DNA of 64,000 bases. Origin: Yuukianura sp. NJ FZ-2021. Taxonomy: Eukaryota. Shown here in pieces: positions 1 to 64,000 of this stretch. Made by a program: the position numbers and the translations under genes. The number at the start of each line of letters is the position of its first letter. Positions within the stretch are counted from its first letter, which is position 1. The notes beneath the pieces are model-generated. The model was given only the letters and a program-made list of their open reading frames with translations. It was not told the origin of the DNA and made no database searches. Location: NCBI GenBank assembly GCA_046563655.1, contig CM102285.1, positions 6,014,001-6,078,000 of the forward strand. Direction: 5' to 3'.

Positions 1-56
1 ACTAAATTTAACATGTGTTTGTGTTATGTCTTAATATCTTATTTATAAGAGTTAGG

Positions 57-234
57 GGTTGGAGAGTAGATCCACAGTCTGTTTTTCTTTTAGTTCTTTT
101 AGTTATAGGTTATCAAATCAGGACACAGTGCACGACACATTCACCTTCCACACCGTGCACTGCACTGTGTCCTGATTTGATAACCTAACTAAAAGAACTA
201 AAAGAAAAACAGACTGCGGATCTACTCTCCAACC
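57..234. mobile_element. Foldback/MITE-like palindrome
   Basis: GGTTGGAGAGTAGATCCACAGTCTG...GGACACAGTGCA is mirrored almost perfectly by TGCACTGTGTCC...CAGACTGCGGATCTACTCTCCAACC; about 75-bp arms, no ORF. Confidence 0.7.
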
Positions 235-414
235 ACAAACTGTTCAGTTTGGGTGCCACAATAGCAACAGCGTATGGAATTAGCAGATCTTATAAAAGCC
301 CAACCCCCGCCACCATTAAATTAAAGTATCATTTTGTAATATGATGCATAAACCCGGTTAATTGCAGTTTCATTCTTGGATGGGCGGTGGCTTTGGTAAT
401 TGCTTAACCTGGCA

Positions 415-619
415 GGAGTAAGGCAGATGTAGAGTGAGTTATTCATCCATATCCCCTCCGGTATGCACTCCAATGGATCCGTCATTGATGTTGCCGATTG
501 TTAATGTTAGGTTAGGTTAGGTAACGTCTGACTATAGTGGCAACATCAAGGTTAGGTTCACTGGAGTGCATGCCGGAGGGGATATGGGAAAATAACGTAT
601 TCCACATCTGCCTTACTTC
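415..619. mobile_element. MITE-like element with imperfect ~65-bp TIRs
   Basis: GGAGTAAGGCAGATGTAGA...CCATATCCCCTCCGGTATGCACTCCA versus TGGAGTGCATGCCGGAGGGGATATGG...ACATCTGCCTTACTTC; the interior contains TTAGG repeats. Confidence 0.6.
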
Positions 620-710
620 ACCCCTTAACCCAGTTTTTAAAGTTAAACGATATCAAGAGAGGAAGAGACTTCGGGACGTTCATTAAAAATGGAACGAAAA
701 CGGTTTATGA

Positions 711-2078
711 CTGTGGCACTTACGCAGCCAGGCGCGACCGAGTCGCAAATCGAAAAGTCGCTCCCAGGAGCGACTAGTCGCAGCCAGGTTAGGAAAAGTC
801 GCAAGTGGAAGTGACTTTGCAGTTTTTCGTGTTTAGGAGGTATTTTCCACCAGTGAAAGATTGAGTTTTTTAGTTTAATCGAAAGAAAATTACTTTTTTT
901 TTAAATTTTCACCGTGGGGTTTCTTGCCCTTCGGACGGGTTAAAAGTTAATCAAAAAACCGTTTTCAAATTCCGAATTTTTGCTGTTTGCGGCGTTTATT
1001 TTTCATAAGCAGGGTACCACGATTTAAGAAATTTTGTCTAGTTTTTTAGTCAGTAATTTAGTTTTCGATAGCTTAAGCAATTTCCGAGATATTCTCAAAA
1101 AAGTGAAGGGAAGTCGAGCAGGTCCCAGCTAGAGTAGGCCGGGTCGCTGCCTAATGCGACCAAAGAATTAAAACCAGGGAACAGATCGGCAACGTTGTAA
1201 TGCGTTAATTTCACATCATAACATGAATTAATCCAATGTTCAAATAAGTGAAATAATTCATACGAAACAAATTCCTAAAACACATTAGTGTAAGTTTAAC
1301 TGAAATATATTTTATATCAACCAATTATTAACACGACATGTTACCCTTACTATATTTGGTACGTTGAAGCAGTGCACGTAGTCTGTATCATTCGTATAAT
1401 ACGTGGTATAATACCCGTATTTTTTATGGTGCCTGAATGCTAAATATATTCAGGATGTATAATACGTATTATGCAGTTATACGTATAATACGGTATAATA
1501 CAGTATATATCCGAAAAATACGGTATTTTACGTCCCGTGTGTTAAAGTATTAGTTAAATCTCAAAATCTCACAAGTTAAAAATTTTAATATAAAGGATGT
1601 CCACTCAGGGTTCATATGTTTTGAACCAATTGGTTTACACCATGTTTTAAATCATGGCTTATACCAAGTGGAGTAATATTTAAATTAACGGTCGAATTCA
1701 TCATTCCGTGAAGAAGATGAACACATCTTAGTCGAGCACGGCACATGTCCACTAAAATTTATGTTATCATAAATTATTCTTGTTATAAAAATCCGTTTAC
1801 AATTGTATATACCAAAAATGAAAAACGTGATTTTAATCAGTATAAAAGTATAAAATGGGGTTTGAATGTAAAACTGCACAGTAAATATGGGCAACAGCGC
1901 TTTTCAAGGAAATTTGCGACCGGTCGCTTCCAGTAGCGACTTTCCGTGCTTTGGTAACAAATTCAACAGATGGCTCTCGCAAGCGGTCGCTCCTGGAGGC
2001 GTTTTAGTCGCAGCCTCGAGCGACCCAGGGTCGCTCCTAGATGCGATTTGGTCGCTCCAGAATGCGTAAGGGCCATAC
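711..2078. mobile_element. Degenerate non-autonomous TIR element
   Basis: TGGCACTTACGCA..GCGACC near 714 and its inverse GGTCGC..TGCGTAAGGGCCA near 2075; GTCGC/GCGAC motifs cluster at both ends. Boundaries are approximate. Confidence 0.5.
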
Positions 2079-2280
2079 TGTTTATAGTAAAGCTGTCGAA
2101 ACTAAGCCCCTTCTAGAATATGTTTCGAGTGACATGACATATTCCCTATTCCGGTTATAGGAAAGATAAGTTGTACATTTTATTTAGAGTGCATACGACT
2201 CACGTTACCCCTAACAACCTAAAATTGACATCATGACATCTACAGACGTCGTATAACTCAATCAGTAGATTGTTTTTGCC

Positions 2281-3046
2281 CGTAGCAGGTCATAACCGAC
2301 AATCCAAAAATCGACAATCCAATAATCGACAATCAATAATCGACAATTCCAAAAATCGACAATCCTTTAAGCGACAATCCTAAAATCGACAATTTCAAAA
2401 ATCGACAATTTCAAAAATCGACAATTCCAAAATCGACAATTCTAAAATCGACAATGTCAAAAATCGTCAATCCTAAAACCGACAATTCCAATATTGATAG
2501 AAACCAGAAAGCGGTCTAACGGAAAAATTTTACCATCATCCGCGGTATGTTGAAGGTTGTATTCTATAAGTTTGGCTATAGTGACACAACTGGCAGTTAC
2601 TGATGAAGTGTGGCTAGCTTAGTATGCGGTACCGCGCCGAAGGCGCGGCGTTAGGTTTGGTAAAGCAGACAATAGTAATTACGTCTGTAGGGTTTATTGT
2701 CTACATAAGTCTGGGTTAGGAAAATTTCAAAATTTCAAAAAATCATAACCATGTTGTCTGGCGAAACTGCACAAATCTGATTGCATATTCGTGTTCAGCA
2801 CCGCGATAGTAAAATTTTTCCGTTAGACCGCTTTCTGGTTTCTATCAATATTGGAATTGTCGGTTTTAGGATTGTCGATTTTAGGATTGTCGATTTTGGA
2901 ATTGTCGATTTTTGAAATTGTCGATTTTTGAAATTGTCGATTTTAGGATTGTCGCTTAAAGGATTGTCGATTTTTGGAATTGTTGATTATTGGTTGTCGA
3001 TTATTGGATTGTCGATTTTTGGATTGTCGGTTATGACCTGGAACCG
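2281..3046. mobile_element. Foldback (MULE-like) non-autonomous element with ~260-bp modular TIRs
   Basis: CAGGTCATAACCGACAATCC... at 2286 and ...GGATTGTCGGTTATGACCTG ending at 3040; TIRs are built of 15-16-bp AAAATCGACAAT units; no clear TSD. Confidence 0.75.
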
Positions 3047-3684
3047 TTGAGGGCTTGAACTGTTTTTCAAAACTTTTCTTGCATTTTCCAGTCGATTCCA
3101 AAAATATGATTTGTTTGTTAAAATTACATAGAGCTTGTGAACGACGGTAAAATTTTTTTTACAACGAATCAACGTAGTAGTACCTTGTAGTTATTAAATA
3201 ACAAACCATAATTTCGTAACTCTATGTCAAACACGTGTGTTTCGTTTGTAGGTTTTTGGATGCGAGCAGTTTTCCGACTACCCTCATACCCCGAGTTTAT
3301 CACGTAGCAGAGGACTCAGCGCAAACAATTAACTATCAAGAAGTATGGGCGACACTTGTTCTTATCCTCAAATCAGTTCTTCTTGTTACTAGCACAAGGC
3401 GTTACTCGTACGTTACCGACGTTTTTTCTCAAGAGAAGTACGACAGCCTATGAGTGAGAGTTACCTACACTTTTCGAGAACAACTCTACTTGCATGCACT
3501 ACCGATTTTCTGAATTTTCACGTTATTTCATTGCAAAAATCGGAGAAGTAATTCCAGGACACGATAAGTACAGTGCACTGTTGAGATGGTTGTGCAACTG
3601 CGCAACTTTGTAATTACTTACATGGATGGTACCCTCAAACTCGCTTGCTAAGTATCAAGCTGCCTACATTCAGATTGTGAAGTG

Positions 3685-4283
3685 AGTCCACGTCATTACA
3701 TCAGTTCAATTACATAAGTGCACATTATATAAGTGACAAAGACATCAGTGTCAATTACATCAGTAGGGCATTTACATCAGTAGTACAATTACATCCAAAG
3801 CATTTACATCAGTGGCAATTACATCAGTACTACAATTACATCCAGAGCAAATATATAAGTTGGAATTAGACAATTGTATTTAAGTAATAAAGCTTTTAAA
3901 ATTAATTACCTGTAAAATTTTAGTTGATGAAATTCAGTTTGTAGGCTACTAGCCTAAAAACTGAGTTGCTACTACTAACGCAACATGAGTAATTAAAATA
4001 AAATTCTGAAAAATTCTAAACCAGCGACACGCAATCACTATTGCGGACTTCAAAAAACCTAACCGCGCCTTCGGCGCGGAAAACCAGAGCCACTTGTAAC
4101 TTGATAACTGATGTAAATGCTCTGAATGTAATTGCCATACTGATGTAATTGTAACTGATGTAAATGCTTTGGATGCAATTGTACTACTGATGTAAATGCC
4201 CTACTGATGTAATTGACACTGATGTCTTTGTCACTTATATAATTGCCACTTATGTAGTTGAACTGATGTAATGACGTGCTACG
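3685..4283. mobile_element. MULE-like foldback MITE with 9-bp TSD
   Basis: TIRs CACGTCATTACATCAG... (3689) and ...CTGATGTAATGACGTG (4278) are made of TTACATCAG units; the direct repeat TGTGAAGTG flanks it at 3676-3684 and 4284-4292. Confidence 0.75.
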
Positions 4284-4298
4284 TGTGAAGTGCCAATT

Positions 4299-7200
4299 AT
4301 GACCAACAACCCCACGAAATCCAAGAATTTGACTTCGTTCAACCATCAAAACGTAAAGGGCAATGGACTTCAGGATTTGGTCAATGAATTGACCAATCGC
4401 TTCAGTATCTACAATACCAGTCATGATGACAGTGATGACAGCGACAACCAAGAAGACAAAAGGAATGCGAACGTGCGCGAAAGAAATAATCACGCCTCTG
4501 ACACAAGCGAAGACGTTCCTAAGCTTCAGCAACTGCAGCTTCTTCGCAGAGGCGACATTGTTAACCAGCCCTCTTGTCAGCATGGTGATCCTCCCGGCTC
4601 TGGATTTGCTCAAACTCGTAACGAAAGCTCAACTATGAAAGAGTCAAGGACATTTCCTTTCGGTATAAAAGCCTTCACGGACGATACTTCCATTTACAGT
4701 GAGTAATTCTATTCATGCAAAAAAAAAAACAGTATTCCTGGCAAAGCAGGGTGAACGAAGCGATACCTCATCTGTACAAAAACCCGTGTAGGTTAAAAAT
4801 CTTTAACCTAAACCTTACACGGGAATTTCTGTCGGGTAAAAATGAGGTATCGCTTCCGTGCACATCCTCCTTTCCGAGGGTTTGTATAAAATTTAGACTC
4901 ATTCATTACTCAAAAAAGACGTATGAGGTCACCTCAGTTATGAATATTCATTGAAAAAATATTTTTTTTGAATATCAAATGATTTTATATTTAAAAAAAT
5001 CGGGTTTTTAAAAAATATTAAATATTTTGTTAATTTTTTTGGATTTTTTAACAAAATATGAATATTTATGTAAATTTTTTGGTTGTTTTTGAGAAAAAGG
5101 GCTTAAGGACGTGTGATATGCGTCTAATAAACAATAATCGTTAAATTTAGTAACCACGATAACCGAGCTTTTGCAGTTAGTAAAAGATGCAGACATCGAC
5201 AAAAAGAAACACCCTCGTGAGTGAGTGGTGAAAAAGGATCAGTGCAAAGATGATCAAAAAAAGTATGCACTTTCAAACAAATAAAATACTGACACAAGCT
5301 CGGTTGCCGTCGTCTGGGTTTCGTCAACAATTTTTCTGAGGCTGCGACATTGAAATTGAAAAATGATGTGGGACAGCGTAGGAATGTCGTACAGTGACCC
5401 ACAGTATATCAAACTTTAGGAAAAGACTTGATCTAGTTTCTCGCTAAAAAATAATTACAAAATTTTAGTTGTAACTGTAAAAAAAATGGACCCAAACATT
5501 CCACCTCCATATTTACATAGATGGAACTAAAACTTTGTAATTTTTTTTTAGCGAGAAACTAGATCAAGTCTTTTCCTAAAGTTTGATATATTGTGGGTCA
5601 TTGTATGACCTTTCTACGATGTCCGAGATCATTTTTCATTTCATGTGTTACAGCGGCATTTTGACCCCCAGTTTCCAGGGTGTCCGCACACCTTAATTTG
5701 GCTGCTTTGCCCGCCCGCAGTGAAGTTTATATCTGCGGTTTCTCTGGAGGATGCTTTTCGGGTTAGGAGGGTGTTCCTTGATAACAATACGTCAACACAG
5801 TCAGAGTTACACCTGACTCCTTAGACAACATTTGATAACGTACAGTCAAGTTTCCCACTTAGGCCATTTGCCAAATACAAAACAAAATACAATTGAACTA
5901 CACTGGGGTTAGACAATTACATGAGTCTGCGGTCAAATTGTCATTGGCAATTCCCCCATTTGCCATTTGGCGTTTCATTTTGCCAGTTCACCGCCAATGT
6001 ACGGGTGCGAGTTTTGTACTTCTCAATTGTATTTTGTTTTGTATTTGGCAAATGGCCTAAGTGGGAAACTTGACTGTAATTTTTCCGGTGTAATACTAAC
6101 AGTTCATGACCTTGACCTATGACGTAGTAGAAGGTCGCAAGACTCGGATTATATTCAATGCTGAATGCACGCTGAATCGATGAACGATTGGTTGATATGT
6201 CGATTGGTGAAAACCGGAACGAAATCTGTTGAGCAGTTTCTGATACTTGCGTGACCATATAACCGACGGACATAGACAGACAAACAAGAGTAGGATTATT
6301 AAAACACATTTGCAATTTTAAAGAACCGGGCGTAAAACGGAACTTACGGGGTAGACTTACACTCAATGATTGTTCATCTAATCGAGATCAACAACTTTTG
6401 TAGCGGTCATTTTTCATTATACCGCCGATGAAGTCGGTTGACCTAAATACCCGGAAGGAGTTGTACAAAAAATAACAGAGCATTGTGAAAAAGTTGTACA
6501 GATGTTTCAGCGGCAGCCAAATCCTGAAAGACAGGCAAGGCATGGTGTAAACGTATAAGGGCATTCGCACCCCGCCGATTAATTGTCCAATTCTTGGCCC
6601 AGTTTAAACCTTTTGGTTGTGTTTTTGTTTTGTAACTTATAACTTTTCTTGTCAATAAACTTTTAGCAAAAAGTAAGCCTAATGGAATTGGGCCACGATC
6701 TTCAAGTGTTGGACCACCAAATCCTCCCGCATCGGCGACTCCCAGAAGCCCGTCACTTCCGCCTAGGAAAAGTAAGCTTTCCAGCTTTGGCCGTTTATTT
6801 AAACCCTGGAAATGGAAAAGGAAGAAGAACTCCGAAAAATTCGAAGCCGCTTCCAGGTGTAAGTTAACAACCTAACAATAATATAGTAGTCAGAAATATA
6901 AAACGACCAATACCAATATGATTCCTATCCTGCATTACAATTATACTACAGTTTACTACAACGTTAAGTACTACTAGTTAAGTGTTTTCCTCCCACAATT
7001 TATGGTAAATTTTACAGTATTGTTAGTTTGATGAGTTACTTATTTTCATCATACTTAACAGCATTGGAGCGAAGAATGTCCGTTAGAGCAAATCGAGAAG
7101 ATCTGATATGTAAGGGGATTCTTCCTCCTGAAGGTTCTACTGCGTCACCTTCTCTAATACCGAACTACGTTTCTGGTGAGTCACTTTTAAATCATCACCG

Positions 7201-10200
7201 TAGTTCACAGTGAATGTATTGGATGAATGTACTAATTATATAATTAAACCAACCGAACATCAAAGACACATCAACCGAACATTTGGTTATGAAAAGTCCG
7301 GTTCACATAGGTATTATGTCAGTCGACATTACTTTTGGCTTAAGAAAATCTCGTAGTCGATAACCATTTTAGGACGATATATGTGAGAACAATACGGGTA
7401 TCCGGTTATCTTTGTAAAGTGTAAATCAAAGTTTGACTAGTAACTCACTTTTTTCAAACGTAACTTCTTAAATATATTACCATTTTAAACATTGTGAGTA
7501 ATCCTGCTCCAACAATGTAAGAATGCTCTTGGGGTCGTCAGAGATTTTTGTCATGTACTATACTTTTTCGCTAAAAATGCGGAAGTAAAACGCCACAGCT
7601 TTTTGTAGTCAGGTTGCGGGGGTTTGTACTCAAACGAAGAGGTTAATCGTTTACAGATATATTTCCGTAATTGTGAGTGTGCCTACTTTTCAACACAATT
7701 TAGTTTAGACCTAGGCTAAGAAAAGAAACTATCTACGAGTTATAGCTCGAGTTAGTTCTAACTGGTCAGGCAGGGTGTATTAGGGATGACCTTTTAGTGA
7801 CACCAATTGCAAAAATAGCGATTACAGTATCTTTTGGTGGTAATAGTCATCTTGAACATGTCGTTCACATTCTACTTCTGTCGTAAACAGACTTAAAAAT
7901 TAAACTTTGGTTTATTTCCACCTTTAATTTCCAGATACGGGGGTTACCTGGGATAGTGATGCTGAGGTAGGGGTACTGAATGATGCTGAAACATGTGGTA
8001 TAGGGGCATCTTCGGTGTTTTCAAACAACGAGCCTGCTTTCACCACTATTTCGACCAACAGGCAATATCAGCACACACCTCAACCTTACCAAGATAATAG
8101 CAATGGATCTGGCATACTCCGTAACGAGTTAATGACTATAGTTGACGGTGTAGAACGGCCTAAGGTTGGAAAGAGTTCACAACCAAATTTGAGTCAACCT
8201 TCATTCGTTCAAACCTCCGTGATGTCTACATTCACGTATTCCAACCACACAAACACAACCTCGCTTCGCAATTGTAAAGGTAGCACTTCCACCAGTATGT
8301 ACGTACATCTTGTCTTTAATTTCCAGTCTACTCAGGGTGCTTGCTCTCTTTGCTTACAAGGTAGTAGATGGTTAGGTATGATTTCACACCTTCCCCTTAC
8401 AACATTTAGTACATATAAGGTTTACTAATTCTGTTTCTTTGGGTTATCGTTCTTAAATGACGCACTTTCGCGCTCCACTATGAAATCAATGTATTACTAA
8501 AGTTTCTCTGCTTGTTGCAGACTTTTCTGAAGGGATTGTATCGGACTTGCGTTCTGCGGCAGATACGAAATCAAACAAATCACCAGTCGTACCGCCTCAG
8601 AGGGTTTCCGGTTTAGGAAACGGGTCAGCACGGGGCGCACATGTCCCCGTCGCTCAATTTCTGCCCGCCGGTTTAATGGAACTCCCGGAACCACCAATGC
8701 TTGTTTCTGAAATTGGCCCAATACCACCCCCACCAATGTTCAGCACTCCGACGGGGACTTCACCACCCGATGAAAAGTCTGAAGCGACTCTGGCTTACCA
8801 GCGAGAAAGGGGACAAAGTTTAGCTGCTGCCATTGCTCTCGTCGTACAAAATGCTCGGAGCGTAGACATGTACCAAATGTCACAAGGTAAGACTGAGCCA
8901 ACGTGTTTACCATTTTTATTGTAGGTGGTCGTGTTAATAATACAGTGCAGTAGTTTGGAAAGGAGAGAAAGTACAATACAATGGGTATGGCCAAACTGAA
9001 GATTTTCCGTTATAGTTGCATTGTTGATCTACTTTTTTTTGGTAATGTCAAACTAGGCTGAGTTTGGTTGTCTTTTGTGTATTAGATTTTTGCCAACACG
9101 ACTGATACGTTAACTGTTTTTTTTTCTTTTTTGTCGTTTTTAATTTATTTTAGAAGAGCTGATGCAAGATGAACCGGATTCAGATGATGAAGAAGTACGA
9201 ATTGCCACTTCAAATTGTGTTCGGGGTTACTTGGAAGTGGATACTAATAAAGTGGAGGAAATCCCTGCAAAAGAACCCAGACCTCATGCTTATCCCGTTA
9301 AATCTGCGCTTAAAAAAATTCGGAACGACGAAGGTAGTGCAAGCTGTTCGTCACCAGTACTGGAAACAAAGCCAATAAGAAAGAAGACTGAGCAAATGCC
9401 TAAGTAAGTCGCGATACCGCTAAGTACGATCGAATTGTCATTATTACTTAATTCCACCTTTAACTACGGCCGGTAGGCAGACGCACAATGTGAAGCTTTT
9501 CTTCTAAATAAATTCAGCGTCTACACGTGAAAGTTTAACTTTTGTTTCGTTGCTTTTTTATAGTACAATTGCTTTCCCACTGTCCGCTTGCCGACAGCGG
9601 GAAGAGAATAAGGAGAACACTAGGCCTTCAATCGCTGTAGTTGATACTTCCAAGGAGGATGACTCGGATGGGGATGGAGATGGTCCTGTACTGTATAAGG
9701 ATGACGATGTCGCGGGGGAAGGCTCAGGTTAGATTACAATGAAGCATTATCAAGTTTTATAATATTAGTCACAAATCTTAAGTGTTAATTGGTATGGCTT
9801 TTTTTGTACGTAGTAAGTTGAAGGTGTTTCAGAATTACTAGAACAAATGCGGCGTTTTTCCGTGACTCTCTGATCTCACCTTGATAATGGTCGCTTATCC
9901 CTTCTCCATGATAAACCCATCCTTTTTATGCCATTTCTCTCTGCAGTCCTTCAATATTAAAATTAAATTGTACAGATAATTCTGCGTGATCCAAGGTCCA
10001 CCACGTCAACGTTTTGCAAAGGCAAATTCCAAACCAAGCATTTCCCAAAAAAAGCAGTCGCGGTTATTAGGAAAGGTGTATTTTTTTATATGTCTGAGGT
10101 CAAAGACCAATCGAGAGTTAATTGGCCTACGCAAATTTTTATTTTGTCAGTCGCCGTGTTCGCTACACTTCTTGGTAGGATAAATACTGAAATGGGGAGT

Positions 10201-11332
10201 GTACAACCTTACGAACTTTGACGCAAAAGAGGATAATTTTCAGGTGTATTGTATTGACGATCCTTTTTCTACTTCTCTTTGCGAGGAATTTAATTAAACG
10301 AATTCTCGTTTAAATCAACAGGACGAAAGTTAGCAAAAGTTGCACGAAACGACAGTCTCGCCCTCAAATTGGCGATGAGGCCGGATCGGCAAGAGCTAAT
10401 TGATCGAAATATCATTCGAGTGGTGACGGACCGAGAGGTTCAAGAAACAAAAGAAGCCATCGGTGCCAAACTTATCAGGTACATTGAATAAATCAACTGG
10501 AGAGCAAGAAAGTCACTGACACAAGTAAAGGACAAAGCAAATACTAATGCGGACTGTGTCTTATTAAGACAATTGGAAATACTATTTCGCTTTTCCCAAT
10601 GCGGACGTGGAACTGGAAATTGTTGTGCTGCAGTGTGCTAATTTTTCTTCTTTTTTTCTGTTTAGACGGCTTTCCATGCGACCTTCGCAGGAAGAACTCG
10701 AGGAGCGGAATATTCTCAAAAGTAAGAACTGGAACAACGTTATTCCGTTTATTTTTTTCATTAGAATGTGCACTGAACAAGCTGTTACAATTTGTTAATT
10801 ATTGAAATGAATTTCAATTTGCTATATTTCCACGTGGGAAGGAATCGGTACAAAATATGCATTTTTATTTTATATGATATTCGGCCGAGCTAATGCTAAA
10901 TTTTAGCGAAAAACTAATGATTGCTTATTTCTGATTGTGCGTAGAACAAACTCCGGCAGAAGAAAGAAAGCTAAAAGAAGAAAAAAAGAAGATGCTTCTC
11001 CGTAAACTAAGCTTTAGGCCTACAATAGAGGACTTAAAGGAGAAGAAGGTAATTTATTAGTTAAATTGAAGATTTTTTTATACTAAAAATTGTGCCAGGT
11101 TTACGTTTAACTTCAACATCGCGTTTTTTTTCTGTTTGAATAGATCATTCGCTTCAGCGACTATGTCGAAGTGACTCAAGCTCAAGAATACGACCGGCGT
11201 GCAGACAAACCATGGACTAGACTCACGCCGAAGGACAAAGCGACCATTCGTAAAGAGCTCAACGAATTTAAAAGTACTGAAATGGAGGTACATTCGGAGA
11301 GCCGTCACTTAATTCGCTTTCATAGGCCATAG
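4299..11332 (+). CDS. Phactr: Phosphatase and actin regulator (Phactr family), multi-exon
   Basis: Phase-compatible GT-AG exons 4299-4698 (least certain), 6667-6858, 7062-7175, 7935-8294, 8521-8886, 9154-9403, 9564-9727, 10322-10478, 10666-10721, 10945-11048, 11144-11332. They encode [17 protein letters not shown] repeats ([57 protein letters not shown]) and the PP1-binding tail [27 protein letters not shown]. Confidence 0.93.
4748..4868. mobile_element. Small MITE-like inverted repeat in a Phactr intron
   Basis: GAAGCGATACCTCAT versus ATGAGGTATCGCTTC, plus inner CCCGTGTA versus TACACGGG. Confidence 0.5.
5341..5654. mobile_element. Foldback MITE with ~130-bp arms
   Basis: GACCCACAGTATATCAAACTTTAGGAAAAGACTTGATCTAGTTTCTCGCTAAAAAA is mirrored near-perfectly at about 5545-5600. 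Confidence 0.7.
5843..6076. mobile_element. Tc1/mariner-type MITE
   Basis: TA|CAGTCAAGTTTCCCACTTAGGCCATTTGCC...GGCAAATGGCCTAAGTGGGAAACTTGACTG|TA; about 55-bp TIR and a TA TSD. Confidence 0.85.
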
Positions 11333-12961
11333 AAGCAACTTGCTAATTGAGATTTTTAATCCTACTTTAAACCGTAATGACTGTGAAGCGCCAAATGGGC
11401 TATTATATTTATATTTAACGCCCAGTCCCGTCCATACAAAGAGAAACGTAATTTTGTAGCACCACTTGACCTCCTCGCTGATCTATTTTCATGTTTTATT
11501 AGCTTTTCAGTGGAGAGTCAAGGGTAATTCGAATGGTACGGAAACAGTTAAAATTCAAGGGTATTGAAGAATGCTGGAAGCAACAACATGTTTTTAAATA
11601 TGGACCCGGCCCTAGACTGAAATTATAAGATTTTCGGTTTAGTTTTACTGATGATCAAAATAATAATAAGCTGCAATCGTAGTGCTTTAAAAGAGATATC
11701 CAGCAGACTTCCCTGCCTAAAATAAAACTTACTTGATAAATATTTTGCTCAAATTGTTCTCTTATAATCTTGAAATTCTAAATATTACATTTTAATAAAT
11801 ATTAAGTTTTGTTTTTCAACTGTTTGTAGACGTTCCCTGTCGTGGGGATGTTTCACTGCATTGAACTACAAACGGTATGCTTCGCACAAGAAAAGAGGAC
11901 AGTAACAAGTTGTTGACTGTCTTTTAATGCAAACTTCATAAATTATGTATAGATTTAACCTTCACACGTCTAAACATATAAAAACATAGGATAAGTTATC
12001 ATTGCATGTAAGGCTAAGGTTAGTGTGGATTTTCATTGCATTAGGCATTTCGAATTATTGGTAGTTAAAATTCTGTGATGCTCAAATTCCCGTTGTTTTG
12101 TTCTGTTTGTAATAAAGTTGATTTAACTCTTCTTATATGTAGCATATATGAAACTTTGTTTTAACATCGTACATGTAATCTTTTTCTATGTAACATATTA
12201 TGATATTGTTGTTTTAACATCGTACTATGTACAATCATTTGCAGCCCTGCAGTCGCTTTGCATTATTATTGTGAGCACAGAAAACTTATTGAATGACGAC
12301 TTCATATATTATTTGTTACTAACAACTAAAATGCAAAATTATGGACTTCTCAGTTTATTAAAACCGAATTTATAACCTACCTAATGTCCAGAGGTGTGTT
12401 GTGTTGAGTACATACAGCAAGGCTGATAAATTAAGGAATGCCTACACCGGAGGTTAATTTCCTGATCCAAATTTTATTTCAAATCGACGGACTGCTTAAC
12501 CAAAAAAATGTTCTTATAATGAAGAATTTTTAGATGTCTTTACCTCCCCGATCCGTAACCCTGTATTAGGTTATTTCCTTCTTTTCTTTAGTATAAATCT
12601 TTTTTGCATGCCCAAGTTCGTTTGCTATAGCGACCATTTATGCAAATGTCGTAAGAGGTTTTGTCATAACTCCGATGCTTCAAAAAAACGAAAACAACAA
12701 CTTTTGGACCAATTTTGTTTTCTTGGTAAAATATTAGTTTTTTTCTTATGCTTTTGCTATACAAAATGTATAGTTTTGATTTCGAAGTGCTAACTCAACG
12801 GAAGCGTGTAAGGGTAGCGCAAGATGTGAGACTCAAAGAATTTAAAATCAAGCAACAAGTAATTTTGACATAACCTTTTAAGCATAAATAAACAGAATTG
12901 CCAGTTAAACAACTTTGGCCGGCCCAAGCACGTTGTTGTCCATGTCTTAACTTAAACAAGA

Positions 12962-15900
12962 CGGGTTAAACAAGAAGCCATTCTGGGTGTTTTATGAACG
13001 GTGTTAATTTTTCTGTTTAGAGTGCGGTTCCACGCCGTCACGAGCCATAAACCCACATCACGATTCACTTGCGCTAAGAATTCCACTATGCACAACGCTC
13101 TTTATTGCGTCAAAATTGCGTACCGTTAGATAGGTTTTTAAGTACCCTGAGCAGTAAGTTCAAAATACTCCGGGTTAAACAAGAAGCCGTTCTGGGTGTT
13201 TTATGAACGGTGTTAATTTTTCTGTTTAGAGTGCGGTTCCACGCCGTCACGAGTCATAAACCCACATCACGATTCACTTGCGCTAAGAATTCCACTATGC
13301 ACAACGCTCTTTATTGCGTGAAAATTGCGTACCGTTAAACAGGTTTTCAAGTACCCTGAGCAATAAGTTCAAAATATTGTGCTTTAAACAAGAAGCCGTT
13401 CTGGGTGTTTTATGAACGGTGTTAATTTTTCTGTTTAGAGTGCGGTTCCACGCCGTCACGAGTCATAAACCCACATCACGATTCACTTGCGCTAAGAATT
13501 CCACTTCGCACAAAGCTCTTTATGGCGTCAAAATTGCGTACCATTAGATAGGTTTTTAAGTACCCTGAGCAGTAAGTTCAAAATACTCCGGGTTAAAGAA
13601 GAAGCCGTGCTGGGTGTTTTATGAACGGTGTTAATTTTTCTGTTTAGAGTGCGGTTCCACGCCGTCACGAGTCAAAGACCCACATCACGATTCACTTGCG
13701 CTAAGAATTCCACTTCGCACAACGCTCTTTATTGCGTCAAAATTGCGTACCGTTAAATAGGTTTTTAAGTACCCTGAGCAGTAAGTTCAAAATACTCCGG
13801 GTTAAACAAGAAGCCGTGCTGGGTGTTTTATGAACGGTGTTAATTTTTCTGTTTAGAGTGCGGTTCCACGCCGTCACGAGTCATAAACCCACATCACGAT
13901 TCACTTGCGCTAAGAATTCCACTTCGCACAACGCTCTTTATTGCGTCAAAATTGCGTACCGTTAAATAGGTTTTTAAGTACCCTGAGCAGTAAGTTCAAA
14001 ATACTCCGGGTTAAACAAGAAGCCGTGCTGGGTGTTTTATGAACGGTGTTAATTTTTCTGTTTAGAGTGCGGTTCCACGCCGTCACGAGTCATAAACCCA
14101 CATCACGATTTACTTGCGCTACGAATTCCACTTCGCACAACGCTCTTTATGGCGTCAAAATTGCGTACCGTTAGATAGGTTTTTAAGTACCCTGAGCAGT
14201 AAGTTCAAAATACTCCGGGTTAAACAAGAAGCCGTTCTGGGTGTTTTATGAACGGTGTTAATTTTTCTGTTTAGAGTGCGGTTCCACGCCGTCACGAGTC
14301 ATAAACCCACATCACGATTCACTTGCGCTAAGAATTCCACTTCGCACAACGCTCTTTATGGCGTCAAAATTGCGTACCGTTAAACAGGTTTTCAAGTACC
14401 CTGAGCAGTAAGTTCAAAATATTGTGCTTTAAACAAGAAGCCGTTCTGGGTGTTTTATGAACGGTGTTAATTTTTCTGTTTAGAGTGCGGTTCCACGCCG
14501 TCACGAGTCATAAACCCACATCACGATTCACTTGCGCTAAGAATTCCACTTCGCACAACGCTCTTTATGGCGTCAAAATTGCGTACCGTTAAACAGGTTT
14601 TCAAGTACCCTGAGCAGTAAGTTCAAAATATTGTGCTTTAAAAAAGAAGCCGTTCTGGGTGTTTTATGAACGGTGTTAATTTTTCTGTTTAGAGTGCGGT
14701 TCCACGCCGTCACGAGTAATAAACCCACATCACGATTCACTTGCGCTAAGAATTCCACTATGCACAACGCTCTTTATTGCGTCAAAATTGCGTACCGTTA
14801 AATAGGTTTTTAAGTACCCTGAGCAGTAAGTTCAAAATACTCCGGGTTAAAGAAGAAGCCGTGCTGGGTGTTTTATGAACGGTGTTAATTTTTCTGTTTA
14901 GAGTGCGGTTCCACGCCGTCACGAGTCATAAACCCACATCACGATTCACTTGCGCTAAGAATTCCACTTCGCACAACGCTCTTTATTGCGTCAAAATTGC
15001 ATACCGTTAAATAGGTTTTTAAGTACCCTGAGCAGTAAGTTCAAAATACTCCGGGTTAAACAAGAAGCCGTTCTGGGTGTTTTATGAACGGTGTTAATTT
15101 TTCTGTTTAGAGTGCGGTTCCACGCCGTCACGAGTCATAAACCCACATCACGATTCACTTGCGCTAAGAATTCCACTATGCACAACGCTCTTTATGGCGT
15201 GAAAATTGCGTACCGTTAAACAGGTTTTCAACCACCCTGAGCAGTAAGTTCAAAATATTGTGCTTTAAACAAGAAGCCGTTCTGGGTGTTTTATGAACGG
15301 CGTTAATTTTTCTGTTTAGAGTGCGGTTCCACGCCGTCACGAGTCATAAACCCACACCACGATTCACTTGCGCTAAGAATTCCACTTCGCACAACGCTCT
15401 TTATTGCGTCAAAATTGCGTACCGTTAAATAGGTTTCTAAGTACCTTGAGCAGTAAGTTCAAAATACTCCGGGTTAAACAAGAAGCCGTTCTGGGTGTTT
15501 TATGAACGGTGTTAATTTTTCTGTTTAGAGTGCGGTTCCACGCCGTCACGAGTCATAAACCCACATCACGATTCACTTGCGCTAAGAATTCCACTTCGCA
15601 CAACGCTCTTTATTGCGTCAAAATTGCGTACCGTTAAATAGGTTTTTAAGTACCCTGAGCAGTAAGTTCAAAATACTCCGGGTTAAACAAGAAGCCGTTC
15701 TGGGTGTTTTATGAACGGTGTTAATTTTTCTGTTTAGAGTGCGGTTCCACGCCGTCACGAGTCATAAACCCACATCACGATTCACTTGCGCTAAGAATTC
15801 CACTATGCACAACGCTCTTTATGGCGTGAAAATTGCGTACCGTTAAACAGGTTTTCAACCACCCTGAGCAGTAAGTTCAAAATATTGTGCTTTAAACAAG

Positions 15901-18900
15901 AAGCCGTTCTGGGTGTTTTATGAACGGCGTTAATTTTTCTGTTTAGAGTGCGGTTCCACGCCGTCACGAGTCATAAACCCACACCACGATTCACTTGCGC
16001 TAAGAATTCCACTTCGCACAACGCTCTTTATTGCGTCAAAATTGCGTACCGTTAAATAGGTTTTTAAGTACCTTGAGCAGTAAGTTCAAAATACTCCGGG
16101 TTAAACAAGAAGCCGTTCTGGGTGTTTTATGAACGGTGTTAATTTTTCTGTTTAGAGTGCGGTTCCACGCCGTCACGAGTCATAAACCCACATCACGATT
16201 CACTTGCGCTAAGAATTCCACTATGCACAACGCTTTTTATGGCGTGAAAATTGCGTACCGTTAAACAGGTTTTCAACCACCCTGAGCAGTAAGTTCAAAA
16301 TATTGTGCTTTAAACAAGAAGCCGTTCTGGGTGTTTTATGAACGGTGTTAATTTTTCTGTTTAGAGTGCGGTTCCACGCCGTCACGAGTCATAAACCCAC
16401 ATCACGATTCACTTGCGCTAAGAATTCCACTATGCACAACGCTCTTTATGGCGTGAAAATTGTGTACCGTTAAACAGGTTTTCAACCACCCTGAGCAGAA
16501 AGTTCAAAATACTCCGGGTTAAAGAAGAAGCCGTTCTGGGTGTTTTATGAACGGTGTTAATTTTTCTGTTTAGAGTGCGGTTCCACGCCGTCACGAGTCA
16601 TAAACCCACATCACGATTCACTTGCGCTAAGAATTCCACTATGCACAACGCTCTTTATTGCGTGAAAATTGCGTACCGTTAAACAGGTTTTCAAGTACCC
16701 TGAGCAGTAAGTTCAAAATATTGTGCTTTAAACAAGAAGCCGTTCTGGGTGTTTTATGAACGGTGTTAATTTTTCTGTTTAGAGTGCGGTTCCACGCCGT
16801 CACGAGTCATAAACCCACATCACGATTCACTTGCGCTAAGAATTCCACTTCGCACAAAGCTCTTTATGGCGTCAAAATTGCGTACCGTTAGATAGGTTTT
16901 TAAGTACCCTGAGCAGTAAGTTCAAAATACTCCGGGTTAAAGAAGAAGCCGTGCTGGGTGTTTTATGAACGGTGTTAATTTTTCTGTTTAGAGTGCGGTT
17001 CCACGCCGTCACGAGTCATAAACCCACATCACGATTCACTTGCGCTAAGAATTCCACTTCGCACAACGCTCTTTATTGCGTCAAAATTGCGTACCGTTAA
17101 ATAGGTTTTTAAGTACCCTGAGCAGTAAGTTCAAAATACTCCGGGTTAAACAAGAAGCCGTGCTGGGTGTTTTATGAACGGTGTTAATTTTTCTGTTTAG
17201 AGTACGGTTGCACGCCGTCACGAGTCATAAACCCACATCACGATTCACTTGCGCTAAGAATTCCACTTCGCACAACGCTCTTTATGGCGTCAAAATTGCG
17301 TACCGTTAAATAGGTTTTTAAGTACCCTGAGCAGTAAGTTCAAAATACTCCGGGTTAAACAAGAAGCCGTTCTGGGTGTTTTATGAACGGTGTTAATTTT
17401 TCTGTTTAGAGTGCGGTTCCACGCCGTCACGAGTCATAAACCCACATCACGATTCACTTGCGCTAAGAATTCCACTATGCACAACGCTCTTTATGGCGTG
17501 AAAATTGCGTACCGTTAAACAGGTTTTCAACCACCCTGAGCAGTAAGTTCAAAATATTGTGCTTTAAACAAGAAGCCGTTCTGGGTGTTTTATGAACGGC
17601 GTTAATTTTTCTGTTTAGAGTGCGGTTCCACGCCGTCACGAGTCATAAACCCACACCACGATTCACTTGCGCTAAGAATTCCACTTCGCACAACGCTCTT
17701 TATGGCGTCAAAATTGCGTACCGTTAAATAGGTTTTTAAGTACCCTGAGCAGTAAGTTCAAAATACTCCGGGTTAAACAAGAAGCCGTTCTGGGTGTTTT
17801 ATGAACGGTGTTAATTTTTCTGTTTAGAGTGCGGTTCCACGCCGTCACGAGTCATAAACCCACATCACGATTCACTTGCGCTAAGAATTCCACTTCGCAC
17901 AAAGCTCTTTATGGCGTCAAAATTGCGTACCGTTAGATAGGTTTTTAAGTACCCTGAGCAGTAAGTTCAAAATACTCCGGGTTAAAGAAGAAGCCGTGCT
18001 GGGTGTTTTATGAACGGTGTTAATTTTTCTGTTTAGAGTGCGGTTCCACGCCGTCACGAGTCATAAACGCACATCACGATTCACTTGCGCTAAGAATTCC
18101 ACTTCGCACAACGCTCTTTATTGCGTCAAAATTGCGTACCGTTAAATAGGTTTTTAAGTACCCTGAGCAGTAAGTTCAAAATACTCCGGGTTAAACAAGA
18201 AGCCGTGCTGGGTGTTTTATGAACGGTGTTAATTTTTCTGTTTAGAGTGCGGTTGCACGCCGTCACGAGTCATAAACCCACATCACGATTCACTTGCGCT
18301 AAGAATTCCACTTCGCACAACGCTCTTTATGGCGTCAAAATTGCGTACCGTTAAATAGGTTTTTAAGTACCCTGAACAGTAAGTTCAAAATACTCCGGGT
18401 TAAACAAGAAGCCGTTCTGGGTGTTTTATGAACGGTGTTAATTTTTCTGTTTAGAGTGCGGTTCCACGCCGTCACGAGTCATAAACCCACATCACGATTC
18501 ACTTGCGCTAAGAATTCCACTATGCACAACGCTCTTTATGGCGTGAAAATTGCGTACCGTTAAACAGGTTTTCAACCACCCTGAGCAGTAAGTTCAAAAT
18601 ATTGTGCTTTAAACAAGAAGTCGTTCTGGGTGTTTTATGAACGGCGTTAATTTTTCTGTTTAGAGTGCGGTTCCACGCCGTCACGAGTCATAAACCCACA
18701 CCACGATTCACTTGCGCTAAGAATTCCACTTCGCACAACGCTCTTTATTGCGTCAAAATTGCGTACCGTTAAATAGGTTTTTAAGTACCTTGAGCAGTAA
18801 GTTCAAAATACTCCGGGTTAAACAAGAAGCCGTTCTGGGTGTTTTATGAACGGTGTTAATTTTTCTGTTTAGAGTGCGGTTCTACGCCGTCACGAGTCAT

Positions 18901-21900
18901 AAACCCACATCACGATTCACTTGCGCTAAGAATTCCACTTCGCACAAAGCTCTTTATGGCGTCAAAATTGCGTACCGTTAGATAGGGTTTTAAGTACCCT
19001 GAGCAGTAAGTTCAAAATACTCCGGGTTAAAGAAGAAGCCGTGCTGGGTGTTTTATGAACGGTGTTAATTTTTCTGTTTAGAGTGCGGTTCCACGCCGTC
19101 ACGAGTCATAAACCCACATCACGATTCACATGCGCTAAGAATTCCACTTCGCACAACGCTCTCTATTGCGTCAAAATTGCGTACCGTTAAATAGGTTTTT
19201 AAGTACCCTGAGCAGTAAGTTCAAAATACTCCGGGTTAAACAAGAAGCCGTGCTGGGTGTTTTATGAACGGTGTTAATTTTTCTCTTTAGAGTGCGGTTC
19301 CACGCCGTCACGAGTCATAAACCCACATCACGATTCACTTGCGCTAAGAATTCCACTATGCACAACGCTCTTAATGGCGTCAAAATTGCGTACCGTTAAA
19401 TAGGTTTTTAAGTACCTTGAGCAGTAAGTTCAAAATACTCCGGGTTAAACAAGAAGCCGTTCTGGGTGTTTTATGAACGGTGTTAATTTTTCTGTTTAGA
19501 GTGCGGTTCCACGCCGTCACGAGTCATAAACCCACATCACGATTCACTTGCGCTAAGAATTCCACTATGCACAACGCTCTTTATGGCGTGAAAATTGCGT
19601 ACCGTTAAATAGGTTTTTAAGTACCTTGAGCAGTAAGTTCAAAATACTCCGGGTTAAACAAGAAGCCGTTCTGGGTGTTTTATGAACGGTGTTAATTTTT
19701 CTGTTTAGAGTGCGGTTCCACGCCGTCACGAGTCATAAACCCACATCACGATTCACTTGCGCTAAGAATTCCACTTCGCACAACGCTCTTTATTGCGTCA
19801 AAATTGCGTACCGTTAAATAGGTTTTTAAGTACCCTGAGCAGTAAGTTCAAAATACTCCGGGTTAAACAAGGTGCCGTTCTGGGTGTTTTATGAACGGTG
19901 TTAATTTTTCTGTTTAGAGTGCGGTTCCACGCCGTCACGAGTCATAAACCCACATCACGATTCACTTGCGCTAAGAATTCCACTTCGCACAACGCTCTTT
20001 ATTGCGTCAAAATTGCGTAACGTTAAATAGGTTTTTAAGTACCCTGAGCAGTAAGTTCAAAATACTCCAGGTTAAACAAGAAGCCGTGCTGGGTGTTTTA
20101 TGAACGGCGTTAATTTTTCTGTTTAGAGTGCGGTTCCACGCCGTCACGAGTCATAAACCCACACCACGATTCACTTGCGCTAAGAATTCCACTTCGCACA
20201 ACGCTCTTTATTGCGTCAAAATTGCGTACCGTTAAATAGGTTTTTAAGTACCTTGAGCAGTAAGTTCAAAATACTCCGGGTTAAACAAGAAGCCGTTCTG
20301 GGTGTTTTATGAACGGTGTTAATTTTTCTGTTTAGAGTGCGGTTCTACGCCGTCACGAGTCATAAACCCACATCACGATTCACTTGCGCTAAGAATTCCA
20401 CTTCGCACAAAGCTCTTTATGGCGTCAAAATTGCGTACCGTTAGATAGGGTTTTAAGTACCCTGAGCAGTAAGTTCAAAATACTCCGGGTTAAAGAAGAA
20501 GCCGTGCTGGGTGTTTTATGAACGGTGTTAATTTTTCTGTTTAGAGTGCGGTTCCACGCCGTCACGAGTCATAAACCCACATCACGATTCACTTGCGCTA
20601 AGAATTCCACTATGCACAACGCTCTTTATGGCGTGAAAATTGCGTACCGTTAAATAGGTTTTTAAGTACCTTGAGCAGTAAGTTCAAAATACTCCGGGTT
20701 AAACAAGAAGCCGTTCTGGGTGTTTTATGAACGGTGTTAATTTTTCTGTTTAGAGTGCGGTTCCACGCCGTCACGAGTCATAAACCCACATCACGATTCA
20801 CTTGCGCTAAGAATTCCACTTCGCACAACGCTCTTTATTGCGTCAAAATTGCGTACCGTTAAATAGGTTTTTAAGTACCCTGAGCAGTAAGTTCAAAATA
20901 CTCCGGGTTAAACAAGGTGCCGTTCTGGGTGTTTTATGAACGGTGTTAATTTTTCTGTTTAGAGTGCGGTTCCACGCCGTCACGAGTCATAAACCCACAT
21001 CACGATTCACTTGCGCTAAGAATTCCACTTCGCACAACGCTCTTTATTGCGTCAAAATTGCGTAACGTTAAATAGGTTTTTAAGTACCCTGAGCAGTAAG
21101 TTCAAAATACTCCAGGTTAAACAAGAAGCCGTGCTGGGTGTTTTATGAACGGCGTTAATTTTTCTGTTTAGAGTGCGGTTCCACGCCGTCACGAGTCATA
21201 AACCCACACCACGATTCACTTGCGCTAAGAATTCCACTTCGCACAACGCTCTTTATTGCGTCAAAATTGCGTACCGTTAAATAGGTTTTTAAGTACCTTG
21301 AGCAGTAAGTTCAAAATACTCCGGGTTAAACAAGAAGCCGTTCTGGGTGTTTTATGAACGGTGTTAATTTTTCTGTTTAGAGTGCGGTTCTACGCCGTCA
21401 CGAGTCATAAACCCACATCACGATTCACTTGCGCTAAGAATTCCACTTCGCACAAAGCTCTTTATGGCGTCAAAATTGCGTACCGTTAGATAGGGTTTTA
21501 AGTACCCTGAGCAGTAAGTTCAAAATACTCCGGGTTAAAGAAGAAGCCGTGCTGGGTGTTTTATGAACGGTGTTAATTTTTCTGTTTAGAGTGCGGTTCC
21601 ACGCCGTCACGAGTCATAAACCCACATCACGATTCACTTGCGCTAAGAATTCCACTTCGCACAACGCTCTCTATTGCGTCAAAATTGCGTACCGTTAAAT
21701 AGGTTTTTAAGTACCCTGAGCAGTAAGTTCAAAATACTCCGGGTTAAACAAGAAGCCGTGCTGGGTGTTTTATGAACGGTGTTAATTTTTCTCTTTAGAG
21801 TGCGGTTCCACGCCGTCACGAGTCATAAACCCACATCACGATTCACTTGCGCTAAGAATTCCACTATGCACAACGCTCTTAATGGCGTCAAAATTGCGTA

Positions 21901-24900
21901 CCGTTAAATAGGTTTTTAAGTACCTTGAGCAGTAAGTTCAAAATACTCCGGGTTAAACAAGAAGCCGTTCTGGGTGTTTTATGAACGGTGTTAATTTTTC
22001 TGTTTAGAGTGCGGTTCCACGCCGTCACGAGTCATAAACCCACATCACGATTCACTTGCGCTAAGAATTCCACTATGCACAACGCTCTTTATGGCGTGAA
22101 AATTGCGTACCGTTAAATAGGTTTTTAAGTACCTTGAGCAGTAAGTTCAAAATACTCCGGGTTAAACAAGAAGCCGTTCTGGGTGTTTTATGAACGGTGT
22201 TAATTTTTCTGTTTAGAGTGCGGTTCCACGCCGTCACGAGTCATAAACCCACATCACGATTCACTTGCGCTAAGAATTCCACTTCGCACAACGCTCTTTA
22301 TTGCGTCAAAATTGCGTACCGTTAAATAGGTTTTTAAGTACCCTGAGCAGTAAGTTCAAAATACTCCGGGTTAAACAAGGTGCCGTTCTGGGTGTTTTAT
22401 GAACGGTGTTAATTTTTCTGTTTAGAGTGCGGTTCCACGCCGTCACGAGTCATAAACCCACATCACGATTCACTTGCGCTAAGAATTCCACTTCGCACAA
22501 CGCTCTTTATTGCGTCAAAATTGCGTACCGTTAAATAGGTTTTTAAGTACCCTGAGCAGTAAGTTCAAAATACTCCGGGTTAAACAAGGTGCCGTTCTGG
22601 GTGTTTTATGAACGGTGTTAATTTTTCTGTTTAGAGTGCGGTTCCACGCCGTCACGAGTCATAAACCCACATCGCGATTCACTTGCGCTAAGAATTCCAC
22701 TTCGCACAACGCTCTTTATTGCGTGAAAATTGCGTACCGTTAAATAGGTTTTTAAGTACCATGAGCAGTAAGTTCAAAATACTCCGGGTTAAACAAGAAG
22801 CCGTTCTGGGTGTTTTATGAACGGTGTTAATTTTTCTGTTTAGAGTGCGGTTCCACGCCGTCACGAGTCATAAACCCACATCACGATTCACTTGCGCTAA
22901 GAATTCCACAATGCACAACGCTCTTTATGGCGTGAAAATTGCGTACCGTTAAACAGGTTTTCAACCACCCTGAGCAGTAAGTTCAAAATATTGTGCTTTA
23001 AACAAAAAGCCGTTCTGGGTGTTTTATGAACGGCGTTAATTTTTCTGTTTAGAGTGCGGTTCCACGCCGTCACGAGTCATAAACCCACATCACGATTCAC
23101 TTGCGCTAAGAATTCCACTATGCACAACGCTCTTTATGGCGTCAAAATTGCTTACCGTTAAACAGGTTTTCAACCACCCTGAGCAGTAAGTTCAAAATAT
23201 TTTGCTTTAAACAAGAAGCCGTTCTGGGTGTTTTATTAACGGTGTTAATTTTTCTGTTTAGAGTGCGGTTCCACGCCGTCACGAGTCATAAACCCACATC
23301 ACGATTCACTTGCGCTAAGAATTCCACTATGCACAACGCTCTTTATGGCGTGAAAATTGCGTACCGTTAAACAGGTTTTCAACCACCCTGAGCAGTAGGT
23401 TCAAAATATTTTGCTTTAAACAAGAAGCCGTTCTGGGTGTTTTATGAACGGTGTTAATTTTTCTGTTTAGAGTGCGGTTCCACGCCGTCACGAGTCATAA
23501 ACCCACATCACGATTCACTTGCGCTAAGAATTCCACTTCGCACAACGCTCTTTATTGCGTCAAAATTGCGTACCGTTAAATAGGTTTTTAAGTACCTTGA
23601 GCAGTAAGTTCAAAATACTCCGGGTTAAACAAGAAGCCGTTCTAGGTGTTTTATGAACGGTGTTAATTTTTCTGTTTAGAGTGCGGTTCCACGCCGTCAC
23701 GAGTCATAAACCCACATCACGATTCACTTGCGCTAAGAATTCCACTTCGCACAACGCTCTTTATTGCGTCAAAATTGCGTACCGTTAAATAGGTTTTTAA
23801 GTACCTTGAGCAGTAAGTTCAAAATACTCCGGGTTAAACAAGAAGCCGTGCTGGGTGTTTTATGAACGGTGTTAATTTTTCTGTTTAGAGTGCGGTTCCA
23901 CGCCGTCACGAGTCATAAACCCACATCACGATTCACTTGCGCTTAGAATTCCACTTCGCACAACGCTCTTTATTGCGTCAAAATTGCGTACCGTTAAATA
24001 GGTTTTTAAGTACCCTGAGCAGTAAGTTCAAAATACTCCGGGTTAAACAAGGTGCCGTTCTGGGTGTTTTATGAACGGTGTTAATTTTTCTGTTTAGAGT
24101 GCGGTTCCACGCCGTCACGAGTCATAAACCCACATCACGATTCACTTGCGCTAAGAATTCCACTTCGCACAACGCTCTTTATTGCGTCAAAATTGCGTAA
24201 CGTTAAATAGGTTTTTAAGTACCCTGAGCAGTAAGTTCAAAATACTCCGGGTTAAACAAGAAGCCGTGCTGGGTGTTTTATGAACGGTGTTAATTTTTCT
24301 GTTTAGAGTGCGGTTCCACGCCGTCACGAGTCATAAACCCACATCACGATTCACTTGCGCTAAGAATTCCACAATGCACAACGCTCTTTATGGCGTGAAA
24401 ATTGCGTACCGTTAAACAGGTTTTCAACCACCCTGAGCAGTAAGTTCAAAATATTGTGCTTTAAACAAAAAGCCGTTCTGGGTGTTTTATGAACGGCGTT
24501 AATTTTTCTGTTTAGAGTGCGGTTCCACGCCGTCACGAGTCATAAACCCACATCACGATTCACTTGCGCTAAGAATTCCACTTCGCACAACGCTCTTTAT
24601 TGCGTCAAAATTGCGTACCGTTAAATAGGTTTTTAAGTACCCTGAGCAGTAAGTTCAAAATACTCCGGGTTAAACAAGGTGCCGTTCTGGGTGTTTTATG
24701 AACGGTGTTAATTTTTCTGTTTAGAGTGCGGTTCCACGCCGTCACGAGTCATAAACCCACATCGCGATTCACTTGCGCTAAGAATTCCACTTCGCACAAC
24801 GCTCTTTATTGCGTGAAAATTGTGTACCGTTAAATAGGTTTTTAAGTACCATGAGCAGTAAGTTCAAAATACTCCGGGTTAAACAAGAAGCCGTTCTGGG

Positions 24901-27900
24901 TGTTTTATGAACGGTGTTAATTTTTCTGTTTAGAGTGCGGTTCCACGCCGTCACGAGTCATAAACCCACATCACGATTCACTTGCGCTAAGAATTCCACA
25001 ATGCACAACGCTCTTTATGGCGTGAAAATTGCGTACCGTTAAACAGGTTTTCAACCACCCTGAGCAGTAAGTTCAAAATATTGTGCTTTAAACAAAAAGC
25101 CGTTCTGGGTGTTTTATGAACGGCGTTAATTTTTCTGTTTAGAGTGCGGTTCCACGCCGTCACGAGTCATAAACCCACATCACGATTCACTTGCGCTAAG
25201 AATTCCACTTCGCACAACGCTCTTTATTGCGTCAAAATTGCGTACCGTTAAATAGGTTTTTAAGTACCCTGAGCAGTAAGTTCAAAATACTCCGGGTTAA
25301 ACAAGGTGCCGTTCTGGGTGTTTTATGAACGGTGTTAATTTTTCTGTTTAGAGTGCGGTTCCACGCCGTCACGAGTCATAAACCCACATCGCGATTCACT
25401 TGCGCTAAGAATTCCACTTCGCACAACGCTCTTTATTGCGTGAAAATTGTGTACCGTTAAATAGGTTTTTAAGTACCATGAGCAGTAAGTTCAAAATACT
25501 CCGGGTTAAACAAGAAGCCGTTCTGGGTGTTTTATGAACGGTGTTAATTTTTCTGTTTAGAGTGCGGTTCCACGCCGTCACGAGTCATAAACCCACATCA
25601 CGATTCACTTGCGCTAAGAATTCCACAATGCACAACGCTCTTTATGGCGTGAAAATTGCGTACCGTTAAACAGGTTTTCAACCACCCTGAGCAGTAAGTT
25701 CAAAATATTGTGCTTTAAACAAAAAGCCGTTCTGGGTGTTTTATGAACGGCGTTAATTTTTCTGTTTAGAGTGCGGTTCCACGCCGTCACGAGTCATAAA
25801 CCCACATCACGATTCACTTGCGCTAAGAATTCCACTATGCACAACGCTCTTTATGGCGTCAAAATTGCTTACCGTTAAACAGGTTTTCAACCACCCTGAG
25901 CAGTAAGTTCAAAATATTTTGCTTTAAACAAGAAGCCGTTCTGGGTGTTTTATTAACGGTGTTAATTTTTCTGTTTAGAGTGCGGTTCCACGCCGTCACG
26001 AGTCATAAACCCACATCACGATTCACTTGCGCTAAGAATTCCACTATGCACAACGCTCTTTATGGCGTGAAAATTGCGTACCGTTAAACAGGTTTTCAAC
26101 CACCCTGAGCAGTAGGTTCAAAATATTTTGCTTTAAACAAGAAGCCGTTCTGGGTGTTTTATGAACGGTGTTAATTTTTCTGTTTAGAGTGCGGTTCCAC
26201 GCCGTCACGAGTCATAAACCCACATCACGATTCACTTGCGCTAAGAATTCCACTTCGCACAACGCTCTTTATTGCGTCAAAATTGCGTACCGTTAAATAG
26301 GTTTTTAAGTACCTTGAGCAGTAAGTTCAAAATACTCCGGGTTAAACAAGAAGCCGTTCTAGGTGTTTTATGAACGGTGTTAATTTTTCTGTTTAGAGTG
26401 CGGTTCCACGCCGTCACGAGTCATAAACCCACATCACGATTCACTTGCGCTAAGAATTCCACTTCGCACAACGCTCTTTATTGCGTCAAAATTGCGTACC
26501 GTTAAATAGGTTTTTAAGTACCTTGAGCAGTAAGTTCAAAATACTCCGGGTTAAACAAGAAGCCGTGCTGGGTGTTTTATGAACGGTGTTAATTTTTCTG
26601 TTTAGAGTGCGGTTCCACGCCGTCACGAGTCATAAACCCACATCACGATTCACTTGCGCTTAGAATTCCACTTCGCACAACGCTCTTTATTGCGTCAAAA
26701 TTGCGTACCGTTAAATAGGTTTTTAAGTACCCTGAGCAGTAAGTTCAAAATACTCCGGGTTAAACAAGGTGCCGTTCTGGGTGTTTTATGAACGGTGTTA
26801 ATTTTTCTGTTTAGAGTGCGGTTCCACGCCGTCACGAGTCATAAACCCACATCACGATTCACTTGCGCTAAGAATTCCACTTCGCACAACGCTCTTTATT
26901 GCGTCAAAATTGCGTAACGTTAAATAGGTTTTTAAGTACCCTGAGCAGTAAGTTCAAAATACTCCGGGTTAAACAAGAAGCCGTGCTGGGTGTTTTATGA
27001 ACGGTGTTAATTTTTCTGTTTAGAGTGCGGTTCCACGCCGTCACGAGTCATAAACCCACATCACGATTCACTTGCGCTAAGAATTCCACAATGCACAACG
27101 CTCTTTATGGCGTGAAAATTGCGTACCGTTAAACAGGTTTTCAACCACCCTGAGCAGTAAGTTCAAAATATTGTGCTTTAAACAAAAAGCCGTTCTGGGT
27201 GTTTTATGAACGGCGTTAATTTTTCTGTTTAGAGTGCGGTTCCACGCCGTCACGAGTCATAAACCCACATCACGATTCACTTGCGCTAAGAATTCCACAA
27301 TGCACAACGCTCTTTATTGCGTCAAAATTGCGTACCGTTAAATAGGTTTTTAAGTACCCTGAGCAGTAAGTTCAAAATACTCCGGGTTAAACAAGGTGCC
27401 GTTCTGGGTGTTTTATGAACGGTGTTAATTTTTCTGTTTAGAGTGCGGTTCCACGCCGTCACGAGTCATAAACCCACATCACGATTCACTTGCGCTAAGA
27501 ATTCCCCTATGCACAACGCTCTTTATGGCGTGAAAATTGCGTACCGTTAAACAGGTTTTCAACCACCCTGAGCAGAAAGTTCAAAATACTCCGGGTTAAA
27601 CAAGAAGCCGTTCTAGGTGTTTTATGAACGGTGTTAATTTTTCTGTTTAGAGTGCGGTTCCACGCCGTCACGAGTCATAAACCCACATCACGATTCACTT
27701 GCGCTAAGAATTCCACTTCGCACAACGCTCTTTATTGCGTCAAAATTGCGTACCGTTAAATAGGTTTTTAAGTACCTTGAGCAGTAAGTTCAAAATACTC
27801 CGGGTTAAACAAGAAGCCGTGCTGGGTGTTTTATGAACGGTGTTAATTTTTCTGTTTAGAGTGCGGTTCCACGCCGTCACGAGTCATAAACCCACATCAC

Positions 27901-29719
27901 GATTCACTTGCGCTTAGAATTCCACTTCGCACAACGCTCTTTATTGCGTCAAAATTGCGTACCGTTAAATAGGTTTTTAAGTACCCTGAGCAGTAAGTTC
28001 AAAATACTCCGGGTTAAACAAGGTGCCGTTCTGGGTGTTTTATGAACGGTGTTAATTTTTCTGTTTAGAGTGCGGTTCCACGCCGTCACGAGTCATAAAC
28101 CCACATCACGATTCACTTGCGCTAAGAATTCCACTTCGCACAACGCTCTTTATTGCGTCAAAATTGCGTAACGTTAAATAGGTTTTTAAGTACCCTGAGC
28201 AGTAAGTTCAAAATACTCCAGGTTAAACAAGAAGCCGTGCTGGGTGTTTTATGAACGGTGTTAATTTTTCTGTTTAGAGTGCGGTTCCACGCCGTCACGA
28301 GTCATAAACCCACATCACGATTCACTTGCGCTAAGAATTCCACAATGCACAACGCTCTTTATGGCGTGAAAATTGCGTACCGTTAAACAGGTTTTCAACC
28401 ACCCTGAGCAGTAAGTTCAAAATATTGTGCTTTAAACAAAAAGCCGTTCTGGGTGTTTTATGAACGGCGTTAATTTTTCTGTTTAGAGTGCGGTTCCACG
28501 CCGTCACGAGTCATAAACCCACATCACGATTCACTTGCGCTAAGAATTCCACTTCGCACAACGCTCTTTATTGCGTCAAAATTGCGTACCGTTAAATAGG
28601 TTTTTAAGTACCCTGAGCAGTAAGTTCAAAATACTCCGGGTTAAACAAGGTGCCGTTCTGGGTGTTTTATGAACGGTGTTAATTTTTCTGTTTAGAGTGC
28701 GGTTCCACGCCGTCACGAGTCATAAACCCACATCGCGATTCACTTGCGCTAAGAATTCCACTTCGCACAACGCTCTTTATTGCGTGAAAATTGCGTACCG
28801 TTAAATAGGTTTTTAAGTACCATGAGCAGTAAGTTCAAAATACTCCGGGTTAAACAAGAAGCCGTTCTGGGTGTTTTATGAACGGTGTTAATTTTTCTGT
28901 TTAGAGTGCGGTTCCACGCCGTCACGAGTCATAAACCCACATCACGACTCACTTGCGCTAAGAATTCCACAATGCACAACGCTCTTTATGGCGTGAAAAT
29001 TGCGTACCGTTAAACAGGTTTTCAACCACCCTGAGCAGTAAGTTCAAAATATTGTGCTTTAAACAAAAAGCCGTTCTGGGTGTTTTATGAACGGCGTTAA
29101 TTTTTCTGTTTAGAGTGCGGTTCCACGCCGTCACGAGTCATAAACCCACATCACGATTCACTTGCGCTAAGAATTCCACTATGCACAACGCTCTTTATGG
29201 CGTCAAAATTGCTTACCGTTAAACAGGTTTTCAACCACCCTGAGCAGTAAGTTCAAAATATTTTGCTTTAAACAAGAAGCCGTTCTGGGTGTTTTATTAA
29301 CGGTGTTAATTTTTCTGTTTAGAGTGCGGTTCCACGCCGTCACGAGTCATAAACCCACATCACGATTCACTTGCGCTAAGAATTCCACTATGCACAACGC
29401 TCTTTATGGCGTGAAAATTGCGTACCGTTAAACAGGTTTTCAACCACCCTGAGCAGTAGGTTCAAAATATTTTGCTTTAAACAAGAAGCCGTTCTGGGTG
29501 TTTTATGAACGGTGTTAATTTTTCTGTTTAGAGTGCGGTTCCACGCCGTCACGAGTCATAAACCCACATCACGATTCACTTGCGCTAAGAATTCCACTTC
29601 GCACAACGCTCTTTATTGCGTCAAAATTGCGTACCGTTAAATAGGTTTTTAAGTACCCTGAGCAGTAAGTTCAAAATACTCCGGGTTAAACAAGATGCCG
29701 TTCTGGGTGTTTTATGAAC
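12962..29719. repeat. Satellite array, 209-bp monomer, about 80 copies
   Basis: The anchor CAAG(A)AGCC occurs at 12971, 13180, 13389 ... 29691 (16,720 bp = 80 x 209). Monomers are near-identical with recurring diagnostic variants; the ORF track shows only one 64-aa ORF in the array. Confidence 0.98.
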
Positions 29720-30279
29720 ACGTTCAAACCTCGGTTGAATCAAGACATGTTTTAGGTAGAAGGCCGATGCTCTATGCATATGCCTAGTTCAACTTGTAGC
29801 GTTCCTTTTAAAGTAATTTAAATATTTTAAATTACTAAAAACTCGTTTCTTTAAGGTTTTGAAATTGTCTTAATATTTCAACTCTGTTTTACGAATGACG
29901 CTATAGCGACTATAAAATTTCCCTATAAATGTTTAATTCAGGTTTTCTTTGTATTGATATAGTTTGACGTTCAACGTCCCAAATTCGGTTCTCCTTTACA
30001 TTTGTTTTGATGTGAGCAGTGGAGTGGAAAAATTCCATTCTCTTTGCTTAATTTCAAAAACAGTTACTGATTTAATAGTTGAGAAAGTGCATGCGAGTTT
30101 TTTATGTTTTTCCCAAGAAAAACTAGTAGCAAATTAAAAGTTGGTAAAAACAAAAACTGGTTTACGGGACGTAGGCTAGCTTATGACAAGCTTATGGTTG
30201 TTCTAATTACAGTTACACACAATTTTATCTTCTCAGTGCCAATCTCGCCATTATTGTTGGAGAATTTGTGAGAGGTAAA

Positions 30280-31654
30280 ATGAACCTCTTAGCAGTTTTT
30301 GTCATTTTTCTGGCAATTTGTTTAGAAAAAAATTTCTGTCTAGAACAAAACTCAAAATGTGCTACTTTAGTATCTGAAAATATTTTGGAGGAAATTAAAA
30401 GCTACCAAGAAGTTGTAAACAAGATCATAGAAGCAGCTACGGTGGGAGTATTTAAAGGTCAAACCTACTCCGACCTTGAGTATTTTGTGGATAAGTTTGG
30501 TTCCAGGTTGACTGGAAGTGAGGCATTGGAGAGGTCAATTGATTTTATGCTTGAAAAAATGTCAAAGATTGGACTTCAAAATGTCCATGCAGAGAATGTC
30601 ACTGCACCCAAGTGGGTCAGGTAATTTGAACATTTTGAAAACTAAAAATTGTTTAAAGTGAGTTACAAAAACATTTTAAAATTTGCTTCGCTCGTAAATA
30701 TTGTATATCGACCATTCTTTTACATTTTCAGGGGCGAGGAGTCACTGACCCTGTTAAGTCCGTATGCCAAAACAATTCCAGTTTTGGGGTTAGCATTTTC
30801 TGTACAGACTCCGCCGGAGGGAATGACAGCCGAAGTGGTTGTAGTAAACAGTTTTGCCGAACTTTGGAACTTGTCTGAAACAGTTGTGGCAGGGAAAATT
30901 GTCGTGTTCAATCAACCATTTGAAAATCCTGAGAAGGCTATAAAGTACAGACAGTATGGAGCAATTGAAGCGGCAAAGCTTGGCGCAGTCGCAGTAGTTG
31001 TTCGGTCATATGCAACCTTTTCTTTGGGAACTCCTCATACTGGACTCATGTTTTACAATCAAAGCATTTCCAAAATTCCCGCCGTTGAAGTTTCTATAGA
31101 AGATGCCCAGTTACTACGTCGTCTGTATAAAAAAGGCAAGTGTTGCAACTTTAAATTCCAAATTAATTCATTTGATGTTCCAACTTAGGTTTCTCCCAAA
31201 CAAAAATGAGCAACAACTTCTTTCTGTACAATTTTTTTTCAAAAGTCGTTACAAACTGAGAAATTTTTAAAATAAAACTTACTTTCGTATTTTCTTATTA
31301 AACGTGTTATTCTTTTCTAGGTGAGCACATACTGATGAAATTGAAAATAGCAAACACACAAATCGGAGAAATCGTCACCCGAAATTCAATTGGCGATATT
31401 CGCGGGAGTTCAAAACCAGACGAATTCGTGCTAATTTCTGGACACATGGATTCTTGGGACGTTGGACAAGGAGCGCTCGACGACGGTTATGGAGTGGTTT
31501 TGTCCGTAAAAGCACCAGAATTGCTTAAAGCTCTAAACCTCACAACGGAAAGAACTGTGCGGACTATACTATGGACAGCAGAAGAAATTGGGGAGGTTCC
31601 TTTTGGAGCTGCGCAGTATGTTGAAGCTCACCGTTCAGAACTGGAGCAGTATAC
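30280..31654 (+). pseudogene. CPQ: Carboxypeptidase Q (M28), 5' part, interrupted by the Polinton
   Basis: Signal-peptide-like N-terminus. Exons 30280-30620, 30732-31135 (GC donor) and 31321-31654. Motifs FGSRLTGS, PKWVRGEE, PHTG, SGHMDSWDVGQGALDDG, WTAEE. Confidence 0.88.
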
Positions 31655-31745
31655 AGTAGATAGCTGGGTGGGACAACGGGCTCATTTATTTTTAGAACAG
31701 CCACGGGGGTTAGTCGGCCGCAATATTGGGGAGGGAAAAAACTCA
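31655..31745 (+). repeat. Polinton left TIR (91 bp)
   Basis: AGTAGATAGCTGGGTGGGACAACGGG...GGGAAAAAACTCA, the exact reverse complement of 48511-48601. Confidence 0.97.
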
Positions 31746-31885
31746 AAAGTCCTTGTTTGAACTTGACAATTCCTAGAATTTTCCAACACCCGAGGCCTAA
31801 CAAATTCCAAGAACTTTTAAACGAAAGTTCTTGTTTGAACTTGTCAATTCCTTGAATTCTCCAACGCCCGGAGCAAAAAACAAAT
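31746..31885. repeat. Left subterminal imperfect direct repeat (2 x ~78 bp)
   Basis: AAAGT(C/T)CTTGTTTGAACTTG(A/T)CAATTCCT..GAATT.TCCAAC.CCCG occurs twice. Confidence 0.7.
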
Positions 31886-32010
31886 ACTTTTTAATTTTTT
31901 GTCTATTACAAAGTTTAAGAGTTGCTCATTTTCAGCCTCTCTCTAGACGTGTCAACAACTTAAAAACTTTTTTTAAAACAGTAATTTCCAAGTTATTTTT
32001 TATTGTCGAA

Positions 32011-32784
32011 ATGTCATATCAATTCGATTTCGAGCAGCTCCCATACCTGTGCCAATTAGAAATATTTTCAAATTTGGACAGGTGTAGCGCTTTGCAACTG
32101 GCTAAAGTATTTCCAGATTCCTTAGCCATACTCAAGCCAATGCTTGACAAGATGGCTGCCAAAGTTGCAGAGTACACCCCATTTATGATAAGTGTTGGTG
32201 AGACACATATCGTCCATCTTGAATTCAACAAGAAACAAATGTTTAGAGTTGTGCTGGCGGGTCTAAAAAGTTTTCCGATTGGACGCGTCCTCACGGTGAA
32301 AAACTTTGTGACAGCGATTGCACCACTCAGGACGACAGTCGAAGTCACACTATTCAAAAATTGTTCCATCGAAGAGCTACTACCCCTCACCGAGAAATTC
32401 GACTTTGAGCGCGGGGTTTTTCGGGATGACACTGTAATCAACATCACCCCTCATCGCTACAGCTGCAGATACGAGATTTACGGCTGCAGATTCGAGACGT
32501 ATCAAGCTCTTGGAAGTATTGAATACGCCCAACATCGCGATGAGAAAAATCAGGAACTCCGACGGCTACTTCTGGAGTCATCCATTGAATTTGACAAACA
32601 GTTGGAAGAATCTCATCGAAATTACCAATTAAAAATGCGAGAAGAAAAATTGCAACGTTTGCGCGAAGAAAAGTTCCAACGATGGATTCGTCGTCGGAAG
32701 GAATTGAAACAATCTGCTGCTTTTTTTAAGATAAACATATATCGTCGTCGCTTAGCTCTTCAGCGTTTGAGCAAACGTAACTAA
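32011..32784 (+). CDS. Polinton accessory protein with an N-terminal F-box-like motif and a basic coiled-coil C-terminus
   Basis: First ATG at 32011. FEQLPYLCQLEIFSNLDRCSALQLAKV fits the F-box pattern LPxxxxxxIFSxLxxxxxxxLxxV. AATAAA follows the stop. Confidence 0.6.
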   Translation: MSYQFDFEQLPYLCQLEIFSNLDRCSALQLAKVFPDSLAILKPMLDKMAAKVAEYTPFMISVGETHIVHLEFNKKQMFRVVLAGLKSFPIGRVLTVKNFVTAIAPLRTTVEVTLFKNCSIEELLPLTEKFDFERGVFRDDTVINITPHRYSCRYEIYGCRFETYQALGSIEYAQHRDEKNQELRRLLLESSIEFDKQLEESHRNYQLKMREEKLQRLREEKFQRWIRRRKELKQSAAFFKINIYRRRLALQRLSKRN

Positions 32785-33079
32785 ATAAAACGACAATAAA
32801 TTTTTGAAATAATTAAATTATTTATAATGTTGTAATAAATGTTAAAAGTAAAAAATTTAAAAAAGTTTTAAATATAAAGTAAATTGTATTCTTTATAATA
32901 AGTTATAAAGTTAAAAAGTTTAATAAAATAGTAAAAAGTTAAAAAATTTAAAAATATAAAGTAAATTGTATTATTTAAAAAACAAAATTTATAAGTTATA
33001 AAGATAAAAAAAGTCAAATAAAAAAAAATCAAATCAAACAAAATAATTTTAAGACTGATTAACGTTTTTTCCTGACGGT

Positions 33080-34508
33080 TTACTTGTCACCCTTACAAAT
33101 GCGGGCGTTCCTAGCATACTTGATAATAAGGTTATATGTCCGCCGCATTCCAGCAAGGTCGATGTTGTTGTGGACATCAGCATTTCCATGTTCAACAACC
33201 ATTCGGGCAGCATGACAAGCAATCCTGCCGCAGTTGTTGGCCGGTCCCAATGATGAGTAGAATATGTTGCGATTAAAGTTGGCGTAGTCCCATCGAATGG
33301 AATAAGGCATGTTGAATTTGTGGCGGAGAACTCTGTCCAGTTGAATTCTCACATTGAAGAGCCTTGCTGGTGCAAATGAGTCATAAAAGTAGCCACACCT
33401 AAAAACAACAGTATTAAGCACATGCTAACCCACAATGAAGTAACATAATAAATGAAAACTTACCAATTTTTGATGTCAACAGCTACTAGTAGGATATGTC
33501 CTGGAATTTTCACGCTGACCAGCAGGATCTCAGTGTCCGATGGCATAGCCAAAAACGGTACATCAATAATGCCCAACACGTCCATTGTCGGGCTCATAAA
33601 CGATGTCGCTCTTAGGTCGTAGTAAGGACAACCCAAAGCCGGCTGGATATCTTCCGACACGTTCCACTTCACACAACGCCATGCTTGCTCCGTCGGGATG
33701 TAGTGAATTTTTTTCCCTGCAGTTCTGACATCTTCCATGAGTTTCTACACAAAAACAGACCAAATTTATGATTAGTATTTAAAATTAAAAAAATATAAAA
33801 AAGTATAAAAAATTTTAACAAATTAAACTTACCGTCATGAACGCGATAAAAACAGTAGGGAAGGTTCCACTTGCCGGGTTTTTCCGAAGCTCGTCCACGT
33901 GAGATTTCGCCACCTTAACGACGCCGTGATCGTAGTACTTCTCTTTGCACTTGAGTGGGAATTCCCTTGCCCAGTACAAATCTGCAGCGGGGATTTCCGT
34001 TTTAATTTGTGCAGTGTCCGGAAGTGGTGTGTAGTTGACTGAATCCGTCCAGTCTGCGCGATGTTCCGGAAGGATATTCTTGAGCATGAAGTACGAATGT
34101 ACTTCCTGGAGTCCTCGCTGTGTACGAACAATTCCGTTGACCATATTGATGAGCTCGTCGCGATCAGTGGTTGTGTTTCTGAAATTTTGAAATAAAGTTA
34201 ACAAATTGTCGTGTTTAAACTGTTTTTGAAATTTAAATTAACTGTTTTTAAAATTTAAATTAACTGTTTTTAATTTGTGTAATAAAGTTTTTAATGAAAA
34301 GCAAACTTACCTGATTGCTCTAAATCTATCGACGACTGCCGAGTAATCGACGCGAATCTCCCGAGGAACTCCGAGAGGTTTACCTCTCATGTCGAGGAGC
34401 AACACTTCCAAGATTTCTTCCCAGTGGTCGTAAAAGTACTGTGGAAGAGGCTGCTCCGCAGCAATAGCGTAAATAGCGTAAAATAAAAATTTTTCAGTTT
34501 TTTTCCAT
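33080..34508 (-). CDS. Four-exon clan CE (Ulp1/C48-like) cysteine protease
   Basis: Phase-consistent GT-AG exons ~34508-34311, 34178-33833, 33744-33464 and 33398-33080 join into ...GHILLVAVDIKNWCGYFYDSF...NNCGRIAC (H..D..C order). The ATG at 34508 is out of frame by one A in an A7 run. Confidence 0.65.
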
Positions 34509-35249
34509 TTTGTCACTAATCAGTGCTTAAAGTACTGATTTGAACACACATTTGCATGGCGAATCCGCTGGTGCAATTTGTTTTCCCATAAACATAATGC
34601 TCTAAAAGTTACAGCCACTTAAAGTCGCGTTTAATTTTAACACTAATTTGAACGTTTTTTGCATGTGGCTTATGCTATTCAACATTTATAGGGTTATAAA
34701 GGTTGCTCACCGACACAGAATTTGATGGGGAATCGAGCACTGGTTTTAGTTTTCATTTAAAGCTTCTCTGAAAAAAGTTACAACAGAAAAACCGATTTTT
34801 CAGTGATTTTTCAAAATGGATGTTGGAAACATAAATAAATTATAAGAACAACTGACCTATAAAACGGCTTCTTAACATTTCATTTGACACTTTTTAACTA
34901 TTATTAACAATGATTTCATTTTTTTGTGATTCTTCAGTGATTTTTCAGTGCTTTTTCAGAGGAAATTTTTCAGAGGAATTTTTTTTTTAATAAAATTCGA
35001 TTTCACATTTTGTCGCTTGTTTATTCTGATTATTTGATTATTTATTAACTAACATTAACTATGATCCCATTTTTTAGTGATTTTTCAGTGATTTCTCAGA
35101 GGAAATTTTTAATAAAATTCGATTTCACATTTTGGAGCTTGTTTATTCTGATTATTTAATTATTTATAGCTAAATAACTAGCGTTAACTAAATAACATTA
35201 CTTTGGAAATTCACAAATGCATTTTACATAAATTCACAGCTTTCAAAAG

Positions 35250-38200
35250 ATGGCGAAAAGATCTGCATCTCCCGCTCCGGGTCCATCATCTAAGCGCGGG
35301 TGCCATACATGCGAAATCTGCAACGAGAAGTTCCCATGCGCAAATCAGCTGCTCATCCACATCCACATTCAGCATGAAGAGGACGAGACGGTGACCGAAG
35401 CAACAAAACAACTTCCACAGATGCCCACAGATGGCCCTGCCGTTCTTTCCATGTACCGTGAAATGAAATGTCCACCATGCAATTTGACATTTCCGTGTCG
35501 CGATGAAATGCAAAAGCATTTTTACGAAGTTCATCCAGATTTTTTCTCTGATCCGGCGCAAGATGGAGGTCAACTTCCAACAAACTTGGAGCCAATAACC
35601 GTCGAACCACTTTTCACATCGCTAAACACAGTGACACAATACAGGGCGGTATTTGAAAACTTTCAATGTGAAAATGGTGTTGATGAACGCGACTTTCTAA
35701 AGTGTGTCTACGATTCATCTGCATCATGTATCAAACAAGACATAAAGAAATGGAAGAACGTCAAAGTATTCTTCTCGATGGTATGTAATTTCACAAAGTC
35801 TTATATTAACGGTACAGTCGAGACAAACCGCGGCTGTTTCACGTCTTTTCGTCACCTCGTTTACACTGATGAAAGTATTCCAAAGGTGTGGAATATTATG
35901 GGTCATCAGATGTCAAACCAAATTGAAAATTTTACGAATGAGGGAAGTGGGTGGGACTTGGCCTATATTTCCGAGTTTAAATTCGTCACCGCCAAATACC
36001 AATTTACTAAAATTGGAACTTTTATTGAAACACCATTTCCGCTTTCCGAACACAACAAAACATTGTTAAACATTGACAATAGTGAAGTGACACCGTCAAA
36101 CTCTCACAATCAGTGCTTCCTTTGGGCTGTTCTCGCTCATGACAGACTTGTCGGAGCGACTCTTGGAAGAAATCGCTCCAGAGTGGACAAAAAGGTCAAA
36201 ACTTACGCCCCCCATGTATCAAAGGTAAACACTCAAGGTTTACACTGGCCAATGTCCCTACAGCAGCTGCCACGTTTTGAGCAACTCAATCCAAACATCT
36301 CGCTAACAGTTCTCGGCTATGACATGGATGCTCCAGCCCCTCCACCGCGAAAAAACGAGACTACTCGTCAAAGGTCAAAGGCTGCTCAAAAGGAAGACCT
36401 CGACTTGTTCAAATGTATGCAGGAAAATATTTCAATCCTCTACAACTCAAAAGAATCCAAACAAATTCACGTGGACTTGATGTGTCTGATGCAAGGCAAC
36501 AACGCTCACTTTCTTCTAATCCGAAATCTTGAAGCGCTAATGAAGCCTCCGAATGTTCACCACACGTTGCACATTTGTCGCAATTGTCTTTCAAATTTTA
36601 AACTTCCAAGAACTCTGAAAGACCATATTCCCTACTGTGCTGCGCTTGGGCTCCAAAAAGTCAAATACCCAGAGGGGGATAAGAGCAACCTGAAATTTGA
36701 CAAGTGGGCACGTACTCAGCCAATTCCATTCCGCTTTTACGCAGACTTTGAAGCGTTCCTCAACAAGTTCGACTCTACATGCGAACACGAAGTCTGCCGC
36801 CAACGGCACAAAGCACAAATGACGGAATCAAAAGAAAAAGAAGTCAAGGAAAACACCCGTCGTGTTAATATCCACAAGCCGTGTGGATGGTCATGGGTCT
36901 GCGTCGACTTTAACGGTAACCGTCGCTATGGAGAGTGTTATCACATGACAGACGATAATGAAGACGTAGCTGCTCGCTTTGTTGAGAGCATTCTCAGATA
37001 CTCCAAGATTCTTCAAAAAGAAGTTGACGAATATGAGAAGATTGCTCCGAGAATGCTGGATCAAAACATGACCCGTGAACAGCGTGAAGCTTCAGAACGT
37101 GAAACAAAATGCTGTTTTTGTGAAAAAGCATTTTGTTTCGGTGAAACAAGAGTGCGACACCATACACACCTTCCACCTTTCAATTACATCGGTATGGCAC
37201 ATCAATTCTGCAATCTTGAAGCCCAGATCAAAAAGGAATTTCCAGTATTCCTGCACAACTTATCCTCCTACGACGTGCACTTCCTGGTACAATCAATGGG
37301 GAAGCTCACAGAAGACAAAATCATCAAAAATGTTGAAGTCATTCCAAAAAGCAGTGAGAAATTCTTGTGCATGACCGTTACTCCAGAGTATTCCGGAGAA
37401 GCAGAAGAAGAAGAAGACGACGAAGACATTGTCGGGAATACTAGAAGACGTGAAAAGTACAAACTACGATTTACAGACAGTCTCGGCTTCACACTCAAAT
37501 CCCTAGACGGTCTGGTTAAGGTAATGCGTCAAGACCCAAATGCCACCTTTCCAGTCACCCGACAAGAATTTCAGCAGGAAGTCGACAGTGGCGCCAACAT
37601 CGATCTTCTCTTCCAGAAAGGCGCCTACCCATACTCACTTATGAAATCCTGTGAAGACTTTGAAATGACAAGTTTGCCTCCAAAAGAAGCGTTCTTCAAT
37701 GACATGACCGAGGCGCCAATTCAAGATACAGTTTACGAGCATGCCCAGAAGGTTTGGGAAAGCTTCAAAATCAAAAACATGGGAGAGTGGCATGACCTTT
37801 ACGTGCGTCTGGACGTTTCACTTGGAGGGTGATGGAGGGTGTTCGAAAACTTATGATGGACAGCTACGGTTTGGAACTGGGCCACTACTATTCTCTTCCA
37901 ATGATGGCCATTGATTGTGCTCTAAAAAAGTCTGGAGTTGTTCTGCAATTAATCAGCGACCCTACGATGCATTGTTTCTTAGAGCATTCGATCAGAGGTA
38001 AGAAATTATATAGAAATTATATTAAAAACAATTGAAATTGTTGAAAACTAATCACTTCTTTTTAATTTAGGTGGCTTCGTGTGTGTGGGATCTCGACGTT
38101 CTGCAACTGCAAACCATCCTTACATGGGTGATGAGTATAATCCGGACGAACCCATCTATTATATCATTTACATTGACGCGAATAATTTATACGTTAGTAA

Positions 38201-39692
38201 TTTATATGTTCATAATTTATTTCATTTAATGAAATTATGTCAGAATTTAATTTTATTATATTTTTAGGGAAAAGCAATGAGTTTAGCGCTTCCCGTCGGA
38301 GATTTTCGTTGGCTGACTCAGGCTCAAATGGATAAAATTTTGGGAGATATTGACAGATTCATTGCAGAAACGGACAGGGTGAAGGATACTGGATATTTAC
38401 TAGAGGTTGACCTGGAAATTGACCCAGAACTCCATGATCAGCTTAATGATTATCCTCCAGCTCCTACTGCAAGAACTGTTACACTGGATGAGCTCTCTGC
38501 ACACCAGCAGCAACTCATGGAAGACCTCAACTCTGGGCCCGGTTTGTTCAAAGTGAAAAAACTTGTCGCAGATTTGAACAACAAAAAAAGCTACATCCTT
38601 CATCATGCCATTCTCAAGGAATACTTGGCAATGGGAGTTAAAGTCTCCAAAATTCACAGAGGTATCTCCTTCACACAGCACGCTTGGATGAAGGACTTTA
38701 TTGACTACAATACGGAAATGAGAAAAAAGGCCACCAGTGACTTTGCCAAGGACTTTTGGAAGTTGCTGAACAACTCCGCATTCGGGAAGACAATCGAACA
38801 AGTCCGTAATCGTCAGAATGTTCGCATTGTCACAACGGTTGAGAAGGCGCTTTACTACAATAAGAAACCTACAGTCCAGAACGTGATTCCAATAAATGAA
38901 ACGACTTGTGTCTTTATGATGAAGAAACTTCAAGTGACACTCAACAAACCAATTTTCACTGGAGTCACAGTCCTTGACCTTGCCAAGAGCATCATGTATC
39001 GTCATCATAGAGTGGGCATGCAGGCAAAGTATGGAGACAAGTGTCGCTTGATATATACCGATACTGGTAAGTATAAACTACTTTTAGTTTTTGTCAAAAT
39101 TTTTTTCACAAAGTGTAAAAACAATTTTTTCCTTGCAGATTCATTCATTTATCACATTCAAACCGAGGATGTGTACCAGGACATGTTCGAAAACAAGGAA
39201 TTGTACGATATGAGCGAGTATCCAGCCGATCATCCACAATTCGGAAAGTTTCACGACCCTGTCAACAAAAAAGTTCTGGGAAAATTCAAGGATGAGGCTG
39301 CTGGTGCCGTTATCACGCATGTGTACTGTCCAAGACCGAAGATGTATACCATTCGAAGTCTCAAAATCCAGACCGCCAAGTGTGACCTCTCCGGAAGAAC
39401 TATTTATCAGAAGAAGTCGGACGGTTCATGGCTGTTAAAGGATGAGTATACCAAGAAGGCAAAGGGAATTACAAAAACAGCGGTTAACGGTCAGGTCAAG
39501 TATGAAGACTATGAGCGAGTCCTCAAGGAGAATGTGCAGACTATGGTTACCATGCGTGGCTTCAGAAGCGTCGAACACCGAATTTTCACAGAAGTAACCA
39601 TAAAGAAGGCTCTCAACGGATTGGACACGAAGAGATATGCTGTAGATAGTGTTAATACTTTAGCTTTTGGTCATAAAGATATCCCAAAATAA
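35250..39692 (+). CDS. Protein-primed family B DNA polymerase (pPolB) with 3 introns and one frameshift
   Basis: N-terminal C2H2 fingers, an OTU-like segment (NQCFLWAVLA...HFLLI), exonuclease motifs (YADFE, HNLSSYD, FTDS), an EndoVII/HNH-like insert (CCFC..HHTH..AHQFCN) and KGAYPY. After splicing introns 37998-38070, 38193-38267 and 39067-39138 it reads IRGG, DANNLYG, KLLNNSAFGK, YTDTDS, PKMY. Frameshift at about 37824-37832. Confidence 0.95.
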
Positions 39693-39812
39693 TACTTTTA
39701 ATTAAATCTTTACACTATTATATTTTTATATTTTGTGTTATAAGATTATTAATTGTATATTAAACCAGTAAATTTCTGAAATTGAGTTTAGTCGTCATTA
39801 GTTCTTTGAACC

Positions 39813-40722
39813 ATGCAGGTCTCCTCTCGCTGTGGTAAATTATTTTCGCGTTCTGACGTTGCAAAGCGTCACGAGAAGACATGTTTCAAATGTTTCTCCG
39901 TCTCTCCCACCACCGCCGCCGCCACATCCTGGGTGGTTCCAGCCATCGGTGGGGCAGGCCCCACCGTTGGAGGGAGTTCCACCACCGCCGCCGCCCCCGC
40001 CGCCGCCCCCACCGCCGCCGCTCCCGCCTCCGCCCTCCCCAGCCACCGCCGCCACTCTACTTCAGCATCCACGGTCGGGAGACGATATTGACTTGCAACT
40101 TGTGGCACCGTTTACAATGTGTGTGAGCGGAATGACAAACACAGGCAAAAGCACGCTTGTCAAGGAAATTTTGATTCGAAGAAACGAAGTTGTAAAAACT
40201 TCAACTGGAATTGCAAATGTAACTTATTGTTACACAGAGTGGCAGTCTGGGCTATTTGGAGAACTAAAAACAAAAATTCCTGGCATTCAGTTTGTTCATG
40301 GACTGCCAGAGAAATGGCATGATGGTACTGACAGACCGTCAATTATGGTTCTGGATGATTTAATGCATGAAGCAGGGAAGAAGGGAGAGGTTGGAGCAGC
40401 CTTCACGAGAACTTCTCATCACAGAAATGTGTCTCTGATTATTTTGGTTCAAAACTTTTTTCATAAGAATTTGAGAGAAATTACACTCAACTGTCAGTAC
40501 TTGGTTCTCATGAAGAATCCACGAGACTCTGCTTTTGTTTCATGCCTTGGACGACAAATGAATGGAGGAAAAAAGAACGCGACAATGGACTTGGCATACA
40601 AGGAGAGCATGGCAAAGCCCTACGGCTATCTTTTAATTGATCTAACTCAATCACAAAAGGACGACTATCGAATTAGAAGTAGCATTTTTCCCGAAAATTG
40701 TTATGTTTATGTCAATGAATAA
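39813..40722 (+). CDS. A32/FtsK-like genome-packaging ATPase (5' structure uncertain)
   Basis: PFTMCVSGMTNTGKST (Walker A), MVLDDLM (Walker B), FTRTSHHRNVS, QN, KNPRD, PYGYLLID. The ATG at 39813 is in a different frame from the ATPase core. Confidence 0.9.
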
Positions 40723-40790
40723 ATAAAATTCAAAACAAAATTTTGTGTATTTCGAGTTGATTTATTCAAAAAAAATTTTTTAAATGTATT

Positions 40791-40967
40791 TTACAATTCA
40801 GTAACTAAAATAGTTTTAGTATGTTGTTTCTTGGTTGATCCTCGTCTTGCAGTGGTTGAACAGCACATGCAGCTGATCTTGTTTTCGTCACAGACGGAGA
40901 TGGCGGGATCTTCTTTGCCTGCAAACATCTTGGTCAAAAAGTATTCGCAAACTTTAAAAAAGCACAT
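40791..40967 (-). CDS. Small 58-aa Cys-rich ORF
   Basis: MCFFKVCEYFLTKMFAGKEDPAISVCDENKISCMCCSTTARRGSTKKQHTKTILVTEL*; it fills the gap after the integrase and is followed by AATAAA on the minus strand. Confidence 0.45.
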   Translation of the reverse strand: MCFFKVCEYFLTKMFAGKEDPAISVCDENKISCMCCSTTARRGSTKKQHTKTILVTEL

Positions 40968-40991
40968 GTTTACTTGTCTCTCTCTGAATCG

Positions 40992-41993
40992 CTACTGATC
41001 CAATTTCAACAGTTGCTTGTCGTAAAAACTACCCAAAATAGGAGTACCCTCAAGGTCTTCTAACTTGTAAACGTATGGATTAGTTGCTATAACTCTCACA
41101 ATTCGATAAACTTCGTCAATATAGTTTGTCGAGTAGCCCTTTTCAAACGTTTTTTTAATTCTGGCGACAAGGACGAGGTCATTTACGTTGAGTTTAGGCT
41201 TTTTATAGTCCACTGCAACTTCCGGGTACAAGTTGCGCCGTACTTCATCCTCATTCCTTTCAGTAACTTTGCACGGCGCCATTTTAATACTTCGATGATA
41301 TGCATGATTGTACAGATTTTCAAAATCTGTCAATTTATCAACAAACTTTTTGGTTCTGTTATGTGTCAAGTAGCGTTGAATTCTCATGAATAGTGTGCGG
41401 ATGAAACGTTCCACAATCACACATTTTAATGGAGAATGTGTCCAAAATAGTTTGATGTCTTCATGCTTCAGATACGTCTTCATGTGTTGATTAAGAAATT
41501 CAGAACCTTTGTCAACTTGTACTCTCTTTGGCTTTCCACCACAGCGCTCTAAAATTTTTTTAAATGCTGAAAGAACTACTGGTCCTGTCTTGTTTGGAGT
41601 TGCCTCGATCCAGCCTTGTTTTGAAAAAGCGTCAATAACCACCAACAAATACCTAGAAAACAAATTCGAGTTTTTAAAAACCCTAACCTAACCTAACCCA
41701 ACCTAACCTAAGCTAACCTAACCTTACCTTTTTTTGTTATTGGCTCCCGACATGTTTTGAATGTCCTTCAAGTCTGCACAATACTGTTCGTGCATGCCTC
41801 CAACATAAACTCTCCGACGTGGAAACCGATATCGAACTGGACGGTGGAGTTGATAACTTGGAATTTGCTTCAAAATTTTCTTGACGCGGTGTGGAGACGC
41901 CTTAGTGTTTGAATCTTTTTGAAACCCAAATGCTCCAGAAAAACTTCCAGGTAGTAAAGTGTTTAACCATCGTTGTTTCAGATCGGTGTCCAT
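40992..41993 (-). CDS. Retroviral-like (RVE, DDE) integrase, 2 exons
   Basis: Exons 41993-41728 and 41652-40992. PGSFSG N-terminal motif; D (YCADL), D (QVDKGSEF), E (IVERFIRTL); HRSIKMAP, FEKGY, GSFY. No chromodomain is visible. Confidence 0.95.
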
Positions 41994-42058
41994 GGTGGAA
42001 ATGAAATAAAAGGACGCTGCACAGTTCAATTTGTATCATTCAGTCTCTAGCAATCAAA

Positions 42059-42394
42059 ATGGCTGGAAGCAATTTCAACAAGCATTTTAATTTTCTCAAA
42101 AACTTGAATTCTCGCTCTGAAAAGAAACGATCTTTGCATTTAAATAGTGCGAGTCCAGAACAAATTCGAGCTATTTGCGAATGTGCACACAACGTGTACA
42201 ATGGACGTTTAGTGATTCCACCAAAAGCTATAAAACGACTCATTCCTCACAAAGATCACATCAGACGTCTGATAGCACGCAGAGGAAAAGCAGATCACAA
42301 GCGCCGTCTTCTTGTCCAACAGGGTGGATTTCTACCGTTGCTACTTGGCGCAGCAATTCCAGTATTAGGAGAACTTTTAGGCAAACTTTTATAA
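42059..42394 (+). CDS. Polinton virion core/membrane-active precursor (adenovirus pX/pVI-like)
   Basis: Basic 111-aa protein ending QQGG|FLPLLLGAAIPVLGELLGKLL, a putative protease site followed by an amphipathic helix. Confidence 0.7.
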   Translation: MAGSNFNKHFNFLKNLNSRSEKKRSLHLNSASPEQIRAICECAHNVYNGRLVIPPKAIKRLIPHKDHIRRLIARRGKADHKRRLLVQQGGFLPLLLGAAIPVLGELLGKLL

Positions 42395-42396
42395 AC

Positions 42397-43053
42397 ATGC
42401 CTACAAAATACAAAGTTATTAGTGATGAAGACTTTGAGCGCCTAATGACTCAAACTTCTAAACCAACTGAAATCGGAAGACTCGAAAATGAAAAAAATCA
42501 AGTGTTAAACTTTAAAGATTCGGAAGAAATTCAAAACAAATTACTTCAAGATGTGCTACGGCGATTAGCAGAAAAGAAAAAACGTGAAAAGCCAGAAATT
42601 CCTACTAAAAGTATTTCAGAGCCGCCCGTTCCATCAGTGGAAACCTCACCAGAGCCAATTCCTTTAGAGAAGTTTGACTTTGGTGGTCGTACAAGACTTG
42701 GAGTTCATCTTTTGCAGTTTTTTATTGACAATGGAACCACACTAGCCTCAGGAATTGTAAACTTTGACGGTGGATCACTACCAATTTCTACATTTGATTC
42801 AATACTTAAAAAACTGTCAAATGGAAGATGCAAAATTTCAAAGGATGAACTCGAACCAATAAAAAACTTTTTAACCTCAAAAAGATTTCCATTGTCTATC
42901 CTACCCAAAGCACACCTCCATCTCTTTACGGGAGAAGACTCTGACGTGGCTACTCCTGGAAAAAATCGAAAAAGCATGCACAAATCTCGGAAACGAGCTC
43001 GAGTGGATGACAGCTTTCTGGACGAATGGAAGACCCCACCGAATTGGAAATAA
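42397..43053 (+). CDS. Polinton hypothetical protein (218 aa)
   Basis: ATG lies 2 nt after the previous stop; MPTKYKVISDEDFERLM..., basic NLS-like C-terminus ending W..PPNWK. Confidence 0.65.
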   Translation: MPTKYKVISDEDFERLMTQTSKPTEIGRLENEKNQVLNFKDSEEIQNKLLQDVLRRLAEKKKREKPEIPTKSISEPPVPSVETSPEPIPLEKFDFGGRTRLGVHLLQFFIDNGTTLASGIVNFDGGSLPISTFDSILKKLSNGRCKISKDELEPIKNFLTSKRFPLSILPKAHLHLFTGEDSDVATPGKNRKSMHKSRKRARVDDSFLDEWKTPPNWK

Positions 43054-43075
43054 ATTTAAATACAACAACAAAAAT

Positions 43076-43600
43076 TTACAATTTTATACAACATTGATTT
43101 ATTATTTTGTGTTTAAATTTACAATTTGAATTCAATAAAGGATTTTTTAATATTACAAATTTGCGTACTTTTTTATCATTTAATTGTTTATTGGGAGAAA
43201 AGTGACAGTAAGTAGATAGAATACAACAGCCATGCATCATTTTATACAAAAAGTAGATTGCATATTGCCCACAAACATTAGAGTCAAGGGCTTGCAATGG
43301 TCTAGTATTTTCCAAAATTTTACAAGAAAACTTATTTACAAAATTTCTAAAGTCAATAGGGTAAAAATCCAGTCCAAGTCCATAAGAGCAAAAGAAGATG
43401 ATTGGTCCAGTTCTGCCTCCAATGTAGATTGCCACCCAATGTTCTCCAGGATGATCAGAAGGCTTGTTATTTACAACCAAGTAGGCTGGAAAGTGAGCAA
43501 TTGTTAGCTTTCCAAGTAGGTCGCATGGTATTACATTGAAATATGCTCTTGTTCCGCGAGTCATATTTGACAAAAACTTGTAAATTTGTGTGGTGTCCAT
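43076..43600 (-). CDS. Adenain-like (C5) maturation cysteine protease
   Basis: VNNKPSDHPGEHWVAIY, FFCSYG, LQALDSNVCGQYAIYFL; overlaps the MCP stop codon by 1 nt. Confidence 0.92.
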   Translation of the reverse strand: MDTTQIYKFLSNMTRGTRAYFNVIPCDLLGKLTIAHFPAYLVVNNKPSDHPGEHWVAIYIGGRTGPIIFFCSYGLGLDFYPIDFRNFVNKFSCKILENTRPLQALDSNVCGQYAIYFLYKMMHGCCILSTYCHFSPNKQLNDKKVRKFVILKNPLLNSNCKFKHKIINQCCIKL

Positions 43601-44901
43601 TAGTGTGAATAGTCTTTGAAAAACACGTTCTTTCCTTCGTCAATATACAGAGTAGATTGAAAGTCAGCGTGACAGACAACGTTCCAAGCCTCAGTGGTAG
43701 GTTTTGCAAACTGAACGACGATTTTTATACTTCCGTGTCTTGGGGGACAGTAGCCTTGATTCATGTTTCTGAGGTTAAAAATGAAAAACGCCTTTCCATT
43801 TGTAAACTCGGAAAGGCTAATAGCAGGTCCTTCATTGCTAGCACACAGTCCAAGACCGCTAAACATTCCATAGTATGCTTCAGAAACTCGAACATCGCCA
43901 TCACTGTTGTACTGGTAAACCTGATGATAAAGTTGTTCTCCGTTTGCTGTGACGGAAATTTGTCTCAATTCTGGAGGATTAAAGTCAAATGGATTTGTAG
44001 TCAGAGTTCCGTTCATTTTTTCACTTTGAACTAGACAAAGTATAATTCTGTCAGGAAGTAGTCCATTAATCAAGTTTTCATTCACATTTGATACAGTGCC
44101 AAGGGGCAAGCTGTACGTTTTCATCTCGATCCGTCTCATTGGGTAGCATGCCGGCTGACCATTAGCCCACATTTTCAAATGACAATTCAAAATATTCGGT
44201 AACAGAGTATGTTTTTTAACTAAAAGTCTGGCTTCAGTAATATTGATTTTGTAGCGATTTGTATTGTCTGCCTGAGAGTGGAGTGCAAATTCTTCGGTGG
44301 AGCGGTTGAAAGTAACTCTAATGTCGATTCCAGGAAGCAAGTAGCGAGTTTGGGCAAAGATGTCAGCAAACGGTCGTCCAATCATGTCCAAGCCCTTGGC
44401 TGCTAATTCTTGTCTCTTTTTGTGGGAAGTGTCAGTGTCACTCAAATTCTCTTCCTCTCTCAAGTAAAGAGCAGTAACTGCTTGTGTATCCTTGTAGTCT
44501 CCTCCATATGCAAGCACAGTCTCAATATAGGCCCGATACGGATAGAGTGACATGGTTGGAGTAATTTGTGTTTCATTTAGAAACACAGAGCACTGCTGAA
44601 ACAAGGAATGTAAAAAGTTGTTGACTGGAGCGATTCGCATGGTGGCTCTCTCGTCCATTTTATCACTATTTGCTTTTGAAATCTTGCAGCCAACATATAG
44701 CAAAGTTTCACTTAAATCAACATAGTGAACGTCATTTCCTTTGATTTGAAAAGAAATTGGACCTCCATTTTCATTTAATGCTGACAATGGATGGTACTCA
44801 AACATTCCACTACTTTGAAGACTAACGTCCATTTCTGGTTCACTAAATATATCGGTTTCACTTCTAACTACTTCTGGGTGAGGAGCGTGTTTGGAACTCA
44901 T
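43600..44901 (-). CDS. Major capsid protein (double jelly-roll, Polinton PY)
   Basis: 433 aa with SETDIF, YHPL, GPISF, YVDLSETLL, PVNNFLHSLF, YPYRAYIETVL, LLPGID, G.LPDRI and NPFDF, all typical of Polinton MCPs. Confidence 0.92.
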   Translation of the reverse strand: MSSKHAPHPEVVRSETDIFSEPEMDVSLQSSGMFEYHPLSALNENGGPISFQIKGNDVHYVDLSETLLYVGCKISKANSDKMDERATMRIAPVNNFLHSLFQQCSVFLNETQITPTMSLYPYRAYIETVLAYGGDYKDTQAVTALYLREEENLSDTDTSHKKRQELAAKGLDMIGRPFADIFAQTRYLLPGIDIRVTFNRSTEEFALHSQADNTNRYKINITEARLLVKKHTLLPNILNCHLKMWANGQPACYPMRRIEMKTYSLPLGTVSNVNENLINGLLPDRIILCLVQSEKMNGTLTTNPFDFNPPELRQISVTANGEQLYHQVYQYNSDGDVRVSEAYYGMFSGLGLCASNEGPAISLSEFTNGKAFFIFNLRNMNQGYCPPRHGSIKIVVQFAKPTTEAWNVVCHADFQSTLYIDEGKNVFFKDYSH

Positions 44902-45325
44902 TGTTCTTCAAATATATTTCTTGGCCTTTTTTCTTGAGAGCGTTTTTTGGTTTTCGTTTTTGCTTCCTCTTCCTTGAACGTCCAGATCCTGACTGAGTAG
45001 AAAGAATACCGTCTGCAACGCCTTTAAGTACTCCCTTCCAAGCGGTCGAACCGTGTTCAGAAATAGCTTCCTTGATGGATTTTTTTCCACCAATCACGTC
45101 AGAAGCTATACCAGCAACAGCAGTTTTAGCATGAGGCATTAAATATTTTGTCACATATGGCAAAACTTTTCGAAAAATTGAGCCAAAAATTCCACCAATT
45201 CCGTGACCACGCTGACGAAATTGATTGGCTTTGAAGAATACAGCTCCGTCTGATCCAACAGCTCCTCCACGCTGGGGATTATAAATTCTAAAGAAATCGT
45301 CCTCGCTCAAGTTGCATTTGTACAT
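44864..45325 (-). CDS. Polinton core protein (PZ / pVII-like)
   Basis: QRGGA, QRGHGIGGIFGSIFRKVLP, QSGSG and a basic tail RSRKRKQKRKPK. Confidence 0.8.
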   Translation of the reverse strand: MYKCNLSEDDFFRIYNPQRGGAVGSDGAVFFKANQFRQRGHGIGGIFGSIFRKVLPYVTKYLMPHAKTAVAGIASDVIGGKKSIKEAISEHGSTAWKGVLKGVADGILSTQSGSGRSRKRKQKRKPKNALKKKGQEIYLKNNEFQTRSSPRSS

Positions 45326-45390
45326 CTTGACAGTTTGACGTTTGAAAAGTTAATGATTGATAATTTTTGAGAGCGCTGTTTTTATACCCC

Positions 45391-46092
45391 TCAGTATCGC
45401 TTCCGTCGAAAGTGTAGAGTGGCAGAGAAAGTTCCAACCGTGAATAATGGTGGATCGCCAGATTCCGTCATGATGTACATCCAAATATGATCAATATCGT
45501 CAAATACAACGTCCACGTATTGAAGATGTTGAAATGATCGGGTCACGACCTTCTTGTGTTCGCCCGTATTTGAAATTTTTCTCAATAGTGGGGCAAGGTC
45601 ACCGCCGACGCGTTGGTTTTCAATTATACTACAGTAAATGAAAAGTTGTGTGTGTCCACTCGGCTCAAAAACCTCGTACTCAAAGCTCTGTTTTCCCTCA
45701 TCAAATCCGAGAATTCTAGCTGCCTCCTCATTAAGCTTGACAACTGTGTTTGCAGGTTTCTTTTTAAAACTAGCTTTCGAGTTTTTAATTTCAACTTCCA
45801 CAAGATTGTCAGATATACGTTCTGCAAGTTCCTCTGCAGTACGAATCAAGGTAACATCACCAGAGTTTATTGTGCCCAAATCAAAATAAGAATTATCAAC
45901 TTGTCTAAGCCATCCTTCTTTATGTAGCAAATATTCATGATGAACATATGTACACTCCACGAGCGCCACCTCGTATTTAACACCCTCTAATCGAATTGTC
46001 TCTGCAAAATGATTTCTAAAATTTGTAATTGTGTTCTCTGGATAGTGATTTGAAGAAGAATCACTCTGCAGAGTTACGTAAAAGTCTCCCAT
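45391..46092 (-). CDS. Minor capsid (penton) protein (Polinton PX)
   Basis: FYVTLQSDSS..YPENTITNF, YEVALVE, LFIYCSIIE..VGG..APLLR, LQYV, LHFRR. An alternative upstream ATG is at 46116. Confidence 0.9.
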   Translation of the reverse strand: MGDFYVTLQSDSSSNHYPENTITNFRNHFAETIRLEGVKYEVALVECTYVHHEYLLHKEGWLRQVDNSYFDLGTINSGDVTLIRTAEELAERISDNLVEVEIKNSKASFKKKPANTVVKLNEEAARILGFDEGKQSFEYEVFEPSGHTQLFIYCSIIENQRVGGDLAPLLRKISNTGEHKKVVTRSFQHLQYVDVVFDDIDHIWMYIMTESGDPPLFTVGTFSATLHFRRKRY

Positions 46093-46225
46093 GGCTGCTA
46101 GTTTTAGACTAAACATTTAAAATGAAGAACGAGCGTTTAAATACCTTTTTGGTGGAAGTCAAAAATTTATTTTTAGAATTCTTAAAACTAACAATTTTTA
46201 CAAAACAGAAATGTTAAAAAATTGT

Positions 46226-46642
46226 TTAAAATTTAGTGTCTTCGGCGATCCAGTATTTTCCCTCGACTTCGTCAGAGTCTTCTTCAGGAATTGTGTTCAA
46301 GCGGGGCTTGAGAGATTTACGGTTCCAGACAGCTTTGCTCATCGCTTCAGCTACAATGTCCATTTTCGGTTTCTTTGCTTGTTGACCCTTATCAGCGTAG
46401 CGCTCCTTACATTCCAACAGCAATAGTTCAAAGTTGGGTAGCTCGCTTATTGGATTTCCCGTCGAAAGAAAGAAGAGAATCAGCTTTGAAACCAGAAATG
46501 GAATTTCCTTCATTTCGATTGTAGTGTAGTAGCGATCCTTCTTGATAAAGACTTTGTATTCTCCATCTTCCACCTTCCACCAGCATTTGACACGATCTTC
46601 AAGAGTCTTGCTCACGAATCCTGCAGCGTATGCTTCAACCAT
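46226..46642 (-). CDS. Hypothetical accessory protein with one copy of a repeat domain
   Basis: ATG at 46642, with TATA-like and TCAGT motifs upstream; shares a motif with 47134-47985. Confidence 0.6.
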   Translation of the reverse strand: MVEAYAAGFVSKTLEDRVKCWWKVEDGEYKVFIKKDRYYTTIEMKEIPFLVSKLILFFLSTGNPISELPNFELLLLECKERYADKGQQAKKPKMDIVAEAMSKAVWNRKSLKPRLNTIPEEDSDEVEGKYWIAEDTKF

Positions 46643-46760
46643 TGTAGTACTTGAGGAGTAGTTTTTGAGGAGAAGTTTCAACTGAAGCTGAAATGAGACT
46701 GATGGTTTGTTGAGCAGACGAGCAGCCTTTTTATCCCAAATTTTCAGGTAGAAGTTTGAC

Positions 46761-46950
46761 CCTTTTTTCTATTTTTAGCAATTCCAACAACTTAAATTTC
46801 TTGGAAAAAGAATTAAACGAACAACTCGAAACGTTTTTCAACAGAAACGATCCTTTTTTCTATATTTAGCAATTCCAACAACTTAAATTTCTTGGAAAAA
46901 GAATTAAACGAACAACTCGAAACGTTTTTCAGTAGAAACGACCCTTTTCC
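46761..46950. repeat. Tandem duplication, about 91 bp x 2, in a Polinton intergenic region
   Basis: CCTTTTTTCTAT.TTTAGCAATTCCAACAACTTAAATTTCTTGGAAAAAGAATTAAACGAACAACTCGAAACG at 46761 and 46852. Confidence 0.85.
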
Positions 46951-47133
46951 TAATTCTAGGAAAAAGAAACGTTTTTTCGACTTTGTCTAAAAATAGAAAG
47001 GACTAAAAGTTCAACGACTCTAAAACGACATTCTCAAAGTAAAATAACCCAAACAACAAAAATTCGAAAATGTACAAGTTTGAATTTATTCAAATACAAA
47101 AACTGTTACTACTACTAAAGTAGATTATACAAT

Positions 47134-47985
47134 TTAACAAAAAATGTCAAAAGCTGAAATTTGCTTAACACCATAAAAAATAATGTTGAGAACTGTATCA
47201 TCAGAGTATGACGATTGACGATACATGTTAAGATGGACCAGTCTAAAGTGCTCGTTAAAGTCATGCTTTGGAGTACGTCTTTGGTTGTTAATTTGAATTT
47301 GTTGATGTTTGGTAACGTCCAGAACATGCTTCGAGTAGGCTGGATTTAAAATAAAAGACTCTGGCGATAAATAGCAGGAAAATCGGTGAAACACGTTTGG
47401 TTTTTTGTATGGATGAACTTTCTTGTTCGTCTTAAAACCGGCAGCCTTGCCAATTGTTTCTTTAATTCTGTTGATACGAGTGCTGAGAATTTTATCGCGT
47501 TGCTTTCTCATGTATTCACGTTTTGTCTCATGAATGAGCTCATCCAGATACTTTTCTGTATATGAGGTCGGAAAGCAGCCACACTTTAGAAGTGATTCCA
47601 CCAGAAGAGGAATGTCCATGATTTCGATGGGAAGTGGACGACCGCTACGTATGAGAAACACTCGATTCACATTGCCTGTGATGCAGTGGATAGGAAGAAG
47701 CGGCCGCTCCAGCTTTTCTTTGAGTGTTTGAAACTCTGCGGGTGACTGCTGACGAAATAACTTTAGGAATCCATTCTTGCGGTTAGTTGCCATGATTGTT
47801 TCAAAGTGTGGTAAATCCTTCATCATTTCCCCTGCGGCTATGTATGCTTTCACTAGCTTTTCCACCACGGTTGGCAGTTCCTCTGCTGTCAGAAGAATCG
47901 AATGTCCAGAAATCTTGACTGCGATGACATCTTCCATGTCAATAAACGGTTCCGAAACCTCCATGTATGACCTGAATCCACGCAT
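47134..47985 (-). CDS. Hypothetical accessory protein with two copies of the repeat domain
   Basis: 283-aa ORF starting at ATG, with TCAGT upstream and AATAAA downstream. Confidence 0.65.
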   Translation of the reverse strand: MRGFRSYMEVSEPFIDMEDVIAVKISGHSILLTAEELPTVVEKLVKAYIAAGEMMKDLPHFETIMATNRKNGFLKLFRQQSPAEFQTLKEKLERPLLPIHCITGNVNRVFLIRSGRPLPIEIMDIPLLVESLLKCGCFPTSYTEKYLDELIHETKREYMRKQRDKILSTRINRIKETIGKAAGFKTNKKVHPYKKPNVFHRFSCYLSPESFILNPAYSKHVLDVTKHQQIQINNQRRTPKHDFNEHFRLVHLNMYRQSSYSDDTVLNIIFYGVKQISAFDIFC

Positions 47986-48198
47986 GCTTATAGTTTGAGA
48001 CTGGTTTCTGAACTGATGATTGCTAGTCTCAAAACTCGCTGTTTAAGTACTACTTGGACAACGTTTGAAATGCTATTTTGAAATTTTTTCAAAAACGTTT
48101 TTTCTAAAGAAATGTTATTTTGAGAACTTTTCAAGAAAAAACGTTTTTCTTGAGAAAAGATATTTTTCCAAGAACTCAATCCTTAACTAAAAATAAAT

Positions 48199-48341
48199 AA
48201 AAAAAATAATAACATTGACCCCAGTCTTGTATCTAAGTACTTGTAACTTCTTACCCACAAGCGTTGACCCGTGTGGTATTCGAACCAGCGGCCGTAGAGA
48301 AGTAGTTACAAGCACTTAGACACTAGGCTAGAGTCAATGTT
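48199..48341 (-). ncRNA. Putative Pol III-transcribed, tRNA-like long-hairpin RNA (VA RNA-like)
   Basis: On the minus strand: A box TAGCCTAGTGT (48330-48320), B box GGTTCGAATAC (48286-48276), a 61-position stem 48341/48211 (44 WC, 11 G-U, 6 mismatches) with a 9-nt loop, and a T8 run (48206-48199) starting 4 nt after the stem. Confidence 0.7.
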
Positions 48342-48371
48342 CGAATTTTCTATACAAAAATTTCACTACTT

Positions 48372-48505
48372 GTTTTTTGTTGTCGACTTTTTTGTTATCG
48401 ACATTTTTTGTCGACATTTTTGTTTTCGATCTTTTTTTTTTTTTGTCGACATTTTTGTTGTTGACATTTTTGTTGTCGACTTTTTTGTTGACGACATTTT
48501 TTTGT
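48372..48505. repeat. Right subterminal ~15-bp tandem repeats
   Basis: About 8 units of TTTTTGTTGTCGAC(A). Confidence 0.75.
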
Positions 48506-48510
48506 CATTG

Positions 48511-48601
48511 TGAGTTTTTTCCCTCCCCAATATTGCGGCCGACTAACCCCCGTGGCTGTTCTAAAAATAAATGAGCCCGTTGTCCCACCCAGCTATCTAC
48601 T
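48511..48601 (-). repeat. Polinton right TIR (91 bp)
   Basis: Exact reverse complement of 31655-31745. Confidence 0.97.
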
Positions 48602-48606
48602 TATAC

Positions 48607-48964
48607 AATGTTTCTTGAAGCTGATAGCGGAGTGCTTGGTGCGCATGGCTTAATCTTCAACGGAAGCGAAGCAGCCGGTTGCATTGTTTCGGCCATTTTG
48701 AAACTTTTGGAGCCGAACCTCATAACACAGGCGAAGCTTTATCCGGAATTTCCTCGACTCAAGACGGATATTGTTCCGTTGATGGGTGCCGTACCTGTTC
48801 CGGGAGCTTTAATTGCAACGCAATTTGACAAGTACTTTTGGTACCATCATTCTCAGGCGGATACTATTGAGGCCATTGACCCCGATGACCTTGACATTTG
48901 CCTTGCCTTGTGGACTGCCCTCTCGTATGTGCTTGGAAACTTGAGTATCATGCTTCCGCGGTAA
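48607..48964 (+). pseudogene. CPQ: Carboxypeptidase Q, 3' remainder of the split exon
   Basis: Removing the element and one TSD copy restores the in-frame ELEQYT|MFLEADSG...KYFWYHHSQADT...LPR*. Confidence 0.9.
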
Positions 48965-49404
48965 ACGTTTCACTAAAACGTTTTTGCGTTTTTGGTAGAA
49001 ACTATACAATACTTTATTAAGAATTTGCCAATGACTGCGCCAGTAACCTTCGGATCCAATTACAACTGTAATCCTAATCACTGCGGAAAACTTCCAGAAA
49101 ATCAACATTAGAATAATTTGGTTTTGTTTACCTAAAGTGTTAGTCTTTGTAAACAAAGCTAACGCGGCAAGCTGGAATAAAATCAGCAAGTCCATGATTG
49201 CCAGATAAGAGTTAGCAGTTTTATCATGTCTTACTTATTGCTCTCCGCCTCAAAAATATAGACTAAAGATGAATGTCATTTTTAGTAAAAGCAATACGCC
49301 GCCACGCATAATTTTTTCGTATAAAATTATGACAATGTGATCCGTATACTAAAACTATTTCAAGGAAAAGAAAATTGCACAATTGAATAAAACCTACTGA
49401 AACA

Positions 49405-51619
49405 ATGAGTAGCACGGTCGAAATCGACAGTGAATGTCGGATTGGTTCTGAAATAATTCCTGAACGAGAAGTAAGTCCTAGTTGTTGTAAAGTCAAATTA
49501 AATTAAATGTATAAATAGATATATATAATTTTCTTAATTACTTTTGAGAATATTATATTAAAAAAAAACGTTTCTAACTAGGACCCATCGATTCGGATTC
49601 ATTTTGTCGTCGCCGAAAGTGTTTCGGCTATTTTATCAGCCGTCGGAAACGCATTTGTGATTTACGTATTCTATAACACTAGGCGCATTAGAAGTACACG
49701 AAATTATTACATCGTTTCCTTAGCCGGTGAGTTATCGCGAATTATTACAGTAATGGTGATATTTGATAAAATATTTTTATATTTAAATAAATAATAATGT
49801 ATTATAATATCTTACCTTATATGATCAATAGGAGCGGACTTTTTAATGGGAGTAATGGGAACTCCATTTTCAATTGCGACGAGTCTGGGTTATCCTCGAA
49901 ATTTCGTTGCTTGTCGCTTCGCAATTTCTTCAATAATGTTCCTGGGAGCAGTTTCAATTTATGGGATCGTGGCCGTGGCTTTTGACCGCTATTTGGCTAT
50001 TTCGAATCCATTTAACTACTATCGCCTCATTCACACATCTACAGCAATAGGTAATGCACTTTATAAGTATTTGAAATAGTTAAACCAAAATACAATGTTT
50101 TTTTTTTTTTTTTTGCAAAAAAGTAGAGATTTACTATTTACAAAGCCAAAGTTTATTCATTTTGAAAATTATGGAAGGTAATTTCAAGAAAACCGGTAAT
50201 GTAAACTTTTTCCAGACAAGCTCCTTTGGCTTAATCTCATTCCAGAAGTTATTAATTTTGACAAAAAGTGGCAGAAAACGTTTTAATTTGTTGTGAACAA
50301 CCTTGCAGTAATAAATTACGAAACATACGCTAACGATTAGTGTAATCTTCGAGGAATTTATACAAACGCAATAATAAATGTTTTGCTTAAGTTTTAACGT
50401 TTTAGTCTTTATAAAAAAATTAATGTAATTAGAAGCGAAAACTGTTTTTTTTACTGAAACAAGCTTCATTACGTTTTTTATGGATAGATGTCCTTGTTCA
50501 TAACAAAATTTGTGGACATAATGATATCTCTCGTAATTTATGCAAAGTTTGATCTGGTGCGTGAATTTTGGTGTGACCTTACTTTCCCGGAAATTGAAAC
50601 TTTTTTTGGGTTCTGATTGCACAGGGATTTGCTGTGTCTGTTGGGGTTTTGGCGGATTGATTGGATTTTTGCCGCTGTTTGGATGGTACAATCCTTACGG
50701 AGAAAACTGCTTTAATGAATTTGGCTACTGTTTGTTTACGGATGTAATTCATGACACTTACCTGCAGTTCTTCTATGTCTTCAACGTTATATTCTTAACG
50801 ATTCTTCTGATTGGATTCTATGGCGGCATTTATCGAATTATTGTAACAAAGGTATTGGAATTCGAGATATAAATACAAAATAATAATTTCTAAGGTAATA
50901 AAACTACTTTAATTCATTACTGTGAAAAGTGTTGTTTTGAAAGATGAAAAAAGATGATGCAATGATCGAAGGAATTCAAAGGCCGAATGAAAATTTGAGA
51001 CGATTGGATTCACCAGATTCATGTCAATTGGAATCCTCGTGTGGTGGATTTATCGAACACGTTTCGCTAGAAATCGGACGTTATCGTTGGAAAGAGGTGA
51101 AAGCTGCCAAAAAAGTTGGATTTATCATATTCTTTTTCATGGTACGTAAATTTCGTGCAGTAACAACGTTATTTCAAAAAACTGCTTCAAAGAATAGTAA
51201 TACAATAATTTGTTGTTTTTTTTTGAAAAGCAGCTCTGTTGGATGCCTTCCACCATTTTGAACTTAATTTATGTGAGTTTGAATTCAAGAATTTTTTCAA
51301 TTTAAAAAGAGTTTGCCGCCAATTCTCTTTTAAACTTCTTTTTTTTTAGACATTTCATCCATCTTTTTACGTTCCTCTTGACGTGCTTGACTGGGCAGTG
51401 ATCCTGTCTCATGCAAATTCGGCTTTGAATCCGTTTCTCTACGCCTACCATCTTGAAGAATTTCGCACCGCGATGAAACTTACACTGAGACGTTTGTTTT
51501 GTTGCAAACAACAATCGGATGTCAATGACCTTCCGCCGACAAGACGCCGGCCAAAATCAAGAACAATCTCTGACGTCACAAATGTGGGCAGTGTTAGCGT
51601 TTCTACGTTAGGTATTTGA
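49405..51619 (+). CDS. Adenosine receptor-like class A GPCR, 7 exons
   Basis: Exons 49405-49470, 49582-49726, 49832-50050, 50625-50851, 50944-51141, 51234-51272, 51350-51619. Motifs GN, NYYIVSLAGADFLMG..GTPF, DRYLAI, GFLPLFGW, EVKAAK, CWMP, LSHANSALNPFLYAY. Confidence 0.88.
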
Positions 51620-51834
51620 ACAAACAAAATTTACGGGAGGATTTACAACAAGAACAAACTAAAAGTAACAAACAACAAACAAAAGATGTTGACTACAAAC
51701 CCGGGTTTTTGCGCATACGCTCTTTGTTGTACATTTTAAAGGCATTTTAAATATTTTCAAGTATTATCTACAGTATTTTTATCCTAATTTAGGGTAAGAT
51801 CGATGTGTACTGTGCTAGTGTAAGCGTGTGAGTC

Positions 51835-62178
<10,344 letters not shown>

Positions 62179-64000
62179 GTCTGCCTAAAATGGACAACAA
62201 GTTATGTAAAATTTTTGAAAAATAATGTTTTAGTAAATCGAAATTTTTGGAACAGACTTGTATAGTTGAAATTTTAGTCAAAACAATACACACTTTGTGA
62301 CATTTTCTCACAGAATAAAGTCTTTGCTGCTCTCTGCCTGCTCCACAATGATTGATTGCTGAATTTGCTACACCAAAACCACTCAAAGGCTTTCTCTGCA
62401 TTGATGTGGTGAAGTTAACACTTTTTCACCTCGTCATAGCCTGCAATAGCCTCTAGTGTTTTATTTAATTAGACTGAATTTAGTAACTTCAACTAATTGT
62501 AAAGGCATCAAAATATCTAAACTAACGCTAATGATTTTTTCAAGAAAAAGTATATGTCTCAAGAAGAATTATGTTTCAAGAAAATTCTAAAAAGATCGAA
62601 AAAACTACTAAATATAAATTCCATTTCAACCGCGGAACTAATACTGAATAGTTCAAATTGGATCAATATTAGGTAGAACGCACGGCTGATTTTAACATTC
62701 CATCTTATGTATGTTTTGGACTTTAAAGAAATACTTGTTCTGTTTTGTATTCCAATCGTTTGGCACGCTAGCTTTGAATTCCTAATTTATTTAGTGTTTC
62801 GTGAACTTATTGAAATGTTTGTTCAAGCTGAAGCAATTATTCTTTACATGTTATAAAGTTTAGCTTAGTTTGAAGTTTCAAAACTTATCTCGCATGTCTG
62901 CCTGTGAATTTCAAGTTAAGAAAAGTTTAGTCTTCATAAGTAATTATTTTGTCGTAAACTTACAAAATTCTCCGTCGCTTTGAAACAGTAGTGTTAGAAG
63001 TTAAATTTACAACCTAATTCAAACTGATATCGCCTAACCAATTGAATTCGTCTTTGGAGTGTCACTCATCGCCGAAAGAAAGCTTGGTTATTGGGAGTGC
63101 CACTTACTGCGGCACAACGCCTACAGAAACTGGCTTAATTCGTCCTGATTTAGGCTACTTTAAATTAGTCAATTAGTTGCAAATGAGCCATCCGTAATTA
63201 ATTCAAAAGCGTATGAGTTTGTTCGGATGCGGTACCATTCTAATTGAACGCTGAACTTAACTCTGAATTTTCAATTTCGGATTGATCAATTCAACGCTTG
63301 TGACATATAAGTACTTCCGCGTCAAAACCCACAGTTTTGGAATTCTCAATTCCTGGCGTTTGGAAGAACTTTGCTTAAAAGGGGCAAGCTAATGTGCATT
63401 GTTGTGAGAAATAAGTATATTTATATTGATTTACTAATAAGACAATAATGCACCCAAAATAATTACACATTTTGTTGAAACAAGTTTTAGCGTCCGGGTC
63501 AAATATTGCCTGCTTGATAACAAAATATTTAGTTTAGGTATTAATATAGCATATTACATATTCAAAAACATATTTTCTTTATTTTAGGCTGCATTTTAAA
63601 GGACAAAACCGCTGTTGAATTCTGTGGTTTAATAACAGAGATCGAAAACATCGACTCATTTTCGTTTATTTCAAAAATTGGCTTACGTTTTCGTCCGCGT
63701 TGGAAAATGTTTACGGTAATGGAAGCGAATGCAGTGGTAAGACATAATACATGTTAATAATGAAGTTATTAAAATTTAAAACAGTCATACACATGTATAG
63801 TTGCAGTTGGGGAAAAGCAAACGTAAATTGCTTATGACTCAAAAATTTGAACATTTTTTTTGTAGAAAACCGCCAAAAAGGGGGATGAAGAGCAATGCCA
63901 AAATGGTGCACTGATTGACGTAACCAAATCGCCGCAGAAAATTGCTGACGAAGATCATCGCCAACGGCAAAACTTATGAAATGGAAGAAGAAGCAACGGG

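What the first reader, a model, noticed from the sequence alone, without database searches (positions are those of the whole stretch)
31650..48606. Full-length Polinton inserted within a coding exon of carboxypeptidase Q
Seen: the 91-bp TIRs are identical and TATAC is duplicated. Excising the element restores CPQ exactly in frame (ELEQYT-MFLEADSG). With the insertion, translation runs into the TIR and stops at 31760, losing the EAD and C-terminal YHH motifs that include predicted zinc ligands. Both host halves remain free of stops. Inference: a very recent, possibly polymorphic or heterozygous gene knockout by an endogenous virus.
Basis: partly seen in the sequence, partly recalled or inferred. 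Interest (0 to 1): 0.7.

Follow-up and report, generated by a model that had tools for sequence, protein, structure and literature searches.

The report
Polinton insertion breaks one peptidase allele
A 17-kb virus-like jumping element (Polinton) sits in the middle of a peptidase gene in what is probably a springtail genome and likely disables that copy, but the unbroken version of the gene is also present in the same sample and in an independent one, so this is an ordinary, probably young insertion carried alongside an intact allele and not a gene loss.

Summary
Observation confirmed. A 16,947-bp Polinton (31655-48601; identical 91-bp inverted ends; 5-bp TATAC duplication) splits exon 3 of an otherwise intact 478-aa carboxypeptidase Q (CPQ) gene. 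Read-through stops at 31760 and loses two predicted zinc ligands.

Public sequence data show the precise empty site in two runs of one sample, beside the filled junction, and in a second, independent sample. The insertion is therefore real and unfixed: heterozygous, or polymorphic in a pool. The gene is the assembly's only ligand-complete member of a CPQ subfamily shared with Allacma and Folsomia; two intact, more distant paralogs exist.

Qualifications: identical ends date it only weakly. The copy is full-length but not intact as assembled (polymerase and ATPase frames broken). No RNA data were found, so the knockout is inferred. Of 10 duplication-flanked family copies, only this one was seen to interrupt a host exon.

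More unusual: four short GT-AG introns split catalytic motifs of the element's polymerase and integrase; the three polymerase introns are present or absent among copies. The scan noted such introns before elsewhere in this genome. Polinton disruption of a host gene and polymorphic Polintons are already published. Verdict: real, modest interest.

The parts
30280..30620 (+). Host CPQ exon 1 (start codon, hydrophobic N-terminus; exon bounds predicted)
   Evidence: Exon model giving an open 478-aa frame; 61% identity of the N-terminal part to Allacma CPQ
30732..31135 (+). Host CPQ exon 2 (PA domain); followed by a predicted GC-AG intron
   Evidence: Pfam PA E=1.3e-5; splice sites
31321..31654 (+). 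Host CPQ exon 3, 5' part: keeps H290, D302, E336, E337
   Evidence: Pfam Peptidase_M28 1-81, E=5e-16; PDB 3IIB E=5e-21; positions
31650..31654 (.). Target-site duplication, left copy (TATAC)
31655..31745 (+). Left terminal inverted repeat, 91 bp, begins AGTAG
31758..31760 (+). Stop codon reached by CPQ read-through into the element
32011..32784 (+). Element ORF, 257 aa, weak F-box-like N-terminus; function not determined
   Evidence: Pfam F-box E=0.0015, below cut-off; kept at 257 aa in three sisters
35250..39692 (+). Protein-primed DNA polymerase B gene, in predicted exons; frame broken near 37,830 in this copy
   Evidence: tblastn of Folsomia polymerase homologs in three blocks; Pfam DNA_pol_B_2 E=0.0028, below cut-off; frame state
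37998..38070 (+). Predicted GT-AG intron A (73 nt) splitting the IRG-G motif of pPolB
38193..38267 (+). Predicted GT-AG intron B (75 nt) splitting the DANNLY-G motif of pPolB
   Evidence: absent in 6 of 32 loci examined
39067..39138 (+). Predicted GT-AG intron C (72 nt) splitting the YTDT-DS motif of pPolB
   Evidence: absent in 7 of 32 loci examined
39813..40722 (+). P-loop (packaging-type) ATPase gene; frame broken in a CCG-rich tract in this copy, P-loop part 40117-40722 open
   Evidence: Walker A and B motifs read from the translation; single 291-293-aa ORF in sisters
40992..41993 (-). Retroviral-type integrase gene, two predicted exons
   Evidence: Pfam rve E=1e-9, above cut-off
41653..41727 (-). 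Predicted GT-AG intron (75 nt) in the integrase gene, made largely of TTAGG repeats
43076..43600 (-). Adenovirus-type maturation protease
   Evidence: Profile of 35 homologs hits adenoviral proteinase structures, E=7e-10; Peptidase_C5 in 17 of 35 members, not in the window protein alone
43600..44901 (-). Major capsid protein (double jelly-roll type), 433 aa
   Evidence: ESM Atlas score 0.98 to clusters carrying PF21738 DJR-like in 14-30% of members; no sequence hit in PDB
45391..46116 (-). 241-aa ORF, candidate minor capsid protein (assignment from position and size; fold not tested)
   Evidence: ESM Atlas 0.97 to unnamed Preplasmiviricota clusters
48511..48601 (-). Right terminal inverted repeat, 91 bp
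48602..48606 (.). Target-site duplication, right copy (TATAC)
48607..48964 (+). Host CPQ exon 3, 3' part: carries D366 and H441 and the stop codon
   Evidence: Pfam M28 120-191; 64% identity to Allacma and Folsomia CPQ

Best explanation
A 16.9-kb Polinton with a clean 5-bp target duplication lies in exon 3 of a host carboxypeptidase Q gene, filled and empty versions of the site coexist in one sample, and the filled allele is likely a young, non-functional allele carried beside an intact one. Mechanism: the family's retroviral-type integrase made a staggered 5-bp cut and joined the AGTAG ends (inferred; 10 of 11 terminal pairs examined have a 5-bp duplication). A transcript from the CPQ promoter would run into the left end, be translated to 360 host plus 34 foreign residues, and lack D366, H441 and the last 118 residues, so both predicted zinc sites would be incomplete (inferred from M28 family structure). 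It would probably be cut at one of the AATAAA signals from 32784 on or be degraded (inferred). The allele probably persists because the other allele is intact. As assembled this copy could not make its own full polymerase, so it was likely copied with help from a sister, broke after insertion, or carries assembly errors.
For: Junction anatomy. Open 478-aa frame on removal. Empty-site joint 31649 to 48602 in X1 (depth 18.4), X2 (201.2) and X3 (6.36; one 636-letter contig with 418 and 218 letters on the two sides). Filled left junction contig 31626-31684 in X1 (14.7) and X2 (62.8). Filled right junction bridged in X4 by a contig 48560-49046. Flank contigs in X1 and X2 end at 31655 and restart at 48602, as a two-allele branch would give. 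Host halves are 61% and 64% identical to the Allacma ortholog with no stop; the X3 empty-site contig differs from the window by 1 letter in 636. Only one near-identical CPQ locus is found in the assembly. D366 lines up, through the Allacma ortholog, with the INADSS aspartate of glutamate carboxypeptidase II; PMC10794815 lists Asp453 among that enzyme's zinc residues (passages; that this aspartate is number 453 uses a recalled construct offset).
Against: All four to five runs are contigs, not raw reads; depth is not a share of cells. The filled share is 0.44 in X1 but 0.24 in X2, so one heterozygous animal cannot be told from a pool. The X1/X2 branch contigs are about 59 letters and fall short of the tool's 31-letters-per-side rule for bridging; only the X3 (empty) and X4 (filled, right) contigs meet it. 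X4 shows no empty joint, but has no cover at 31634-31654, so it does not discriminate. No RNA or protein evidence was obtained. No copy identical to this one was found among the four sisters compared (best 97.2%), which does not fit a simple 'just copied from a sister in this assembly' story.
Confidence: 0.82

Rival explanations
1. The filled allele is partly rescued because the whole element is spliced out as a 16,937-nt intron, using the GT at 31656-31657 and the AG at 48591-48592, which would leave five extra codons in frame.
For: The sequence shows it is arithmetically possible: 1 base of the left end, 9 of the right end and the 5-bp duplication make 15 bases, in frame whatever the insertion phase. 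The AG is present in 3 of 11 terminal pairs examined (this subfamily). Polinton inverted-repeat sequence supports rescue by trans-splicing at C. elegans eri-6/7 (10.1101/2024.01.15.575659, abstract and section 11). The element's own genes appear to use the host spliceosome.
Against: The donor has G at +4, seen in 0 of 14 host CPQ-gene donors; the acceptor is C-rich (T fraction 0.18 against 0.35-0.59 in those 14); those host introns are 58-428 nt. There are 22 AATAAA signals on the sense strand inside the element, and internal splice sites would compete. An in-frame result has roughly a one-in-three chance given any nearby AG.
Confidence: 0.05
2. The locus is a recent two-copy duplication collapsed in the assembly, one copy filled and one empty, so no animal is heterozygous and nothing is knocked out.
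For: It would give the same two junction types in one sample. Filled plus empty depth (33 in X1, 264 in X2) is somewhat above flank depth (24.5-27.5 and 211-249).
Against: One 100% match only in the assembly for either half; X3 shows only the empty form in one unbroken contig. No single-copy baseline was measured, so this is not excluded.
Confidence: 0.07
3. The insertion is old or common in the population, or the empty form in the sample comes from somatic excision or mosaicism, and the gene is dispensable because paralogs cover for it.
For: This copy has private frame breaks in two genes and no identical sister. Two paralogs on C4 have open spliced frames and all five metal or catalytic motifs.
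Against: Host halves show no decay. The gene groups with Allacma and Folsomia proteins (SH-aLRT 98, quick tree) apart from the C4 paralogs, so it is an old, retained subfamily. The empty form is at least as deep as the filled one in X1 and X2, too much for rare somatic excision.
Confidence: 0.05
4. Misassembly: the element was wrongly placed in the gene.
For: The family is multi-copy and the site lies under 2 kb from a 16.7-kb satellite array.
Against: A perfect 5-bp duplication at the junctions, and both filled junctions exist in independently assembled run contigs.
Confidence: 0.01

Closest known systems
Polintons / Mavericks of animals (vertebrate Mavericks, PMC8097293, passages read; nematode Polintons, 10.1101/2023.08.22.554363, passages read)
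   Same: Size within 13-25 kb, terminal inverted repeats, target duplication within 5-8 bp, and genes for pPolB, integrase, adenovirus-like protease, ATPase and a double jelly-roll capsid protein.
   Different: Inverted repeats are 91 bp (quoted range 100-1500). The duplication is 5 bp where vertebrate elements have 6. Core genes carry four predicted GT-AG introns, whereas intact vertebrate Mavericks are described as intronless.
Polinton insertions at C. elegans eri-6/7 (10.1101/2024.01.15.575659; abstract and discussion section 11 read)
   Same: A Polinton interrupts a host protein-coding gene and the locus varies within the species.
   Different: There no strain keeps a full element, the locus is rearranged, and function is partly saved by trans-splicing. 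Here a whole element with both ends and an exact duplication sits inside one coding exon, with the clean empty allele beside it.
Polymorphic Polinton structural variants in insects (Pannagram, 10.1101/2025.02.07.637071; passages read)
   Same: Whole Polintons segregating as presence/absence variants between haplotypes; elements lacking a working polB apparently still moved.
   Different: That study concerns insects; in the passages read it does not describe exon disruption, and the word 'intron' does not occur in its main text.
Carboxypeptidase Q (M28 di-zinc peptidase with PA domain; nearest solved structure 3IIB)
   Same: PA domain plus M28 domain; H290, D302, E336, E337 at the same numbers as in gerbil CPQ, D366 and H441 matching its D364 and H434.
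   Different: Belongs to a springtail subfamily with a two-residue insertion after the AEE motif; only 34-43% identical to its paralogs over most exons. Activity and substrate are untested.

Membership tests
Polinton/Maverick | Terminal inverted repeats starting with AG-type motif | tested here: met
   91 bp, identical, start AGTAG; slightly shorter than the 100-1500 bp quoted
Polinton/Maverick | 5-8 bp target-site duplication | tested here: met
   5 bp here; 5 bp in 10 of 11 terminal pairs (8 by script, 2 more read and confirmed)
Polinton/Maverick | Protein-primed DNA polymerase B | tested here: met
   Homologs named DNA-directed DNA polymerase and carrying PF03175; block match across 35,454-39,686; frame broken in this copy
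Polinton/Maverick | Retroviral-type integrase | tested here: met
   Pfam rve 39 bits, cut-off 32.6
Polinton/Maverick | Adenovirus-like cysteine protease | tested here: met
   Profile hit to adenain structures E=7e-10; invariant H54 and C110
Polinton/Maverick | Double jelly-roll major capsid protein | tested here: met
   Language-model features 0.98 to DJR-like clusters; a lead-level test, no structure was predicted
Polinton/Maverick | Packaging ATPase | tested here: inconclusive
   P-loop motifs read directly; Pfam gave only a weak generic P-loop hit
Polinton/Maverick | Single jelly-roll minor capsid protein | tested here: inconclusive
   241-aa ORF resembles unnamed Preplasmiviricota clusters; fold not predicted
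Polinton/Maverick | Intronless core genes (as described for intact vertebrate elements) | tested here: not met
   Four GT-AG segments interrupt conserved motifs; this is a described trait of vertebrate elements, not part of the core definition
Bona fide virus (polintovirus with particles) | Virions or extrachromosomal replication | not testable with these tools
   No data; no relative found in viral contigs
Carboxypeptidase Q (M28) | PA domain plus M28 catalytic domain | tested here: met
Carboxypeptidase Q (M28) | Five metal ligands and catalytic glutamate | tested here: met
   All present in the empty allele; D366 and H441 missing from the filled-allele product. The role of H441 is from recalled family knowledge
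Unfixed (segregating) insertion allele | Filled and empty sites both present in the species | tested here: met
Null allele | No functional transcript or protein from the filled allele | not testable with these tools
   No RNA holder listed

The most novel reading that the evidence does not exclude
This Polinton subfamily carries splice sites in its own ends, so that after landing in an exon in the sense direction the whole 17-kb element is spliced out and always leaves an in-frame five-codon scar: a giant, virus-like intron-maker that hides its damage, in a lineage whose own genes already gain and lose host-type introns.
Probability: 0.05. Interest if true: 0.8.

Novelty: new variant of a known kind. 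Interest (0 to 1): 0.36.

Why it matters
The insertion itself is an ordinary kind of event: a mobile element segregating as a likely loss-of-function allele. Its value is as a clean, testable case. It shows an animal Polinton family integrating recently enough for the intact empty allele to survive, and it gives a natural likely-null allele of an old springtail CPQ subfamily whose role is unknown. The 'variant' label comes from the element, not the knockout: host-type introns in polymerase and integrase catalytic motifs, present in some close copies and absent in others. That implies dependence on the host spliceosome and intron gain or loss within a DNA virus-like element, and means that intron-blind screens would score such elements as dead.

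Tried and rejected
No RNA holder listed for the CPQ stretch, so expression and splicing could not be examined. Run X5 covered neither junction. X4 has a cover gap at the left junction and cannot tell allele state. Inverted-repeat identity as a clock was rejected as too weak. A 6-bp duplication (TATACA) fits only with asymmetric ends and was rejected because sister copies have 5 bp; the empty site is the same either way. The idea that this family targets host exons was not supported: of 10 duplication-flanked copies, 1 interrupts a host exon, 2 lie in long frames with retrotransposon gag features, and 7 have no long frame across the site. Pfam alone names few element genes (4 of 19 element ORFs had any hit, none above cut-off). 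The PDB sequence search of the capsid protein found nothing. Viral contigs gave no relative and metagenome contigs only two short fragments. The careful tree search did not finish; the quick tree is reported (two fused-protein rows, P0004 and P0030, were left out). Literature: searches for Polinton with intron/spliceosomal (24), introns/pPolB/coral, polintovirus/intron (34), intronization (35), intron gain (52), springtail/Polinton (29), polymorphic coding-exon insertion (25) and transposon splice-out (82) found no paper, by listing and the passages read, on spliceosomal introns in animal Polinton core genes or on a whole Polinton in a coding exon. The nearest are introners inside dinoflagellate eupolintoviral elements (PMC12166617, passages) and group I introns in cryptophyte PLVs (PMC12220804, passages). 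Term searches in PMC11131425 and PMC8502044 found no relevant mention of introns. The library lacks most subscription papers and no supplements were read. I have an unverified recollection of a report of intron-bearing Polintons in stony corals that these searches did not find.
Full report
1. Observation. The element spans 31655-48601 (16,947 bp). Its two ends match for 91 of 91 bases and diverge at base 92, and TATAC flanks both sides. The host frame entering from the left reads ELEQYT, continues for 34 element-encoded codons and stops at 31758-31760; the frame leaving on the right begins MFLEADSG and runs 118 codons to a stop. A three-exon model (30280-30620, 30732-31135, 31321-31654 plus 48607-48964) gives 478 residues with no internal stop. 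The exon bounds are predicted; five other splice choices of 474-481 aa are also open.

2. The host gene. The pieces match Pfam PA and Peptidase_M28 and the solved peptidase 3IIB. The closest named relatives are CPQ proteins of Allacma fusca (65%) and Folsomia candida (58%), so the host is probably a springtail. The motif residues are H290, D302, E336, E337, D366 and H441, matching gerbil CPQ H290, D302, E336, E337, D364 and H434. The insertion falls at residue 360, so the filled allele would give 394 residues (arithmetic on the 478-aa model; one search printed 390 for the 474-aa variant) lacking D366 and H441. Through the Allacma protein, D366 aligns with the INADSS aspartate of glutamate carboxypeptidase II; PMC10794815 lists Asp387, His377, Asp453, Glu425 and His553 as that enzyme's zinc residues (passages). 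Numbering that aspartate as 453 and equating H441 with His553 are recalled knowledge.

3. Paralogs. The 98.7-Mb assembly has four other CPQ-like loci. Two on C4 have open spliced frames and all motifs, a third on C4 goes out of frame near residue 350, and one on C3 lacks several ligand motifs. In a quick tree of 40 rows the window gene groups with the Allacma and Folsomia proteins (SH-aLRT 98) apart from the three C4 genes (99) (unrooted, careful search unfinished). So it is the only ligand-complete member of an old springtail subfamily here; redundancy with the C4 genes is possible but not shown.

4. Is the insertion real and fixed? Five DNA runs from two studies hold the CPQ stretch; none is RNA. 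Laid on 30100-49600, a joint from 31649 to 48602 (the element plus one duplication) appears in 3 of 4 runs: X1 depth 18.4, X2 201.2 and X3 6.36. In X3, a different study, one 636-letter contig runs through the empty site with 418 and 218 letters on the two sides and one difference from the window. In X1 and X2 the flank contigs stop at 31655 and restart at 48602, and a second lay shows both branches: a filled-junction contig 31626-31684 at depth 14.7 and 62.8, and a loose end that is the right-hand host exon. X4 bridges the filled right junction with 42 letters inside and 445 outside. Limits: these are contigs, depth is not a share of cells, the X1/X2 branch contigs are shorter than the tool's bridging rule, the filled share differs between runs (0.44, 0.24), S1 may be the source of the assembly, and a rare filled allele in X3 could have been dropped. 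The conclusion that survives is that both alleles exist in one sample and the empty allele in a second.

5. The element. It has pPolB, an rve integrase, an adenain-type protease, a P-loop ATPase, a double jelly-roll-type capsid protein and a candidate minor capsid protein. This fits the Polinton definition in 10.1101/2023.08.22.554363 (passages). The 91-bp end matches 42 places in the assembly and a pPolB exon matches 94; both are lower bounds and include more distant families. Of 11 terminal pairs examined, 10 have a 5-bp duplication. Three sisters aligned end to end are 97.2, 95.4 and 92.9% identical, in a patchy pattern that suggests recombination. The window copy has frame breaks in pPolB near 37,830 and in the ATPase gene near 40,015-40,045 that none of 4 sisters shares; whether they are real or assembly errors was not determined.

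6. Age. Zero mismatches in 91 bases allows up to about 3% divergence, and 6 of 11 pairs showed no mismatch in their first 80 bases (two pairs were mis-registered by the script). The better evidence for youth is the surviving empty allele and the undecayed halves. Against a very fresh copy: no identical donor among the sisters compared, and the private breaks.

7. Targeting. Across 10 duplication-flanked copies, long open frames span the site in 3: this host exon (236 aa) and two frames (528 and 206 aa) with gag-type features. A host exon hit is thus the minority case, with no sign of a preference.

8. Introns in the element. Three AT-rich GT-AG segments split the pPolB motifs IRG-G, DANNLY-G and YTDT-DS, and a fourth splits the integrase. 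Among 32 loci examined (30 from this assembly, two of them the same copy and two pairs from inverted duplicates, plus 2 metagenome fragments), intron A was found in 17, absent in 2 and undetermined in 13; B in 16, 6 and 10; C in 19, 7 and 6. Lengths vary from 50 to 100 nt at fixed positions with the GT and AG kept. The motifs are contiguous in 25, 22 and 9 of 27 database homologs (some may be spliced gene models). Splicing is inferred, not observed. PMC8097293 states that intact vertebrate Mavericks have no introns (passages). I reached this reading before the look-up; the scan has noted it repeatedly elsewhere in this genome and in one other.

9. Mechanism and rivals. Best: integrase-made insertion, likely null allele, carried beside an intact allele (0.82). 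Splice-out rescue is possible in principle, since GT at 31656 and AG at 48591-48592 would leave 15 bases in frame, but the donor and acceptor are unlike 14 host sites, the intron would be about 40 times the longest of those, and 22 AATAAA signals lie in the way (0.05). A collapsed duplicate (0.07), an old or common allele (0.05) and misassembly (0.01) are the other rivals.

10. Comparison and verdict. Polintons interrupting a host gene are known from C. elegans eri-6/7, and polymorphic whole Polintons from insect pangenomes. Ten searches (listed under Tried and rejected) found no report of a whole Polinton in a coding exon or of spliceosomal introns in animal Polinton core genes, but the library is incomplete and no supplements were read. 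The knockout is a new, well-supported case of a known kind; the intron-bearing element is a variant of a known kind. Interest 0.36.

Noticed in passing
window 35753-37705 (run X3): In run X3 a 1,953-bp piece of the pPolB gene, nearly identical to the window copy, has a head-to-tail joint and depth 1,340-1,590 against 3-6 in the host flanks. It could be an amplification artefact, a small circle or a tandem array.
   Followed up: no
window 12962-29719: Satellite array of about 80 copies of a 209-bp unit, 95% matched, ending about 560 bp upstream of the CPQ start codon.
   Followed up: no
window 41653-41727: The predicted integrase intron is made largely of TTAGG repeats (recalled as the common arthropod telomere repeat) and varies in length among sisters.
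   Followed up: partly
G000:C5:2110284 and G000:C3:7456856 (loci L010/L013, L021/L020): Two sister elements sit inside long open frames with retrotransposon gag features (zinc knuckle; Retrotrans_gag E=2e-5).
   Followed up: partly
G000:C1:4515863-4532506: A 16.6-kb element with the same end subfamily and a 5-bp duplication is a mirror-image structure (duplicated terminal and ATPase-like genes) around a 1,819-aa ORF, with no match to the capsid or polymerase regions.
   Followed up: no
G000:C4:11360768-11367916, C9:1179991-1185874, C4:10501810-10507931, C8:10286512-10291876: Short 5-7 kb elements with family ends and 5-bp duplications, likely non-autonomous derivatives.
   Followed up: no
G000, many contigs: A second, distant pPolB group (36-40% identity) has uninterrupted frames of 1,200-1,340 aa, so intron-rich and intron-poor Polinton lineages coexist in this genome.
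   Followed up: partly
window 42455-42655 and 42855-46055: Mosaic divergence: about 42 substitutions in 200 bp against all three sisters in the first stretch, near identity to the C6 sister over the second.
   Followed up: no
G000:C3:10750101-10751700 and C4:1213286-1214950: One CPQ paralog lacks several metal-ligand motifs (likely inactive) and another goes out of frame near residue 350.
   Followed up: partly
window 48199-48341: An imperfect hairpin-like stretch near the right end of the element, which an earlier scan note calls a possible Pol III RNA gene.
   Followed up: no
window 49400-50050: Short exons with a DRY motif downstream of CPQ suggest a class A G-protein-coupled receptor gene (read; label recalled, not tested).
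   Followed up: no

What the first reader, a model, noticed from the sequence alone, without database searches (positions are those of the whole stretch)
48199..48341. A Polinton carries a VA-RNA-like, tRNA-like Pol III hairpin RNA gene
Seen in the sequence: in the non-coding arm about 170 bp inside the right TIR, the minus strand reads AACATTGACTC-TAGCCTAGTGT-CTAAG...GGTTCGAATAC...GGTCAATGTT-ATTA-T8. This gives an A box at +12 (10/11 to TRGCNNARYGG), a B box at tRNA-like spacing (10/11 to GGTTCGANNCC) and an oligo-T terminator. The whole 131 nt folds into a 61-position stem with 44 Watson-Crick pairs, 11 G-U pairs, 6 mismatches and a 9-nt loop. Of the 13 transition differences between the arms, 11 are G-U wobbles on the minus strand and only 2 on the plus strand. 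That bias suggests selection on an RNA of the strand carrying the promoter, rather than a decaying DNA palindrome. The 74 nt at 48337-48264 can also close a degenerate cloverleaf (acceptor TTGACTC/GGGTCAA), hinting at a tRNA origin extended by a complementary tail. Established knowledge: adenoviruses, which are relatives of Polintons, make type-2 Pol III VA RNAs that antagonise PKR and saturate Dicer/Exportin-5. Inference: this is a Polinton-encoded small RNA acting as an RNAi decoy or a miRNA/siRNA precursor. I am not aware of one being described in Polintons, but I could not check the literature.
Basis: partly seen in the sequence, partly recalled or inferred. Interest (0 to 1): 0.92.

Follow-up and report, generated by a model that had tools for sequence, protein, structure and literature searches.

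The report
Pol III-type hairpin RNA gene in Polinton arm
A virus-like Polinton/Maverick transposon sitting in a springtail-like genome carries, just inside one end, a 131-base hairpin laid out like a small-RNA gene read by RNA polymerase III; whether it is actually transcribed could not be tested.

Summary
Window 48211-48341(-) folds into a 55-pair hairpin (44 WC, 11 G-U, 9-nt loop; -66 kcal/mol, z -9.5). An A box lies at +12, a B box 44 nt later, and T8 starts 4 nt after the stem. That combination occurs once in the window and in 5 of 400 shuffled strands. G-U pairs favour the promoter strand 11:2.

The carrier is a 16.9-kb Polinton/Maverick-like element with capsid protein, rve integrase, 94-nt TIRs and a TATAC duplication, inserted in a carboxypeptidase Q exon of a springtail-like host. 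Its large replication protein is not recognisable as pPolB.

Contigs from four DNA runs show the arm is multi-copy. Diverged copies keep the hairpin joined to both flanks, no copy lacks it, and one contig matches the hairpin alone.

No homologue was found in 81 related metagenome loci. A very distant element (L041) has an unrelated 85-nt hairpin with the same layout beside its end.

It belongs to no Rfam family (VA, tRNA, vault: no hit; RUF6 sub-threshold). The tRNA-cloverleaf idea fails. No RNA data exist, so expression and function are untested.

Best reading: an element-borne Pol III hairpin RNA, analogous to VA RNA but not homologous. Main rival: a captured SINE/MITE-like unit.

The parts
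48211..48341 (-). 131-nt hairpin body of the predicted RNA (55 pairs, 9-nt loop)
   Evidence: -65.5 to -66.2 kcal/mol, z -9.54; 44 WC + 11 G-U
48320..48330 (-). A-box-like motif TAGCCTAGTGT, starts at nt 12 of the hairpin
48276..48286 (-). B-box-like motif GGTTCGAATAC near the apex, 44 nt after the A-box start
   Evidence: 1 mismatch to GGTTCGANNCC. The mismatch is at the position that is C61 in tRNAs (position naming recalled).
48199..48206 (-). T8 run, candidate Pol III terminator, 4 nt after the stem
48374..48506 (.). about 9 tandem copies of a 15-nt unit (TTTTTGTTGTCGACA on + strand) between TIR and hairpin
48508..48601 (.). right terminal inverted repeat
   Evidence: 94 nt, 99% complementary to 31655-31748
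31655..31748 (.). left terminal inverted repeat; the left arm has no hairpin counterpart
31650..31654 (.). target-site duplication TATAC (second copy at 48602-48606)
   Evidence: read
47134..47985 (-). ORF283, first gene downstream of the hairpin, no known family; this arm's gene content varies between related elements
43600..44901 (-). major capsid protein of Polinton/Maverick type
   Evidence: 318 homologues; source names 'F54H12.2-like' and 'Major capsid protein'
40992..41687 (-). rve-type integrase core
   Evidence: PF00665, E 4.1e-10, 40.3 bits vs cutoff 32.6; PHROG transposases
39802..40722 (+). candidate A32/FtsK-like packaging ATPase (weak)
   Evidence: PF04665 E 0.0047, 16.9 bits, below cutoff 22.8
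35250..39692 (+). large protein in two ORFs (860 aa + 471 aa), collinear with a 1314-aa ORF in L005; family unknown
   Evidence: no Pfam/PDB hit and no family-B polymerase motifs; 6 unnamed homologues

Best explanation
The hairpin is a small-RNA gene with an internal type-2 RNA polymerase III promoter, and it belongs to the right arm of this Polinton/Maverick-like element family.

Inferred mechanism:
- TFIIIC would bind the A and B boxes.
- Pol III would start within a few nt of the first stem base (about 48341).
- It would stop in the T8 run (48206-48199).
- The product would be a 135-140-nt RNA that is almost entirely one imperfect 55-bp stem with a short U-rich 3' tail.

In a hexapod host such an abundant, long, imperfect duplex would most plausibly engage the dsRNA/RNAi machinery. 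It could act as a competitor or decoy for Dicer-type enzymes, or as a precursor of small RNAs. That would make it a functional analogue, not a homologue, of adenovirus VA RNA or the Pol III-made hairpins of bovine leukemia virus.

Shown: the structure, the motif layout, the strand bias, and its membership of the element's arm in several diverged copies.
Inferred: transcription, polymerase, RNA ends and function.
For: 1. Stability is far beyond chance and is stronger on the promoter strand: -66.2 (z -9.5) against -47.3 (z -6.0).
2. The A box, B box and T8 have tRNA-like spacing (44 nt). They occur once in 128 kb of both strands and in 5 of 400 shuffled strands. They are registered so that the predicted start and stop bracket the stem exactly.
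3. Of 13 transition-type arm differences, 11 are G-U on the strand with the promoter and 2 on the other. The strand chosen by wobble pairs and the strand chosen by the motifs agree.
4. No T4 run interrupts the 131 nt on the minus strand.
5. The hairpin is integral to the arm. In contigs of 4 DNA runs (2 studies), no joint skips it. Diverged contigs bridge both of its borders (X3 record 21: 48220-48408 with 30 differences; X1 record 6; X4 record 29). The dominant sequence in all four runs equals the window's, apart from the one difference shown in the hairpin (48254; 86 rows were not shown).
6. One 1,023-nt contig matches only 48220-48343 (18 differences). The hairpin is therefore retained where the flanks are no longer recognisable.
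7. A very distant element (L041, MCP 27% identical) has beside its end an unrelated 85-nt hairpin (z -6.1) with A box, perfect B box and terminal T-run, also pointing inward.
Against: - There is no transcript evidence of any kind.
- Both boxes carry a mismatch. The B-box mismatch is at the position that is an invariant C in tRNAs (recalled), which could weaken TFIIIC binding.
- No homologue was found in 81 related loci (454 kb searched with the window) by BLAST or by a covariance model. These include 20 loci with at least 3 kb upstream of the capsid gene and L005, a complete element whose matching arm has no hairpin.
- Copies in the host are mostly near-identical, so no covariation test was possible. 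The variant rows of the diverged copies were not shown.
- The one majority variant seen (48254) replaces a G-U pair with U-U.
- The plus strand also has a T4 five nt after the stem.
- Other palindromes without A/B boxes occur in related elements (L014, L021), so palindromic insertions in these arms are not rare.
- The strand-bias p of about 0.02 is modest.
Confidence: 0.5

Rival explanations
1. A tRNA-derived SINE-like or MITE-like foldback repeat of the host was captured in the arm of an ancestor of this element family. The A and B boxes are relics of its origin. It may or may not be transcribed, and it does nothing for the element.
For: - One 1,023-nt contig matches the hairpin alone, with unlike sequence on both sides (X3 record 22).
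- Summed contig depth over the hairpin bins is 20-50 times the single-copy flank and higher than over the neighbouring ORF283.
- The genes of this arm vary between related elements, so it is an accretion zone.
- tRNA-derived-looking A/B-box units occur near other Polinton fragments (L010, L041).
- Palindromes occur in L014 and L021.
- The hairpin is absent from all distant relatives.
Against: - No target-site duplication flanks the hairpin (read).
- There is no A-rich or simple-repeat SINE tail.
- There is no depth spike confined to the hairpin. The adjacent upstream bin is as high or higher in X1 and X3. Depth there is inflated by the 15-nt repeats, and summed contig depth is not a copy number.
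- No empty-site contig was seen, and diverged arm copies carry the hairpin in place.
- The 11:2 wobble bias and the exact bracketing of the stem by predicted start and T8 are not expected of a decaying relic.
Confidence: 0.3
2. A DNA-level element. The palindrome (cruciform) and/or its TFIIIC-binding B box would act in the DNA, for example as a replication or packaging signal near the terminus, or as a tDNA-like chromatin boundary shielding the element from silencing. No functional RNA would be involved.
For: - It sits subterminally, 166 nt inside the TIR, next to an array of 15-nt TGTCGACA-containing repeats that look like protein-binding sites.
- L014 has a 219-nt palindrome in the same arm.
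- Both strands fold well beyond chance.
Against: - It is present at one end only; the left arm lacks it.
- A DNA palindrome should not accumulate wobble-compatible changes on one strand (11:2).
- A T8 immediately after the stem, on the promoter strand, is unexplained by a DNA role.
Confidence: 0.12
3. Chance coincidence of a decaying inverted duplication with promoter-like words.
For: Each box has one mismatch. B-box-like words at <=1 mismatch occur about 3 times per shuffled strand.
Against: The full A+B+T combination arises in 5 of 400 shuffled 64-kb strands. Here it also falls exactly on the only strong hairpin of the element, on the wobble-favoured strand.
Confidence: 0.03

Closest known systems
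Adenovirus VA RNA I/II (Rfam RF00102)
   Same: Both are carried by a member of the wider adenovirus/Polinton capsid lineage. Both have internal A and B boxes with a T-run terminator, are highly base-paired RNAs of about 140-160 nt with paired 5' and 3' ends, and have a hairpin resembling a miRNA precursor. VA RNAs are described as stable hairpins processed by Dicer in the abstracts of PMC4140831 and PMC9145648 (listing and abstracts only).
   Different: There is no sequence or structure match to the Rfam model at E<=10. The fold is a single plain stem rather than terminal stem, central domain and apical stem (VA's three-domain layout is recalled). PKR, the classical VA target, is not known in hexapods (recalled). 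The position is subterminal.
Pol III-transcribed retroviral hairpins (bovine leukemia virus miRNA cluster)
   Same: In both, a mobile or viral genome encodes hairpins transcribed directly by Pol III from internal type-2 promoters. This is stated in the abstract of PMC12498455 (listing and abstract only).
   Different: BLV hairpins are pre-miRNA sized (about 55-65 nt, recalled) and clustered. This is one 131-nt stem, long enough to yield several small RNAs. No small-RNA data exist for it.
Plasmodium RUF6 ncRNA (Rfam RF01581)
   Same: RUF6 gave one of the two significant Rfam E-values: 37.7 bits, E 3e-5, across the full model length. It is a Pol III ncRNA. The search terms 'RNA polymerase III' and 'B-box' occur in PMC11208047 and PMC9670795 (listing only).
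   Different: The score is far below the gathering score of 70. The host and context are unrelated, and the match rests on the shared long-stem plus B-box plus U-tail layout.
tRNA-derived SINEs / foldback MITEs
   Same: It has A and B boxes at tRNA spacing, is multi-copy in the host, and is palindromic.
   Different: It has no cloverleaf, no SINE tail and no target-site duplication. Its copies travel with the Polinton arm.

Membership tests
Adenovirus VA RNA (RF00102) | Internal type-2 Pol III promoter (A and B boxes) and T-run terminator | tested here: met
   Motif level only: (1 mismatch each, spacing 44, T8)
Adenovirus VA RNA (RF00102) | Match to the family covariance model | tested here: not met
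   No VA hit at E<=10; none at gathering
Adenovirus VA RNA (RF00102) | Terminal stem / central domain / apical stem architecture (feature recalled) | tested here: not met
   Single unbranched stem
Adenovirus VA RNA (RF00102) | Binds PKR / saturates Exportin-5 and Dicer | not testable with these tools
   Needs biochemistry; no RNA run listed
tRNA | Cloverleaf recognised by tRNA finders | tested here: not met
   ARAGORN 0 genes; no Rfam tRNA hit; 74-nt segment z -0.04
tRNA-derived SINE | Dispersed solo copies with target-site duplications and an A-rich/simple-repeat tail | tested here: inconclusive
   One hairpin-only contig; no duplication or tail at the window copy; host genome not available
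MITE / foldback element | Terminal inverted repeats flanked by a target-site duplication; copy number far above surroundings | tested here: inconclusive
   Palindromic, but no duplication and no hairpin-confined depth spike
RUF6 (RF01581) | Score at or above the gathering threshold (70 bits) | tested here: not met
   37.7 and 34.3 bits
Polinton/Maverick (the carrier) | Double-jelly-roll-type major capsid protein of the Polinton family | tested here: met
   318 homologues, names 'F54H12.2-like', 'Major capsid protein'. The fold itself was not modelled.
Polinton/Maverick (the carrier) | rve-family integrase | tested here: met
   PF00665 above cutoff
Polinton/Maverick (the carrier) | Long TIRs and short target-site duplication; 15-20 kb | tested here: met
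   (94-nt TIRs, 16.9 kb); TATAC on both sides. 5 bp here, whereas 6 bp is usual (recalled).
Polinton/Maverick (the carrier) | Protein-primed family-B DNA polymerase | tested here: inconclusive
   The large protein at the expected place has no Pfam or PDB hit and none of the polymerase motifs I searched for; 6 unnamed homologues
Polinton/Maverick (the carrier) | A32/FtsK-type packaging ATPase | tested here: inconclusive
   PF04665 E 0.0047, below cutoff

The most novel reading that the evidence does not exclude
Polinton/Maverick elements of hexapods encode their own Pol III-transcribed hairpin RNAs at one terminus. These RNAs would be transcribed inward and acquired independently in distant lineages (the window's 131-nt RNA, L041's 85-nt RNA, and perhaps L014's 219-nt hairpin driven differently). 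They would serve to blunt or steer the host's RNAi response. That would be a functional counterpart of adenovirus VA RNAs in the transposon-like relatives of adenoviruses.
Probability: 0.25. Interest if true: 0.85.

Novelty: new variant of a known kind. Interest (0 to 1): 0.6.

Why it matters
Polintons/Mavericks are regarded as integrated relatives of adenoviruses and virophages. In the listings of four searches of the held library I found no paper describing a Pol III or VA-like RNA gene in them (listings only).

A Pol III hairpin RNA in such an element would be the first sign that these elements use small structured RNAs, as adenoviruses, herpesviruses and some retroviruses do. It would also offer a concrete handle on how an endogenous DNA virus coexists with RNAi-based defence in arthropods.

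The claim is directly testable with one strand-specific small/total-RNA library of the host. If the unit instead proves to be a captured SINE/MITE, the finding is ordinary.

Tried and rejected
- **Whole-genome search:** no genome is held for this window.
- **Earlier notes of the scan:** nothing by place, sequence or words.
- **RNA evidence:** no RNA holder is listed among the 5 runs found. This says nothing on expression.
- **BLAST:** the hairpin and both arms against 81 loci gave nothing.
- **Covariance model R1:** it was built from the single sequence entered twice. It found only the window's own site on both strands, in 454,549 bases.
- **Exact 23-nt pattern scans:** IMG/VR and GTDB genomes gave 0 matches.
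- **First palindrome scan:** it had a logic error and printed nothing. It was corrected.
- **Energy-based sliding scan of termini:** it timed out. The lighter rerun was too coarse to register hairpins. Follow-up folds of four arm windows gave z from -2.6 to +0.1, so nothing comparable.
- **L041's missing 304 nt:** the attempt to see whether its unit lies inside a longer TIR failed because the record is not held.
- **tRNA-origin cloverleaf:** rejected.
- **Naming the large protein pPolB:** rejected for lack of evidence.
- **L058 A/B-box hit:** it lies inside the capsid coding match and is taken as chance.
- **Papers:** supplements were not consulted.

Full report
**What is there**

The minus strand of window 48199-48341 folds into one long imperfect stem. 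The MFE is -66.2 kcal/mol, z -9.54, and none of 200 dinucleotide shuffles does as well. The plus strand reaches only -47.3 (z -5.96).

The 131-nt core (48211-48341) has 44 Watson-Crick and 11 G-U pairs around a 9-nt loop. In the ungapped fold-back of the 61 stem positions, the minus strand has 11 G-U pairs and the plus strand 2. Under symmetric mutation, an 11:2 split of transition-type differences has a two-sided binomial p of 0.022 (my arithmetic).

On the same strand lie three motifs:
- an A-box-like word, TAGCCTAGTGT, starting at nt 12;
- a B-box-like word, GGTTCGAATAC, starting 44 nt later, at the apex;
- T8, four nt after the stem.

With at most one mismatch per box, 30-60 nt spacing and T>=5 within 120 nt, this is the only such combination on either strand of the window. 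Only 5 of 400 Markov-shuffled strands contain any. The predicted Pol III start and stop bracket the stem exactly.

One detail is not confirmed. The 74-nt 'degenerate cloverleaf' is no more stable than shuffles (z -0.04). ARAGORN finds no tRNA in the window, and Rfam's tRNA model is silent even when only 161 nt are searched.

**The carrier**

TIRs of 94 nt (99% complementary) at 31655-31748 and 48508-48601 bound a 16.9-kb element. It is flanked on both sides by TATAC.
- The 433-aa ORF at 43600-44901(-) has 318 homologues. Sources name some of them 'F54H12.2-like' and 'Major capsid protein'.
- 40992-41687(-) carries an rve integrase core above Pfam's cutoff.
- A weak A32-type ATPase signal lies in 39802-40722(+), below the cutoff.
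- The order ORF241-ORF153-capsid-ORF174 is shared with metagenome relatives.
- A large protein, in two ORFs here (860 and 471 aa) and 1314 aa in L005, sits where a polymerase would be expected. It has no Pfam or PDB match, none of the family-B polymerase motifs I searched for, and only six unnamed homologues. I do not call it pPolB.

'Polinton/Maverick-like' is justified by capsid, integrase, TIRs and size. The polymerase criterion is open.

The element interrupts a carboxypeptidase Q exon in frame. The left flank aligns to residues 250-359 and the right flank to 363-478 of a springtail protein, at 64% identity. The best named matches of the flank are all Collembola, so the host is probably a springtail-like hexapod.

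**Is the hairpin part of the element or a later insertion?**

The hairpin is single-copy in the window, and no genome is held. Five DNA runs hold the stretch: four from one sample of organism A and one from organism B in another study. No RNA run is listed.

I laid contigs of four of these runs on 47000-49200 at >=80% likeness:
- Summed depth in X1 is about 237 in the single-copy flank, 4,669-12,846 over the hairpin bins, and 187-2,985 over ORF283. Such sums are not copy numbers, and the 15-nt repeats inflate the bins next to the hairpin. They still show that the arm is repeated.
- None of the 14 joints listed skips the hairpin, so no empty site was seen.
- Diverged contigs bridge both borders (X3 record 21, 48220-48408, 30 differences; X1 record 6; X2 record 13; X4 record 29).
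- The dominant sequence in all four runs equals the window's, except at the one difference shown in the hairpin (48254). There most copies carry another base, which turns a G-U pair into U-U with little energy change.
- One 1,023-nt contig matches only 48220-48343, with 18 differences and unlike sequence on both sides.
- The variant rows of the diverged contigs were among 86 rows not shown, so no covariation test was possible.

The hairpin has therefore been in this arm throughout the arm's recognisable history. In at least one place it survives without recognisable flanks. That fits either selection on the RNA or mobility of the unit.

**Relatives**

I fetched 80 metagenome loci and one IMG/VR locus encoding capsid relatives at 25-71% identity in the best matched segment. 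Twenty of these 81 loci have at least 3 kb upstream of the capsid gene. Both TIRs are visible in 4 of the 11 loci examined for inverted repeats (L005, L041, L061, L081).

BLAST with the hairpin and arms, a covariance model of the hairpin, and ARAGORN found no homologue and no tRNA. L005, a complete element at 43% capsid identity, has no comparable hairpin in the matching arm. The genes between the TIR and ORF241 differ between elements.

Two observations temper this:
- L014 (44% capsid identity) has a 219-nt hairpin in the same arm and on the same strand as the capsid gene. It has 7 versus 2 G-U pairs in favour of that strand and a T4 at its 3' end, but no A/B boxes and no sequence similarity.
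- L041 (27% identity) has, 94-178 nt beyond the visible part of its right TIR, an 85-nt hairpin (-34.7 kcal/mol, z -6.1). It carries an A box (1 mismatch), a perfect B box 43 nt later and a terminal T-run, and it points inward like the window's. It shares GGTTCGAA..TACCACACG with the window's RNA. Whether it lies inside a longer TIR or in host DNA could not be settled.

**Known families**

Nothing in the window reaches any Rfam gathering score. In permissive mode the hairpin gives only RUF6-5 (37.7 and 34.3 bits against 70), MIR2630 (35.3 against 144) and weak miRNA-precursor hits. There is no VA, tRNA, vault or Y RNA. It is a member of none of these families.

By layout it works like adenovirus VA RNA and like the Pol III-made hairpins of bovine leukemia virus (abstracts seen). 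The listings of searches for Polinton with 'RNA polymerase III', 'VA RNA' or 'non-coding RNA'+'B box', and for Maverick/Polinton with 'small RNA'+'hairpin', showed only general TE reviews or nothing (listings only). A further search for Maverick with 'tRNA-like' and 'terminal inverted repeat' also listed only general TE papers.

**Verdict**

- **Best reading (0.5):** an element-borne Pol III transcription unit making a hairpin RNA of about 135-140 nt. A role in engaging the host's RNAi machinery is inferred by analogy and is less certain.
- **Main rival (0.3):** a captured tRNA-derived SINE/MITE-like unit.
- **Other rivals:** a DNA-level palindrome or TFIIIC site (0.12), and chance (0.03).

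A single strand-specific RNA library of the host would decide between them.

Noticed in passing
window 31302-31654 and 48607-48964: The element sits inside a carboxypeptidase Q (M28 peptidase) coding exon. The two flanks align in frame to residues 250-359 and 363-478 of a springtail homologue at 64% identity. A contig joins the TIR to the flank at flank depth in run X1. The insertion therefore disrupts this gene copy in the sampled material.
   Followed up: yes
window 12962-~29700: About 80 tandem copies of a 209-bp satellite, 95-98% alike, directly upstream of the region holding the element. Each unit contains GGTTCCACGCC, a B-box-like word with one mismatch.
   Followed up: no
window 57929-59047: A 271-bp tandem repeat, 4.1 copies, 96% alike. 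Each unit has a B-box-like TGTTCGATTCC. No tRNA or Rfam hit.
   Followed up: no
window 48374-48506: About 9 copies of a 15-nt unit containing the palindrome TGTCGACA, between the TIR and the hairpin. These are possible protein-binding sites. Copies in the runs differ here by deletions of 57-134 nt.
   Followed up: partly
L041:13182-13266 (-): An 85-nt hairpin with A box, perfect B box and T-run beside the end of a very distant Polinton-like element. Whether it is inside the TIR is unresolved.
   Followed up: partly
L014:146-364 (+): A 219-nt near-perfect hairpin (-124.7 kcal/mol; 7 vs 2 G-U pairs favouring the capsid strand) 84 nt upstream of a 739-aa ORF. It lies in the arm corresponding to the window's hairpin arm. 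It has no A/B boxes and a T4 at its 3' end.
   Followed up: partly
L021:8137-8349 and 11458-11687: Three further long palindromes (92, 114 and 230 nt) in a scaffold with a capsid relative (34% identity). The two short ones are strand-symmetric and look MITE-like.
   Followed up: no
window 35250-39692 (+); L005:13579-17520 (-): The element's largest protein (about 1,300 aa in intact relatives; two ORFs in the window) belongs to no recognisable family and has only six unnamed homologues. It may be an undescribed replication protein of this Polinton-like clade.
   Followed up: partly
window 32011-32784 (+): The first ORF of the left arm has a sub-threshold F-box match (E 0.0015, 18.8 bits vs cutoff 20.5), which would be an unusual cargo for such an element.
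   Followed up: no
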